NCBI GenBank assembly: GCA_030867685.1 | Contig: JAQOWU010000001.1 | Location: forward strand, 1-64,000 | DNA: 64,000 bases | From: Wickerhamiella versatilis | Taxonomy: Eukaryota | Direction of reading: 5' to 3' | Shown here: positions 1 through 64,000 of the stretch, in pieces | How positions within the stretch are numbered: the first letter of the stretch is position 1 | Layout: each line of letters opens with the position of its first letter | The notes under the pieces: model-generated | Told to the model about the DNA's origin: nothing | Database searches by the model: none | The model's input: only the letters and a program-made list of their open reading frames with translations | Translations under genes and position numbers: made by a program

Positions 1-1809
1 CAAAACAACAATCAAAAAAAAATGTCAACCAAGAACAATCAAAAATATGTCAAACAGAACAATCCAACCAGTCTCCTTCGACAACGGTGAAAAGCTATCC
101 ACAAAGAATCTATGTTGCCAGCATCTGAAAACAATGAAATATGTGATCCTTTTGCTGGTCTCAGATTTCCTTTGACCGGTTGGCTAGACATCTTTTGTCA
201 ACTGCTTCAGCAAAGTAGAGGTTTGACTCAGATTTTGGATACACACAAGGAAATCAATCGATCAAAAGTATCAATTGGATATTTCTGGTTTGTTGCCGAC
301 TCCAGTCCATTTGGACCATTGTGCAGAGAAGGCACATTGATACTAAGAGATTCTGAAAATATGAAGAAAAATTACTCGATATCTTCTCAAAGTTTTCCAT
401 CAAACTTTTTGATCAAGAGGTTGAGTTTTATGTCTATATTCACAGGAATCTCTTTTATCCTTTGCCTTCTTTGGTCGAAGCAATAAGCCAAGCATATCTC
501 AAATGGTATTCGCCCATCTATTGTATGACAAGCATATCTGAATCTGCTGTGTGCCCTCACTCCGACAACGGTGGAAAGCCATCCACAAAGAAATCGTATG
601 TCGCCAGCATCTGGAAATATGTTATCCTTTTGCTGGTTTCAGATTTCCTTTGACCGGGTGGCTAGATATCTTTTGTCAACTGCTTTAGCAGACTAGAGGT
701 TTGACTCAGATTTTGGATACACACAAGGGAATCCGTCAATCAAAAATATCAATTGGATATCTTTGGTTTATTGCCGACTCATGTCCATTCGGAACATTGT
801 GCAGAGAAGACACATTGATATTAAGGGATTCTGAAAATATGAAGAAAAATCATCTGATATCTTCTCAAAGTTTTCCATCAAACTTTTGATCAAGAGGTTG
901 AGTTTTATGTCTCTATTCACAGGAATCTCTTTTATCATTTGCCTTCTTTGGTCGAAGCAACAAACCAAGCATATCCCAAATGATATTCGCCCCAAGAAAA
1001 AAAACGAGAAAGAGATACGTCTATTGTTTGACAAGTATATCTGAATCTGCTGTATCTCCTCACTCCGACGAATAGTGGAAAGCCATCCACAAAGAAATCC
1101 CATATCGCCAGTATCCGGAAACAATACATGTCCGGAAACAATACATGTGATCCTTCTGCTGGTTTCAGGTTTCCTTTGACAGGGCGGCACGATATTTTTT
1201 GTCAACTGCTTTAGCAGAGTAGAGGTTTCACTCAGATACTAGATACAAACCAAAATTTGGACTGTCTCATACTAGAATTGGGATTCGAAAAAATAATCGG
1301 TATTTCAAAAAATATCAATTGGATATCTCTGATTTGTTGCCAATTTAAGTCCATTCGGAACATTATGCAGAGAAGACATATTGATACTAAGAGATTCTGG
1401 CATTATGAAGAAAAATTACTCGATATCTTCTCAAAGTTTTCCATCAAACTTTTGATCAAGAGGTTGAATTTTATGTCTTTATTCACAATCTCTGTTATCA
1501 TTTGCCTCTTTTGGTTGTCAAATCAGACATATATCTTAAATGATATTATAAAAAATACCGAAAAAAAGCCTACCGAAACTCTGTCGTATATCCGAAACCC
1601 TTGATGAAGTTCATTTACTGTATTCCTTCGCACATCGGCAACGATAGAAAGCCGTTCGCAAGGAAACCCTACGCTACTCTTATTCACAAGAAATTGATAT
1701 AATCGTAATGATATCAGGAATCTCTTGATGAGATTGCGATATGTTCTTTGTCGACGGTCTCGAGATACCAGACCACTTCACAAAGATATGGAAAGGCCAT
1801 CACCTTGCA

Positions 1810-2150
1810 TCAAAAAATTAACAAAAACCAATCCAAAGAACATCAATTAAAACGATCAAAAACAAGAAAACATGTCAACCAAGAACAACCAAAAAAATGT
1901 CAATCAAGGACAATCAAAATTATTTCAATCAAAAACAAAAAAAAATCAATCAAGAACAATCAAAAGAATAACAAGTAAAACAATCAAAAACAGAAAAAAA
2001 ATGTCAATCAAGAAAAATCAAAAAATATCAATCAAAAGCAATCAAAAAAACGTCAATCAATCAAAAGAATATCAACTAAAACAATCAAAAACAAAAGAAG
2101 ATGTCAACCAAGAATAATCAAAAAAAATGTCCAACAAAACAATCCAACCA
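1810..2150. repeat. A-rich satellite-like block (AAAAAATGTCAATCAAGAACAATC-like subunits)
   Basis: Repeated AATCAAAA / TGTCAA(T/C)CAAG words; related blocks at 1-70 and ~3470-3690. Confidence 0.85.
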
Positions 2151-3469
2151 GTCTCCTCACTTCGACAACGGTGGAAAGCCATCCACAAAGAAATCTATGT
2201 TGTCAGCATCTGAAAACAATAAAATATGGGATCCTTTTGCTGGTTTCAGGTTTTCTTTGACCGGGCGGCTAGATACCTTTTGTCAACTGCTTCAGCAGAG
2301 TAGAAGTTTCGCTCAGATTTTGGATACACACAGAAATTTGTGCTATCTCATACTAGAACTGGAATTCAAAACACACAAGGGAATTGAAAATTCAAAAATA
2401 TCAATTGGATATCTCTGGTTTGTTGCCGACTCCAGTCCATTTGGACCATTGAGCAGAGAAGACACATTGATATTAAGGGATTCTGAAAATATGAAGAAAA
2501 ATCATCTGATATCTTCTCAAAGTTTTCCATCAAACTTTCGATTTTGATCAAGAGGTTGAATTTTATATCTCTATTCATAGGAATCTCTTTTATCATTTGC
2601 CTTCTTCTTGGTCGAAGCAACAAACCAAGCATATCTCAAACGGTATTCTCCCCAAGAAAAAAAAGCAAAAACGAGATAAGTCTTATTTATGACAAGTGTA
2701 TCTGAATCTGCTGTATCTCCTCACTCCGACAAATGGTGGAAATCTATCCACAAAGAAATCCTATGTCGCCAGTATCCAGAAACAATATATGTGATCCTTT
2801 TGCTAGTTTCAGGGTTTCTTTGACCGGGCGGCAGGATACCTTTTGTCAACTGCTTCAGCAGAGTAGAGGTTTGGCCCAGATTTTGAATACACACAGTAAT
2901 TTGACTATCTCACACTAAATGTGGTATTCAAAAGAATCATCGAAATAATCATTATTTCAAAAAATGTCAATTGAATATATATGTGTGGTTGTCGAAAAGT
3001 CGACGGAGGTATATGCATGTATACTGAGAGTTACTGGTCATATGGAGACAAAATCACTCGATATCTTCTCAAACCTTTCCACAAAGCGTCTGAGGTTGAT
3101 CAAAAAAAGATTGAATTTTGTATTTCCATTCACAGGAACCTCTCTTATCCTTTACCTTCTTTGGTTGTGGCGACAAGTCAGACATATTTTTCAAATGGTG
3201 TTATATTCAAGAAAAAAAATAAAGGGCAAGAGTCCTACCAGAACTCTGTCGTATATCCGAAACCTTTGATGAATTTCATTCACTGTATCTCTTCGCATAT
3301 ATTCACAAGGAAGCCCTACGCTACTCGTATCCAGAAGAAACTGATATAATCGTACTCATATCAGTATTTTTTTGATGAGATTGCGGTATGTTCTTTGTCG
3401 ATGGCCTCGAGATAGTAGAAGGTTTCTCAAAGATGCGGAAGAGAGACCTAAAGTGGATCACTTTACATC

Positions 3470-3690
3470 AAAAATTTAACAAAAACAAAAAAAGTAACAA
3501 AATGTCAATCCAATGCAAACAAAAGAAATCAAAATGTCAATCAAAAGAATATCAATCCAAAAAATCAAAAGAATCAACAGAAAAAGAGAAAAAGGTGTCA
3601 ACCAACCAAACCAATAAAAAAAAGTCAATCAAGAACACAAAAGAATCAACAAAAATATCAATCAAAAACATACCGATCAAAAAATCAGTG
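3470..3690. repeat. A-rich satellite-like block, second copy
   Basis: Same AATCAAAAGAATATCAA / TGTCAA words as 1810-2150, preceded by the same flanking block (1575-1810 resembles 3240-3470). Confidence 0.8.
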
Positions 3691-5559
3691 AGTCGAATAT
3701 CTGAATTTGCTGCAAACTCAAATACAGCACAGTCTGCGTGAACAGATGATACTAAGAATTGCCGTTTATATGAAAAAAATACTTGATCGATACCTTCTCA
3801 AAGTATTTAGCGAAACTCTTGAGATAGGTTACCAGATCTATTTTTCTTCTATTTGCAGTAGTTTCAAGGATTATTTGCCTGGTTTGGTTCCAGTAGCAAA
3901 TCAGATACCGCTCAAGAAAAAAGAATGATGAGAAGATACCCCCGCCTGTCGATAATCTGTCAGACATATCAGAGCTCGGGTGGATCCCAACTGTTGTATC
4001 TCTTCCTGCTTCGACAATTGTGGAAACTATTCACAATGAAAATCTATGTCACATGTATTCAGCAACTATTTACGATGCTTTTACAAAGTTTCCCTTACTC
4101 GTGATACTGCTCAGCCTGTCAAATTTTCTCATATTTTCACAGCAGTACTATGTATTGATGGTCTGACTAGGTTGAAATGGCAAATAAGATACCTCCTAAT
4201 TGCTGTGATGCTCAAAAAAAGATAAAAATAAGAGATATGTTGAATATCTCTGAGATACATCCAAAATCTTGAAAGAATCACTTCTGCCGTCCATCTTCAT
4301 GTTTCATGTTTTGACGACAATAATATGCCATTCACAAAGAAAGTCCTATACCACGTCAAAAACATTCCATGCGATTTTATTATGGTTTCCAATTCTCTTT
4401 TAAAGGATGAAAAAATACTTGTTGTCGAATATATCTAGGGAACAGACTGTTGTGATGCTATATATTCACAGATAGATCTCATGTCAAAAACTCAAAGTTG
4501 AAGAAAAGAACAGGAAAATATCAATCGCGAACCAAAAGAAAGCAAAAAAGAAGTAATATCAAAAGAAAAATCACCATAATTTTCGAAAAAACAATAAAAA
4601 AAAGAGAAAAAAATTGGCTATTTGGTTTTTTTGCCGGCTCAAATCCATCCAGCCCTACATGCAAAACCAGAAGCTGTAACAATGAGGAGTGCTGTCTATA
4701 TGAAGGGAAGAAGCTTTAAAAATACCCTCTCAATGTTCTCCGAATGAATTTTGAGGTTCCCGCAGACCAAATTCTCCTTTATTCACAGAGGTCTTATGTA
4801 TCATTTGACTGATGTGGTTGAAATGGCAATATATTCAAGATAAAATGCAAAAACAAATTAAACAAGCAAGAGATCTGCCCTTGACTGTCTTTCAAATCAT
4901 GAAATTTTTGAATGAATCCGTCTGTCGTATTTCGTCACACCATTTTTGGTGTCTGCTCAGAATTTAATATGAAATTATTCCGATACAAAACTATCTCTTC
5001 GTAACTCCAAAGTGAAGGATTGTGCTAGAACTCAATGTTCAAGCAGTGTTGTAACATAATGTTTACTTCCAACTGCTCATAATGTTCAAGTTAAGTTCTG
5101 GTAAGTCCTTTCTTCTTCTTTAGAAAGAGAGAGGCTATGAATTCTTCTGTCCTATGGTAGAATATCAGGATTCTGTGCTTATAAGACATTAGGAGAGCCT
5201 AATGTGTGCTCTCTTCATCAAGTGAAATTTTACAGATTGTCTGCTTGGACTCACCTGATGCCAATGTCTTGCATATGGGCTTCCATTTTTGAGAAGAGAG
5301 CTTATAGGGTATTTGTATTGGAAAAAGTTTTCTTTTCTGAGTACCAGTACAACACCAGATTGCAGATAGCCACCGCAATTTCAATCCAAAAAATCTAAGA
5401 AAGCACGGAAAAATTTCGATATAAAAACGAAATTCAATTTCGATGCGGAGTTAAATGGATAATGGAAAGAAATTGGCTGTCTCACGTATACCTTCTATCT
5501 CAAGTTACGAATTCGTATCGAGAAAGACCTGGTTAGTAAGAGAACCACATTCGTTGACC

Positions 5560-6720
5560 ATGACGCGTGCATTTAGCGCACCAGGGAAAGCATTACTTGT
5601 AGGGGGATACCTTGTACTCTTTCCAGAATACTCTGGATACTCTGTGGCACTCTCAAGCAGAATGCATGCTGTTGTAGAGTCGTGTGATTCTGAGGAGCTA
5701 ATTATTTCGAGCCCTCAATTTGATTCGCGGTGGACCTACAGCCTAAGCCAGTATACTTGTGTTTCTGGTACACACAAGAACCCATTTCTGGATGCTGTGG
5801 TTAGCAGTATTGGTACTTATTTTGGAGGCGCACTTAAACCTGGACGCATAGAGATCTATTCTGATGCTGGCTTCCACTCACAAAAGTATGCACATAATGG
5901 CCAGCTGCCTCAGTTCTCGTACCATTCAAGGCAAATCACCGAAGTCCCGAAGACTGGACTAGGGTCCTCTGCTGCCTTGTGCACTGTAGTTACTAGAGCT
6001 TTGGTCTCGCTACAAGACCCGCTAGAGAGCGATTTGCAAAAGATTCATAACTTGTCTCAAATAGCACATTGCCATGCACAAGGTAAAGTTGGAAGTGGAT
6101 TCGATGTGGCAACTGCGGTTTTTGGTTCAATCAATTATTCGCGATTTGACCCTAAGTGTATACCCGCGCAAAATGACGTAGACTCTTTGAGAGCTAGTGT
6201 AAACACACACTGGCATATGCTCGCTGATACAGTCTCCCCACCCGAGTCAATTGCCTTCGTTTTCGGTGATATCTCTGGAGGTTCGGAGACCCCAGGAATG
6301 GTAAAAAAGGTTTTGTCCTGGAAAGATGCCAACCCTGAGACGTCCTTAAAGTTATTCAATCTTCTCCAGCAAGCTAATTCCTCGTTTATGCATCTTTTAA
6401 AAACACAGGCTCATCCTGACGAAATTAAAAGAGCTCTGGATAAGGTCCGAGCTCTTCTGCGCAGTTTAACGCAGGACACTGGTGTACCCATTGAGCCTTT
6501 AGAGCAGACAAAATTATTGGACGCTGCATGTAATGTCGAAGGCGTGATAAATGGAGTAGTTCCCGGGGCTGGCGGGAACGACGCTGTTTGCTTAATAGTA
6601 GAAGCACCGCATTTACAAAAGGTACTAAACATGCTAGAATCCATTCCAAACGTATCATGGTCTGTTGAGCATCCCTCAAAGGGACTCCAAGAGGAGGACC
6701 CGGGGCTTTACCGTGTGTAA
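5560..6720 (+). CDS. ERG8: Phosphomevalonate kinase (GHMP family)
   Basis: Motifs AFSAPGKALLVGGY, KTGLGSSAA, AQGKVGSGFDVA and GVVPGAGGNDA. Start placed at ATG 5560 (MTRAFSAPGK), not the ORF-track 5455. Confidence 0.95.
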   Translation: MTRAFSAPGKALLVGGYLVLFPEYSGYSVALSSRMHAVVESCDSEELIISSPQFDSRWTYSLSQYTCVSGTHKNPFLDAVVSSIGTYFGGALKPGRIEIYSDAGFHSQKYAHNGQLPQFSYHSRQITEVPKTGLGSSAALCTVVTRALVSLQDPLESDLQKIHNLSQIAHCHAQGKVGSGFDVATAVFGSINYSRFDPKCIPAQNDVDSLRASVNTHWHMLADTVSPPESIAFVFGDISGGSETPGMVKKVLSWKDANPETSLKLFNLLQQANSSFMHLLKTQAHPDEIKRALDKVRALLRSLTQDTGVPIEPLEQTKLLDAACNVEGVINGVVPGAGGNDAVCLIVEAPHLQKVLNMLESIPNVSWSVEHPSKGLQEEDPGLYRV

Positions 6721-6808
6721 CTGGGAACCATAATGAAACTCAGAAAGAAGCGAAGTGCTATACTGCAATTCTAGCTGTAATACTAGTCATTGTTTAAATA
6801 ATTAATTT

Positions 6809-7318
6809 TTAATTGAGTGAGGATGCAACGCCTCTGGCATTGGTTGTAAACAGGGTAGAAAAATAAAGCTTGACATAACGTGAAATATCACCAACAACAC
6901 CTGGTCTTGGTGTGGTCAATTTAACCTTTTTCTTGGAATCTTTCTGCACAGGAGGAGTTCCACCAAGTCTGTGGCCAGAGTTACCGCCGAACTTTGGTGC
7001 AAGTGCACTCAATTTGCGAAGAGCAGCAGTGACCGCTATGACGTTGCCACCTTTTACACGATCAACTTCAACGCCGCGATGGAAGAATAAAAAGGTGGGC
7101 ATTGCAGTCACACCAAACTGGGATGCAATCTGTTGGTTCTCATCCACGTCAACATCTGCCATAGCCACATTTGGAAATGTTGTACTCATATGATCAACCG
7201 CAGGCTTTACAGCTTTGCAAGGACCACACCACTCAGCGCTGAATTTCAACATAACAAGTGGCTTTGATGCCAGTAGATGATCGCATTCTGCACTATCATG
7301 AATTGACGGTATTCCCAT
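6809..7318 (-). CDS. Thioredoxin (WCGPC) with C-terminal extension
   Basis: FSAEWCGPCK active site, AMPTFLFF cis-Pro motif, and a ~60 aa tail. Confidence 0.9.
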   Translation of the reverse strand: MGIPSIHDSAECDHLLASKPLVMLKFSAEWCGPCKAVKPAVDHMSTTFPNVAMADVDVDENQQIASQFGVTAMPTFLFFHRGVEVDRVKGGNVIAVTAALRKLSALAPKFGGNSGHRLGGTPPVQKDSKKKVKLTTPRPGVVGDISRYVKLYFSTLFTTNARGVASSLN

Positions 7319-7544
7319 ATTAGCTAGCAGTTTGGGGTTGGCAAGTGACTAAGAGGAATATTGTTCATATATCTATCTCAATAAGGAAATGTTTGAACCA
7401 AAAGTATATACCAAGTGTCAAATACTAAAAAATAATAAATTCATGAAAGTATCAACCTATAAAGTCTTCCAGCTAGTCACGTCTTTATCTTAAAGGGGTA
7501 GTTGTGTACGGCGGTTTCCTGTAATCAGTTCGCTTCGTCATTAG

Positions 7545-9254
7545 ATGGATACTTCTGCCGAGGCATCAGCACCTTCGTCTGACATGGCAGACGTGAAGGC
7601 GCAACCTGCTGCAAATTTTTCTGAAATGCCAGCTGGACAGGTTGAAGGGCCCACTGTTGATTCGGCACCCTCGGCGTCAACGGGATCAGAACCACAGCAT
7701 GCACCTGACGCGTTGAAGCATGAAGAGAGTGCGAAGGCACAAGCTTCAACCCCTGTTGAGGATACCAAACCGTCGGTAGATGCTACTAATTCAAATGGGG
7801 GGCATGCAAAGGCGAAGCCAGCGTCTGCAACATCCTCTTCATCCAAGAGACCTCATCATGCGCGTGTACGAAAACCCTCACAAAAGGCGGTTGAAGTGGC
7901 AGAGCAGCCAAAAGCACAAAAGCGAAAACGGAAGCCAGCGAAAATGGTGAAGCTTAAGTATTTCAATGCAGAGCCGATGCCAGAGTTTGAACCTATACAA
8001 TTTGAAGACGACGCCAGTCTCCAGGCATTTTGGATCCGTGTGGGTCTTCGTGAGTTTCTTTGGCGGTTTAACAAGCTTGTTCAGCCAGGTACCCGTCATT
8101 ACGCAACGATAAATGATCCGACACAGACTTGGTCTGATGTGCTATTCAAGACCGTAATTGCACAGCTGCTTCACGTCATTCTGAACGACCACTCACCAAT
8201 AGTCCCATTCACAAAACAATACTATCAAAACATACAGGCTTGCCAGCCCTCAAGTCCTGATATATGGACTCAGTTACTAGAGTTCTTACAACGTACTGAT
8301 CCCTACGTATACAAGTCCGAGCAACTCAAAGGAGAGCTGCAGCGGCTAGATTTGGTCAGGCGGCTTATGGTTTTGTGCACTGGTACTGAAACCATAAGAC
8401 TTACAGTCACCAGTGACGTGGATGAGCTGAAATTCGTCGTTTCGGGTAATAATGAAGAAATAAAGAAGCTGGAGAAGCACTGGAAAGAGACGCAGAAAAA
8501 GCTGCAATCACTGAAAAAAGTCGGGCCTGATGTCTATAAGGCAAAACTGGATGCGGCAAAGCTTCAATCCGACCAACGCATCTGGCGAGTACACCAGGAC
8601 ACATTTCAGAAGCAAAAAAAATACAACCTTCGTACCCAGCCCATTGGCGAAGATAATCTAGGAAATGTGTACTGGGCCTTACAACAAAAGTCTCGAGATA
8701 TGGCAGCATGGGGCTCGTGGATTGTGTGCGAAATGCGCTACGAGCCGGAAAGCCTGAAGTTCTTTACGGAAAAATTGCCCAAAGATGTTGATCATGTTCT
8801 AGAGTCTCGAGCTCAAGCGCCTCCCCGTAAAAAGAAAAAGCAAGCTGATGCCACAAACCAGCCCAAACAGGGGGAAACTGCTCAGGCTCCAAACAACAAT
8901 ATCAACAACAACGGCCACAACGGTGAGCAGCAAGCCACACCCACATCAGCACAACCAGGAAATGAGCATGAGGATCCAAAAGAGTCCACCCAAAGTTCGG
9001 GTCTTTCTGGACTGAAGGCTGAGTCCGAGGACAGCGTGCCGCCAGTGAAGCCAGGCTCCGAAAAGGCGTCCGATGAAGCACCAAAGAAACGCAGATATCC
9101 AAAACTCAAAATTGAAAAGCCAAAGGTGAATCCGCATCTATATTACGTTGCTGGTGGTGAAAATATCTCAAAACTGGCCAGCTGGATAGGTGGCCAGGGC
9201 TCCAAAGAACTCGCAGAGAAAATTGAACTTTTATCTGTGTATGTAGATGAATAG
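7545..9254 (+). CDS. Probable nuclear chromatin-associated protein with WHIM2/WSD-like motif
   Basis: 569 aa ORF with basic NLS-like runs (KRKRK, RKKKK). RTQPIGEDNLGNVYW resembles the WHIM2 LG.D..G..YW motif of ISWI-associated subunits. Function inferred. Confidence 0.55.
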   Translation: MDTSAEASAPSSDMADVKAQPAANFSEMPAGQVEGPTVDSAPSASTGSEPQHAPDALKHEESAKAQASTPVEDTKPSVDATNSNGGHAKAKPASATSSSSKRPHHARVRKPSQKAVEVAEQPKAQKRKRKPAKMVKLKYFNAEPMPEFEPIQFEDDASLQAFWIRVGLREFLWRFNKLVQPGTRHYATINDPTQTWSDVLFKTVIAQLLHVILNDHSPIVPFTKQYYQNIQACQPSSPDIWTQLLEFLQRTDPYVYKSEQLKGELQRLDLVRRLMVLCTGTETIRLTVTSDVDELKFVVSGNNEEIKKLEKHWKETQKKLQSLKKVGPDVYKAKLDAAKLQSDQRIWRVHQDTFQKQKKYNLRTQPIGEDNLGNVYWALQQKSRDMAAWGSWIVCEMRYEPESLKFFTEKLPKDVDHVLESRAQAPPRKKKKQADATNQPKQGETAQAPNNNINNNGHNGEQQATPTSAQPGNEHEDPKESTQSSGLSGLKAESEDSVPPVKPGSEKASDEAPKKRRYPKLKIEKPKVNPHLYYVAGGENISKLASWIGGQGSKELAEKIELLSVYVDE

Positions 9255-9301
9255 TGGTCAAAATTGAACTTAAACTACAGCTATAAATAGTTTTGCATTT
9301 C

Positions 9302-9841
9302 CTAGGCTTGTTCCTCCTTAGGTTTCTCCATTGGCGAGTCCTCAGCTTTGGCTTGTATTTCAACGCCTTCCTCTGAGTTACCATCCCCACCTAAAGACAG
9401 CATCCTCTGTCGCGACGAGCGAAACAGTTCCTCTTGCTCGCGCAACAATTCCTCTTCGGATCTCCCACTCTGTTCAAGCTTCCCTACCTTGCGATCGCGT
9501 TGCTTTAGACTGTCTTTATGGTCGGATATGACCTTCTGCACGGGTTCAACATAATCGGGAAAGCCTAGCTGCTGAAGAGCCTTTATAACATGCTCACTAG
9601 CAATAGTCTTTTTAGATTCTCGCTCAGCAATGTCATTAGATTCAGTGGAAAGAATCATGATAAACATGACACAGCATTCTATGAGAGCATCGCGAGATTC
9701 CCGCGAAAAGGCAAGATCTGGTGGTAGAATTTCTTGAATTATCTTTTGAACCGTCGCCTTCGGGAGGCTAAGTTCCTCCGCGCTCTGATCAGACATTAGT
9801 GTTAGTAAGCCTCAGGGAGCCGCTATACGCATGCATACCAT
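9302..9841 (-). CDS. NCB2: Negative cofactor 2 beta subunit (Dr1), probably spliced: ATG 9841-9839, intron 9838-9785
   Basis: Histone-fold sequence LSLPKATVQKII...KKTIASEHVIKAL. Minus strand reads ATG|GTATGC...TTACTAAC...CAG|AGC GCG GAG, which is in frame after splicing. Confidence 0.93.
9785..9838 (-). other. 54-nt spliceosomal intron in NCB2
   Basis: 5' splice site GTATGC directly after ATG, branch point TACTAAC (9807-9801), first downstream AG is CAG ending at 9785; the intron contains an in-frame TGA. Confidence 0.75.
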
Positions 9842-9935
9842 CCTTGAGAGAGAGAAACTGCTTCGAAACTTTACAGAAATGTCTAGGCAAACTACACATT
9901 CTGGTTTAAGAAAAGTCCTAAACTAATTAAGATAC

Positions 9936-11705
9936 CTAGTGATGGAACAGGCGGAAAGAGTTCTCCACATACACCAGCCCCTTCGCATCCGCTGCATCCA
10001 AAACTGCCTGATCCTGAACCGATCCAGTAGGAGCAAAAATGTACTTAACACCAGAGCGCTCAGCACGGTAAACGTTGTCGCTGAATGGGAAAAATGCGTC
10101 TGAAGATAGTGCTACGTTGTTGAGCTGGGAGATCCACTCGTCGCGCTCTTCAGCAGTGAGTGGTTCAGGAACTTCCTCAAACTTCGCCTCAAAGTCCTTA
10201 AGCTCTGGCCCCTCAGTAGGAACCTGGTTGGTGACATAAAGATCAATTGCATTAGACTTATCAGGACGCTTGGTGCCCTTGGCCCACTTGAAGCCCAAGA
10301 CCTTGGGATGGAACCTCAACCACCAGGCATTGGCCTTATCACCGGCAAGACGAGTACAGTGAATTCGCGATTGCTGGCCTGCTCCGAGTCCGATTGTCAT
10401 GCCGCCCTTCGCGAAGCATACTGAGTTCGACTGAGTGAATTTCAAGGCAATCGTAGCCACGGTAAGGTCGATGAGAGCCTGTTCAGGTAATTCTTTATTC
10501 TTTGACAGAATTTCCCGGAAAGAGGTAGCTGGGAAGAAAGCAGCATCATTTCTCTTCTCCTGAAGATCGATACCAAAAACAGTACGGGTCTCCAATGGCT
10601 GAGGCACATATGTGGGATCTATCTCTAGTACACAGTACTTCCCGCCTTTCTTCTTGCGCAGGATTTCCAACGCTTCTGGCTCATATCCCGGTGCAATCAC
10701 ACCATCGCTAACTTCCTTAGAGATAATTTTCGCCGTGGGCACGTCAACACGGTTGCTCAACCCGATAAAATCTCCGAAGCTCGACATGCGATCGGCACCA
10801 CGTGCGCGAACGTATGCGTTTGCCAAAGGAGAGTCGTCCCCAAGATCACCTGCAAAGTAAACTTTCTTCTCCTTCTCAGTTAGGGGCATCCCGACAGCTG
10901 CACCAGCTGGAGACACATGCTTGAAGGATGCAGCGGCAGGAAGTTCAAGCGCTGCACTAAGCTCCTTCACAAGCTGCCACGCATTAAGCCCATCAAGCAA
11001 ATTGATATAGCCTGGTGAGCCGCAAAGTGTCTTAAACGGAAGTTTTCCTCGAGGGATGAATGCCTGGGCAGGCCTCTGGTGAGGATTTTCACCGTAACGT
11101 AAGGGCTTCTGAGACACATCTTCCGCGTACTTCTTGCGGAAGAAGTCCGCGATTGTCGCATCATACTCTGCAGTAACCTCGAAAGCTTTCAAAGCAAGCT
11201 CATTGCGGAGATCTTGACGAATTCCCCCGTGAGCTCCGAGCTCCTCGATAAAGCGGTGGTAATCGTTGGGATCGCTGAGAATTGTGACACGGCTATGGTT
11301 CTTTGCCGCTGCACGAAGAAGGGTTACACCACCAATATCTATCTCTTCCACTGCCTCGTCCACGGTAACATTCACCTTTGAAACAGTGTCCTTGAAGGGG
11401 TACAGATTGCAAACAACGAAGTCCACCTTCTCAATACCTTGATCCATAAGGTCTGCATTGTCACTTTCGATGTTCCTGGCAAGAATACCAGCATGTACAG
11501 CAGGGTGCAAAGTCTTAACACGACCTCCAAGCATCTCGGGTGCATGGGTGATTTCCGAAACGTCATTAACTACAAACCCCGCTTCACGAATCATGCGTGC
11601 AGTACCACCTGATGCTAATATCCTTACATCGTTTTTAACAAGACCCTTGGCGAGGTCCAAGAGACCGGTCTTGTCGTGCACAGATATAATTGCCGTCCGC
11701 GCCAT
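9936..11705 (-). CDS. ADE17: Bifunctional AICAR transformylase / IMP cyclohydrolase (ADE16/ADE17)
   Basis: [42 protein letters not shown] and C-terminal RLFHH. Start at ATG 11705. Confidence 0.97.
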
Positions 11706-12059
11706 GACACAATTCACTTAGTAATCTTTTTTCTGATTAGAGAATTTAGGGAAAGTTGGTGCTAGGTGTTCACGGTCAAGAAGGGGCGACAAAATTCAGT
11801 TTACTAAAAAAGAGAATCACACTTTGTATAGCTTTTAAGATTTAACGATATAGCACTCATGCGCGACATAACCTTTGTTGCAATTAGGATTTAGAATGCT
11901 CGCACTGGTGAAGACAGTAAGTGACTCTGCAATATATATTTATATATTTATATTTATTCATTCAGAAAGCAATAGCTGCTTAGGTTGACATTGTAACTTC
12001 CCTATCAGTCTCAAGGGTATTAGTAATATATGCCAAAGTGATTTGACTAGTATATCATC

Positions 12060-12773
12060 ATGTCGGCTGATATCTCAAGGGCTCTAGGCCAATCTATTCT
12101 CGGTCTGAATCAGCAGCAGGGAGACTACAACCATGCTAGTGATAGTCATTTCAAGAAGTTGCGTGCGGAAGCTGAACGCGAACATGAGAAATATCAACAA
12201 TTAGCAGGCCAGTCCCATAGGGCATTCAATAATGGAGAAAAGGAAGAGGCTTCTGCTTTGAGTGAGCAATCAAAAAAGCATAAAGCTCGCGCAGATGATC
12301 TTAACCAACAAGCTGCGGCCTGGGTCTTTCGAGAAAACAATACCGACTCTGCTGCAGATGAGATCGATCTGCACGGCTTATTTGTCCGCGAAGCTCTTTC
12401 AGCACTAGACGCTCGTATTCAAGCTGGAATCCAGAGACGAGAAAGCATCCTGAAAGTCATTACAGGAAAGGGGATGCATTCTGCCCATCATATTGCAAAG
12501 CTCAGACCTGCAGTAGAGGACTATTGTAAAAAAAGCGGATTTCAATGGAGACTGCAACATAAAAACGAGGGTGTTGTGGAGATTAATCTTGCTTCTCCAG
12601 GAACAGCAGCTCCAAATGCCTACCAGGGTTATCAACAAGCACCAGGCAACCAAGGGTTCGGATATCAACATCAGCAACAGCACGGTGGTCAAAATAATAT
12701 TAATGTTAAAAAGATCGTGCGTTTCATTAGAGGATTTATGCGGGTGGTTAAGCTATTCAAACAATGTATGTAA
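12060..12773 (+). CDS. Smr-domain protein with DUF1771 (YPL199C-like)
   Basis: EIDLHGLFVREA, VITGKGMHS and NEGVVEI Smr motifs, preceded by a helical DUF1771-like region. Confidence 0.85.
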   Translation: MSADISRALGQSILGLNQQQGDYNHASDSHFKKLRAEAEREHEKYQQLAGQSHRAFNNGEKEEASALSEQSKKHKARADDLNQQAAAWVFRENNTDSAADEIDLHGLFVREALSALDARIQAGIQRRESILKVITGKGMHSAHHIAKLRPAVEDYCKKSGFQWRLQHKNEGVVEINLASPGTAAPNAYQGYQQAPGNQGFGYQHQQQHGGQNNINVKKIVRFIRGFMRVVKLFKQCM

Positions 12774-12780
12774 TTATTTT

Positions 12781-14304
12781 CTAATCTACTCTTTGCCATA
12801 TACCAATCTTTTCGTCAACTTTCACCAGTTCCTTCCAGCTAAGCTTCAAAAAGTTCAAAATCCCTGTTCCTTTCACTTCTTTTACGAATCCGATAGGATC
12901 TTTTTTAACCTTGCTGAAATATTCAAGCGGAAGTCGTCCATTAATTCCAAGGAATGCTGGTACGGTCTCGAGGGGCTTCCAGTTGCCGCCAAGTTCCGTG
13001 AGCTGCTTTTGACTTAGCTCTCCAATGTAATACGCAAATTTTGGCCATAACGCTAGTGTTGGGTTATCATCTTCACTGTGGTGGTAAATAGTAGCATTCC
13101 ATAGTTCCCCAAATCTTTGTGCGCCTGTCATAAACGAAAGTGTATCTATATGAATCCATTTTCCTGCAGCTTCATCTTCCTTCACACACTCATGAAATAC
13201 CCGCAGGGCATTACCACCCGGATAATTGAGTGCAGAGACCCAAGCCTTGATGAAAGATCTGAAAACCGCGAAAACAACCGCCGTGAATGCCCCAAGCTTG
13301 AGAAAGTTACGATACTTAGGGGCGCGTACTACTAGCCCTGCTGTCAAGGCCGTAAAGATCGGGGCAACATAAATGATAAAACGAAGCTCCTTGTGAGGGA
13401 GCACAGATAGTAACGCGATATAGCCCAGCGATGCCAGCAAAAGAGCACGAAGTGGCACGGGGGCATAATCGAATCCAAAAAGAGAGGTTGCTGATATGAA
13501 TTGTGAACTGAGGATGTTAGGCAAGTGCCTTGTGAAGTAGGTATGCCATGGCTCAACTCCCCAGTTAGATGCCTTTCCGTCTAATACATTGAAAATGAAA
13601 GCCTCGAGCTCAGGAAGTACAGGTCTACCCCAGAAAAATGAATCAACGGCAAAACTAAGCAATGCACCCGTAGCAAGGCCGAAAAATCCCCAAGTGATAA
13701 TGGGTTTCAGGCTTAGTTGATCCGTTAGCAGGAGTGAAAATGCTAAAGGTCCACCGAGTGCAGCTAGTTCCAGCCGAAATACAATACAAGTGAATGCCAG
13801 CAGAGCTATCGCCGATCTAGGCCGTCTCGATAGAACCCTAGTAAACGACTCAATTACGAGCGGCAACGCGAACATATTCGGCAAAAGTCGACTAGCATAC
13901 CACATTAAATGAAATTGACCTAACGTGAGCATCATGAACCACTTGCCCACTAGTTCTCCATTTCCACGTTTCCCGTACGCATCAGCAAGCGTATGTCGAA
14001 ATCGGGTTATGGCAGTCATATTGAGCGCACCTACTACCCCTCTTGCTACCAATTCTCCATGAGAAAGGGGTAACTTCATAAGATAAAGGTAAGGCTTGAC
14101 AAGTGCGGCTAGAAATATACTTCCAACGAATGTTCGCGGGACCACACATGGATGTTCCGTATTATCATATGATGCGAAGTCAAGACCAAATTTTATTATA
14201 TCATGAGTAGCTTGTGTGTTAAAACTCTCCTCGATCTTGCTATACGGAGCAATAATCAAATAGTAGGCACCCAATAGCTGGAGTATTATGTCGAGGCCAT
14301 CCAT
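12781..14304 (-). CDS. ALG12: Dol-P-Man alpha-1,6-mannosyltransferase (GT22)
   Basis: PYSKIEESFNTQATHD, VVPRTF, YASRLLPNMFALP, PHKELRFIIY, NYPGG; multiple transmembrane segments. Confidence 0.93.
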   Translation of the reverse strand: MDGLDIILQLLGAYYLIIAPYSKIEESFNTQATHDIIKFGLDFASYDNTEHPCVVPRTFVGSIFLAALVKPYLYLMKLPLSHGELVARGVVGALNMTAITRFRHTLADAYGKRGNGELVGKWFMMLTLGQFHLMWYASRLLPNMFALPLVIESFTRVLSRRPRSAIALLAFTCIVFRLELAALGGPLAFSLLLTDQLSLKPIITWGFFGLATGALLSFAVDSFFWGRPVLPELEAFIFNVLDGKASNWGVEPWHTYFTRHLPNILSSQFISATSLFGFDYAPVPLRALLLASLGYIALLSVLPHKELRFIIYVAPIFTALTAGLVVRAPKYRNFLKLGAFTAVVFAVFRSFIKAWVSALNYPGGNALRVFHECVKEDEAAGKWIHIDTLSFMTGAQRFGELWNATIYHHSEDDNPTLALWPKFAYYIGELSQKQLTELGGNWKPLETVPAFLGINGRLPLEYFSKVKKDPIGFVKEVKGTGILNFLKLSWKELVKVDEKIGIWQRVD

Positions 14305-14718
14305 GCTGACTCATTACAAGTGATACGGGTTTTATGCGTCAATGGTGATAAACTCACTATAAAAGAAGATTTTCTATGTCAATAGCTAAAGGAAGACTAA
14401 ATCTCCTGTGTTTGGTTTTCTAATAATTTCTCATACTGTTGCAAATACGTCTCTGTAATGCTAAGTTGATGACACGGAGATTGGGGGGCTCAGCGCAATG
14501 CCAATTTTTGAGTGTCATAGGATCTCTTCAAATGATTCAATATAAAATAAAACCTACCTTCTTACCAGGATATAAAGCTGGTAACGGTCCTCCTTCCAAA
14601 GAAGCGCCAGTAATATTATCAAATCAATATTTGTGTGTTAGTCATTAGGGCTTGTGCCCACCATCTTTCAGACTCACTCCCTACCTCACGCTGGTTCAGC
14701 TGGTAGTTACACTGTATC

Positions 14719-15330
14719 ATGGGTGCCTACAAATACCTTGAAGAGCTTGCCCGTAACAAGCAGAGCGATGTCCTTCGCTTCTTGCAGCGTGTCCGCTGCT
14801 GGGAGTACCGTCAGTTGAACGTTATTCACAGGGCTTCCCGTCCATCCCGCCCGGATAAGGCACGTCGTCTCGGCTACAAGGCCAAGCAGGGCTATGTGAT
14901 CTACCGCGTTCGTGTGCGTCGTGGTGGTCGTAAGCGTCATGCTCCTAAGGGTGTTACCTACGGTAAGCCCACTAACCAGGGTATTAACCAGCTTAAGTAC
15001 CAGCGCCAGCTCCGGGCCACTGCCGAGGACCGTGTCGGCCGCCGTTGCCCTAACTTGCGTGTACTGAATTCTTACTGGGTGAACCAGGACTCCACATACA
15101 AGTACTTCGAGATCATCTTGGTTGACCCCCAGCACAAGGCTATCCGCCGTGATGCTCGTATCAACTGGATTGCCAACCCTGTCCACAAGCACCGTGAGGC
15201 TCGCTCGCTCACTGCTGTTGGCAAGAAGTCGCGTGGTATCAACAAGGGCCACCGTTTCAACAACACCAAATCTGGCCGTCGCCACATATGGAAGAAGCAC
15301 AACACCCTGTCCCTCTGGCGTTACCGCTAA
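14719..15330 (+). CDS. RPL15: 60S ribosomal protein eL15, intronless
   Basis: [10 protein letters not shown]...[25 protein letters not shown]...LSLWRYR; strongly biased codon usage. Confidence 0.99.
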
Positions 15331-15535
15331 GCGCAATAAGCGTTTACTCTAACCGACTCATGAGTATAATCATTAGTGTTGCTCCACTAAGCCTCTGTCT
15401 GTTATAGCAAGATGATTATTAGCTAGGACATAAAATTTTTTAAATAAAGACTACAGAAGAACTGTCTGAATTAAATGGCTTAAGTACTTCTAAGAAACTA
15501 GATTTGCGCTGCCACGGCCATAACTAGTGTTTCTC

Positions 15536-17323
15536 TCAAGAAGCGAACAAGTCATCCCATGTTATATTCTTTCTGACAGCGTTTGAGAATCCTTCGGAAT
15601 AGGAAACCCATATATGGCTTGCTTGACGCCTAACTTGACCCTTGGATTGTCCGAAGAATGTCAATGGAGCGCGTTTGGGAGCTACGGGTGGCTTTGGTGG
15701 AGAAGCTTGTGTAGCTTCAATTTGAGATAGATTACCACCAGGTGTACGTTGATTAATTCTCGAAAGAGCCTCCTTAAGATGGTGACGAACAGAAAATTTC
15801 CACGTCGATAACAATCGCTGAGTTGATACATCAAATGCACAAGTCTCCTCTAAGGGAGGATCCATTCTGTACACAGATGCACCAGTGTCAAGTATCTCCA
15901 TGCGAAAGCGAATTCCTGTTTCGATAAGTGAAGCAGCACAAGAGGCCAGCCGTCGATGATTTTCAGGTGATAGTATAGCATTAGGTTGGCAAGGACAGGC
16001 AAGCCTCACAACATAAGGCAGTAGTTCTGTTATGGCTCGTCGAATCCCCAGTCGTTTAACATCTGATGAGGATCTGTTTAGTGCCTTTTCCGCGATATCC
16101 TTGGCACTCTCTATAAGATATGGCGGGACAGGAAGGTGGACGAATTCATTTGTGGTGGAGCGGCAATGCCATCCAAATGCTCTTGCACAAGTAACGTTAA
16201 GATCCTCACTCGCTACTGTCCGCCTTCCCAAGTCGGCAAGCCCTAGCCATTCACTTAACTCACAGGATTTCTCAAATGAGTCGTCCATAAAATAGGCATG
16301 GATATATTGTGTGAAAAGGCCGCTAATAAGACGGTCCTGTTCGCATGCATAAAGTTCCGAGTCTGTTACTGGGTGGCCGCTGAACAGTCTTCGAGCCAAT
16401 TCTGCCCAGCCACATGCATTAGATCTTTTTCCACTTTGGGAACCCAATTCAAGAGAATTAAGACAAGCTCGAAGGTCACCATGGCACATGGCGATCACAT
16501 CATTTATCTGCGAGCTTGTAAGTTTAAGGTTTTCAAGTTCTGATAATTCCTCTAGTAGAGACTCTAGCAGGCGAGAGGAATGTCGGGGATAAGATACCAG
16601 CTCAGAGACCTGTCGCAAATCATAAAGCTGTTTCGTAAAAGCCTCATTTGCGATTGCTATTATAGGTCTTCCCGGGGCTTGCTTCTTTTTCTTGGGATTG
16701 TTTTTCCGTTTCGAGGCTGAAACTAATGATACCAGAGTCCTCACAAACCGGCCATCACAGCCATCAATGTCATCTGCGACCATACATGCGGGTCGACGCG
16801 ATGCTGTACTTTGATGGTTATAGAGGCCCTGCATTCTGTCGGAGATCACTTGTCTCTCGTCACTGGCATTCACTTCCAGCACATCGAAACCAGCTTGCCG
16901 AACCATAACGTGCACCGCAGTGGTCTTTCCCGATCCAGAGGGACCATGTACCAATAAAATTCGTTTCTCCGGAGGAGTTCCATGCCGCCAGGCAGTTAGC
17001 CAACGCATGATTCTTCTGTGAACATCATCAGACCCTACCAAATCGACAAATCGCTGAGGTTTATATTTTTCCGTTAGGAGAAGTCTTCGAGTTTTTGCCG
17101 CGGGCATGGAGCTACGAGTTTGGGGAGATCTAACACGCTTCAATAAATCATATATGGGAATGCCAAAATCATTATCTTGACTTTCTTGAAAAGTACGTTT
17201 TTGGCGCCGGGGCAGGTTCTGCTCCGACGTCTCCGTTGCTTCGTCAATGCTATAGAAATCAAATGAGTCCTCCTTATTTCCAACATCAGATTGAGCAGAA
17301 CTGCCCTGAAATAGAATGCTCAT
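15536..17323 (-). CDS. CTF18: Alternative RFC clamp-loader large subunit
   Basis: EKYKPQRFVDLVG, Walker A GPSGSGKTT, EVNASDER, GDLRACLN and C-terminal SYSEGFSNAVRKNITWDDL. First ATG is 17323. Confidence 0.93.
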   Translation of the reverse strand: MSILFQGSSAQSDVGNKEDSFDFYSIDEATETSEQNLPRRQKRTFQESQDNDFGIPIYDLLKRVRSPQTRSSMPAAKTRRLLLTEKYKPQRFVDLVGSDDVHRRIMRWLTAWRHGTPPEKRILLVHGPSGSGKTTAVHVMVRQAGFDVLEVNASDERQVISDRMQGLYNHQSTASRRPACMVADDIDGCDGRFVRTLVSLVSASKRKNNPKKKKQAPGRPIIAIANEAFTKQLYDLRQVSELVSYPRHSSRLLESLLEELSELENLKLTSSQINDVIAMCHGDLRACLNSLELGSQSGKRSNACGWAELARRLFSGHPVTDSELYACEQDRLISGLFTQYIHAYFMDDSFEKSCELSEWLGLADLGRRTVASEDLNVTCARAFGWHCRSTTNEFVHLPVPPYLIESAKDIAEKALNRSSSDVKRLGIRRAITELLPYVVRLACPCQPNAILSPENHRRLASCAASLIETGIRFRMEILDTGASVYRMDPPLEETCAFDVSTQRLLSTWKFSVRHHLKEALSRINQRTPGGNLSQIEATQASPPKPPVAPKRAPLTFFGQSKGQVRRQASHIWVSYSEGFSNAVRKNITWDDLFAS

Positions 17324-17681
17324 TTCCCACGCGTCGCGTCCCAAACAATTTCTTACTAACTATAATCAGGGTCTTCTTGTACGCTCGTAATTGTAAATAT
17401 TATCTTGCTATCTTCTCTAATTTTATTTTGCGACGCTAAAGCAATGGAAATTGCACCTGCGTTCATTATTCTTTTATCAATGTTCTAAATGCTTTGTTAT
17501 TTTTTTGGTCCACGTTGCTGAATAGCGAGTAATAAATGACAATTAATATATATAAATTATTTCAGAGTTATACTCGCATCATATTTTCTTTTTTCTGATT
17601 CCACTGATCTTTAGCATTATCAGGAAGGAAGCCCGTTCATTATATTGTTATATAAGGTGTGTTATTCATCAAAGCTCAGCA

Positions 17682-18551
17682 ATGCTTCCGGAGAAAGTAA
17701 CGGTGGCGCCGTTGGTTCTGCTGTCGGTTTTAGATCACTACAATCGCATGGCGACAGATTCAAGTCGTCGTGTTGTAGGTGTTATCTTAGGAGATGTTCG
17801 AAATGGGGTTGTTCGCGTATCCAATAGCTTCGCTGTCCCTTTTGAGGAAGATACAAAACAAGCGGATGTGTGGTTCCTAGACCATAACTACATCGAGGGA
17901 ATGCAAGAGATGTTCAAGAAGGTAAATGCCCGTGAAAAGCTGATTGGTTGGTACCATTCAGGCCCCCGCCTGCGCGCACAAGATCTTCAAATCAATGAGC
18001 TGTTTAAGCGATACACCCCGAATCCTCTACTTCTCATTGTAGACGTTCGTCCGAAAGACGTAGGAATTCCTACTGATGCCTACTTTGCCATCGATGAAAT
18101 CAAGGCAGATGGTACAAGTGCAGAAAGAACTTTTGTGCACGTTCCGTCAGAAATCAAGGCCGAGGATGCTGAGGAAATAGGCGTCGAGCATCTTTTGCGC
18201 GATGTTCGTGATGCTGCAGCTGGCACGCTGGCCACACGTATTGCCAAACAGTTGGGCTCACTGCAGGGCTTGGACGGTCGGCTCCGCGATATCGGTCACT
18301 ACCTTGACAGGGTTCTCGCTGGTGAACTGCCAGTAAACCACACCATTCTTGGAGAACTTCAGGATGTATTCAACTTGCTTCCGAATCTATCAGCAGCGCA
18401 GTCACCAGATCTTGCGAAAGCCTTTACAACAAAGACTAACGACCAGCTTATGGTAGTTTATTTGTCTTCAATTGTTCGTGCCATTATTGCATTCCACAAT
18501 ATGATCGAGAACAAAATTCAGAATAAGAAAGCCCTGGTGGTCGAAGCCTAG
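17682..18551 (+). CDS. RPN8: 26S proteasome lid subunit (MPN domain)
   Basis: [47 protein letters not shown]. Confidence 0.97.
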
Positions 18552-18765
18552 CGCGGGCGCTCTATTTGACCTTTTTGAGCGGTTTTACTGATTCTAAAGT
18601 ATTGTTGAGCCTTCTGTCTAAAAAAATCATAAGATCAAGAAATATAATGCATATTGTGCAAGGAATATAGTTTCATTTAGTCACAGGAGGTAAATAAAAT
18701 AATGATACACAAAAAATTAGCGGCCTTTCAAGCATGCGTAGTAGTTGAGCAAGTCCGCAATTTTT

Positions 18766-20391
18766 TTACTCAAAGAATGGTGTGACTTGTCCCAACCCAG
18801 GAGACAAAACCTGTGCTGCAGTTCCCAAACTTGCTGTAAGTGGCGTTGGGGGTGGTGGGAGGTGTGGCTGAGCTGATGGTCTACAACTAGACTGTTCAAG
18901 CAGTGCCGGGATTTCCTTCGCAACTCGAGCCAATGCAGATACCTCTGGGCCCAAATTTGGATCATTCAATAGAGGAACATGTGGGACAGACGACTTAATA
19001 GCACCCAATATCGCAATTATGGCCTTCAGAAACGATTGTGTCTCATCCCACAGTCGTGAAGGAGCTTTAGACGAAAGCACAAGCCGTAGCTTCTTGGTGG
19101 CTGCAACACCATTCAGGCATACAGTACTCAGCTCACGTATTTTAGCAGTAGATGCTTCCGAAGGGACTTTAGCCGCCCCTTCTGTCGAAGCAAGGGACGT
19201 CGCAGATGCTGTAGCCGTTGCAGAGTTAGCGATCACATCATTAAGAAGGGAGAGAACTCTCTGTGCAGATTTTACTGCAAAATCAAGTTGCGTTAGCAAC
19301 ATGCCGTCCTGACTGGACGACGCTGTTGCTGGTGTGAATGGAGTCGTTGCTGATGCTGATGCTGGTGAAGTTAAATTTTGGGACCACGAATTTTGAAGTT
19401 CTGCCCATGCTGGCATCAAACTGGTAACAAAAATTCGAAGTGCTCTCCGATTCTCTGACTTACAGAGGCGGGCGAGAGCGTCAGGCGCGGCCAGCGCGCC
19501 AATCACACCAGCTAGTCCAGCAGCTGGTGCACCGGCCAGATTAACGTGCGACCATGCAGCAGTTACACGAGGTGGAAATGCATCGCAGCTCTTAAAAATC
19601 TGCTCCAAGGCCGATCTTGTCATTTCAATGCCTATACTAGTCGATGAAATTTGAGAAATAGACGAAGATGTGGAAGCAGGTCCTGAGGGTAATGTGGTCA
19701 TGGGAGTAGAAGGTTGTGTGCTAATATAAGCCTGTGAAGACTCCCGAGAAATTCCTGGTTGAGGCTTTTCTAGCATGGGTAAGTCCACGGCCGCATCCCG
19801 ACTCAGAGCTCTGGAGTGTAGCATGTCGGCATAGGGTATATTCCGCTGAACCACAAATCCCATTCGTTTCGCCTGTTTTGATAGCCCACTTTCACTCTCA
19901 GAACGATGGCGCAAAGGTGGAGGACCGTCCAGTGACGGCCGCCGCAGCCATGCTTGAACCTTTGGAACCCACTCCTCATCGTTGGGATTCAACTGCGGTG
20001 GAAGCACAATCGGGTTTTCATTTATTTCCAAATGTACAAGATTGGGCAACGCAGCAATCACGGGAGGCAGATGGGTTAGCTGGTTTCCCGAGAGACATAA
20101 AACCTTGAGATTGCGTAGCTTTATTAGTTCTGGTGGCAAGCTCTTCAGCATATTGTGACTTAAATCCAGAATTTCGATTGAGTTACATTCCGTCACTGCG
20201 GCTGGAAACTCTGTGAACCGATTATTGGCGATGTTCAGGTAGTAAAGACGCTTAAGCGTTCCAAACAGATTCGGTAGTGTGCTCAAATGATTACTTTTGA
20301 GACTCACTTTTGGCGCATTTTGCATACTCTCAACTAAATTCTGAGAGAGCTCCTTTAAGGCTTGGCCCTCCAAAATCACCGCCCCTTCCAT
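18766..20391 (-). CDS. SOG2: Leucine-rich-repeat RAM network protein
   Basis: N-terminal LRRs (LxxLxLxxN), SKQAKRMGFVV and HSRALSRD motifs, helical C-terminal domain. Confidence 0.8.
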   Translation of the reverse strand: MEGAVILEGQALKELSQNLVESMQNAPKVSLKSNHLSTLPNLFGTLKRLYYLNIANNRFTEFPAAVTECNSIEILDLSHNMLKSLPPELIKLRNLKVLCLSGNQLTHLPPVIAALPNLVHLEINENPIVLPPQLNPNDEEWVPKVQAWLRRPSLDGPPPLRHRSESESGLSKQAKRMGFVVQRNIPYADMLHSRALSRDAAVDLPMLEKPQPGISRESSQAYISTQPSTPMTTLPSGPASTSSSISQISSTSIGIEMTRSALEQIFKSCDAFPPRVTAAWSHVNLAGAPAAGLAGVIGALAAPDALARLCKSENRRALRIFVTSLMPAWAELQNSWSQNLTSPASASATTPFTPATASSSQDGMLLTQLDFAVKSAQRVLSLLNDVIANSATATASATSLASTEGAAKVPSEASTAKIRELSTVCLNGVAATKKLRLVLSSKAPSRLWDETQSFLKAIIAILGAIKSSVPHVPLLNDPNLGPEVSALARVAKEIPALLEQSSCRPSAQPHLPPPPTPLTASLGTAAQVLSPGLGQVTPFFE

Positions 20392-20581
20392 GGGCAATAG
20401 TGATTAGTCACCTACGATTGTGTTTAGTTCGCTATAGTTTAATAGGATTCCTATATCAGTTTCGAATTCTTTGTGAGGAGAAAATGCGCTCAACCCAGTC
20501 TATTAACGTTGCAAATCGATCTTACTTATGCATAACAGATTGTTGGCGAAAAAGTCTGTCTCGTTAGGTAATCTCGTATCA

Positions 20582-21961
20582 ATGGCACAACTCCATAGTG
20601 CCCAGTATGATACGGGTGACGTATCTTACCTGATAGCTAGCACTATTGGTGTCCTTATCATGATACCTGGTGTTGGATTGCTCTACTCGGGTCTCGCAAG
20701 ACGTAAGAGTGCGCTTTCCATGATATGGTTGACACTCATGAGTGGAGCAATGGGTATGTTCCAGTGGTGGTTTTGGGGATACTCACTTGCATTAAGTACA
20801 ACAGCAACCAATGGATTTATCGGCAATTTGCGTAATTTTGCACTACGGAACATTCTAGACGATGCCCCCGATGCGGCGTATCCAGAACTACTGTTCGCTG
20901 TGTTTCAAGGAATGTTTTGTGCATTAACATGTGCTATTGCCATGGGAGGCATTGCTGAGCGGGGAAGACTTTTTCCTGCTATTGTTTTCACCTTTGTCTG
21001 GGCAACTGCCGTATACTGTCCGCTGGCCGCATGGGCCTGGCAAGCCGAAGGCTGGGCTGGTTCGCGCTGGGGTGTATTGGACTACGCAGGTGGAGGACCT
21101 GTTGAGATTGGTAGTGGTTTAGGTGGTGCAGCCTATGCACTGGTATTGGGCCGTCGGAAAGAGAAGCTTTTGCTTAATTTCCGGCCACATAATGTCTCGC
21201 TTGTTACAATTGGCACTGTCTTACTGTGGTTTGGCTGGCTTGGGTTTAATGGTGGTACCGCTGCTGGTGCGAATCTCAAAGCCGTGTATGCTGTGTATAA
21301 TTCTAATATCACAGCGGTCTTTGCGGCGTTCACATGGGTTCTTCTTGATTGGCGTCTTGAGCGCAAATGGTCTACCGTTGCCGTATGTTCAGGAATTGTC
21401 AGTGGTCTAGTTGCAGCAACTCCAGCGTCAGGTATCATTCCTATGTGGGCTTCGGTCGTTCTTGGGGTAGTGGCTGGTGCGGTATGCAACTTCAGCACGC
21501 AGATTAAGTACTTAGTGTCTATCGATGACTCTATGGATGTCTTCGCGGAGCACGGAGTGGCGGGTATAATTGGGCTTCTCTTTAATGCATTGTTTGGTGC
21601 GGACTGGGTCATTGGTCTTGATGGCTCTACAGAACATCCTGGTGGATGGTTAAGTCATAACTGGAAGCAAATTTACAAACAAATTGCATACATAGCTGCC
21701 TGCTTTGGTTATACCTTTGTGGTCACAGTTATTATCGCTCTGGCGATTGACAAAATTCCGTACATTGGACCATTGCGCGTCAATGAATCTGCTGAGGAAC
21801 GTGGAATAGATGAAGATCAAATAGGCGAGTTTGCATATGATTATGTGGAAGTCAGAAGAGATTATCTTTCGTGGTCGCCACCTGTTGTACATGTTCAAGA
21901 AGGCGAGAGCGCTGTAGGTTCACCAGCTCCTGAAACTAACCCCAAAGAAACAAATGGCTAA
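20582..21961 (+). CDS. MEP: Ammonium transporter (Amt/Mep family)
   Basis: LYSGLARRKS, DYAGGGPVEI, LLWFGWLGFNGG, IDDSMDVFAEHG, GIDEDQIGEFAYDY. An alternative in-frame ATG lies at 20528. Confidence 0.95.
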   Translation: MAQLHSAQYDTGDVSYLIASTIGVLIMIPGVGLLYSGLARRKSALSMIWLTLMSGAMGMFQWWFWGYSLALSTTATNGFIGNLRNFALRNILDDAPDAAYPELLFAVFQGMFCALTCAIAMGGIAERGRLFPAIVFTFVWATAVYCPLAAWAWQAEGWAGSRWGVLDYAGGGPVEIGSGLGGAAYALVLGRRKEKLLLNFRPHNVSLVTIGTVLLWFGWLGFNGGTAAGANLKAVYAVYNSNITAVFAAFTWVLLDWRLERKWSTVAVCSGIVSGLVAATPASGIIPMWASVVLGVVAGAVCNFSTQIKYLVSIDDSMDVFAEHGVAGIIGLLFNALFGADWVIGLDGSTEHPGGWLSHNWKQIYKQIAYIAACFGYTFVVTVIIALAIDKIPYIGPLRVNESAEERGIDEDQIGEFAYDYVEVRRDYLSWSPPVVHVQEGESAVGSPAPETNPKETNG

Positions 21962-22007
21962 ATTATTGAAACTTATTAACATTTATATACTAAACTATCG
22001 AACATTG

Positions 22008-22973
22008 TCATAACATATGTCTTCTCCGTATCATTGGGTCGGGTTTGAAGGATCCTAGGTCTATGAGTTGCCGTTTAGCGTCCTCCCTCGCCTTGTTGTA
22101 ATTTTCTAAGGTTGGCTCGTCAAGACACAATTTCGCAATTCCTCCGTGACTGAAACGTGAGACCCAGCCCAATGCCACTGAGTTCTCCGAGTATGCTTTC
22201 TTCTTTTTTGCCAACGTTTTCAAGAGTTTATGGATGTCATTCGTCAATTGTCCAGGATAGCGGCCCCCATTAGGATATTGCTTGTTTACTTGATATAAAA
22301 GATAGTCTGCAAGCACGACTGGATCAACCTTTGAGGGCGAGATGCTGGCAACAAGGCAAAGATTGAGCATCTGTTCAGTATTATTCGCCTGTGGCACAAA
22401 AACGCCAGGTGTATCATGTACAAATATTTTATTTTCTTCATCGATGCATACCACTTCACTTAGTGCTCTTGTAACTCCGGGATTAGAGCCTACACGAGCA
22501 ACTCGACGTTTTCCGCGAGGACCGCTGATGCCCACCTGTCTCAGATGATTCAAGAAGGTGCTTTTCCCAACATTTGGCATTCCCGTAAGAATGACTCGAT
22601 ATCCTAATGGAGGTTTTGGGTCTGGTATTTCAGCGACACGCTTGCGAATCATTTCCAGGACACGACGTGCATACTTTCGTTCCTGGCAATTGATTCTCAA
22701 GAAATTTTCTTCTGGGTGCCATCTGAGAATTTGTGAATGCTTCAATGGGCTGATATCAGCCTTGGTGTACAAATAAAACTTGGGTTTCCCCGGTAATGCC
22801 TGATCAAAAAGTGGATTCATGGTTGATATAGGTGCTCTGGAATCTCTGAGTTCCAGTACAAGGTCCACTTGAAAAGCAAGTTGTTTCAGTGAAAAAAGTG
22901 CTTTCCTATGATGACCTTGAAAACCGCTTAGATCAACGTTATGATGCGGAAACGAAAGCCGAGGTTTCCACAT
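22008..22973 (-). CDS. MTG1: Mitochondrial circularly permuted GTPase (RbgA/YlqF family)
   Basis: FQGHH, ELRDSRAPISTMNP, GMPNVGKST, PGVTR, DTPG. Confidence 0.92.
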   Translation of the reverse strand: MWKPRLSFPHHNVDLSGFQGHHRKALFSLKQLAFQVDLVLELRDSRAPISTMNPLFDQALPGKPKFYLYTKADISPLKHSQILRWHPEENFLRINCQERKYARRVLEMIRKRVAEIPDPKPPLGYRVILTGMPNVGKSTFLNHLRQVGISGPRGKRRVARVGSNPGVTRALSEVVCIDEENKIFVHDTPGVFVPQANNTEQMLNLCLVASISPSKVDPVVLADYLLYQVNKQYPNGGRYPGQLTNDIHKLLKTLAKKKKAYSENSVALGWVSRFSHGGIAKLCLDEPTLENYNKAREDAKRQLIDLGSFKPDPMIRRRHML

Positions 22974-23041
22974 GATACCGTTACAATCTTGTCCTAGTAA
23001 GAGGCCCTCAAGGGTGACTAAGGGCTTCGACTGGCATTTCT

Positions 23042-23851
23042 ATGCCTCTGGTTATATTCAGCGGACAGCCAGCATCAGGAAAGTCTACCATCGCCCGTAA
23101 ACTATACAAATCCTTGTTGGACAGAAATCAACCTGCTGTCCTCATTGATGATGAAAAACTGGGCATAGAAAAGGAAGCTTATGCGGAACGTGAAAGTGAA
23201 AAATCCGCACGAGCACAACAGATCAGCGCAGTCAAGAGAGAATTGAGTACAGATACTGTGGTAATTTTGGATGGCATGAATTACATCAAGGGTTTCCGAT
23301 ACCAGCTTTACTGCGAAGCTCGATCACTACCCACTACTCATTGTGTGGTGTATGTAGGCGCCAGTGAAGAAAAGTGTGCGGATAACAACTCAAAATCTTC
23401 AAATCCTTGGCCAGAAGAACTGAGAAAAGCCCTATCTTTTCGTTTCGAAGAACCTAATGGTATGACTAGATGGGACTCCCCTCTATTTATTATAACGCCT
23501 GAGGATGATCTTCCGTTCGATGACATGTGGAAAAGTCTTATTGAACGCAAACCAGTGCAGCCTAAAGCCTCGACAGTGACGGTTCATCAAGCACCAGCTG
23601 ATTATATCACGATGTTAAATAACAAAACGTCTGAAACAGTGAAAGAACTATTCAGCCTCTTTAAGGATGCGCCTGGTGCAAATATTCGTGTTCATGGACG
23701 TCAAATTACTTTGCCATACAGACTCACAATGCCCCAGCTCCTAGCAATCCGGCGAACTTTTATCGGAACAAACAAGTCTGGAGGAATTCCTCCAGATCAT
23801 ATACAGGGCTTATTTACAGAATTTGCTGCTAGTAAATGGGATCTGCCTTAA
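23042..23851 (+). CDS. KTI12: Elongator-associated ATPase
   Basis: MPLVIFSGQPASGKST, DGMNYIKGFRYQLYCEA, RFEEPNGMTRWDSPLF. Confidence 0.96.
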   Translation: MPLVIFSGQPASGKSTIARKLYKSLLDRNQPAVLIDDEKLGIEKEAYAERESEKSARAQQISAVKRELSTDTVVILDGMNYIKGFRYQLYCEARSLPTTHCVVYVGASEEKCADNNSKSSNPWPEELRKALSFRFEEPNGMTRWDSPLFIITPEDDLPFDDMWKSLIERKPVQPKASTVTVHQAPADYITMLNNKTSETVKELFSLFKDAPGANIRVHGRQITLPYRLTMPQLLAIRRTFIGTNKSGGIPPDHIQGLFTEFAASKWDLP

Positions 23852-23939
23852 GTTATCCATATACCCTGACTGTAGCACATATATTTTAATCACGTTGTGT
23901 TATGTAATTTTTTTGTAGTCGTAGTCGGGCTTTTCAGGA

Positions 23940-25421
23940 ATGAGTGCACCAGCTCCCCGTTTGCAGCCGGTACGCCAGCCTGTGCTGCCTGACAAGGAGA
24001 CGGCAGAAGTTAGGTATTGGCGAGGCTACAAAGCTCCTCTTCTTATTAAAGAATCTAATGCAATCACGCATCTTCATTTTAATCCAGCCCAACCTCACGA
24101 TTTGGCCTTCACAAGCTCCACAAAGGTTCAGATTTTGAGCACTAAAACCTCGCAGGTTCAGAAAACAATTTCGAAGTTTAATGATACTGTTTACTCTGGA
24201 GAGTTCAGAAACGATGGCCGTCTACTAGTTGCGGGTGACGCTACCGGTATGATTCAGGCTTTTGATACCAGCTCCCGCAACGTTTTGGTGACTCTTAAGC
24301 CAACTCAGTATCCTGTACATGTCACCAAGTTTCATCCTTCCTCTCTTGCCACCCTTCTTAGTGCTTCTGATGACCGGGTGGCTCGGTTGTGGGACCTGAC
24401 CTCCAGTGATCCTCTTGCTGAGTTTGCTGAGCACGACGATTATATTCGAACAGCATGCTTCGTTGGATCGATGGGCCTTGTCATGACAGGCTGTTACGAT
24501 GGCATTGTAAGACTGTGGGACCCTCGGGCTCCTGGGAAAGCTGTCGCCAGTTATAATCAAACGGAACCAGTTGAGAGTGTTTTGGCTCTCAATGATTCGA
24601 CTATTGCTGCTGCTGCGGGTCCCCAGGTCAAGATTTGGGACCTAACAGCGGGCAGACCGTTGGTAACATTGGCAAATTTCCAGAAGACAGTGACATCCTT
24701 GAGTCCAGCTGGAGAACGAGGGTTTCTGGCTAGCTCGCTGGATGGTCATGTTAAAGTATTTGACGTTGCACACTCGCAGTTCCCTGTCACCTTCGGTTGG
24801 AAATTTGGTGGTCCTGCGCTTACAACAGCGATAAGTCCAGACTCAAAGCAGATTGCAACGGGACTTACCAGCGGACTGCTTACCGTCCGCACTCGCAAGA
24901 GTGAGCCGAAAGTACGGCAGGGTGTTAAGCAGCCAAAGACGGGTAACTTCTCCCGCATGATTCGCGGTGCTGAGTATCGTGGCGAATTCGAGCAGCATAT
25001 ACTTTCCAGTGTGAACAAACCGCGCACTGCTGGAAGATTGAAACCTTTCGAGCGTCATATCAAGGCCTTTAGGTGGGCAGATGCACTGGATGCTGCGTTC
25101 ACTGGTAATAATGATCAGACTACAATGGTTCTTGAGGAACTTCGTAAAAGAGGCAAGATTCGCGTAAGTCTGGCAGGGCGTGATGATGAGAGCCTAGAGC
25201 CATTGATAAAGTGGTGCAGCCGCTCCATCACTTCTCCTGCGCTAGTGGAATTATCATCTGAGTGGCTTCGTGAAGCACTGGCCATGTACGGCCCATTAAT
25301 AGAGCGGAGTCCCTTACTGCATGGAGTCCTTCAACAATTGACTACGAGGGTGCATCAACAAGTCAGATTAAGTAAAGATTCTGACAGCGTCATCGGAATG
25401 CTTGATTTCCTTATGGCATGA
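23940..25421 (+). CDS. UTP15: SSU processome WD40 protein
   Basis: EVRYWRGYK N-terminus, WD40 repeats (FRNDGRLLVAGD, HDDYIR), C-terminal ALAGRD-like motif. Confidence 0.93.
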   Translation: MSAPAPRLQPVRQPVLPDKETAEVRYWRGYKAPLLIKESNAITHLHFNPAQPHDLAFTSSTKVQILSTKTSQVQKTISKFNDTVYSGEFRNDGRLLVAGDATGMIQAFDTSSRNVLVTLKPTQYPVHVTKFHPSSLATLLSASDDRVARLWDLTSSDPLAEFAEHDDYIRTACFVGSMGLVMTGCYDGIVRLWDPRAPGKAVASYNQTEPVESVLALNDSTIAAAAGPQVKIWDLTAGRPLVTLANFQKTVTSLSPAGERGFLASSLDGHVKVFDVAHSQFPVTFGWKFGGPALTTAISPDSKQIATGLTSGLLTVRTRKSEPKVRQGVKQPKTGNFSRMIRGAEYRGEFEQHILSSVNKPRTAGRLKPFERHIKAFRWADALDAAFTGNNDQTTMVLEELRKRGKIRVSLAGRDDESLEPLIKWCSRSITSPALVELSSEWLREALAMYGPLIERSPLLHGVLQQLTTRVHQQVRLSKDSDSVIGMLDFLMA

Positions 25422-25538
25422 GTAGTATAAAATGTTTAAGTTTCGTGTATATATAAATATATATATTTGCCCTATTTGCTCTTTTTGATCCATTCTTCTG
25501 AGCTATCAGTCTCAAGGTTTGTAATCAGAAAAAATGTC

Positions 25539-26987
25539 ATGTTCGGGTCATGGAGGTCGGTGAAACTTCTGACCGCTATTCCCAGACGGTACTTCAGCTT
25601 GACCCGAGCAGCTCGTAATGTGCCTTGGTATGAGCAGGAAGTTTCGAAAACGCAACCCTCTTCGGAACCTTCCCTGCCCGCGCTCCCAGTGGATTCGCCT
25701 CGAATTCTTCCACCCCTTGCCAACTTCGTGGCTAAGAACTTAGGCTTGAGCGATTTAGAAATTATTGATGCTCGATCGAAAAAAATCGCTATGGGCCCGG
25801 CATTGATGCTGGTAGGGACCGGTAGATCGTCAAGGCATTTGGCGGCTGCAGCTACGGAACTAATACGATGGTTAAAGGATGAATATGGTATTGTCACGGA
25901 TAATGAGGGCCTTCTGTCATCCAACTTCATCCGCATTCATAATCGGCGTGCTCGCCGCCGAGCCGAAAGTCGTCGCATGGCATCTGGCTCTCCGCAACGA
26001 TTCACGAAAGCAGACTCTTGGGTTAGCATTGATACACATTCTGACAATGTTTATGTTCATCTTTTCACCTCTGACCGCCGTCAAGATGTTGACTTACCCT
26101 CTCTTATTGATGATGATCCTTTAGTGGAGTGTGCTGAAGCACTTGAGGACTATAGACCTCCCGCAAGATTACCAGATGGTCGTAGAAGTATGCACACAGC
26201 CACTAGTGTTTCCCCAGAACCTTTGAATGTGATGGTTTCGGGTCCAGCTGCGGCTGTGCGATCTGCTTTAGAGAATCAGGCTGCAGGTAATGTATTGAAC
26301 GATGATGGTATCGAGAATGTCCTTAGAGAGATATGCTATGGTGGTCAGTCTTATTTCTCGAGCCTCGGTGCATCTGATCCTGTCTCTCGAGATAGGTGGG
26401 CGGCTCTTTGTGATGCTAAGGCCGCTCTTCTTCTCAAATTTTATAGTGATGTTCTTCGTCCGCAAGGCAGGTCCTTGCTGTTGGAGCCCCGTTGGGTTTT
26501 GCTGTTGTATCGGACGTTTTGCTCTCCTTCTAGAGAATCTGTGAATGTGACGGACGCCCTCAGGGCCCCTTATCCGGTTTCATCACTCGACATGTTTCAT
26601 AATTTCCGTCTCCCACCATTCAGGCTGATTCTAGAGAAGCAAAATGCGCTATTTGATACTGAAACGTTCTTGCTTGTTCTACAGACCCTGGCAAATGGGC
26701 ATACTTGGGACACATTCTGGCGATTGTTAGATACGGTCACGTCTACGTCTGTAGTCGACCCAAAAATACTTGAAGCCGCGTTGGCTTTAATTGTACGTGG
26801 TGGCTCTGAACGCCAGCTTCGATACGCTCTTTCCTCTTTCTTACCGGAGTTACTTTTGAGGGAGGGGTCAGCATTGACTCCATCCATGGTACTTGCACTG
26901 AAGAGTGGACTTGCTTTCTGCGATCCTGAAAAGAAGAGCTTTGGATCTCTTCGTGAACTTGTACAGGATACTCTGCCTGCGTCCTAA
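25539..26987 (+). CDS. ATP25: Mitochondrial ATP synthase assembly / RsfS-domain protein
   Basis: Presequence-like N-terminus (RRYFSL), PWY motif, RsfS-like MLVGTGRSSRHL...EGLLS...SWVSIDT...VHLFT; start at ATG 25539. Confidence 0.85.
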   Translation: MFGSWRSVKLLTAIPRRYFSLTRAARNVPWYEQEVSKTQPSSEPSLPALPVDSPRILPPLANFVAKNLGLSDLEIIDARSKKIAMGPALMLVGTGRSSRHLAAAATELIRWLKDEYGIVTDNEGLLSSNFIRIHNRRARRRAESRRMASGSPQRFTKADSWVSIDTHSDNVYVHLFTSDRRQDVDLPSLIDDDPLVECAEALEDYRPPARLPDGRRSMHTATSVSPEPLNVMVSGPAAAVRSALENQAAGNVLNDDGIENVLREICYGGQSYFSSLGASDPVSRDRWAALCDAKAALLLKFYSDVLRPQGRSLLLEPRWVLLLYRTFCSPSRESVNVTDALRAPYPVSSLDMFHNFRLPPFRLILEKQNALFDTETFLLVLQTLANGHTWDTFWRLLDTVTSTSVVDPKILEAALALIVRGGSERQLRYALSSFLPELLLREGSALTPSMVLALKSGLAFCDPEKKSFGSLRELVQDTLPAS

Positions 26988-27069
26988 TCCCACATTAAAC
27001 TTGGTATGTTGTTTAGAAAATTAAAGATTGTAGGTATGCATTCGTGAACTAAAGGCTTATTCTAGGTCT

Positions 27070-27070
27070 T

Positions 27071-27102
<32 letters not shown>
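27070..27102. repeat. Compound (TA)n(TG)n microsatellite
   Basis: tatatatatatatatatgtgtgtgtgtgtgtg read directly. Confidence 0.95.
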
Positions 27103-27103
<1 letters not shown>

Positions 27104-27419
27104 ATTTCGTCCGTATCTCGTTCAGGGTTCATCCATCTGCTCTGCGAGGGATGAGACATGCAAATTGAATACGTACCTTAATTTGACATTATATCTGGCA
27201 ATGTTTTGCCCAGACATTCCCAAACAATTTAAAACTAAATAGGGCATATGGAACCTTTGATCAAACCCGGATATAAAAAAATTAACAATTAACCTGTTAC
27301 AGGGAGCACTAAGTATAGTCTTTGGGATACACTTAATTTCAAATGCGATATCAATATCTGTAATGCAATATGCGGAGTACGAGAGGAGATATGATCAAAA
27401 TGGAGCAAAAAGCTAATAA

Positions 27420-28076
27420 TTATTGAGGCAGCTCTGATTTAATTACTGGCGGCCGAAAGGAGAACAACAGGTAAGCTTCTTTAGTCCAAGGGCCTTCATG
27501 AGGAGCGTCAGCTGGCATATTTTCGAATGGAGATTTTCGTGGTTGAGGCAATTCATTAACGCCCACGATCGTAGGCTCAAGTTCTGGATCACTACTTAGA
27601 AGTAGACACTCATCATCGGAAACATTTGCGGGAGAATCAAGTTCTGGATCAGAACCAGGATCAGAACCAGGATCAGTCTCATCAGGTTTCTGTCTCTTTG
27701 CAGAAGAGAAAAACGAAAAAGGCTGATAGCCACTAAGGATATCATCAAACGACGGTCCATCGTCTCTCGATGGGCGCGCCTTTTTAAGAGGAGAGGATGA
27801 TGGTGGAATAGGAAGGGGCTTCTGCTTCGTTTTTATTTCACTAAGCTCACCCACATCCACGAGAAAATTACCAACGCGTACCCTTGTTCCTTGCTCAGGC
27901 AATGTAGAGTCCCCAACCATGAAAGTTTCAGCCACTCGATGGTTCGTGTCGAGGTCAATTAGAACCAGCTTTTTGTTGGCATGAAAAAACTTGCAAATGC
28001 CATCGTACCACTTCTTTCTCTTTTGTACCAATTGAGGAGTGTACATTGCTTCATAGACATGAACAGAAGCATCCAT
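27420..28076 (-). CDS. MTE1: ZGRF1-like N-terminal (DUF2439) protein, Mte1/Dbl2 family
   Basis: YEAMYTPQLVQKRKKWYDG DUF2439 motif and C-terminal GPWTKEAYLLFSFRPP; start at ATG 28076. Confidence 0.8.
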   Translation of the reverse strand: MDASVHVYEAMYTPQLVQKRKKWYDGICKFFHANKKLVLIDLDTNHRVAETFMVGDSTLPEQGTRVRVGNFLVDVGELSEIKTKQKPLPIPPSSSPLKKARPSRDDGPSFDDILSGYQPFSFFSSAKRQKPDETDPGSDPGSDPELDSPANVSDDECLLLSSDPELEPTIVGVNELPQPRKSPFENMPADAPHEGPWTKEAYLLFSFRPPVIKSELPQ

Positions 28077-28226
28077 GCGCCGCAGATACTGACTAACAGA
28101 GGCGACGCGAGAATGATCATAAGATGAACGGATAAAAAGCATTGAAATATGCCAAGCCAAAATTGGCTTTCCCGCTGCACTGGTAGGAAGAGATTATTAC
28201 AGAAAGAGATACCCTCAGCCCGCCAA

Positions 28227-29174
28227 TTATTCTTTTATTGAGTTCTTAGCCACTTTAGAGCCAATAGGGCTGCAAAGATTGCATTGGTTGCAGAGCGATG
28301 GCCTACAATTGGAGCGTTGCGGCCCTGATAGTGTCTTCGATTTACACCTCGAACACTTGGCCTCACCACGGTATCTCCAGATGCGTCGTTTTATGGGCGG
28401 ACCTGTTGAAACGACAAATTTCGTATGTGATTCTTCAGCAAAATTTGGACCATTTGCAACGCTGAATGGAAACTGTTTACTGGAATTTCGAGGCAAAGGG
28501 GCGTTATATGGGACTTGCCGCATGTAAGGATGCATAGACATGGCGGCGCTGTAGGGCATTGGCATCATCATTGGCATATAGTAACCAGGACAGGGCCTCA
28601 TTGATGGCATTGAGGGAAAAGATGGCCCCTGGTGATATTGTGGATAGTTTTGTGGATAACTTGGAGGAGGTGATGGCTTTCCATCGCTTTGCGTAGAGGA
28701 TTCTGGGGATGGATAGCAGCTTTCCTGTGACCGAAGAGGTTCATCCAGCATAGCTGTCAACTTTTTTAGCTTCTCCAAGACAATATTACGACTCTCTAGA
28801 TCACCGGAGGCCAAACATCTCTCTGCTTTTTCCCACGTCTCTCGTATAGAATCAAACCCAGAGTCTCCCATTTTTTCAGGGAAGTTACTCGCTTCTTTCT
28901 CTACGTAATTTCTTGATGGGCTTAATTCATGCATCTGTGTATGCACTCTTGAAGACTGCAATGTACGTGATCTTAATTGCCTCTTGTCGCGGCCTCGAGG
29001 GGATGGGGATTCGACTGATGGCTGAGGTGAAGGGGATGCCAATTGGGGTCTTCGGTCTTTGCTATTTGAGGACATCCTTATCAGTGGGGTTATCCCACCT
29101 TTCATAATAACTGCTATGGATCCGAGTTTACTAAATACTGATAGACTATTAACTGTATTGGGTAAATCGAACAT
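28227..29174 (-). CDS. Low-complexity protein with degenerate GATA-type C-X2-C-X17-C-X2-C finger
   Basis: CSRC-KSKTLSGPQRSNCRPSL-CNQC spacing and Pro/Met/Ser-rich regions. True start uncertain. Confidence 0.5.
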   Translation of the reverse strand: MFDLPNTVNSLSVFSKLGSIAVIMKGGITPLIRMSSNSKDRRPQLASPSPQPSVESPSPRGRDKRQLRSRTLQSSRVHTQMHELSPSRNYVEKEASNFPEKMGDSGFDSIRETWEKAERCLASGDLESRNIVLEKLKKLTAMLDEPLRSQESCYPSPESSTQSDGKPSPPPSYPQNYPQYHQGPSFPSMPSMRPCPGYYMPMMMPMPYSAAMSMHPYMRQVPYNAPLPRNSSKQFPFSVANGPNFAEESHTKFVVSTGPPIKRRIWRYRGEAKCSRCKSKTLSGPQRSNCRPSLCNQCNLCSPIGSKVAKNSIKE

Positions 29175-29687
29175 AACTAGTCTTACTTATTTGAGGAGCT
29201 TTTACAGAAGCATGTGCATCAACTATTACCAGTTTAGAAAAGAACAATACTCCGGGTAATAAAAATGTTGAGCATTTCAGAAAGGATTATTTTATTAGTG
29301 TGAGGACTACTAAGGATGAGTGGCAGAAAAAGGAGTAGCTAAAGGATATAAATCCACTATATAGGATGTTTTACTTTTACTTTTCCACCCCCCCAAAAAA
29401 CTATTTTTTTTTCAGAAAGCAAGAAAAAGAAATGACGATATGGCAATAAGATCTACCAACTGGCAATAATAATATATAGTGCTCTCACCACTAACCGGAA
29501 TGTAAAATAAAGCTACGAAAAATATTAACATATCAAGTAATAGAGGAATTCCCCCATGACGAGAGAGAAATAAGTAAAATGGAGAACCTTCCAAACAGGT
29601 AGCATATAGTAAAAAGGGTTGCAAAAAAAGGTAGTTCACTAAGGCCGGACCACACAGAACATTTCCAATCTAACTTTTTGGGCTTAA

Positions 29688-31673
29688 ATGGTCAAGACGA
29701 GGCCTGCAGTACCGCCTAGACCAGCTCATTTACCCAGAAGACCGAAAACACTCATAGAAAGCGGCCATGAGCTGCCGGAGAATGGCGATAATGTTTACAA
29801 TCCTGGATGTGTCCCTCATAGCGCTCCAACCCAACCAATAAACATTGCATTGATAAACTCCATTGTAACAGATCACCGGACTCCGAAATTTGAGGTTGGC
29901 ACCAAAGCTATAAAGGATGCCAAGGTTTGGTGCACTTCTCATTCACTGGTAGCCATGGGAAGCTCAAGGCTAAGAATATATCACGTAAAGAATTGGCAGT
30001 TGAAATATGAAATACCTGTGACTCCCCGAGCCGTGATTTTCGCTTCAGGAAAATTATGGGTAGCATTAACTTCAGGAAAGCTCCAAGTTTACTCTGATGG
30101 TAGGCTAGAGGCTGAGCTATACACTTCACATAAAATGAACTCAGACTTTCTAGTAGATACGCCTGAAGAGGTTTTGTCCCTGAACTTCAATGGGAAAATA
30201 GAAGTATGGAGTAAATCATCAGAAGTGAGGTTTCTACAGACAAGGCGTACTTTAGCACATGCAAGTTTTGTTTTCTGGTGCCAAGGAAATTTGTGGGTTT
30301 GTCGTGGGAAAGAGATATGTATCCAAACACCTTTGGAAACAGTTGATCGAATTCAAAGACTAAAGATGACAACTGACATTAGTTCATGGTGTGTTGTTGA
30401 CGATCTAGTACTTATAGGAGACACCTATGGTAAAGTTTCCTTGTTCAAGAATCAAGAACTACAAAAAGCAGTACGGATTACAATATATTCTATTACAAGC
30501 ATCACATGTTGCCAGGGATGTTGGTGGGCTGGGACAATACTAGGGTCAATAATAGTTTTGAACAGGGATTGCTCAAAAATTCTACGTGAGTTCAAAACTC
30601 ACGACGTACCTGCTTATGTTTCTTCCACGGATAGATTCATCTTATCGACTGATCAGTCTAATGTGGTCAAAGCATGGGAAGCCACAGAGCAGTGTATGCA
30701 TACAAAAGCTGGTCCATCAAGCAACTTGAAGGTCGACATACTAACATGGAACCTCAATGCTTTGAAGCCATCGGATATTAATTTGAATATATTGTTTGGA
30801 CCAGTCAAAAATCCCGATATTTTAGTTGTCGGATTCCAGGAAGTGATTAGGCTAGAGAGTACAGGGAATCAAGCGAGACTGTTGATAAGAGGAAACAAGG
30901 AAGCTAAAAATACACTCGAACATACAAAATGGGTCAGAACACTTCGTGATTTATTCCCCGACTTACAAGTGGTATGTGCAAAGTCACTCGTTGGATTGTT
31001 TTGTTGCGTCCTCACAAAAAAGGGCCTTCGGCCAAAAAACACGCACATATCCATAGTCAAAACAGGTCTGGGAGGAAGATATGGAAATAAGGGTGGCATA
31101 ATCGTGGAATTCAAGGTCGGAACAACTTCATTCTGTTTTGTAAATTGCCACCTAGCAGCAGGGTACTCGGCAATAGACCAGCGAAATGGTGAAGCAGAAT
31201 TGATCCTTCGAAATCGTATTTCACCAGAATGTATTCAAGAAGGAGTACGTAGCTCTTCTTCGACTGTACTAGACCATGACATTTGTTTCTTTTTTGGAGA
31301 TACGAACTACCGCGTTACCGCTGCAAGGAGGAGAGCGAGCAAAATAATCGAAACCGGGAATTACGAAGAACTGCAAGGATATGACCAGCTTAGAAGACAG
31401 ATAGTGAAAAACCCTACTCTCCGCCTTGCCAGTTTTCAAGAAGCACCTATAGGATTTGCACCAACATACAAGTTTGACCCAGGTACAACCACCTACGATT
31501 CCAGCGATAAAAAGAGGGTACCCGCATGGTGTGATAGGATATTATTTCGAGGCAAAGATATACAGCCAGTCAACTATATATCCATTGATGAACGAGCCTC
31601 AGACCATCGCCCAGTATTTGGCTCCTATATTGTTCCCACATATGGGATCATTGATCAGATACATCAAACCTAG
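29688..31673 (+). CDS. Inositol polyphosphate 5-phosphatase with beta-propeller-like N-terminus
   Basis: TWN, VVGFQE, GNKGG, FCFVNCHLAAG, GDTNYR, PTYKFD, PAWCDRIL and SDHRPV motifs. Confidence 0.9.
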   Translation: MVKTRPAVPPRPAHLPRRPKTLIESGHELPENGDNVYNPGCVPHSAPTQPINIALINSIVTDHRTPKFEVGTKAIKDAKVWCTSHSLVAMGSSRLRIYHVKNWQLKYEIPVTPRAVIFASGKLWVALTSGKLQVYSDGRLEAELYTSHKMNSDFLVDTPEEVLSLNFNGKIEVWSKSSEVRFLQTRRTLAHASFVFWCQGNLWVCRGKEICIQTPLETVDRIQRLKMTTDISSWCVVDDLVLIGDTYGKVSLFKNQELQKAVRITIYSITSITCCQGCWWAGTILGSIIVLNRDCSKILREFKTHDVPAYVSSTDRFILSTDQSNVVKAWEATEQCMHTKAGPSSNLKVDILTWNLNALKPSDINLNILFGPVKNPDILVVGFQEVIRLESTGNQARLLIRGNKEAKNTLEHTKWVRTLRDLFPDLQVVCAKSLVGLFCCVLTKKGLRPKNTHISIVKTGLGGRYGNKGGIIVEFKVGTTSFCFVNCHLAAGYSAIDQRNGEAELILRNRISPECIQEGVRSSSSTVLDHDICFFFGDTNYRVTAARRRASKIIETGNYEELQGYDQLRRQIVKNPTLRLASFQEAPIGFAPTYKFDPGTTTYDSSDKKRVPAWCDRILFRGKDIQPVNYISIDERASDHRPVFGSYIVPTYGIIDQIHQT

Positions 31674-32205
31674 TCTACAAACAATGCCAACATGCCCATA
31701 TATTAACTTGCAACTACAAGTACATTATGTGAAAATACAAATTAAAGATAATATGTCGGATGTTTTGTGGAAAAAAACTTGTTAAAATATGTTAAATAAA
31801 TTAGCAATGCCTGCTGGCAAACTTACAAAAGTTCATTGGATGGATCTTCAAAGCTGCAAGTAAACGACTAAAGTAGCGAAATACTTGGTATGAATACCCC
31901 GTCTTTCAACTTGCAGCCATCGGCGTCCAAATATCACAGTCAAGCAAGTGTGTAATATAAGCAAGATAAGCTATGCATCGCCAGGAACAGACACTAAACA
32001 AGATAGACCTTCATATTCGCATTCATTGCCATATTTGTCGACCGAGGAAGTAGATAGGCAATCATATACTATGGAAAAAAAAGATTTATTTATTGTTTTT
32101 GGTATCCCCTAGTCCTGGCTCTGATTGCGAAGGAGCAAGCACTCACCCTAACCCAAAGAATTCAATCTACCTCTCTGAGTGTTTACTGGATAGCTGTCTT
32201 TCTTC

Positions 32206-34173
32206 ATGACGGCAACAGACGGTAAAGTATCATATACCAAGACGCAGAATGATGTTTCGTCTGTGTCACAAGCTAAATCTACAAACGATGGCTTGTCAAT
32301 CACAGACCACATGGTTTTGCGATCTCAAGCGTGGCATACGGTGGTTCGAACTTTAGAGGCATACTTTACGGAGTATCGAGCTACAATTACTGAGTTCAGT
32401 CAATTAGAGCAACGTAGAGCCTCCAAGCTGGCTCAATTTACAGCTCCAGACCATCTCCTTGGCGTCGGACAACATGGTGTCGTTGACGTTGTCGAAAGAA
32501 TGCATCAGCTGTACAAAAAAGAATCAGAGATTCAAGCAAAGGAGATAAAAACGCTAGATGAGAATGTCTTGCCGAAGCTGAAGAATCTGATCATGGGCTT
32601 GAATAAAAGCATAAGTGACTTCAAGCAGTTGTCTCAATCTATGGGTAGCATTAAGCAAGTTGATGCAAAGCGTAAGGAATTTGAAACAGAAGCAAAGAAG
32701 TATGCTGAGGCTATTGAGGCTCTCAAAGCAGGACAGTCGCCATCCGCAGACTCATACATACTCAAGAGTACTACCGAGTACCATCGTCTTGCATATGAAG
32801 CCTTGATAAAAAAGGTAGCGGAAGACCGTAGGTTTGCCAAAGATGCTGTTATAAATGTTGATAAAAGTGTGGTCGAAGAACTACAAGTGATCATCAAGGA
32901 ATTCGCTATCGGGTTAAGCGAGCGGGCGCAAAACTTACATCAAACTTCAAACGACCTTATACAGGGATTTGTAGCCAATAGCTGCTTTCATGAGTTCGAT
33001 GAGTGGCAAAAAGAAAACCCAGGTGCTTTCGAAGAACTGCAAGTTCATGATATCGCGTATCCATACCAAAACTCTACTTTAGCGAAGGTTGTTCTGAGAG
33101 GCCATTTGCAGAGGCGCACAAAGTATTTGCGTAGCTTTGTTTCGGGGGAGTTCATTCTGACCCTCTTTTCATTGATTGAAATGAAGAACGGAGTGCCAAA
33201 TCTGGGCATCGATTTAACTGACGCAAAGGTCATAAATGATTCTAAGCATGCTACAGATGATCGTCTAGTGCTTTATGCTCGCCAGATTGGGACTACATCC
33301 GGTAGATTTCATACTTGGGTTTTCCGGACTACTGAAGTTGAATCCTGGAAGCAAGCATTGGAAATGGTTATTACACACAAAACACCGAAAGAACGCGCTT
33401 TGGCAGCTTTCGGCTCCTTAACGGAATCCCCTGAAAGGGTAGATCCTCATACCCAGGAGAAAGTCAGTAAGGAAGATGCGTCAACTCGAAGCGTTGTCGA
33501 ACAATCGATCACAAGTCCCACGGAGAAATCGCTTCTTGATTATCCCGTTGAATCTCATGATAAGAGCATTATTCCGGGTTCTGTACCCGACTCTAAGATT
33601 GCAGCAAGGCAAACACCAACTGATCAAAAGGATGATCGAGGCGATAGCGAACTTAGGCATCCGAAGGAGGAAGTTTCGGGTCATGAAGGACATACTGACA
33701 TTGAAGACAATCAGAAAAGTAGTCTTGATGGTATAGATAAGTCTAGCGCGGCCAGTGTCTTCGAAGAAAGCTTGGAAAGCTCTGGCACACAAAAGACTGG
33801 TAGTTCAGAATCAGTCTGTGAAATTCGTGTCCAAGATCACGAACAGATTGGCACCGGTGGGGGTTCAGTTCTTCATCAGGTTAACAAAGGCAATGTTAGA
33901 GCCAGAACAAAATCTCTTCCGGTGGCAGTTGATTCCACATATGTCTCATGCGGCCCTAACAGTGCGACCACAAGTGACGGCCACCATGATTACGATGCCG
34001 ATAGCGACGTGAGCGAAGTTGCGGAAAATCATATTTATAGGCCTCTTATTGCGCCTTTTGTCGGTGCTTCTTCAAATTCTCCATCATTCTGGGAAACCGA
34101 AAACTCTTGCGAGAAGCCTCCTCTACCAGGTTCTATGGCGTGGTCTGCTGAGAAAGATTTAAATGCCTTTTAA
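32206..34173 (+). CDS. Slm1/2-like BAR-PH domain protein
   Basis: Helical N-terminal half, then PH motif LRGHLQRRTKYLRSFVSGEFILT...HTWVFR...WKQAL, resembling the Slm PH domain; long acidic tail. Confidence 0.7.
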   Translation: MTATDGKVSYTKTQNDVSSVSQAKSTNDGLSITDHMVLRSQAWHTVVRTLEAYFTEYRATITEFSQLEQRRASKLAQFTAPDHLLGVGQHGVVDVVERMHQLYKKESEIQAKEIKTLDENVLPKLKNLIMGLNKSISDFKQLSQSMGSIKQVDAKRKEFETEAKKYAEAIEALKAGQSPSADSYILKSTTEYHRLAYEALIKKVAEDRRFAKDAVINVDKSVVEELQVIIKEFAIGLSERAQNLHQTSNDLIQGFVANSCFHEFDEWQKENPGAFEELQVHDIAYPYQNSTLAKVVLRGHLQRRTKYLRSFVSGEFILTLFSLIEMKNGVPNLGIDLTDAKVINDSKHATDDRLVLYARQIGTTSGRFHTWVFRTTEVESWKQALEMVITHKTPKERALAAFGSLTESPERVDPHTQEKVSKEDASTRSVVEQSITSPTEKSLLDYPVESHDKSIIPGSVPDSKIAARQTPTDQKDDRGDSELRHPKEEVSGHEGHTDIEDNQKSSLDGIDKSSAASVFEESLESSGTQKTGSSESVCEIRVQDHEQIGTGGGSVLHQVNKGNVRARTKSLPVAVDSTYVSCGPNSATTSDGHHDYDADSDVSEVAENHIYRPLIAPFVGASSNSPSFWETENSCEKPPLPGSMAWSAEKDLNAF

Positions 34174-34485
34174 AATCTGTATTGCTTTTTAGGTATGCTC
34201 GATTTTTCTTCAGGTCATGTAAGATTGGTTTAGCCGTTCAAGATTGAGTGGTCTGCAGTTTGCTAACCAATTACTCCTGGGTTACGCCAGGTATTTATTG
34301 CATCGACGATATATGTGTTATTTCGACTAGACGTATATGACGAAAACAACTTTCGTTCAGGCGGTTTAAAAGAGCTTTAAAAATTCCGAGTTACCAAATC
34401 GAAAATCTAGTTTGCAAAATTATTTATGTAGCCATGAGCCATTAACCTCATACTGTTTCTATAAAGCAAAAACTGAGGCCAATAC

Positions 34486-36081
34486 TCAATCGAATAGAGA
34501 TTTCTTTTTTCGCCATGCGGATGATTCTTGGGAAAATTTTAAGGATTTCTCTACTTCTTTCTCCCATGCCGTTGCAAACTGAGCATCACCAAACTTCTGT
34601 GATACCGCTTGTACCCGAAGGCTCATTGCCTTACGATCAGCTGGACTAAGAGAGAATGCACTTACCAAAGCTTCACTGAGGGAAGGATATTCACCTTTTT
34701 TGTAGTCGGGATCGCGGGCTGACTTGAAGAAGAAGCCGTGATCAGTATTTTTCACTATGTCCAGTAATGGTCCAGCACTAGCATGTACTACAGGTATCAA
34801 GCCCGCTGCCATTATTTCTACGACTCCCATACCGAAGTGCTCATTCCACATCGCATTGAGCCCAACGAGGGAGGTTTCCAATATGCGTCTCACATTGGGC
34901 CATGGGGCATTTTCCACGATGGTGCAGTCATGCTCCGTCAGTCCAAGTTCAGTGGCGAGTCTACGAAGGGCTAAAACACGTATGGCGTCATCTTCATCCC
35001 TTACACTTCCAATGAAAATAAGATGTGGACGTTGGCCAGATACTTTCCGAATCTGAGTCTTAACACGCGAAAATGCCTTGAGCACAATTTCATGCCTCTT
35101 TTCAGGGCGGAATTGAGCCACATACACAATAGCAGGTGTGCGTTGCTCAGTTGAGGGATGGAAATCCTGGACAGCACATGGAGGGAATACAATATCACTC
35201 TTGATAGGGAGGAGGTGTTCACTGGTCCATGTGGAGTTACTGGTAATCACAGATGAAAATCTGAGGGCAAATCTATATGCAACCAAAAGCAGGCGCCAAT
35301 AAAGTTGTTTTGGTGACCACCATTTCAACGTTTGAATCATACTATGCTGCACGAAAGGGTAATGTACATAAGAAAGTACTGGAACACAGCCAATCCACGA
35401 TACAACAGGATAGCAAAAAGCAAGTCCAGTAGTTTCAACAAAGACATCTGGCATAAGGTTAGAAATAGCTTCGTAGCCTAGCACCGCCATGCCGAATGCT
35501 TGACCAACAAGTGTAAGCCATGGGAATGTCTCTGGATTTATCAAATTTGTCTGAGTTAGCCCAATAATAACTATTCTGTTAGCTTCGGAGGGTGTAAAGC
35601 TGATACCAAACCGTGAATACACGTGCTCTAACAACTCCGACAGAGTGAGGCCTTTACGCGCAGCCATATAAATAGCTGCAATATTGTTATCATTTTGAAG
35701 TGTCTGCTTTACAGCAGCCCATAGGACTCGCTCACCACCTCCACCAGCTGAAGCGTTAGGATGGAGAAAACCGAATATGCGTCGTTGAGTGGGTTGTCCC
35801 AACTTTTTGACATCTATACTGTCTACAGCCATATCACGGAAATTTGAGAGTTGCGCTGGATGGCGAGACGCAAGTATAAGCTGTCGACGCAGAGGCGGAG
35901 ACCGCACCGAGGCCGGAATAGGGGCTCCAGTCTGCTTGGCAACTTTCACGATATCAAGCCAACCGGCCACTGGGGTACGGATTTTATACCGCAGGTATAC
36001 TGTGGCCATCCATGCTAGCACTGCTAGCGTGAATATACCCGTGACAGAGTAGAGCAGGAAGATAGGGTCCGTGATGAACAT
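34486..36081 (-). CDS. ALG11: GDP-Man alpha-1,2-mannosyltransferase (GT4)
   Basis: GFLHPNASAGGGGERVLW, YVHYP, NSTWT, AQFRPEKRH, MWNEHFGMGVVE; start at ATG 36081 followed by a transmembrane segment. Confidence 0.95.
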   Translation of the reverse strand: MFITDPIFLLYSVTGIFTLAVLAWMATVYLRYKIRTPVAGWLDIVKVAKQTGAPIPASVRSPPLRRQLILASRHPAQLSNFRDMAVDSIDVKKLGQPTQRRIFGFLHPNASAGGGGERVLWAAVKQTLQNDNNIAAIYMAARKGLTLSELLEHVYSRFGISFTPSEANRIVIIGLTQTNLINPETFPWLTLVGQAFGMAVLGYEAISNLMPDVFVETTGLAFCYPVVSWIGCVPVLSYVHYPFVQHSMIQTLKWWSPKQLYWRLLLVAYRFALRFSSVITSNSTWTSEHLLPIKSDIVFPPCAVQDFHPSTEQRTPAIVYVAQFRPEKRHEIVLKAFSRVKTQIRKVSGQRPHLIFIGSVRDEDDAIRVLALRRLATELGLTEHDCTIVENAPWPNVRRILETSLVGLNAMWNEHFGMGVVEIMAAGLIPVVHASAGPLLDIVKNTDHGFFFKSARDPDYKKGEYPSLSEALVSAFSLSPADRKAMSLRVQAVSQKFGDAQFATAWEKEVEKSLKFSQESSAWRKKKSLFD

Positions 36082-36196
36082 ATCTGTAGTCAGCGAAATA
36101 CGTCGCGAGAGGCTAAATGGCTTAGGGAGTAAGAATAAAAGTGAAATTTTGCGATTGCAATGTAAATAAGGACATATTAAACTAATGAGAAGATAG

Positions 36197-36865
36197 CTAT
36201 CGCTCCTCTTCAAGCCAACTTATAAGTTCAGCCAAGGGGCCGTATTCACGGCGGTCAATGAGGTCGAATTCAGAACAGAACAAAACATAATGCTTCAAGC
36301 TGGTATTCAGGTGTGGCTGGAGCCCAAGTTCGGTAATCTGCTCAATGTGGTGACAATAGATGTGAGCATAAATGCGAAACAACCTCTTGAGAATCAGGGC
36401 AAACACTGAACGTGCATCGGGTGCAAACTCCACTCCCAGTTGTTGAGGAAAATATGCTGGATCTGCAAAAATACCTTGGATCCATTCCATTAAGCATTCG
36501 ACATACTCTGGTGCACTCACCTTTGTAGGCCGGCGATATTTTTCCGAATGTGAATCTTGCCATAGGTATTCGTATTTTTCACCTGCTGTCATTGTGGGGC
36601 ACGTGTTGGGTGAACAAAGCCGGGTGATGGTGGAATATAACATGTTCACCTGGTTGAAGAAGTCAACCACATGTACCGCAATCCATTCAAGTTCGTCCTC
36701 ACCCTCCGGAAGCTTTACAGCTTCGCGCAATGCATCACTTCCCAATGTGCTCTGGGCAAAGTCACGCAAGTTACTACGTGGTGGAGCACTGGACTTTCCT
36801 TTTGCCCTAAATGTGCGAATTGTCCTGTTATGAAAGGTGTCATTCAATGTGTTCAAGAACGACAT
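36197..36865 (-). CDS. MOB1: Mob kinase activator (Dbf2/Sid2 partner)
   Basis: STLGS, AVKLPEGEDELEWIAVHVVDFFNQVNMLY, CPTMTAG, RLFRIYAHIYCHH, HLNTS. Confidence 0.95.
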   Translation of the reverse strand: MSFLNTLNDTFHNRTIRTFRAKGKSSAPPRSNLRDFAQSTLGSDALREAVKLPEGEDELEWIAVHVVDFFNQVNMLYSTITRLCSPNTCPTMTAGEKYEYLWQDSHSEKYRRPTKVSAPEYVECLMEWIQGIFADPAYFPQQLGVEFAPDARSVFALILKRLFRIYAHIYCHHIEQITELGLQPHLNTSLKHYVLFCSEFDLIDRREYGPLAELISWLEEER

Positions 36866-37191
36866 GTTGATGGTGTGTCAGCACGAGGCGGACAAAATGT
36901 AAACAACCAAGAAATCATAGTATTCAGCTAGGCACGAGGTGGCAAATGAGCTTGCTTGTAACAAAAAAATCTACGTTATATAGCACTATAGTCATTAAAA
37001 TCCGCGAAATGCTGCTTAAGGTCTCTAAAAAAAATCCGAATTGCAAGACCCCCCATTTACGTTTAGAATCCACATAAAGCCGTAACATAGAGCTTTATAA
37101 AATAACTTCCTCGTAAATTAGTTCTACTGAATAAATAGAACCCGGTCTTCCCATTAATTCTGACTCATCGGTAGCCAGGTCTTGGAGCTGC

Positions 37192-39744
37192 ATGGTGCTG
37201 ATTGTTGCGGCGCTAAATCTCCCTTATACCGTCGAATTCACGCCACCTAAAGAAGAAACGAATGAAAATGAAAGCAACTGGAATCCCCAGCAAATATTGA
37301 ATCAACATTCAGTTGTAACCCCTAATGAGCGACCCCCGGAACCGAGAGACCAGTCAGGGGTGCCTTTTGATAGTCCTGAGGTAAAGCCTGAGGGCTCAGT
37401 ACCACCATTGAAACCTTCCAGGGACCTACCACAAAAATATATAGTAGATGAAAGAAAGCCTTTAGAGGCTAGACCCATCACTGTTAACACAATTCCACAT
37501 CAGTGGACATCACACCGTCGGCGACGTGCGTCGAGTATCGCTAGGCTTCCTTGGAAAATAGTCCGTCAGCATCGTGGGAATCCTGGTCTCCTCAATGCCG
37601 TTCTGCGTGCTGATAGTGATGGGTTGATCGAAAGTCCAAAATGGGTGGGATTACTTGGAATAGCCACTGATGCTATAGTACCGAGAACTCGCAGTAAAAT
37701 ATCAGAAGAGCTTTTTTCACATCGATGTTACCCTACATATGTGCCTGATGCTCAGCTGGCTGGCCATTACGACAATTACTGTAAAGAGTTTCTTTGGCCG
37801 ACATTTCATTCTCAGGTGCCAGTCATACCCACCTCCAAGGCATATGAGGATTATTCATGGGGGGACTATGTGGCTGTAAACCAGGCTATAGCAGACAAAG
37901 TTTGTGAGATATGGCGACCTGGCGACTACATTTGGGTCCATGACTATCACCTACTTCTTGTGCCAAAAATGATAAGGGACAAACTAAAAGATAATGCGCC
38001 TATAGGATTTTTCCTGCATGTTGCATTCCCCACTTCGGAGCTATTTAAATGTCTGGCATATCGTCTAGACTTGATGAAAGGGATTGTGGCTGCTAATGCG
38101 GTTGGGTTCCATATCCAAAACTATGTACAGCATTTTATGATGAGTGCTGCACGTATATTAGCTGTTGATTTCAACACGAACCCTGACTGTATAGAGACAG
38201 AGGATCGGGATGTTTTTGTAATGGCATGCCCCATAGGACTTGACAGCGAGAAGCTTGATAGCCTTATATCTTCGGAGGCTGTCCTACAGCATCGTCGCGT
38301 AATTCGCCGTCGTTGGGCATACCCGATGAAGATTATTTGTGGCCGTGACAAGGCAGACCCCATTCGTGGACTGAGACAGAAGCTGAAAGCATTTGAAATG
38401 TTTCTGGATGCTCATCCTGAACAGGCCACCAAGGTAGTTTTTGTTCAAATTGTGCTAAACAGTAATGACGAATCCACAGAGTGGGAGAGTTTGGCAGGCA
38501 GAATAAATTCAAAATTTGGCGATCCTGCAATAGGTCTTCAGCCAGTGGTCTTAGTAGGGCATGATGTAGTTTTCGAACAATACGTTGCATTGATGGCCGA
38601 GGCGGATGCATTTGCTATTACGAGTTTACGGGAAGGGTTGAACTTGACGTGCCATGAGTATGCATTCTGCCAGAAGAAGAGTAATAGGAATGGCGTTTTG
38701 ATTCTGTCGGAGTTTACAGGCTCAGCCACAATTTTCAAATCGCAGGCTATGCTTGTAAACCCTTGGAATATAAAACAGCTCTCACGCACATATTATCAGG
38801 CCGTTGTGATGCCTGATCAAGAGCGTCAGTCAAGAAGCACAGCACTCTACAATCGTGTGTTGGAGCATAGCTCAACCGGATGGGTCCAAAAAAATGTTGG
38901 ATTTCTCCAAAGAGCCTGGGAGGAAGACCTGACAAGACTCTGTAATCGTCCAGATGTGGATCAACTCACCGAGATATATCAATCTTCCAACAAATTTGGA
39001 AAGCGAGTTTTTCTGCTTGAGTTAGAGGCCTCAAGGACACATCTCTATACCGACAGGATTTTTCTGGTACTTGGATCACTGGTTTATAACAAAGACAACG
39101 TGGTCTATGTGCTAAGTGCTGAATCCCCAACTTACATGGAGCATATATATCGACAGATCCCGGGGATTGGGCTAATAGCAGAGTTTGGTCGATACGTAAG
39201 GATGTACGGTGAGGATGAATGGCAGGATTTGGGCGGTGTATTGGATAATGATTGGCAAAATCGCATTGAGCCTATTCTGGAACTAATCCGAGAAAAAGTT
39301 GCTGTCGAAAATGTTCAAGTACATGAATCTAGCGTTGTGGTTGATTTTCCGCAGCCAGAGGCTGGTGGAGAAGATCGTGAACTAAACCAAATGGGAGAGT
39401 ATTCCTCTGTCATAAATAGCACTTTTTCGTGTTATGGGGTGAGGTGCAAGCCTGATCGAAATCAGCTCACCATTTACACTAATGAAATCGGTGCTTTGAG
39501 ATTGAATGCTTACCGAAGGGTCATATCTTCAGTCACTGCTCCATTAGGAATGCTATTGATTGCAAACCAATCTTTTAATACCGACTCCGATGATGTGATA
39601 TATGCGTGGGCTGAAGAGCAGAGAGCAAGGGGCATAACTCGAGAGCTTGTGACCATAGTCTTAGGAAAACATCCCACATATGCTCGCACTATGGTTGACG
39701 GAGAGAACGCTTTGCTTCTTCTTCTCCAGCAAATCACGGGTTAA
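37192..39744 (+). CDS. TPS3: Trehalose-6-phosphate synthase complex regulatory subunit (Tps3/Tsl1-like)
   Basis: GT20 motifs LWPTFH, WVHDYHLLLVP, GFFLHVAFP, REGLNL, SEFTG. The phosphatase-like C-terminal domain lacks the HAD DxDGT motif. Confidence 0.8.
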   Translation: MVLIVAALNLPYTVEFTPPKEETNENESNWNPQQILNQHSVVTPNERPPEPRDQSGVPFDSPEVKPEGSVPPLKPSRDLPQKYIVDERKPLEARPITVNTIPHQWTSHRRRRASSIARLPWKIVRQHRGNPGLLNAVLRADSDGLIESPKWVGLLGIATDAIVPRTRSKISEELFSHRCYPTYVPDAQLAGHYDNYCKEFLWPTFHSQVPVIPTSKAYEDYSWGDYVAVNQAIADKVCEIWRPGDYIWVHDYHLLLVPKMIRDKLKDNAPIGFFLHVAFPTSELFKCLAYRLDLMKGIVAANAVGFHIQNYVQHFMMSAARILAVDFNTNPDCIETEDRDVFVMACPIGLDSEKLDSLISSEAVLQHRRVIRRRWAYPMKIICGRDKADPIRGLRQKLKAFEMFLDAHPEQATKVVFVQIVLNSNDESTEWESLAGRINSKFGDPAIGLQPVVLVGHDVVFEQYVALMAEADAFAITSLREGLNLTCHEYAFCQKKSNRNGVLILSEFTGSATIFKSQAMLVNPWNIKQLSRTYYQAVVMPDQERQSRSTALYNRVLEHSSTGWVQKNVGFLQRAWEEDLTRLCNRPDVDQLTEIYQSSNKFGKRVFLLELEASRTHLYTDRIFLVLGSLVYNKDNVVYVLSAESPTYMEHIYRQIPGIGLIAEFGRYVRMYGEDEWQDLGGVLDNDWQNRIEPILELIREKVAVENVQVHESSVVVDFPQPEAGGEDRELNQMGEYSSVINSTFSCYGVRCKPDRNQLTIYTNEIGALRLNAYRRVISSVTAPLGMLLIANQSFNTDSDDVIYAWAEEQRARGITRELVTIVLGKHPTYARTMVDGENALLLLLQQITG

Positions 39745-39919
39745 CGACGTAAATACGACGAGGAAAAAAAATGATGCCAGACAAACTTAACATGTATGTC
39801 TTAGGGGTTCGGCCCCGTTGACCTTCTAGCAATGTAGTAAATCAACCTACACCACTATATACGTATAAAAAATTTAAGGATACCAGAAAGATTTTGCTAG
39901 CGTAGAGGACGTAATTTAT

Positions 39920-41491
39920 TTACCAAGAATTGAGTTTCATTGTACCATTCTCCATGAGATTGAGATGCATCTTGAAAGCAGCTGCTAGAGCGTGTGGTTC
40001 ATGAAGCGTACCGCGCTTTGCGCACTGGTTCTCAGCAAAGTTCACATAGTCAAGCAACTGATCTTTGAAGTCTGGGTGGGCACACTTATTGATGATCTCT
40101 CGAGACCTTTCACGGGGAGCAAGGCCACGCAGGTCCGCCAAACCCTGTTCAGTAGCAATGATGTCGAGATCATGCTCTGTCTGGTCCACATGGGTCGCAA
40201 AAGGTACAATACAAGACAAACCTGTTGGATCGGTCTTAGTCTTACGCGCTGATGGCGTATGCATAATCGACAGTTTTGAATTACGCAGGAAATCAGCAGA
40301 GCCACCAAGACCATTGAGCATACGCGAGCCGTTAACACAAGTAGAGTTTGCATGGCCGTAAATATCGACCTCTACAGGCGTGTTCATGGCGATGCATCCA
40401 AGACGGCGAATGATCTCAGGGTGGTTGGAGATTTGCTGTGAGCGCAACAGGATCTTCTTAGAGAACAAATCCCACTGCTTGAAGAATCGTGAAAATCCTT
40501 TCTGCGTAAGGCGGATAGAGGTAGAAGTGGCGAAATGAAGTTTTCCGCTCTCCAAGAAGTCTAGGAAGGAATCCTGGAACACCTCAGTCCAAACATCAAT
40601 GTCCTTAAACGATGACTTGGCAAGCCCTTCCACAACGGCGTTTGCAATATTACCAATACCACTCTGCAGCGGTAGCAGGTTTTCTGGCAAACGGCCAGCC
40701 TTCACTTCATCTTCAAAGAAGCCTACCAAGTTGTTGGCAATAGCATTGGAAGTTGCATCACTTGGCGTGTTGTCTGGAACAGTGTCCTTTTCGTGAGATT
40801 CAACAATAGCAATGATCTTACTAGGATCCACTGGCAATGATGGCGTACCGAACCTATCTGATACATGCGTAACTGGATAAGGGGTTTTGTAAGGTGGTAA
40901 TTGGGGCATGTTAATGTCATGCAGGCCAGCGAAAACTGGCAACTGCGTATTCAACTCAACGATGATCTTATCCGCGACTGTAGCAAGTTCTGGTGCAGCT
41001 CCCACAGATGGACCTAGAATGAGACCTCCATGCTCATCGATTGCCGTTGCCTCAATGAGGGCAACGTCAATCCCATTCTTGTTACCAGTCTTGCGATCTT
41101 TTGTATAAAAACCATAGGTTAAATCCTGCGGTGACATACTCAAGTGCTTATCAAAAAATAAGATTTCACCGTTATTGATACCTCTTTGGATAGGCTTGCC
41201 CACCTGATGAGGGGTTCGCCGAGCAATCATACCGAGGTCAGCCCATTCTCCCTCGACATGAGTATCAGTGGAAGCACCGGTAATCAGGTTGAACCTAAGC
41301 TTATGCTGAAGGTTGTTAGCCTTGACATGTTGCGCCAATGCAATAGGGATAACCTTAGGCCCTCCTACACCTGTAAAACCGGACCAACCAAGCCACATAT
41401 CATTCTTGAATAAAGGAATAACTTCATCAACTGTTCGCACTCTATCAATGAGCTTTTTCAGCCCAATACGCGAGGAAAGCACCTGGCTCAT
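39920..41491 (-). CDS. ACH1: Acetyl-CoA hydrolase / CoA transferase
   Basis: [56 protein letters not shown]. Confidence 0.97.
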
Positions 41492-42402
41492 TGTTACTAA
41501 GTCTCCAGACTGGGGCGGTCACGGTATATATAAAGTCGTAATTGGCGGAGCTCTATTATATAAGCAACGTCTATTGCATGGGCTAGGGTTAATTATCTTG
41601 TTAGAAGCGAAGTCGGAGATTCAATCGCCTTCGAGGGCCTCTCCATGCATATTTTGCAACAGGGTATGCCCACGCTATAGTAGGCAGAACTCCAAGCCGG
41701 GATACTTTAGGCTCTTTTGAGCCACGAAAAAAACGCTTCAATGAGCGCCATTTACTCGCTCTTATGGTTGGAAGCTCGTTACGGACGAGCAAAGTCATGG
41801 CGTGGGCGCTGGCCTCTGGGACCCCTTTTTGCGGGGTTCCGCATTACCCTAACCTCTGATGTTTTTGGGGTAACAATTCCATTGGAAAGGAAATTCCTGC
41901 GTAATGATCCCATTATGAGAAGCTATTCTGAATCATCTTTTTGCTTGGAATTGCTTGGAATTGCTCGGTGAGTGGCGTGCTCGTAGTTGTCTCACCGTTG
42001 TCGCGTTGATGGGCATGCATAAGTGGCTTGGGGCCGGTCGGTCGGTCCGTCGATCGACAAATAACTGAACTAGGGGGTAAACGCCTAGTGCGATATTGTA
42101 TATACAGGCTATCAGGAATAGTTATTGTGTAACTAGGATATATTTCGTGAAGTACATGTAGATCATACTGTATAAGCGGCTTAGATATTGATTTCGTCAG
42201 ACTTTGATTAGACATCAAGGGAATAAAGCTTGTCACTAGCATCGGACAGCACCACGCCATATAGATACCATCAGAAATTTAAATTAGCACAACAATTCGC
42301 TCTTTCAGCCATCTTGTCCTGGTCTGTCCTGGTTTCTACTTTGTGGTAATCAAGCTTGGGCTTCATTATATAACAAACTGGGCAAGGTTATATTTTTTTT
42401 TG

Positions 42403-42921
42403 ATGCCAATTGCCAGAAGCTTGGCCAAGGTTCAAAAGCGTAAGGCAGATTCAAACCTCCATCCAAATGGCAGAAAGATAAAGCAGCTTACGAGAGCTAC
42501 TCTCCGCGAGCAACGTGTGGAAAGACACCGACAAACACGTCAACCGGCCCAGCAAAGGCGTATTATTCGTCTGCAATTCATAAAGAGATTCGTTGAGCAG
42601 CTTAATGGAGAAAAGATTGATTTAAACATTATTCATACCCTCATACAAGCATATGTTGACCGTCTTAACCAAGAGATAGAAGAACTTGAACGTCAGCGAC
42701 GACCAGGTCGTCCACGGCCAGCAAAACTTGATTCGCTACTTCATCAGCGGGAAAAGGACGAACAGGAGTACAAAGACGGGTTTGAGGTCCCCAATCTCTT
42801 GTCACCTGCAACTGTTCGAGCGGTACTGTCATGGGAAGGATCCCTGGGAGGACTCTCAAGCATTAAGGATTGGATTCGTGTGGCGAAGGATTCTCAAACG
42901 GTGAATCCCTCTGCATTTTAG
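42403..42921 (+). CDS. TMA16: Translation machinery-associated protein 16
   Basis: LHPNGRKIKQLTRATLR, RRPGRP, EYKDGFEVPNL; start at ATG 42403. Confidence 0.88.
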   Translation: MPIARSLAKVQKRKADSNLHPNGRKIKQLTRATLREQRVERHRQTRQPAQQRRIIRLQFIKRFVEQLNGEKIDLNIIHTLIQAYVDRLNQEIEELERQRRPGRPRPAKLDSLLHQREKDEQEYKDGFEVPNLLSPATVRAVLSWEGSLGGLSSIKDWIRVAKDSQTVNPSAF

Positions 42922-43630
42922 ATAAGAACCACTCGCCAGCATAAAGCAAGCTCAGCAAAGAGGCCACTGCTCCAGTCAAAGTAAACGCTGTTTTGCGGGC
43001 CCATAGCTGTCCATCAGCACGGCCATTAAACTGCCTTTCAAATATATAAATATCATTATTCGTACCAATAAAGTCCCAGCCTTCTGACTCTAGCCGGGTC
43101 ACGACACTGCGGTATCGAGGATCGGCAACTGGATTCCGGGATCTTATACGGACCGGGTTATAGGGTGATCTTGTAACATTGAGATTAGGCAGAACAACAC
43201 ACCATTCTCTTTCAACTCCACTATTGTCCTCAAGTCCCAGTCCTCGCCGTTTGTGAAGGTGTGGGGTGAAAAACGTTCCGTGTTCGAGAGACCGCGGAAA
43301 TAAGCGCTTTGCCTCCCTTTCTCGAGTTCTCTGCACGGATATAGCCCAATTCCTCTCCTCTGCTTCTTCAGAACGGTGCTTCTCAGCTACCAACTCGTGC
43401 TCGAGGTTCTTTACAGTATCCCGTGCGATTTCCTGGGTAGCCTGTCTTTTTTCCTGCACTGGATGTTCATGAGCATTTACACCAAGCGGTACTGTGTGCT
43501 TCACTTTCTTCCCTTTTCTGGGTGGATGTTTTGCCAGATAGCGTAGAGCACTTTCACCTGCTTGCCGCATAGAACTGATGTAAGCCCGATAATGATGGCT
43601 AATAAGAGTGTTAAGTGTTTGAACTGACAT
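42863..43630 (-). CDS. Hypothetical protein with C-terminal transmembrane segment
   Basis: 255 aa ATG-initiated ORF with a coiled coil, LESEGWDFIG...YIFER and hydrophobic AFTLTGAVASLLSLLYAGEW; family not recognised. Confidence 0.6.
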   Translation of the reverse strand: MSVQTLNTLISHHYRAYISSMRQAGESALRYLAKHPPRKGKKVKHTVPLGVNAHEHPVQEKRQATQEIARDTVKNLEHELVAEKHRSEEAEERNWAISVQRTREREAKRLFPRSLEHGTFFTPHLHKRRGLGLEDNSGVEREWCVVLPNLNVTRSPYNPVRIRSRNPVADPRYRSVVTRLESEGWDFIGTNNDIYIFERQFNGRADGQLWARKTAFTLTGAVASLLSLLYAGEWFLSKMQRDSPFENPSPHESNP

Positions 43631-43796
43631 AATTTTCTAAGCAAACTCAATCCAGTAAACTAATTTTAGTGGTAGTGATAGTGATATAACCCCTAAATTA
43701 CTGGGATTTGCTTGTTTGAGGTGCTTTTTCAGTCATCCTTAATTTACCTGGTACCGTTTTTCCGCTTATTGATTTGTCAACAAGCAGAGAACTTGA

Positions 43797-44783
43797 ATGC
43801 CATTTGGCCAGCTGGTTATCGGGCCACCGGGTAGCGGCAAATCTACATACTGCAATGGTATGGAGCAGTTTCTTAATGCCATAGGCCGTAAGCCAGCAGT
43901 GGTGAACCTTGACGTTGCGAATGACCGTTTATCCTATAACTGTGCATTGGATATCCGTGATTATATGACTCTGGATAATATCATGGAAGAGGAGGAACTG
44001 GGCCCGAATGGTGCACTTATTTATGCTGTTGAGCAGCTCGAGGAGAACATAGATGGCTTCATTGAGAAGCTAAAACGCCTTGGCCGTCGTCAATATCTCT
44101 TGTTCGATTGCCCGGGACAAATAGAACTGTTCACTCATCATTCAGCTTTGAGCAACATCTTTCGACGTATTGAAAAAGAACTGGATGCTCGATTAGTTGT
44201 GGTCAGCCTCGTGGATAGTCACTACATCGTGTCGCCATCTCAGTACATTTCTGTACTTTTGATGGTACTACGTACAATGCTTCAATTTAATCTGCCCCAA
44301 ATCAATGTTTTGAGCAAGATAGATTTGCTTTCTAACTACGGACCGCTCCCCTTCCGCCTAGATTTCTATACGGAGGTGCAGGACCTTGACTATCTATACC
44401 CACTGGCCAACGAGGAAATGCATGGCCGCTATGCAAAGCTTACCGAAGCAATTGGAGATTTAGTGAGTGAGTTCGGGTTGGTGGATTTCCAGGTTCTGGC
44501 CGTTGAAAACAAAAGGAGCATGATCAACCTGCTCAGTGTAATCGACAAAGCCACTGGATATCTTTTTGGGACCTCTGAAGTTGGTGGCGACTCGGTATGG
44601 GTAGAGGCATCACGACAGGGGTCTGGTGGTTATTTAGGTGGAGCGCCAATAGACATCCACGAAAGATGGGTGGAACACAAGCGAGAATATGATGAGGAGG
44701 AGCGTAATAAAGAGACGGAATGGGCAGATCTAGCTTCGCAACACGAGCAGGACTCGGGCGTAGCTACAAGAGCTGGAATGTAG
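43797..44783 (+). CDS. GPN2: GPN-loop GTPase 2
   Basis: MPFGQLVIGPPGSGKSTYC, LGPNG, YLLFDCPGQIELFTHH, FYTEVQDL. Confidence 0.95.
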   Translation: MPFGQLVIGPPGSGKSTYCNGMEQFLNAIGRKPAVVNLDVANDRLSYNCALDIRDYMTLDNIMEEEELGPNGALIYAVEQLEENIDGFIEKLKRLGRRQYLLFDCPGQIELFTHHSALSNIFRRIEKELDARLVVVSLVDSHYIVSPSQYISVLLMVLRTMLQFNLPQINVLSKIDLLSNYGPLPFRLDFYTEVQDLDYLYPLANEEMHGRYAKLTEAIGDLVSEFGLVDFQVLAVENKRSMINLLSVIDKATGYLFGTSEVGGDSVWVEASRQGSGGYLGGAPIDIHERWVEHKREYDEEERNKETEWADLASQHEQDSGVATRAGM

Positions 44784-44801
44784 GGTAAATAGTTTAATTT
44801 T

Positions 44802-45125
44802 TCATACGATTCCTGCGAGATAAGTTTTGGCCGCCGATATGGCCCCAGCAGCATCAGTTGCTTCGCCTCCATCACCTCGTTTTAGATCAATAGCCGAGAC
44901 TTCATTGATTTGGTTTTCAATACTTTGCCTTACACGTGGCAAGATGCGTTTGGTCTCATCTACAATTTCTTGGGCCTTGCGTGCCTCGTACTCATCACCA
45001 GCTGTCTGAACGCGGCTCAATGAAGCCTCTTGTTCCTGAAGCTCTTGAACGTAGAGTTGGTGCTCTTTGACCAACCTCTTTAGGGCGTTAACCTTCAGTT
45101 GGTTTCTCGATGGTGCAGGGGGCAT
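44802..45125 (-). CDS. RBL2: Tubulin-folding cofactor A
   Basis: QLKVNALKRLVKEHQLY...DEYEARKAQEIVDETKRILP. Start at ATG 45125; the upstream part of the ORF-track ORF is not homologous. Confidence 0.9.
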   Translation of the reverse strand: MPPAPSRNQLKVNALKRLVKEHQLYVQELQEQEASLSRVQTAGDEYEARKAQEIVDETKRILPRVRQSIENQINEVSAIDLKRGDGGEATDAAGAISAAKTYLAGIV

Positions 45126-45483
45126 CTCTATATTTTTAGTAAGGCAGTGGTGGTGGACTGGCTCTATATGGTGGAAAGCACATGAATACGACATTAGCAC
45201 TTTTAAAAGTTTTAAATAAATGCTCTGTAGGTATCTTTCAATTAGTTTAACTTCACCTTGAAGGCCACTGGTGAGGAAACCAGCACCACTTTTATGTAGT
45301 TTGAATATTAAGGAAATACTGACTTCGTCCAGTTCAATGAGCTTCCCAAAACCCAGTATTAGAATTGCGATATATTTTGATTGTAGATATTCACGCACAA
45401 TCGGTTCATTTGTGCCCCAATTGAAAGCACATGCGGCGATCCCTACTATGCAGAAACCTTTAATCAGCACATCTGTCAACGAG

Positions 45484-47898
45484 ATGTCGGTTTTCAAAGA
45501 CCGGGCCGAGACTGTCAAGGCTAGAATAGAAGAATATGAGAATCTTTTGAAACTTACTGCTGGAAGTAATGATATGACAGTGTATCTTGGTGATGGGTAT
45601 TTTGCCACGCTTCCACCAGCTGAGGCAGAGGCGTTTTTGCAACGGCGGTTGGTGACTTTCCGCATGGAATTAGAGGCATTAAATGAATTTCAGGGACTGA
45701 ACGAAGATGGATTGCCCATCATGGATATTGTTGAGGAACTGGACTCAAATAACGAGGTGGTGAGGTCTCGAGTAGAGAGGGCGGGCTCTGCATTTCAAGA
45801 ACTACTGAAACAACCAGATTTGGTTTCAATGGCGGAGGACGGTAAGACGCTTGGGATCAACGGGGCTGTGAGGGATAAATCAGTGCCTTCTCAGTCTGGT
45901 GTTAGCGCTGCCGATCACACTACCCAGAACGGTTCTGTTGATGACACCAAAGAACTTGATGTCACACCAGAGAAATCACAAACAAAATCTTCTGAGCATA
46001 ATTCACGACTCATGCATGACGGAACACCCCGTATACTTGAATTTGATTCGTCTACGGAGGCTTCTCATCCTCTTTCTGACGTGAAGGAACGCACGTCGTC
46101 TGCAGAAAATAATAATATAAAGCCGGTGACTGCTGCGAAGGAAAAAGATGGAGTTATAGAGCTATACAGCAACGAGAAGCATCCGTCTGGTGCTGATTCT
46201 CACGCTACCAAGGACGAAAGCTCAACACAAAATAGTTCAACTTCAGGGCAAGTCGAGACGCCTAGTGACACCTCAGTGGAGACTAAAGATCTCACTAAAA
46301 AAGAAGAGAGCAAGGACGTGAAACCACAGATTTCTCCGGAGGATGTTCTAGAGCTTGAATTATTTAATGATGAAATTGGTGAACTTGATGCCAACGAAAA
46401 TGAAGATGAAACAGAATTGAGTTACGATTTCAAAAATCTTGATATCAGCTCCTCAGAGGAAGGCGAAGAAGATGAAGAAGATTATGAGGAGGAGGCTAAC
46501 AGCAATTCTGATTCTGAAAATGATTACGGCTGGCGTGGTGGTTCTTTGTTTCCTGGGGATGACAGGACACAAAAACTGCTCCGTGAGAGTTTGTCAAATC
46601 AAAAGAAAAGCAGGGATCCCGTGGCTGAGATCACTGAGAGGCAGGAAGAAAATAAACCCACTCAGGACATCGGTGATGAAGATTTACGAAGCAATGAGAA
46701 AACAGAACCTACTAAGAAAGTAGACGAAGAAGAACCTGCAAAGAGCTCCCCTTCAAAACCAGCGAAACGAGGCGTAAGGTTTTCGGGAAATGTTGATGTG
46801 CATGAGTTTGAGACTAATGTGAGCGAGCGTAAGGGTGTGGTCCCCCTACCGAAGAAAGTATCCCAGTTCAAGCAAAGACGCATGCAGACCCAAAAGAAGC
46901 AAGCTATGGGAGCTAATTCTGCTGCCTCTACTTCTGCTTCTGCTTCCGCTTCTGCTGCGGCAGCCGCTGTTGCTGCTGCCTCAAGCCCGAGGAATGGTGA
47001 TCGGCGATCGCAGCCAAGCCATGGTCAAGATCAAATGCATGGATCTAGTCCTCGGCGAGCGCAGCCAAATCATGGCCAAGATCACATGATCGCTCGATCC
47101 AGCCCGCAAAGACCCCAGCCAAATAGTGGACAAGGCCATATATCCATGTCTAGTCCTCAGAGGGGTCAGCCAACAAGTGGTCAAGATCACCTGGCTGCGT
47201 CTAGTCCTCGGAACGTACAGCCTCATAATGACCAAGATCACATGGCTAGATCTAGTCTTCGTAAAGCACAGCCTAATAATGACCAAGATCACATGGCTAG
47301 ATCTAGCCTTCGTAAAGCTCAATCGACCCAAGGCCACGTCATTGAGCCTAGTTCTCAAGGAATTCAGCCAAACCATGGTCAAAATCAAATGATTAGTCCC
47401 AGTCCTCAACGGGCTCATTCAGAACCATATAGCCGTCGGTATAAGGTACCGGCAGAAAAACCCTTGGCGGAAAAGCTTGACGTCCCCCGTGAAGCACAAA
47501 ATTCAAATCCTCCCCCAGCTGAATTTCGCGAGACAGGCATTGTTAGGGATGAAGACATGCTCGAGAAAGGCACGCAAAAATATATTAACCAATCCTTCAT
47601 TCCAGACGAAGATTTCATCAAACTGCATGATAATGATGAGGATAAAGTTACAGAAGTAACTGATGAGGCTTCTCACGAGAAACCTTTACTGGATGAGGTG
47701 CATGAGCGTTCCACTTCACAATCTGTTGATGATGAATATAGCCGTGATATGCGTGCTATACGACTTCGGCACCAACAGCTACGTCAAAAGATGGTTTATG
47801 AATCGGGTGGGTACCGGAAGACGGATAAAGAACAAGAGCTGGAGCCAATTGAGGAGCCCAAGCGAAAGATCAGCCGGTTTAAAGCTGCGAGGCGTTGA
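45484..47898 (+). CDS. BUD27: Unconventional prefoldin RPB5 interactor (URI)
   Basis: Prefoldin-like N-terminus (VYLGDGYF...AEAFLQRR), NEDGLPIMDIVEELD, acidic tract, C-terminal KISRFKAAR; start probably ATG 45484. Confidence 0.88.
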   Translation: MSVFKDRAETVKARIEEYENLLKLTAGSNDMTVYLGDGYFATLPPAEAEAFLQRRLVTFRMELEALNEFQGLNEDGLPIMDIVEELDSNNEVVRSRVERAGSAFQELLKQPDLVSMAEDGKTLGINGAVRDKSVPSQSGVSAADHTTQNGSVDDTKELDVTPEKSQTKSSEHNSRLMHDGTPRILEFDSSTEASHPLSDVKERTSSAENNNIKPVTAAKEKDGVIELYSNEKHPSGADSHATKDESSTQNSSTSGQVETPSDTSVETKDLTKKEESKDVKPQISPEDVLELELFNDEIGELDANENEDETELSYDFKNLDISSSEEGEEDEEDYEEEANSNSDSENDYGWRGGSLFPGDDRTQKLLRESLSNQKKSRDPVAEITERQEENKPTQDIGDEDLRSNEKTEPTKKVDEEEPAKSSPSKPAKRGVRFSGNVDVHEFETNVSERKGVVPLPKKVSQFKQRRMQTQKKQAMGANSAASTSASASASAAAAAVAAASSPRNGDRRSQPSHGQDQMHGSSPRRAQPNHGQDHMIARSSPQRPQPNSGQGHISMSSPQRGQPTSGQDHLAASSPRNVQPHNDQDHMARSSLRKAQPNNDQDHMARSSLRKAQSTQGHVIEPSSQGIQPNHGQNQMISPSPQRAHSEPYSRRYKVPAEKPLAEKLDVPREAQNSNPPPAEFRETGIVRDEDMLEKGTQKYINQSFIPDEDFIKLHDNDEDKVTEVTDEASHEKPLLDEVHERSTSQSVDDEYSRDMRAIRLRHQQLRQKMVYESGGYRKTDKEQELEPIEEPKRKISRFKAARR
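46981..47415 (+). repeat. Coding minisatellite in BUD27, ~51 nt (17 aa) unit, ~8 copies
   Basis: Repeated TCTAGTCCTCG...CAGCC...CAAGATCACATGGCT, encoding SSPRRAQPNHGQDHM-like units. Confidence 0.9.
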
Positions 47899-48052
47899 TA
47901 CTAATTTTTGTATCTTTACCTGTTCAGATTCCTATTCAAATTTCTGTCTTCGTACTCGTACCTTATATTGTATCTATCATGATCGTAGGTCGTAATAATT
48001 TTAAAGGTGATTGATTGACTGAGTGAATCGTTGGTTAGTAATATAATATGTC

Positions 48053-49216
48053 ATGAGAAATTTGATCGCCATAGTTGGCAATACTGGTGTGGGAAAATCA
48101 CAGCTTGCCGTTGAAATTGCACGTAAGCTTAATGGTGAGATAATAAATAGCGATGTCATGCAACTTTATCGTGGATTGGATATCATTACCAATAAACATC
48201 CTGTGTCAGAGCGACAAGGAGTTCCACACCATTTTATGAACTTCTTAGATTGGAATTCGCACTATACGGTTCAAGACTTCGAAAGTGAAGTGCCTCCTTT
48301 AATTGAACGTCTTCATGCAGAAAATAAATTACCTATTTTAGTGGGAGGCACGCACTACTACATCCAAAGCCTGTTGGCTGAAGAGGCAATCACTGCAGAA
48401 CCTGGACGCGAACTATCGGATGAAGAGAAAAAGCTTTTGGATAATCCGTCAGAAGTGGAGAAGAGATTGCATGAGGTGGATCCTGTTGTGGCGTCAAAGT
48501 TTCATCCGAATGATGCTCGGAGATTGAGGCGGGCACTAGAGATATGGATGCAAACCGGAAAAAAGCCCTCTGATATATGGGCTGCACAGTCAAGGCAGCT
48601 ACGATATCGGGTTCTTGTACTTTGGGTGTGGTGTGAACGAGAAGAGCTCAAAAGGCGATTGGACGCAAGAGTAGACTACATGGTTGAGCATGGCCTGGTA
48701 AATGAAATTACGGAGATGTATTCCAGGTATCGCCCCAATGAAGCACAGCAGGGTATATGGCAGGTTCTCGGATTCCGGCAATTTCTTCCGTGGTTTGAAC
48801 TACGAGAAGACGAAGTTTTCCAGGAGTGCGTCGAAAGAATGAAAGCGGACACCCGCCAGTATGCCAAGCGACAGTCTAAATGGATTGTCAACAAATTAGG
48901 ACCGCTTGTAAATAATCAAATGGTTACACTGGACTCAACTGATTTACAAAGTTGGGACCGGAATGTTCTTGATAAGGCGCTGGCGTCTTGTCAAGCCTTC
49001 TTGAAAGGTGAACATGTAAAAGGGACAACATCGGACATGCCTGAACACATTCGGAGTAATAGACAAATACCAGAATATTCCCAGGATAAATGGATCAGGC
49101 ACACATGCGAGACATGTAGCCGCGAGAAAGGTTGCGATGTAATTTTAGTGGGAGATATGGCGTGGGAGGAGCACCTGAAGTCAAAGGGGCACCAGAAACG
49201 TGCCAAAAGCACATAG
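48053..49216 (+). CDS. MOD5: tRNA dimethylallyltransferase
   Basis: IVGNTGVGKSQL, EIINSDVMQLYRGLDIITNK, VGGTHYY, TRQYAKRQ, and a C-terminal C2H2 finger. Confidence 0.96.
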   Translation: MRNLIAIVGNTGVGKSQLAVEIARKLNGEIINSDVMQLYRGLDIITNKHPVSERQGVPHHFMNFLDWNSHYTVQDFESEVPPLIERLHAENKLPILVGGTHYYIQSLLAEEAITAEPGRELSDEEKKLLDNPSEVEKRLHEVDPVVASKFHPNDARRLRRALEIWMQTGKKPSDIWAAQSRQLRYRVLVLWVWCEREELKRRLDARVDYMVEHGLVNEITEMYSRYRPNEAQQGIWQVLGFRQFLPWFELREDEVFQECVERMKADTRQYAKRQSKWIVNKLGPLVNNQMVTLDSTDLQSWDRNVLDKALASCQAFLKGEHVKGTTSDMPEHIRSNRQIPEYSQDKWIRHTCETCSREKGCDVILVGDMAWEEHLKSKGHQKRAKST

Positions 49217-49290
49217 CGGGGTTAGTATCCCGCTTCACGTATCTATATCTATATGTCTATAAAAATTTTTAAAAAACTAAGGAGCCTCAT

Positions 49291-49845
49291 TCACAGCATT
49301 TGTGACATGAACCCTCTTGCGAAATGCACAAATGTGTCTGTATCAAGTTGTGGATGCGATGTCTGATATTCCGGGTAAACTGGAGGTGATGGCATGTTTT
49401 CATTTTCGCTTAACCCAATAGGTTTTTGAGATGTCGATCCACTAGACTCGGTCAAGCCGAGATGCGCTTGCTTTGCTGTAATAAGACTATCTGAATAGTC
49501 ATTATCTAGGTCTTGGTCATGAGCCTGATGTTTATCAGCTTGTGAGAAATATTCAAAAGCGTTATTCGTGACAGACTGAACGAATGGCACTACCGAAAGT
49601 TGTCCCACTGATGAAGCCACACGGTCACCGTATGTGTTAACAGCTAGTTTGACCATACCGAGATTCACTTTGACTGATTGAGGAATCCCGAGTGCAAAGC
49701 TTGCGATAGACTCAGTAATATTTTGGTATCCAAAATTCTGTATCTGTGGGATCAGCGAGTGGGCATCTGGATTTGCCACAGCCACCAATTCTAGGGGCAC
49801 CGCGGAGACAACAAGAAGGTTGGCGAGAGTTGACATCAGCATCAT
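49291..49845 (-). CDS. Hypothetical protein with signal-peptide-like N-terminus
   Basis: 184 aa ATG ORF occupying an otherwise empty interval, with a hydrophobic N-terminus; no family recognised. Confidence 0.5.
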   Translation of the reverse strand: MMLMSTLANLLVVSAVPLELVAVANPDAHSLIPQIQNFGYQNITESIASFALGIPQSVKVNLGMVKLAVNTYGDRVASSVGQLSVVPFVQSVTNNAFEYFSQADKHQAHDQDLDNDYSDSLITAKQAHLGLTESSGSTSQKPIGLSENENMPSPPVYPEYQTSHPQLDTDTFVHFARGFMSQML

Positions 49846-50270
49846 GATCTTGTTTTAAAAAAATGAATGAAAAAATCTGGTTAGGAAATGAGAGGACGCG
49901 TAGGAAGTTAATTGTGCTATTGTTGCGCTTTAAGTGGACATGTTGTCGATTAGGTGTGGGTTTAGGCTAATCTAACTTTTGAAGCTTTTAAAATTAAATA
50001 ATATAAGTAAACTTTACTGAGATTAATAGTCAGATTTTTCACATTACTAGGGTAAATATTCGGACATTTCTTATCCTTTACAGGAATACCCTTATAGGTG
50101 GGTCTCCTCCGAAGGTTTTTCACTCCACCTTTTTCCCAATAATATACGATGGGTATTCAAAAAAAAGTAGATTATTTATCACTAAGGCTAGACCGAACAG
50201 GCTATGGAGACCCTACACTGTACAACCATCACAGCTCCCGGGTCCAGCTAACGTCATCAAGACTTATGGT

Positions 50271-50969
50271 ATGTTGATAATTGGCCTCACTGGTGGGATT
50301 GCAACGGGGAAGTCAACAGTTTCTAAACGCCTTAAAGATTATCACCATATTGTCGTTGTTGATGCTGATAGGGTAGCACATGAGGTGGTTGAGCCCGGCA
50401 GGCCGGCATATAATGAGATCGTTAATTACTTCTCCGCTATCGACCCAGATGTAGTTCTTGCAGATGGTACATTGAATCGACCTGCTTTAGGAAGAATTGT
50501 TTTTGGCAACGCCGATCACCGAAGGAAACTCAATTCAATTGTGCACCCAGCTGTGCGTAAGAGCATGGCCTGGCAGATTGCCAAAGCATGGATATCTGGC
50601 GAAAAACTTGTGGTTGCAGATGTTCCTCTACTATTTGAGGCTAATCTAGACCGGTTTGTAGGTGTGAGTGTTGCTGTGCTTTGTGATGAAGACTTGCAGT
50701 ATCAAAGATTAAGGGCCCGAAATCCCCACTTAAGTGAAGAAGATGCTCGCCAGCGCATTGCTAGTCAGATGCCTCTTTCGGAGAAGCAAAAAAAGGCTGC
50801 CTATGTCATCGAGAATAATGGCTCTTTGGAAGAGCTCAACTCTAAGGTGGACGCATTTGTTGCGAATGCCACTCCATCCGCGCTACGGACGTGGGCCCAA
50901 AGAGTACCTCCCATCGGGTTAACCTATGCACTATGGGCCTATCTTTTCCCTATTCGAAGTCAGATATAG
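50271..50969 (+). CDS. CAB5: Dephospho-CoA kinase
   Basis: IIGLTGGIATGKSTVS, VDAD, LNSIVHPAVR, DVPLLFE, RIASQMP. Confidence 0.96.
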   Translation: MLIIGLTGGIATGKSTVSKRLKDYHHIVVVDADRVAHEVVEPGRPAYNEIVNYFSAIDPDVVLADGTLNRPALGRIVFGNADHRRKLNSIVHPAVRKSMAWQIAKAWISGEKLVVADVPLLFEANLDRFVGVSVAVLCDEDLQYQRLRARNPHLSEEDARQRIASQMPLSEKQKKAAYVIENNGSLEELNSKVDAFVANATPSALRTWAQRVPPIGLTYALWAYLFPIRSQI

Positions 50970-50989
50970 TATAAGTATAAAAAGCATTG

Positions 50990-52390
50990 TTAGCGAGTAA
51001 GCTCGTGCCCTTCGTCTCCCTCATCATCTTCGTCGTCAGAAGGCTTAGCTGAGGCTGGTGCTGAAAATGAAGGTAGCCGCTCATAGTCTGATCCATCACC
51101 TTCATCATCTGTATATCCCTCATCCTCTTCGTTGTCTGATTGCTCCTCAACCTCCATTTCCAATTCGTAAAGTTCATCAAAGCATTCGGCAAGAAGGGCA
51201 TTAAGAACACCTTGACCTGGGGGTATTTCGCCATCCACGACAAATTTTCCCTCACTATCTCTCAGTTTATCTAGAGAACTCAATTTCATTTGATATGGAT
51301 AGAGCTCCCGTAGCTTGGACACACCACCAACGTTGTGAACCTCCACCAGGCATCGTTTCATGGTAAGCATCTGGTTATAAATCGGGGTAAGAGCCTCACT
51401 CACAGGCTCTGCATTGTCCAGCAACTTGTAAATCATAGCAAGGCATTTGCGCAGTAGGTAAACGACAAGGATATACTGTTTAGGTGGGAGTCCCTGCTCC
51501 GACAATACGTAGTCTGGTTGGGCCCGTATGAGATGAATGAATTTCAAAATTTGCATCACGTAGCCGTATAAGTCTGTCTCACGCATTGTCCACCGATGGG
51601 TCATGAGAAATACTTCAAGGTTCTTCTGAGAGGCATAAAGTTCCTTAAACTGTTTTTCAACATTTGGTTGCATAAATGGACCATCCTTAAACGTATCGCA
51701 TATATCAATACATGTGTTGAGTTGCTCATCGACTAGTGCGGAATGCTTTCCTGGCTCAATATGCTGGGCTATGCGGACCAACCGCTCCCTGGTGTGCACT
51801 ATTTCTGCTGGATTAAAGGGCTCAGAGACCACCTGGGCGAAAATTTCTCGCCTTATATGCAGAATCTGGGCATAAACAGGCCAATCTTCGGCATCCAACG
51901 TCGAGATTCGTTTCTCTGCAGAGCTCAAGAGTTCTTCCGCTGTTGCTATATTTTCTCGAAGAAGACCATCAATTACACGATTCGTAGGATAATCAGGATT
52001 CGTAGTGCCTGCATCCACTAAATTCTCGATGTCCTTCAACCGCGTGGCAAGAACATTTAGCTCCTTAGGTGTGTTTGTTGGCTCTCGTGAAAGGTATCGA
52101 AACAGGTGAATCATAGTGACCACTAGGGCGAAGTTAGCCAGGGGACGGCGGGTGTATCCGACAGTCAGAAGGGCGAGTGAGAAAATCAAGCAAATATCTA
52201 CCAATTCTTCGTGCTCAACTGACTTGGGATCCTTGACTAGCGCAAGCTCCTCGCTTGTTACGCCATCCAGCACGGTTGAGAGCTCAGCGAGCAAGCCATC
52301 AACAGTATGCATGTTCAAGAATTTGGTCCGATCCCGCTTGGACGCCACTAACTTCGCCCGGATTTCCGCTACCGACTGACGAAGAGGCAT
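50990..52390 (-). CDS. CUB1: UPF0662 / DUF2408 protein (YPL260W-like)
   Basis: THRWTMRETDLY, EPVSEALTPIYNQ, RELYPYQMKL, IPPGQG...LLAECF. Confidence 0.85.
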   Translation of the reverse strand: MPLRQSVAEIRAKLVASKRDRTKFLNMHTVDGLLAELSTVLDGVTSEELALVKDPKSVEHEELVDICLIFSLALLTVGYTRRPLANFALVVTMIHLFRYLSREPTNTPKELNVLATRLKDIENLVDAGTTNPDYPTNRVIDGLLRENIATAEELLSSAEKRISTLDAEDWPVYAQILHIRREIFAQVVSEPFNPAEIVHTRERLVRIAQHIEPGKHSALVDEQLNTCIDICDTFKDGPFMQPNVEKQFKELYASQKNLEVFLMTHRWTMRETDLYGYVMQILKFIHLIRAQPDYVLSEQGLPPKQYILVVYLLRKCLAMIYKLLDNAEPVSEALTPIYNQMLTMKRCLVEVHNVGGVSKLRELYPYQMKLSSLDKLRDSEGKFVVDGEIPPGQGVLNALLAECFDELYELEMEVEEQSDNEEDEGYTDDEGDGSDYERLPSFSAPASAKPSDDEDDEGDEGHELTR

Positions 52391-53388
52391 TGATTATTCT
52401 TGATTAGTAACCACAAACGCATTAAATGCGACGGGTGAACTATGTAAATTAGCAACGATAACGAAGAATTAGGTTTCAGGCTACTTTATCCATATTTTAC
52501 GGGACTTTCCGTCCTGCTGAATGGTTTTTGGCCGCACATGTAGTATAAAAAATCTCTTTTTGTAGGGTGGCCCTAGCCCTCTCCACATTGTGATTCTTAC
52601 TCTTGTCGGTGATGCATTACATGCAGAGTAGCAGTAGATTTGGTCACACAGTGTATGTAAACGAGCAAATGGTAAGATGTTAATAGTACAGAGTGTCATA
52701 TTACAGCCATTTGAAGTCCCAGCTATCCATCTAATCCCGGTAATTCATCAGATGGTGAAGTTATAGAACGCAGTCTATAGATGTATTTTCATCAACCGGA
52801 ACACGAATAAAGCCTCTGTAAAGTGAACGCAATAAAATACAATACTGCCTGACTTCTCGGGAAATAAATCATTTGACGTATGAAGAGGGGAAGGATGTTC
52901 TTCCGGTAGGGACGGTAGTGGAGCCAATACCCAGGATAAAAGGGTCGGTCGTCGTGTATGCAGTGATGAAAAAGCTTCTCGAATTAGCCTACCACATAAT
53001 CTCGCGCATAGAAATAATATATTTGTGGGTCAGCGCCGTCTGATCTAGCAATTAGACGAACCAGCGAATGTTTAGTGAAAGACGCACAGCCGATTACTCT
53101 AAAACCATATATCATCCATATCACTAAAAGTGAACTACTAACCTTAGGGATCCAGAGGTTGCGGGGCCGCACGGCCACTCTGATCTATTCATATTTACCC
53201 AGCCAAGAATCACCTCTTCCTATAGAGGAAGACTGCAGAATTGCGAAATCGGTCCCAATACTAAAGCTTGGTATAATTTATAACCTACGATGGTTCCTCA
53301 AGCAACCGGTCTGTACATGATACCTTGCCAAACCCTTTCATGACTCCAATTACCTTGATGAGATATATGGGCAAGGTTTTGAAGAAGT

Positions 53389-53565
53389 CGCGACGCGTAG
53401 GTGGACTTTGCTAGTATGCCTACGGGGCTTTGCTGGCCCAGATTAAGATCTAGGCCCTTATTCCAACCCCAAAAAAACTAGAGTGCCACTTTTTTTGCAC
53501 TTTTCTTGGGTTTATATCCCTTACACGTGGTGAGACGACCTCAGGTTTGACGCGACAATACGCGG
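53389..53565. promoter_or_regulatory. Cluster of MCB-like elements upstream of the STB1-like gene
   Basis: ACGCGT 53393-53398, ACGCGA 53550-53555, ACGCGG 53560-53565; also CACGTG 53524-53529. Confidence 0.5.
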
Positions 53566-53850
53566 GGGTTAGGTTAAAAAGTTGCAGCCCCCTCTGACGG
53601 CCCGAATCACACCAATATCACAGTATAGAAATGGCTTTAAACGCAATCGCACTATACCAGTATATACATGATTAGTGCCTAGGGATGTGCAAAGTATCTC
53701 CAGTCAGTTGCCTATTGGATTCTTCTAATCGAGGCACCGTCGATCCCAAACCCTCTTACCCGGGATTAATCCCGCCTCTCCTTTCTTAAAATCTGCACTC
53801 AGGTCCCAGCCCAGTAACCTGAGAAGTTGGCTCTCCACGCAGCAATTACA

Positions 53851-54930
53851 ATGACACCATCGTCACAGGTAACTGTTGCGGAAGAACGGCAGAATGACAT
53901 CACGGTAGAGCGAGTCCTGCGACAGGCACAGATTTCTCGGTTAACACAAAATCTCCGATCTCGTCTTCAGCTTGCAACATTGAAGACCCAGGGGCAGAGT
54001 CCACAGGCACCAAGATCCGCAAGCAGTATACATGCCAGCATGAGCCCTCCATTGGATCCTGATTCGCGGTTTGCCCTGCCTGCCACACCTCAGAGCATTG
54101 CACGGCAGAGACCTTACCAGTCCCCGTCACCAGTGAAACGTAGTGCGAGTCTTGCCGCAGGAGCTACTTTTGATATGTCTGGTAGTGGTGGTGGTGGGCC
54201 CAGTGGAGCAGCAGTTGCGGCCGCTGCAGCTGCCAGAAGGCCCAAGGCCCTGACACCTTTACCACTCCGCAAGCGGGCACGTACACTTGAAGGGCAGAAT
54301 CAAGAGACAATGAGAGCACCGTCCATGATGATGCCACACTCTTTGTCGACCCCTTCGATGCCGCAACTATCAATTCCACCACCCACATCTGCAGTTCCTC
54401 CCTCGGTCCAGGCCGCTATGACGAATTCCGGTGTACCAACGCCTCCCACGAGTGCCCAATTGGCTAGGAATATCCACATTCCCGAGGAATCGGCACGAGC
54501 ACCTATCCAATTCTCACCACAGGCCCAGCCGCCATTTCCCACCCACCGACGGTCTCCAGGCATCGTCCAGGACCCGCGGAAGGATGCAGAGCCACACACG
54601 CCGCCACCGCAGCAAGCCCACAGGCCAGGAACTCAGCATCTACGCCCCTCACAGGCACAAGCCCCTAGGACACCAGGCCGGAATACACAGGACAACGACG
54701 GGGCAAATCTACTTTTGTACCTTGCAACATCTCCGGGTCGGCCGGGCATGACGCCTCGCACCCCTCATACACCACAAACGCCTGATTTTAACCTTAATGA
54801 TTATCTGCACCTCTACTCGCCATCACCAAAGGCGCCGCCTAATAGAGATAATCGACTAGCAGGTCTGGGTCGCATCAATCAGTTGAACCAGGATATATTT
54901 GCTGGAATGGAGCAAGGGCCGGCCTCTTAG
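53851..54930 (+). CDS. STB1: Whi5-family (GTB motif) G1/S regulator, Stb1-like
   Basis: RLTQNLRSRLQLATLK GTB-like motif, GANLLLYLATSP, FNLNDYL and many S/T-P sites; first ATG 53851. Confidence 0.7.
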   Translation: MTPSSQVTVAEERQNDITVERVLRQAQISRLTQNLRSRLQLATLKTQGQSPQAPRSASSIHASMSPPLDPDSRFALPATPQSIARQRPYQSPSPVKRSASLAAGATFDMSGSGGGGPSGAAVAAAAAARRPKALTPLPLRKRARTLEGQNQETMRAPSMMMPHSLSTPSMPQLSIPPPTSAVPPSVQAAMTNSGVPTPPTSAQLARNIHIPEESARAPIQFSPQAQPPFPTHRRSPGIVQDPRKDAEPHTPPPQQAHRPGTQHLRPSQAQAPRTPGRNTQDNDGANLLLYLATSPGRPGMTPRTPHTPQTPDFNLNDYLHLYSPSPKAPPNRDNRLAGLGRINQLNQDIFAGMEQGPAS

Positions 54931-55651
54931 TACTTGTGAAGCTCGGTGGCCCCTCTTTATTAATTCTTAATTTATGCATGATCGGTGTGCTAGCTGCTTT
55001 GGAGCACTATAGTTCTGTGTACCAGCACCAGTAAGTATTTAACATTTGTAAATTTTATTTTTGCCCACTTTACTTTACATTTCACGCAATAAAGCTTTTT
55101 TAATTTATATTTATATTTATATTTATCTACAGCAGGAACATACATAGATTCATATATGCGGGACACGACCCGCGGCACGCAAGAGTCTACCCGGTTTATC
55201 GCATTCCCGATTACGAAATGTGGTCGTTTAAGTTTTTTTCCATGATTGAATTATAAAAACTTTATTAAATTCACCGTCCATCTCTCTATATCTCTAAACG
55301 CTTATTCAATTGACTTGAGCCAAATTTTAGCTACCCTAATGCATTTTCGTACCCTAGCCCAGACAGACATGGGCGATGCTTTGCTTCCAAGGTTAATAGA
55401 CCCGTCAATGAGATATATACATCCTCAATCGTAAAATTACTCTGGTATGAACCCTACGTTCCGCAAGACTGGGTGATTTTCTGCTCTGCATCGTTACAGG
55501 CTTACAGGCCCAGTATCGTTCATGAACATACTGAAGGGTTAGGGTCAGCCCCTGTCCATGTTTCTCCCTCCCGAAGGCGAACGCTGACGCGTCTTATATC
55601 TGACATATCCTTTTTCCCTACCAAAGATCAGGCTTCGAGTCTCTTTGAAAT

Positions 55652-56641
55652 ATGATGTTACCCGCGCTGGTCGCGGCTCCTCTCTTTGTATTGTTGCGGC
55701 CCGTGGTAGGACAGCAACTGTCAGACTCACAGGGTTGCTATAGCTCCATTGATGGATTCCAGAAGATGTCTGGCAGCATTGGGGCGTCTTCTGATTGCGC
55801 TACGAAGTGCCAACAGCAGGGGATGCCATTGCTGGCGTTGGCAGGCAATACATGCTATTGTGGTAGCACACTTCCTGCGTCGTCAGGGAAATCTGATAGT
55901 AGCGCCTGTCAAAGCAAGTGCGACTACTATCCAAAAGAAGCTTGTGGAGGTGAGGGTGCATATATAGTGCGTGCACTACCCAATGCCGATTTTTCCACGG
56001 CGGCTGGAGATAGTTCCCAGAGCTCCACATCGGCACCAGATACCAGCACCTCAACCACGGCTCCCCCCACATCGACTTCTAGCAGCACTTCCACGAGCTC
56101 TACAAGCTCCAGCAGCTCCAGCAGTTCTTCCACTTCCTCCAGCTCAGAGTCGAGCAGTAGCATAACTTCCACTAGTTCCGCCTCTTCATCACCTACTTCA
56201 TCGAGTTCTGAGGATTCCTCAACTTCTTCCTCCTCGACGCCAACGAGTTCTAGTCCATCGACGACCTCGGTACCACCCACTGCGACTGTCACTGCGCATT
56301 CGGATAATAATAACAAACAGAAGACAAGCAGTGGCATCAGCGGCGGTGCAATTGCTGGAATAGTTGTTGGCGTAGTCGGCGGGCTGGCTCTGTTGGCTGC
56401 TTTGATTGTATTGGTAGTGCTGTGGTTGAGACGACGAAATAGAGACCAGGATGAGGATGCGGCTTTCGACTTCTATTCACCCCAATCCTCGCCCGAAAAA
56501 TTCCAGCCACCACCAATCGTAGACCAACGCCTAAATCCTAGCATGTTGGGCGATCAACGCATATCTATTGCATCTCTTGCGGATGCCAGAGACTATTCGC
56601 GACAAGTCTTAAAAGTTGCTAATCCCGACGAGAAGAACTAA
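55652..56641 (+). CDS. WSC-family cell-wall stress sensor
   Basis: Signal peptide, Cys-rich WSC domain, Ser/Thr stalk, transmembrane GAIAGIVVGVVGG, and tail DQRLNP...DYSRQVLKVANPD. Confidence 0.92.
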   Translation: MMLPALVAAPLFVLLRPVVGQQLSDSQGCYSSIDGFQKMSGSIGASSDCATKCQQQGMPLLALAGNTCYCGSTLPASSGKSDSSACQSKCDYYPKEACGGEGAYIVRALPNADFSTAAGDSSQSSTSAPDTSTSTTAPPTSTSSSTSTSSTSSSSSSSSSTSSSSESSSSITSTSSASSSPTSSSSEDSSTSSSSTPTSSSPSTTSVPPTATVTAHSDNNNKQKTSSGISGGAIAGIVVGVVGGLALLAALIVLVVLWLRRRNRDQDEDAAFDFYSPQSSPEKFQPPPIVDQRLNPSMLGDQRISIASLADARDYSRQVLKVANPDEKN

Positions 56642-56745
56642 TACCCAAAAGACTCTTAAAGAATAAACAGCAGAGAGAGCCTAGCTCCTGTACTTAAATT
56701 AAGGCTTTATAAATGAAATAAGCTGTTTTGCTGATTACTACGCAA

Positions 56746-57473
56746 ATGCAACGGGGTCGTGGCCAGATAATTAGGCGAAGGTCCTCCTTCCTGTCGCCAT
56801 CACCGAGTCCTCCTCCGGCAGATGAGAGCGTCGAAAGGGAATTTACTGAGGACACGCGCCACTTTAGTATGTTACGCCAGCTTCAGCTTGCGGACTGGAT
56901 TACAATGATGAATTGCTGGTGTGGTTTCTACTCAATTGTCTCCAGCGCCCGGTTTATTCATAGCCACTACTCTGTGATGAAATATGCTTATCGTGCCATG
57001 CTCTTCACATTTGCGGGCTTCTTCTTTGATGTCTTTGACGGCCGGGTAGCAAGGTGGCAAGGTAAGTCAAGTGTGATGGGCAAAGATCTGGACAGTCTGG
57101 CCGATATAGTGTCGTTTGGGATAGCTCCGGCAACTATTGGGTTCAGTATAGGCTTACAGACCACTCTTGACCTGGGCCTTCTGGGGTTCTTCGTTATTTG
57201 TGGGTTGTTGCGCCTAGCCCGATTCAACGTGACAGCGGTAATACTCAGCAAGGGACAGGCAAAGGTATCGCATTTCGAAGGTCTACCAATTCCCACGAGC
57301 CTTGGCCTTGTTTTCTTGATGTTCTTCGTGGTACACAGTGGGCATTTCATGGATAATTTGCCCGGTGGTATTATCTTTAAAGGTACTTTTTTGAGATCCA
57401 CCCATTCGTATTTGTATTTGTAGCGTTGGGCACCGCTTATGTTTCCAAGAGCCTTAAAATTCCTAAACTTTGA
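56746..57473 (+). CDS. CHO1: Phosphatidylserine synthase; -1 frame break at T6 (57387-57392)
   Basis: HFSMLR, LADWIT, DVFDGRVAR, LDSLADIVSFG, RLARFNVT, FEGLPIP. Adding one T restores FFEIHPF...SKSLKIPKL with stop at 57471-57473. Confidence 0.92.
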
Positions 57474-57555
57474 ATAGACCAGTGCCTTTAAGCTTATTGT
57501 ATATAAACAAATTTGTCTAATGAGCCCTTAAATTCAAAATTCTTGGGGATCTCTC

Positions 57556-60500
57556 CTAGGTCTTTTGTTTTTTAACCCGTGGTTCCGGTATTCCGTAACC
57601 TCCCCCACCAGGCGTATAAATGACTATATGGTCACCAGCCTCGATACCCACGGTGTTCTTGCCACCAATCGAGATGGTTGTTCCAGAAGACGCTTGGTAC
57701 CAGAGGTTCTTACCCATTGAACCGCATTCACCACCTAGCAGACCATAGGGTGCGCGCGACCGCCTTTCAGAAAGAATCGATACTTGCACTGGGTGCCTGA
57801 ACTCCAAATCGCGTATAACACCGTCGCCACCACTGTGCTCCCCGCGGCCACCACTTCCATGCCTCAAGGAGAATTGATGAAGGATGACGGGGTAGCGCTT
57901 TTCAAGAATCTCAGGGTCGGTTGCACGAGTATTCGTCATATGAATCTGAACACCGCTTTGACCATCCCAGCTTGGGCCTGCACCTGCACCACCGCATATT
58001 GTCTCATAGTAGCCAAAGCCACGACGGATAGTACCATCCTCAAGCTTCTCTCCCCCAAACCCGAACGTCAGGTTATTACATGTGCCCTGGGAACCCGCGA
58101 CCGCCTGGAATGCTTTAAAGACAATATCAGTCACTCTCTGGCTCGTCTCTACATTTCCACCAACCGTTGCTGCCTCGGGACCAGGGCTCAAAAAGCTTCC
58201 AGCTGGAATTCGTATGTCTAGAGGAACCAAGCACCCATGGTTAAGGGGGATGTCCTGAGAGATCATAGTGCGCAGGCAGTACAGAATTGCCGAGAATGTG
58301 ATAGCTCGCGGCGCATTTAGATTACCGAACAACTGCACACCAGTTCCCTCAAAGTCAAAGACAGCGCTTCCCTGCTTGGGATCAAGGCTTATCCGCAAGT
58401 GCAGGGGTGATCCATCATCCAGGAACTCTTCAGCAATCAATTCAGTACCATGAACAGAAGCAACGTCCCTAAGCAGAGAACGCACGGCATGCTCTGCATT
58501 TTGCTGTATACCATACATGTACTTTTGCACTTTGGGCAAACCAAAGTCCTCACACATTCCGAGAAGTAGCTGGATCCCTTTATTATTCGCTGCGATTTGT
58601 GCCTTCAGATCCGAGAGACTGTCTGAGAGACTGCGAGAGCCGGAGCAGCCAGGGAACTGAGCTGGTTCGTCATACAGTAAATGACGGATACCATCCTCGT
58701 CGAAATTCCCCTCATGAACAACCTTGAACCCTTCGATTCTGGCACCTTCTTGCCAGAGATATTTACTAAACGGAGGCATAGAACCAGCTGTGATGCCACC
58801 GATATCAGAATGGTGCCCGCGTGACGCAGCCCAAAATATGATTTCCTTGCCATGGAATACAGGAGTTATCACAGTAATGTCAGGCAGGTGCGAGCCGCCA
58901 TAAGCAGGATGGTTGGCCACTAACACGTCACCAGGCTGAAGTTTTCCTGCCCATTTTTTTGCTGATAGCCCACTGCACTTGACATGCTACCAAGATGAAC
59001 AGGAATGTGGGGTGCATTGGCCACTAACCCACCATCAGGACTGAAAATAGCGCAGCTAAAGTCGAGACGCTCTTTGATATTGGTAGAGATAGCAGTCTTC
59101 TGGAGAGCTTGGCCCATCTGTTCTGCAATGCTCATGAAGCGATGTGCAAAAACCGAAAGCTGTATAGGGTCTACTCGCTCCTCAACATCTTTCACTATGG
59201 TATTATTTGATACCACATCGATGACGACATGAGATTCTCCAACATGGGCCGTGCACCTAGGCTCCACAACAATAGTCTGAGTCTCATCTAATATCATTGC
59301 AGGACCCACTATTTTGGACCCTGGTTTTATATCTGAAAGCATATATATGCCAGCATCAACCCAGCCGTTAAAGTACATTCGCTGTGTTCGCGTAGGACTC
59401 AGCGAAGTTTCATGGGAAGCTACTCTCGGAAGTAATCCCTTGTGGTCAATTTCAGGCCTCGCTATGGCACGAACTCGTACATCTTCAACAAGAATATCTC
59501 GATGGAGAGTGAATCCAAACTCCTTAAGATGCCTCTCCCGGAAGGCTGAGGCAAATGTATCCTTATCAGATTGAAGCACCATGATGAATGAGTCCGCACC
59601 CTTGTATCGCAAATTCAAATATCGTTCGACATCAATATTTTTGTACCCTTGTTCTTGCAGATCTGATACCGCTGATTTTTCGAGCTCATCAAGACGCTCT
59701 AGCAAGTGTGGAAGTGTGCCTTCGGAAAGTATTGAGGATTCGGGTTGTTGAATATCCGAAACAACACTTGCCAGTGCAATACCAAAGGCGCTAAGAATAG
59801 AGGAATATTTGTGGACGATAACGCGGCTTATATCAAGCGACGACGCAATGGCACATGCATGCTGACCACCTGCACCACCAAAACTTGCAAGAGAGTGCGA
59901 GCTTACTGGATATCCTTTTCCCTCGGTAAGTGAGCGGATTGGGCGGCACATGGCCTCATTGGCAACCACTAAGAAGCCCTGAGCAACTTCTTCGGGGGTC
60001 AAATGCGATTCCCGATCTTTGTTAATTACGTTGGTGAGCTCAGAGAATTTTTGCGCCACTATCTCAGTATCCAAAGGTTGATTTTTCTCCGAACCAAAAA
60101 TGTGAGGAAAGGATGAAACATCGATATGACCCAGAAATACATTAGCATCAGTAACTGTAAGAGGTCCTCCCTTACGATAACAAGCAGCACCGGGGTGAGA
60201 CCCAGCGGATTGAGGGCCAACCGCGAAAAGCCCTTTACGCCAACTCAAGATTGAGCCACCCCCCGCAGCTACTGTCTGTATATCCAGCTGGGGGGCTTGA
60301 ACGGTTACCTCTGCTGTTGTGGTCTCAAAAACATGTTCTAACTGGCCATTATATCGGCTTACATCTGTCGATGTTCCACCCATATCGAATCCGAGAACAG
60401 GTTCACCTTCATATGCTGTCTCAGCATAGCCAACTACTCCACCAGCAGGACCACTAAGGATGGCCTTCAAACCTGTAAAGTTTTTAGCCGGTGCCAAGCC

Positions 60501-61322
60501 ACCGTCGCTTTGCATGAACAGAAGTTTAGATCCAATTGATTCAATGCCACCTTTAAATCCTTCAGCAATTGTGCGAATGTACCGTTGGATGATGGGGCTT
60601 AGATACGCATCAGCAGTAGCACTATTTGCACGCGAAACCAATTTTATCATAGGTTGCAGCTCACTGGATACTGAGACGTTATCAAAACCAATTTCTCTTG
60701 CAATCTTCGCAATATCTTGCTCATGTTGTGGAAATGTATATGCATGTAGGAGTGAAATAGCCAATGATCGGATTCCACGTTCATAAATACCTTCCAATTG
60801 CCTTCGAACCGCTAAGAAGTCTGGCTTTTGCAATATCCGCACCAGTTCACCGCTAATTCCTTGCACGGTGTCTGGTCCGGATTGTGCTTTTCCATAATCA
60901 GGATCTTCAGTGAATTCTTCTAAGGTCACACGCTCATCAATCTCGTGAACTTCTTCATATAGGTATCCGAGTTTAGCTACTTTGAGATCAAAAATGTCTG
61001 GTCTAGCTTGTTGACCAATGCGCAATATATCTCGGAAACCTTTTGTAACCAGGAAAGCGACCCTATCACCTTGTCTTTCAAGAAGACCGTTAGTTGCTAC
61101 GGTGGTACCCATACGGATTGAAGCAACTCCAGATATATCCAGTGGTTCACCTAGAGGAATATCGCGGCCCTCTACTTTCTCTAAGACCCGTCGAATTCCT
61201 TCAGTTGGTGCATCTACATAATTTGCTGGATCAACTGATAACAATTTGAGTACATATTCTTCGCCGTTATTATTTGCATACACATCTGTGAATGTTCCTC
61301 CTCGGTCAATAGCAATATTCAT
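57556..61322 (-). CDS. OXP1: ATP-dependent 5-oxoprolinase; -1 frame break at A7 (58954-58960)
   Basis: [39 protein letters not shown] in ORF 58920-61331; [29 protein letters not shown] in ORF 57556-58926. One extra A joins them as [20 protein letters not shown]. Confidence 0.93.
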
Positions 61323-61512
61323 TCTAGACAATGAATCGCTGATAACTAATGATTTGTCACCAGACCTTAAGAGAAGGTTACCGGCCAGCGGCTGGTTGTC
61401 TATTATAGTCTATATTCCGTGGTAACAGTGGATTTGAATCTTAATCCGACTTATAATTATTCAATTGCCTGCCCGAGAAGATATACCGAAGCAGTAAGAT
61501 TTCGTGGATCTC

Positions 61513-61533
61513 GTGATGTGATGTGATGTGATA
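61513..61533. repeat. (GTGAT)4 microsatellite
   Basis: gtgatgtgatgtgatgtgat read directly. Confidence 0.85.
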
Positions 61534-61578
61534 CAATGCGATACGATGCCTACCAAATGATGTTAGTTGGAAAACATG

Positions 61579-62721
61579 CTAGGTAGTCGCTATCCGTGTT
61601 GCACGCCATCCTATGAGAAGATATTGTGATGCAAGCATACTGTGAGGAGAGCCATCGTAACGATTGGCACCTTTCCAGACCGCATCAATTTTCCATCCAT
61701 CTTCAGTCAGGAAATTGATCAACTCATTGGCTGAGGGCTCGCAAAATGGTGCCGATCCCCATTTCAGCGGACCATAGTTGACCCACACACCACCAGGTTT
61801 AACAACGCGCTTTATTGCCTTTAAATAGTCAAAAATGTTTTGTGCTGTATCAATGAAAAATAAAGTCGCCAAGCAATCAAAAGTTTCAGTGACATCTAAA
61901 AAATTCTTTTGAAGCCATCTAACAGGTTTTGCAGACGAAAAATCAAGTGTTACACCTTCAAGTTGATCCCTTCCTTCGTACCAGTAAGAAAATTCGTGAA
62001 CGAAAGGGAAAATTTTGGATTCTGCGGGCTTTGACAGAGCGTATTGAGCAGAAATTGTCATAACAGGGTCTATCTCGATGGCTGTGACATCAAAACCACG
62101 AGAAACGGCATCAGACGCAAGACGACCAAGACCAGCACCAGGTACAAGAAGTTTGCATCGCGGTGGCAGATTCTTCCAGAAAACTTCGTATAGGGCTTCT
62201 CTGCAAGTTGAATCGGAGCTCCAATCTCGGACAAAAGCGTTGAGTGTATTTATTCCGACATAGGGGTTCGTTGGTCTCAAGGAGACTCGTCGCAATGCGA
62301 ATTCAGTTGATGAAATTCCATATTTATCTCCTGAAAACCGAGTTAATTTTTGAAGGAACTGGGCATTTTCTTCTGTCGCCAGATATTCTACTTCCTTGTA
62401 CCTACGATATGTAGGAATAGCTGCTTGCTGTTGCTCCCGAGTTAGATTGAAGAATAATCTTTTCTTACGATTTATTATTGCCTTGAAACCAGAAGTATAG
62501 CCGTCAATACTCACGATTGCGTCCAAAACCGTACTATGTACAGGACGAGAATTGAGGTAAGATTTCGGCATCGCCAAACAAGCACAAGAGACAGAGAAAA
62601 CGATGCTGGCTAGTGAAATACCAAAATTTCCAGTATAAATGGAGATGCCTACACAAATAACACAAACAAGCGTAACTGTTATCACCTTCCGATCATTCGG
62701 ATCGGTTATTAATGCATACAT
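61579..62721 (-). CDS. N2227-like SAM-dependent methyltransferase (carnosine N-methyltransferase family) with N-terminal transmembrane segments
   Basis: FVRDWS, LLVPGAGLGRL, TLFFIDTAQNIFDY, PGGVWVNYGPLKW; two hydrophobic N-terminal segments; first ATG 62721. Confidence 0.85.
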   Translation of the reverse strand: MYALITDPNDRKVITVTLVCVICVGISIYTGNFGISLASIVFSVSCACLAMPKSYLNSRPVHSTVLDAIVSIDGYTSGFKAIINRKKRLFFNLTREQQQAAIPTYRRYKEVEYLATEENAQFLQKLTRFSGDKYGISSTEFALRRVSLRPTNPYVGINTLNAFVRDWSSDSTCREALYEVFWKNLPPRCKLLVPGAGLGRLASDAVSRGFDVTAIEIDPVMTISAQYALSKPAESKIFPFVHEFSYWYEGRDQLEGVTLDFSSAKPVRWLQKNFLDVTETFDCLATLFFIDTAQNIFDYLKAIKRVVKPGGVWVNYGPLKWGSAPFCEPSANELINFLTEDGWKIDAVWKGANRYDGSPHSMLASQYLLIGWRATRIATT

Positions 62722-64000
62722 AATTTGCTCCACTCAAATTTCTAGTTTCCTATATATGTCTTCTTTGTCACCAGGACTACATTATTAAGTTCTTCATCCA
62801 TGTGTCTCTTATTCTTGTTCCATTTCATTACTCATGACTATCTACAACCTTGATACGTACTATTGGACGAATAGGTTACAGTAGGGATAGTTTCACAATG
62901 GTGCTCAAAATCCTTTAAACGTCTAAATCATCAACCATATAGTTAGAATCATCGGTATTCAGCAATTAATTGAAATTTACTCTGGCTATCACACCGCTTT
63001 AACATCAGTATATGACTGTTATACACAGTCCACTATGCCTGTTGGTGCCTGTTCATATACGCCTGTATTCGTTCTTTGCCTGTGTGCAGCCATGTTGGTG
63101 CCTGTGACATTCCAACACCGGCTGCGTTACTGTAACAGGCGTCCCGAGTCATTATGTAAATCATTATATTGTATTGTCCAATGATATTATTGTGTGATTG
63201 TGTCCAATGGTAATTGTTATATGTGTGATGTAATCCATGTTTGATTGTGATTTATATTTTGATTGTAGCAAATATTAGAAAGTAAATACATTTTAATTTT
63301 ATATTGCAATAAAATCGCTTATAATTGGTTATTTTGATGGGTTAATCGATTTTTAATTGGCTGATATTGCTATTTTCTAATTGGTCCAAATATGTTGCTA
63401 TATTTTAACCGCGTATGGTTGAATACTCGCATATTTGTACATTTTGTTGGTAACCTACCGAGTATCTCTCGAGAAGTGGTTGTCTGTATATTTTTCGCAT
63501 GTAATAGTTCCGTAGAAGTCAATTTTAAGTATATATTAGAATTTTGTTGTTAGAATTTTGTTGAAATGATGCCCTGTTCTGTTCTGTCTCAATATTTAAC
63601 TACTACCAGTGTTACTAGAATCGTTAACCTATGTATCATCTGTATCTTGCTTGTCTAGCTGTCGGTCTGGTAGATATCAGGTATGTCAGTGATAGAAAAT
63701 TATGATGCCTAAATTAGCGGTATAACTTTATAATTTTTGTCTGGGTAATATATTATTTATAGAACAAAAAGGAAGAGAATGAATCATGAATCATAACGAT
63801 TCAATGCGATATAATAAGAGAAGATAATAAGAGAAGACGACAAGGTAACTCGGAGAAATGGTCCCCTGCATCAGTGGTCAACCCGCACGCAGACAGCACA
63901 AGAAGCTGCCACCGATTACTAAACATCATGCCTGTGTATGTCTATAGTACTGGGGAACTACGAGAACTGAGCCACTCAGAACTTGTTGCACCACCATCAT

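Follow-up and report, generated by a model that had tools for sequence, protein, structure and literature searches.

The window analysed here is the first 64,000 nt of contig JAQOWU010000001.1 of Wickerhamiella versatilis (GCA_030867685.1). Fifteen of its 38 genes carry the AP-1-like heptamer TKASTMA no more than 40 nt before the start codon (Table 1), whereas 2000 rounds of dinucleotide shuffling of these 47-nt zones gave a mean of 1.3 and a maximum of 6. A preliminary description had listed 14 of the 38; all 14 heptamers lie where it placed them, each at the gap it gave to an ATG, and its count was real but short by one, having overlooked the site at NCB2. The whole window holds only 25 copies of TKASTMA, fewer than in shuffled sequence (36.4 ± 6.4), so the motif is a matter of positional concentration, not abundance. 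The sites at ERG8, MTE1 and RBL2 count as proximal only if a downstream ATG is chosen, a choice with which Pfam domain starts agree for MTE1 and RBL2, and the first-ATG rule gives a deduced count of 12/38.

Table 1. Motif sites and mapped mRNA 5' ends in the window
Feature	Position	Strand	Context
TTAGTAA	5533..5539	+	20 nt to ERG8-like ATG 5560; ORF also reaches up to ATG 5455
TTAGTCA (sense)	7346..7352	-	27 nt to thioredoxin ATG 7318; -13..-7 from mapped 5' end
Thioredoxin mRNA 5' end	7339	-	C-A step; leader 21 nt; adaptor-junction reads 77 + 57, two runs
TTACTAA (sense)	9802..9808	-	5 nt to NCB2-like ATG 9796
TTACTAA (sense)	11718..11724	-	12 nt to ADE17 ATG 11705; spans 5' end (-5..+2)
ADE17 mRNA 5' end	11719	-	T-A step; leader 14 nt; junction reads 81 + 118
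Second exact site, ADE17/Smr divergent gap	11801..11807		~85 nt upstream of ADE17 start
TTAGTAA	12020..12026	+	33 nt to Smr-domain gene ATG 12060
TGAGTCA (sense)	14307..14313	-	2 nt to ALG12-like ATG 14304
RPL15 mRNA 5' ends (14709, 14711, 14714, 14716)	14709..14716	+	leaders 3-10 nt
TTAGTAA (sense)	17353..17359	-	29 nt to CTF18-like ATG 17323
TGACTAA (sense)	20404..20410	-	12 nt to SOG2 ATG 20391
TGACTAA	23015..23021	+	divergent MTG1/KTI12 gap of 68 nt; KTI12 ATG 20 nt, MTG1 ATG 41 nt; -14..-8 from KTI12 mRNA 5' end
KTI12 mRNA 5' end	23029..23030	+	35 junction reads, one run; one-base G ambiguity; leader 12-13 nt
TTAGTCA (sense)	28090..28096	-	13 nt to MTE1-like ATG 28076
TGACTCA	37161..37167	+	24 nt to TPS3-like ATG 37192
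TTAGTAA (sense)	41494..41500	-	2 nt to ACH1 ATG 41491
TTACTAA (sense)	45136..45142	-	10 nt to RBL2 ATG 45125
TTAGTAA	48035..48041	+	11 nt to MOD5 ATG 48053
TTACTAA (sense)	52404..52410	-	13 nt to CUB1-like ATG 52390

Sites near start codons in a held-out genome sample

The preliminary description had proposed counting the motif relative to start codons, against shuffled sequence and 3' ends. We made this comparison in a held-out 1-Mb sample of the same genome (513 genes), with the test fixed before the data were seen, and found a peak 0-40 nt before ATGs: 77/513 genes (15%) carry the exact motif there, compared with 13/513 at 3' ends and 16.9 ± 4.0 (maximum 27) in 100 shuffles. These counts, together with the window shuffles, reject a chance origin. 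Within 40 nt of the ATG the motif density is 4.1 and 3.5 per kb, and it drops to at most 1.1 per kb beyond 100 nt. The frequency of ~37% given earlier drops to ~15% for the exact motif, i.e., the window overstates it (15/38 versus 77/513; Fisher p=4e-4), and the exact heptamer is absent from the proximal zone in 85% of held-out genes. A two-fold cross-validated matrix finds sites in 173/513 genes at score 7 (11% in shuffles) and 322/513 at score 5 (36% in shuffles), an excess over shuffles of 25% to 42% of genes. We rejected a stop-codon artefact, as motif-to-ATG gaps occur in all three frames (27, 20, 32).

Most of the top ATG-proximal 7-mers are bZIP half-site words; the element itself has one strong extended half-site, TG(C/A)TKAC, plus a looser second half. 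Cores of 7 bp and 8 bp are both enriched near the ATG, and orientation is free (85 forward, 82 reverse; all 8 variants present on the sense strand), which bears out the earlier statement that both orientations occur. Sharing between divergent genes was rejected as the source of the two orientations, since the motif is no rarer in front of tandem genes (39/215 versus 35/272). The Homol-D word of S. pombe, CAGTCACA, was rejected as a candidate, with 0 occurrences versus 0.8 expected. As a separate observation, TCA or GCA often stands next to reverse-orientation sites, on their 3' side.

The preliminary description had identified the words as Yap (TTACTAA) and Gcn4 (TGACTCA) sites, and the Yap assignment agrees with the response elements given for S. 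cerevisiae Yap1-7, Cap1 and Pap1 in the available text of PMC6545440. The same source gives the Yap signature in the protein as Gln and Phe/Tyr where Gcn4 has Ala239 and Ser242. The same words are enriched here at 0-40 nt, in both orientations: YRE-O TTACTAA (23 observed versus 5.7 shuffled), the SV40 ARE TGACTAA with its reverse TTAGTCA (23 versus 4.5), T(T/G)ACAAA (15 versus 4.7 and 15 versus 5.7) and the 8-bp YRE-A TTACGTAA (6 versus 0.3). The extended flanks of the Maf MARE, TGCTGAC(G)TCAGCA, and of the Yap8 13-bp element, as given in the accessible part of PMC7261193, match the half-site found here, although in this genome usually only one half is extended and no protein of the Maf or Yap8 type was identified.

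One explanation of the peak is that ordinary regulons have been squeezed by genome compaction: Yap1, HapX, Gcn4 and ATF/CRE types would each control their own gene sets, no general factor would be involved, and look-alike sites would fall by the ATG since leaders and intergenic gaps are tiny. We consider this rather unlikely. It gains from the very compact genome (median gaps of 260 nt for tandem and 370 nt for divergent genes), from the enrichment of both core lengths in a genome that encodes ~10 bZIPs by profile search, and from an MCB word that is also ATG-close, 5 nt from the CTF18 ATG. MCB and PACE words lean to 0-20 nt in the held-out sample too (5/19 and 4/11; small counts), and because they and the TGACTCA regulon share this trait, lying close to the ATG is in part a feature of the genome as a whole. 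Against it, CCAAT, CACGTG, GATA and STRE words have their peak farther out, at 40-100 nt and not 0-40 nt, and the proximal motif rate is still 12% (14/119) where the intergenic gap exceeds 600 nt.

Depletion from coding sequence

Across 717 kb of ORFs assessed by synonymous shuffling, the TTACTAA and TGACTAA pairs (either orientation) rank 1 and 2 of 8192 words for depletion, with 9 versus 74 and 7 versus 52 occurrences (together 16 versus 126). Frame-aware Markov models of order 3 and order 5 give the same top ranks on both strands, and we therefore rejected a codon-bias artefact. A crude whole-genome control fits the depletion: TGACTAA occurs 921 times versus 1239 for its reversed word, and TTACTAA 959 versus 1928. 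TGACTCA is only mildly depleted in ORFs (0.6). The heptamer of the preliminary description combines at least two classes, coding-purged Yap-type words and Gcn4-type TGACTCA words, the latter in part marking an ordinary amino-acid regulon.

In six loci from other yeasts that link RPL15 to ADE17, which serve as a small outgroup control, ORF depletion was not seen (10 versus 11.7 expected) and a proximal site is present in 2/32 genes. A metagenome scan for the local gene order of the window found no contig with it. An eight-fold purge that is absent from the other-yeast loci fits stress-only binding poorly and so counts against compaction of ordinary regulons.

Transcription starts and splicing

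We took mRNA 5' ends from adaptor-junction reads (24 of 186 loose read ends listed); the leaders of the mapped 5' ends among those listed are 3-21 nt long. Three of these genes have the motif, which lies at -14..-8 (KTI12), -13..-7 (thioredoxin) and -5..+2 (ADE17) from the mapped 5' end. The spacing is thus alike in two of the three genes and different in the third (n=3). In all three the motif falls within -14..+2, covering the start or lying a short way ahead of it, and never beyond it. The earlier placement "at or just downstream" of the start therefore stands in part: the site spans the start at ADE17, is upstream in KTI12 and thioredoxin, and is in none of the three genes downstream. A UAS-type position upstream of the core promoter was not found in these three genes. 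At the highly expressed RPL15 there is no exact motif within 40 nt, the closest being at 14638-14644.

Could the sites be branch points of introns, or a signal in the RNA leader? The top 5-mer is sense CTGAC (72 versus 21 expected), a word similar to the fungal branch consensus, but RNA reads from four runs contain no splice joints over 18.8 kb holding nine proximal sites, a donor-like word upstream with YAG before the ATG accompanies 1/16 sense T(T/G)ACTAA sites, reverse words show the same enrichment at lengths of 6-7 letters, and the site is outside the mRNA in two of the three mapped genes. We therefore rejected the branch-point reading, against which the preliminary description had argued from orientation; this explanation is largely refuted and hardly credible.

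That description had also suggested an initiator role. "Initiator" is too strong a term because orientation is free and start spacing variable; the test for a fixed orientation came out against it (85 versus 82). Base composition around 167 aligned sites gave no clear signal of a fixed start offset past the motif flanks. A related proposal is that the basal machinery, or else some unrelated protein specific to the lineage, reads the motif as an Initiator-like element, the Yap resemblance being due to chance. The ADE17 5' end inside its site and the trinucleotides that often follow reverse-orientation sites would suit it. Two things make this very improbable: the remaining two mapped starts are outside the site, and the motif has bZIP traits in its free orientation, its pseudo-palindromic cores of 7 and 8 bp and its extended half-sites.

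A bound bZIP might instead act as a barrier or start-site delimiter, blocking Pol II that reads in from the gene upstream, suppressing starts upstream, and protecting and trimming tiny promoters, all without recruiting machinery. Coding DNA would likewise be cleared of such a roadblock on both strands, the 5' end is just downstream of the site in two of the three mapped genes, human bound factors repress starts upstream of themselves according to the available text of PMC11269187, and tandem genes are slightly richer in the motif. However, the tandem excess is not significant (p=0.13; matrix p=1.0), convergent gaps, where a barrier would be useful too, are site-poor (0.43 sites per kb versus 1.28 and 1.35), and divergent pairs with ATG gaps of just 32-34 nt also carry the motif, with no incoming transcript to block. 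We judge this explanation decidedly unlikely.

Target genes and a candidate role

Pfam families of all 77 held-out motif genes (77/77) are diverse, including a Pol II subunit, TFIIH, Mediator, translation factors, Sec62, the proteasome and others, in line with the unrelated housekeeping targets described earlier. No stress, redox or metal regulon is visible among the 77, as judged by eye from Pfam, and the Yap-type majority has no visible functional theme, which also counts against the regulon explanation. TATA occurs in 2/77 motif genes versus 44/436 others, a weak anti-correlation (p=0.03 exact, 0.12 at matrix score 7, 0.013 at score 8), and the motif is often present in promoters of unrelated genes that for the most part lack TATA. 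Its association with a codon-bias proxy for expression is marginal (p=0.047 exact, 0.16 matrix). The regulon explanation does account for one subset: amino-acid biosynthesis families make up 5/17 of the held-out TGA(C/G)TCA genes versus 0-1/60 of the others (p=0.0003-0.002, with classes assigned by the analyst after the Pfam names were known). The TGACTCA subset behaves as a conventional amino-acid regulon of the Gcn4 type and is a minority of the signal; an amino-acid subset is common to this genome and known Gcn4 systems, and here its sites are 7-33 nt before the ATG.

The encoded bZIPs include, by profile only, a Yap1-type protein with a PAP1 domain (on C7) and a HapX-type candidate, an ORF with Hap4L and a weak bZIP match (on C8). 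The one weak bZIP match in the sampled sequence (E=0.13) has no basic region recognisable by eye.

The motif is probably a general promoter signal of everyday genes and not a stress switch. The position, free orientation, coding purge and diverse targets of the sites are direct observations, as are three 5' ends in or 7-8 nt past a site, and they point to a reading to which we give a probability of roughly 55%: that Yap (fungal AP-1) bZIP-type sites are a general promoter-seeding element, with both binder and function putative, being predicted from sequence. The double-stranded DNA site would serve as the seeding signal in roughly 1/4 to 2/5 of genes; most of these would be housekeeping genes that lack TATA and have leaders a few to ~20 nt long. 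A constitutively nuclear Yap-family dimer may occupy it, hold a very short stretch open and recruit the Pol II machinery, which would start at a pyrimidine-purine step in or just past the site, the factor being either displaced or tolerated within the initiation footprint. If a site alone can seed initiation, as proposed, intragenic copies would be selected against. Against seeding, a protein at -14..+2 would fall within the footprint of initiating Pol II; human activator sites are depleted from that region and can be repressive there, in the portion of PMC11269187 available.

Known Yaps run stress and metal regulons, whereas here the sites are at the starts of unrelated housekeeping genes and purged from ORFs. 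Known Yap sites act from upstream activating positions, and the general factors known in yeast work from upstream of the core promoter. If seeding is correct, a stress-regulator family at housekeeping start sites would represent a type of promoter architecture new to fungi. Reb1, Abf1, Cbf1 and Rsc3/30 are likewise lineage-specific, with abundant sites in TATA-less promoters, at TATA-like positions upstream of the start; as far as the available text of the two sources goes, the eight core-promoter motifs common to 12 yeasts include no AP-1/Yap word, and Y. lipolytica nucleosome scores for TGACTAA (-0.35) and TTACTAA (-0.53) are the panel's lowest, with -0.61 for a same-composition control word (PMC2897762, PMC7849388). 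Placement of the initiation complex at TATA-less yeast promoters is described as an open question in the part of PMC7849388 available. Microsporidian CCC/GGG-like signals, in what is accessible of PMC2803860, share a compact genome, leaders <7 nt and a signal directly before the ATG with the sites here, but are not palindromic factor sites and belong to an unrelated lineage.

The closest working analogy is Drosophila Motif 1/M1BP: many housekeeping promoters have the site of this sequence-specific factor ≤50 nt from their start, and it brings in the basal machinery, though M1BP is a zinc-finger protein acting via TRF2, has proven function and binds a sequence unrelated to the motif here (PMC5737516, available portion). 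A bolder version of promoter seeding, possible but doubtful, is that a Yap-type bZIP has turned general initiation factor in this yeast lineage as a fungal M1BP counterpart, binding at or ~10 nt upstream of the start, replacing TATA and setting the start in either direction. Promoters of a few tens of bases and single-site two-way promoters would then be feasible, and genes taken from bacteria could gain promoters quickly.

Promoter seeding, if true, would also make the motif a rule for recognising true start codons, and a basis for very short synthetic promoters, in these yeasts. Among the leftover ORF-internal sites ≤190 nt from the called ATG, 5/7 have an in-frame ATG 25-34 nt downstream, compared with a background of 22%.

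Motif frequency before start codons

All 14 TKASTMA heptamers, the AP-1-like motif of the preliminary description, were found where it had placed them, and NCB2 carries a fifteenth copy 5 nt before its ATG. The motif therefore ends 0–40 nt before the ATG in 15 of the 38 window genes on our own gene list, against a mean of 1.3 and a maximum of 6 in 2000 dinucleotide shuffles of the same ATG-proximal zones. Three of the 15 sites rest on the choice of a downstream ATG, a choice with which Pfam domain starts agree for MTE1 and RBL2. The whole window holds 25 copies versus 36 in shuffles: a motif with fewer copies than expected, gathered where genes begin.

Because the motif had been chosen post hoc, we fixed motif, zone, and controls before sampling the rest of the assembly (9.88 Mb in 8 contigs, GC 44–45%, genes densely packed and mostly intronless), in which the window is bases 1–64000 of contig C1. 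The held-out sample was 100 spaced 10-kb stretches, approximately 10% of the genome, drawn outside the window, the small contigs, and the second half of contig C7. A mechanical rule defined its genes: an ORF had to begin with ATG, span 150 codons or more, have 320 nt of flank, and not be nested in another. The motif lies at 0–40 nt in 77/513 of these genes and after the stop codon in 13/513, and 100 shuffles gave 16.9 ± 4.0 genes (maximum 27). The enrichment is real, about 4.5-fold. The earlier share of 14 in 38 is thus exceeded in the window, but the held-out rate is far lower (15% vs 39%, p=4e-4): the window lies in the upper tail, in part because its ATGs were hand-picked.

A positional peak near ATGs is seen beyond the window, with held-out intergenic density highest at 0–40 nt: 4.1 copies per kb at 0–20 nt, 3.5 at 20–40 nt, 1.6–2.5 at 40–100 nt, and at most 1.1 farther out. 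By gap type, density per kb is 1.28 (tandem), 1.35 (divergent), and 0.43 (convergent). The feature is real and genome-wide, and less frequent than the window suggests. Some divergent pairs have ATG-to-ATG gaps of 32–68 nt (window 22973–23042; stretches L037, L092, L033, L032), often holding one motif or half-site, and a few called gaps are 8–23 nt.

The motif and mapped mRNA 5' ends

Four RNA runs (at most three samples, two studies) were mapped on 5201–24000, with reads mostly at least 99% alike to the DNA. No splice joint was listed across this interval at a threshold of three reads per joint, which rules out intron branch points at its nine proximal sites, as the preliminary description had argued, and leaves that explanation a negligible chance. 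Loose read ends in two runs carry an adaptor that is probably a template-switch oligo, and we read its junctions as RNA 5' ends. The mapped ends come from 24 of 186 loose-end entries and, among those listed, cover four genes.

Mapped mRNA 5' ends (window coordinates) and motif position relative to each
Gene	mRNA 5' end	Evidence	Motif
Thioredoxin	7339	adaptor junctions	−13..−7
ADE17	11719	adaptor junctions	−5..+2
KTI12	23029 (one base uncertain)	one run	−14..−8
RPL15	14709–14716	adaptor junctions	none nearby

In these genes a motif "just before the ATG" thus sits at the transcription start or slightly upstream of it, and the site is outside the mRNA in two of the three mapped motif genes. The earlier placement, at or just downstream of the start, holds for ADE17 as regards "at"; "downstream" fails for these three genes, the thioredoxin and KTI12 sites being upstream. 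All seven mapped 5' ends, among the loose ends listed, fall on pyrimidine-purine steps, with leaders of 3–21 nt. That the motif is an initiator read by a non-bZIP protein seems very improbable. RPL15 leaders are merely 3–10 nt (window 14709–14719) despite very high expression, which makes recognition of the first AUG a puzzle.

TATAWAW is commonest 31–50 nt before ATGs, a position that appears to fit initiation about 30 nt after TATA, as PMC7849388 describes for Y. lipolytica. TATA occurs in 2/77 motif genes versus 44/436 others (p=0.03, weaker at some matrix thresholds), and the two elements tend to be mutually exclusive.

Identity of the motif, avoidance in ORFs, and target genes

The top de novo upstream words are CTGAC, GCTGAC and its reverse GTCAGC, GCTTAC, and TTAGTAA. 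EM from three seeds settled on a motif with a single strong half-site, TG(C/A)T(G/T)AC, and a less constrained other half, present in both orientations; its extended flank resembles the Maf and Yap8 elements (PMC7261193). The upstream-enriched words TTACTAA, TGACTAA, TGACAAA, TTACAAA, and the 8-bp TTACGTAA and TGACGTAA all appear in the Yap response element list of a review (PMC6545440), which supports the earlier assignment to bZIP sites. When a position matrix was scored only on the half of the stretches that had not trained it, the genes in excess of shuffles came to 25% at score 7 and to 42% at the looser score 5, shares that may be diluted by wrongly called starts. GAGTTAC/AGTTACC is also enriched at 0–47 nt in the held-out set (8 vs 0), perhaps as a second proximal element.

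Across 717 kb of ORF interior, TTACTAA/TTAGTAA (9 vs 74 expected under synonymous shuffling) and TGACTAA/TTAGTCA (7 vs 52) are the first and second most depleted of 8192 7-mer pairs (next word ratio 0.26), and they keep these ranks under frame-aware order-3 and order-5 Markov models. Depletion affects both strands and is mild for TGACTCA (0.62) and TGAGTAA (0.69). Sixteen sites are left in ORFs; for seven of them the called ATG is no more than 190 nt away, and five of the seven have an in-frame ATG 25–34 nt downstream (background 22%). Some of these sites are therefore likely to be promoters of genes whose start was called wrongly. A small control, six metagenome loci of other budding yeasts, has 10 such ORF words versus 11.7 expected (42 kb) and a proximal site in 2/32 genes (1.1 expected), which suggests that the pattern is lineage-specific. 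TTAATAA, TAATCTA, CGCGCGC, and CACGTGA are also ORF-depleted in the held-out set (ratios 0.26–0.49).

Pfam searches on all 77 held-out motif genes (first 500 residues, E ≤1e-15; 19 without a family) found diverse families, in keeping with the earlier remark that these genes are unrelated, and no evident stress theme. They include a Pol II subunit, Ssl1, Med6, Snf5, and Not3 in transcription, and elsewhere eIF4E, eIF5, Sec62, ribophorin, Rpn1, ARPC4, small GTPases, exportins, and tRNA synthetases. Amino-acid biosynthesis families, a class assigned after Pfam names were seen, make up 5/17 genes with TGA(C/G)TCA versus 0–1/60 other motif genes. This subset is an ordinary Gcn4-type regulon. Two signals are thus mixed in the heptamer, a general one of Yap type and a smaller one of Gcn4 type; the candidate general element would apply to the Yap-type majority, which has no evident theme, and not to this minority. 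TGACTCA/TGAGTCA lies 7–33 nt before amino-acid biosynthesis ATGs in L001, L004, L035, L078, and L082, often followed by TC.

Words of other factors behave variously: CCAAT, CACGTG, GATA, and STRE peak 40–100 nt before the ATG, and MCB and PACE lean to 0–20 nt, in small counts. ACGCGT, the MCB word, stands 5 nt ahead of the start codon in CTF18 (window 17329–17334) and, near position 330 of L055, 2 nt ahead of it in a Timeless-domain gene; these cell-cycle sites likewise hug the ATG. That the whole pattern is ordinary bZIP regulons compressed toward the ATG is possible, though we think it unlikely.

Candidate factor and mechanism

Directly observed are the site's position, its free orientation, its scarcity in ORFs, the variety and TATA poverty of its target genes, and three transcription starts that fall within it or shortly after it. 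Our preferred reading (probability roughly 0.55) is that a Yap-family dimer would sit constitutively on the site, open a very short stretch of DNA, and recruit the transcription machinery, with initiation picking a nearby pyrimidine-purine step. The main difficulty for such seeding would be steric. In human promoters the stretch from −40 to +40 is poor in activator sites, which can act repressively at such positions, YY1 being an exception (PMC11269187); Drosophila M1BP binds within 50 nt of the start and recruits the machinery (PMC5737516). A bound protein acting instead as a barrier or start delimiter is improbable.

Profile searches found approximately 10 bZIP ORFs, including a Yap1-type one that has a PAP1 domain and a HapX-type one that has a Hap4L motif. 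Because Yap1 orthologues are normally kept outside the nucleus until stress (PMC6545440), a constitutive role would more likely belong to another Yap-family member. A second Hap4L motif (G000:C8:1383109–1383156, minus strand) lies in a 344-codon frame without a bZIP profile match, possibly a Hap4 orthologue.

Yap-type words are known; their placement at start sites and scale of use are undescribed in the literature searched, which excluded subscription journals and bioRxiv supplements and yielded no paper on start-proximal Yap-type use. Of the eight motifs that PMC7849388 (Fig. S14 text) names as common to three or more of its 12 yeasts, none is AP-1-like, in a panel with no Wickerhamiella/Starmerella member and compared here by text names rather than logos. 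PMC10985990 does not mention Yap, AP-1, or either genus name. In Table S6 of PMC2897762, Y. lipolytica has the panel's lowest nucleosome score for TGACTAA and TTACTAA, and likewise for the control TAATCTA. The motif is best filed as Yap-type sites that housekeeping genes apparently use where their transcription starts, with a putative binder; that a bZIP is a general initiation factor here is doubtful.

Stretch L015 (G000:C1, from 800001) holds a bacterial-type entF-entC-entE-entA-entH cluster at L015:1186–5496 (entF as its end only), with entE and entA above curated cut-offs and entF, entC, and entH as best matches below them; enterobactin-type clusters of this kind are known from the Wickerhamiella/Starmerella clade (10.1101/399394), to which the present yeast, judged by its cluster, probably belongs. 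The exact motif precedes the entC ATG by 15 nt and the entA ATG by 38 nt, and entE and entH are without it; this could reflect promoter gain after transfer or iron regulation via a HapX-type factor. In the window, the reading frame of OXP1 (57559–61322) breaks near 58920, giving two frames, and CHO1 (56746–57423) has an ORF that seems to stop early, both possible assembly indels; elsewhere, single-base insertions appear in the RNA reads where the sequence is homopolymer-like (e.g., 15472, 18760). The contig end (1–4000) consists of AT-rich repeated blocks with short low-complexity ORFs, and TGACTCA at 224 and 702 falls within two copies of the repeat. TTACTAA at 63916–63922 is followed 5 nt later by the ATG of a gene that may extend beyond the window.
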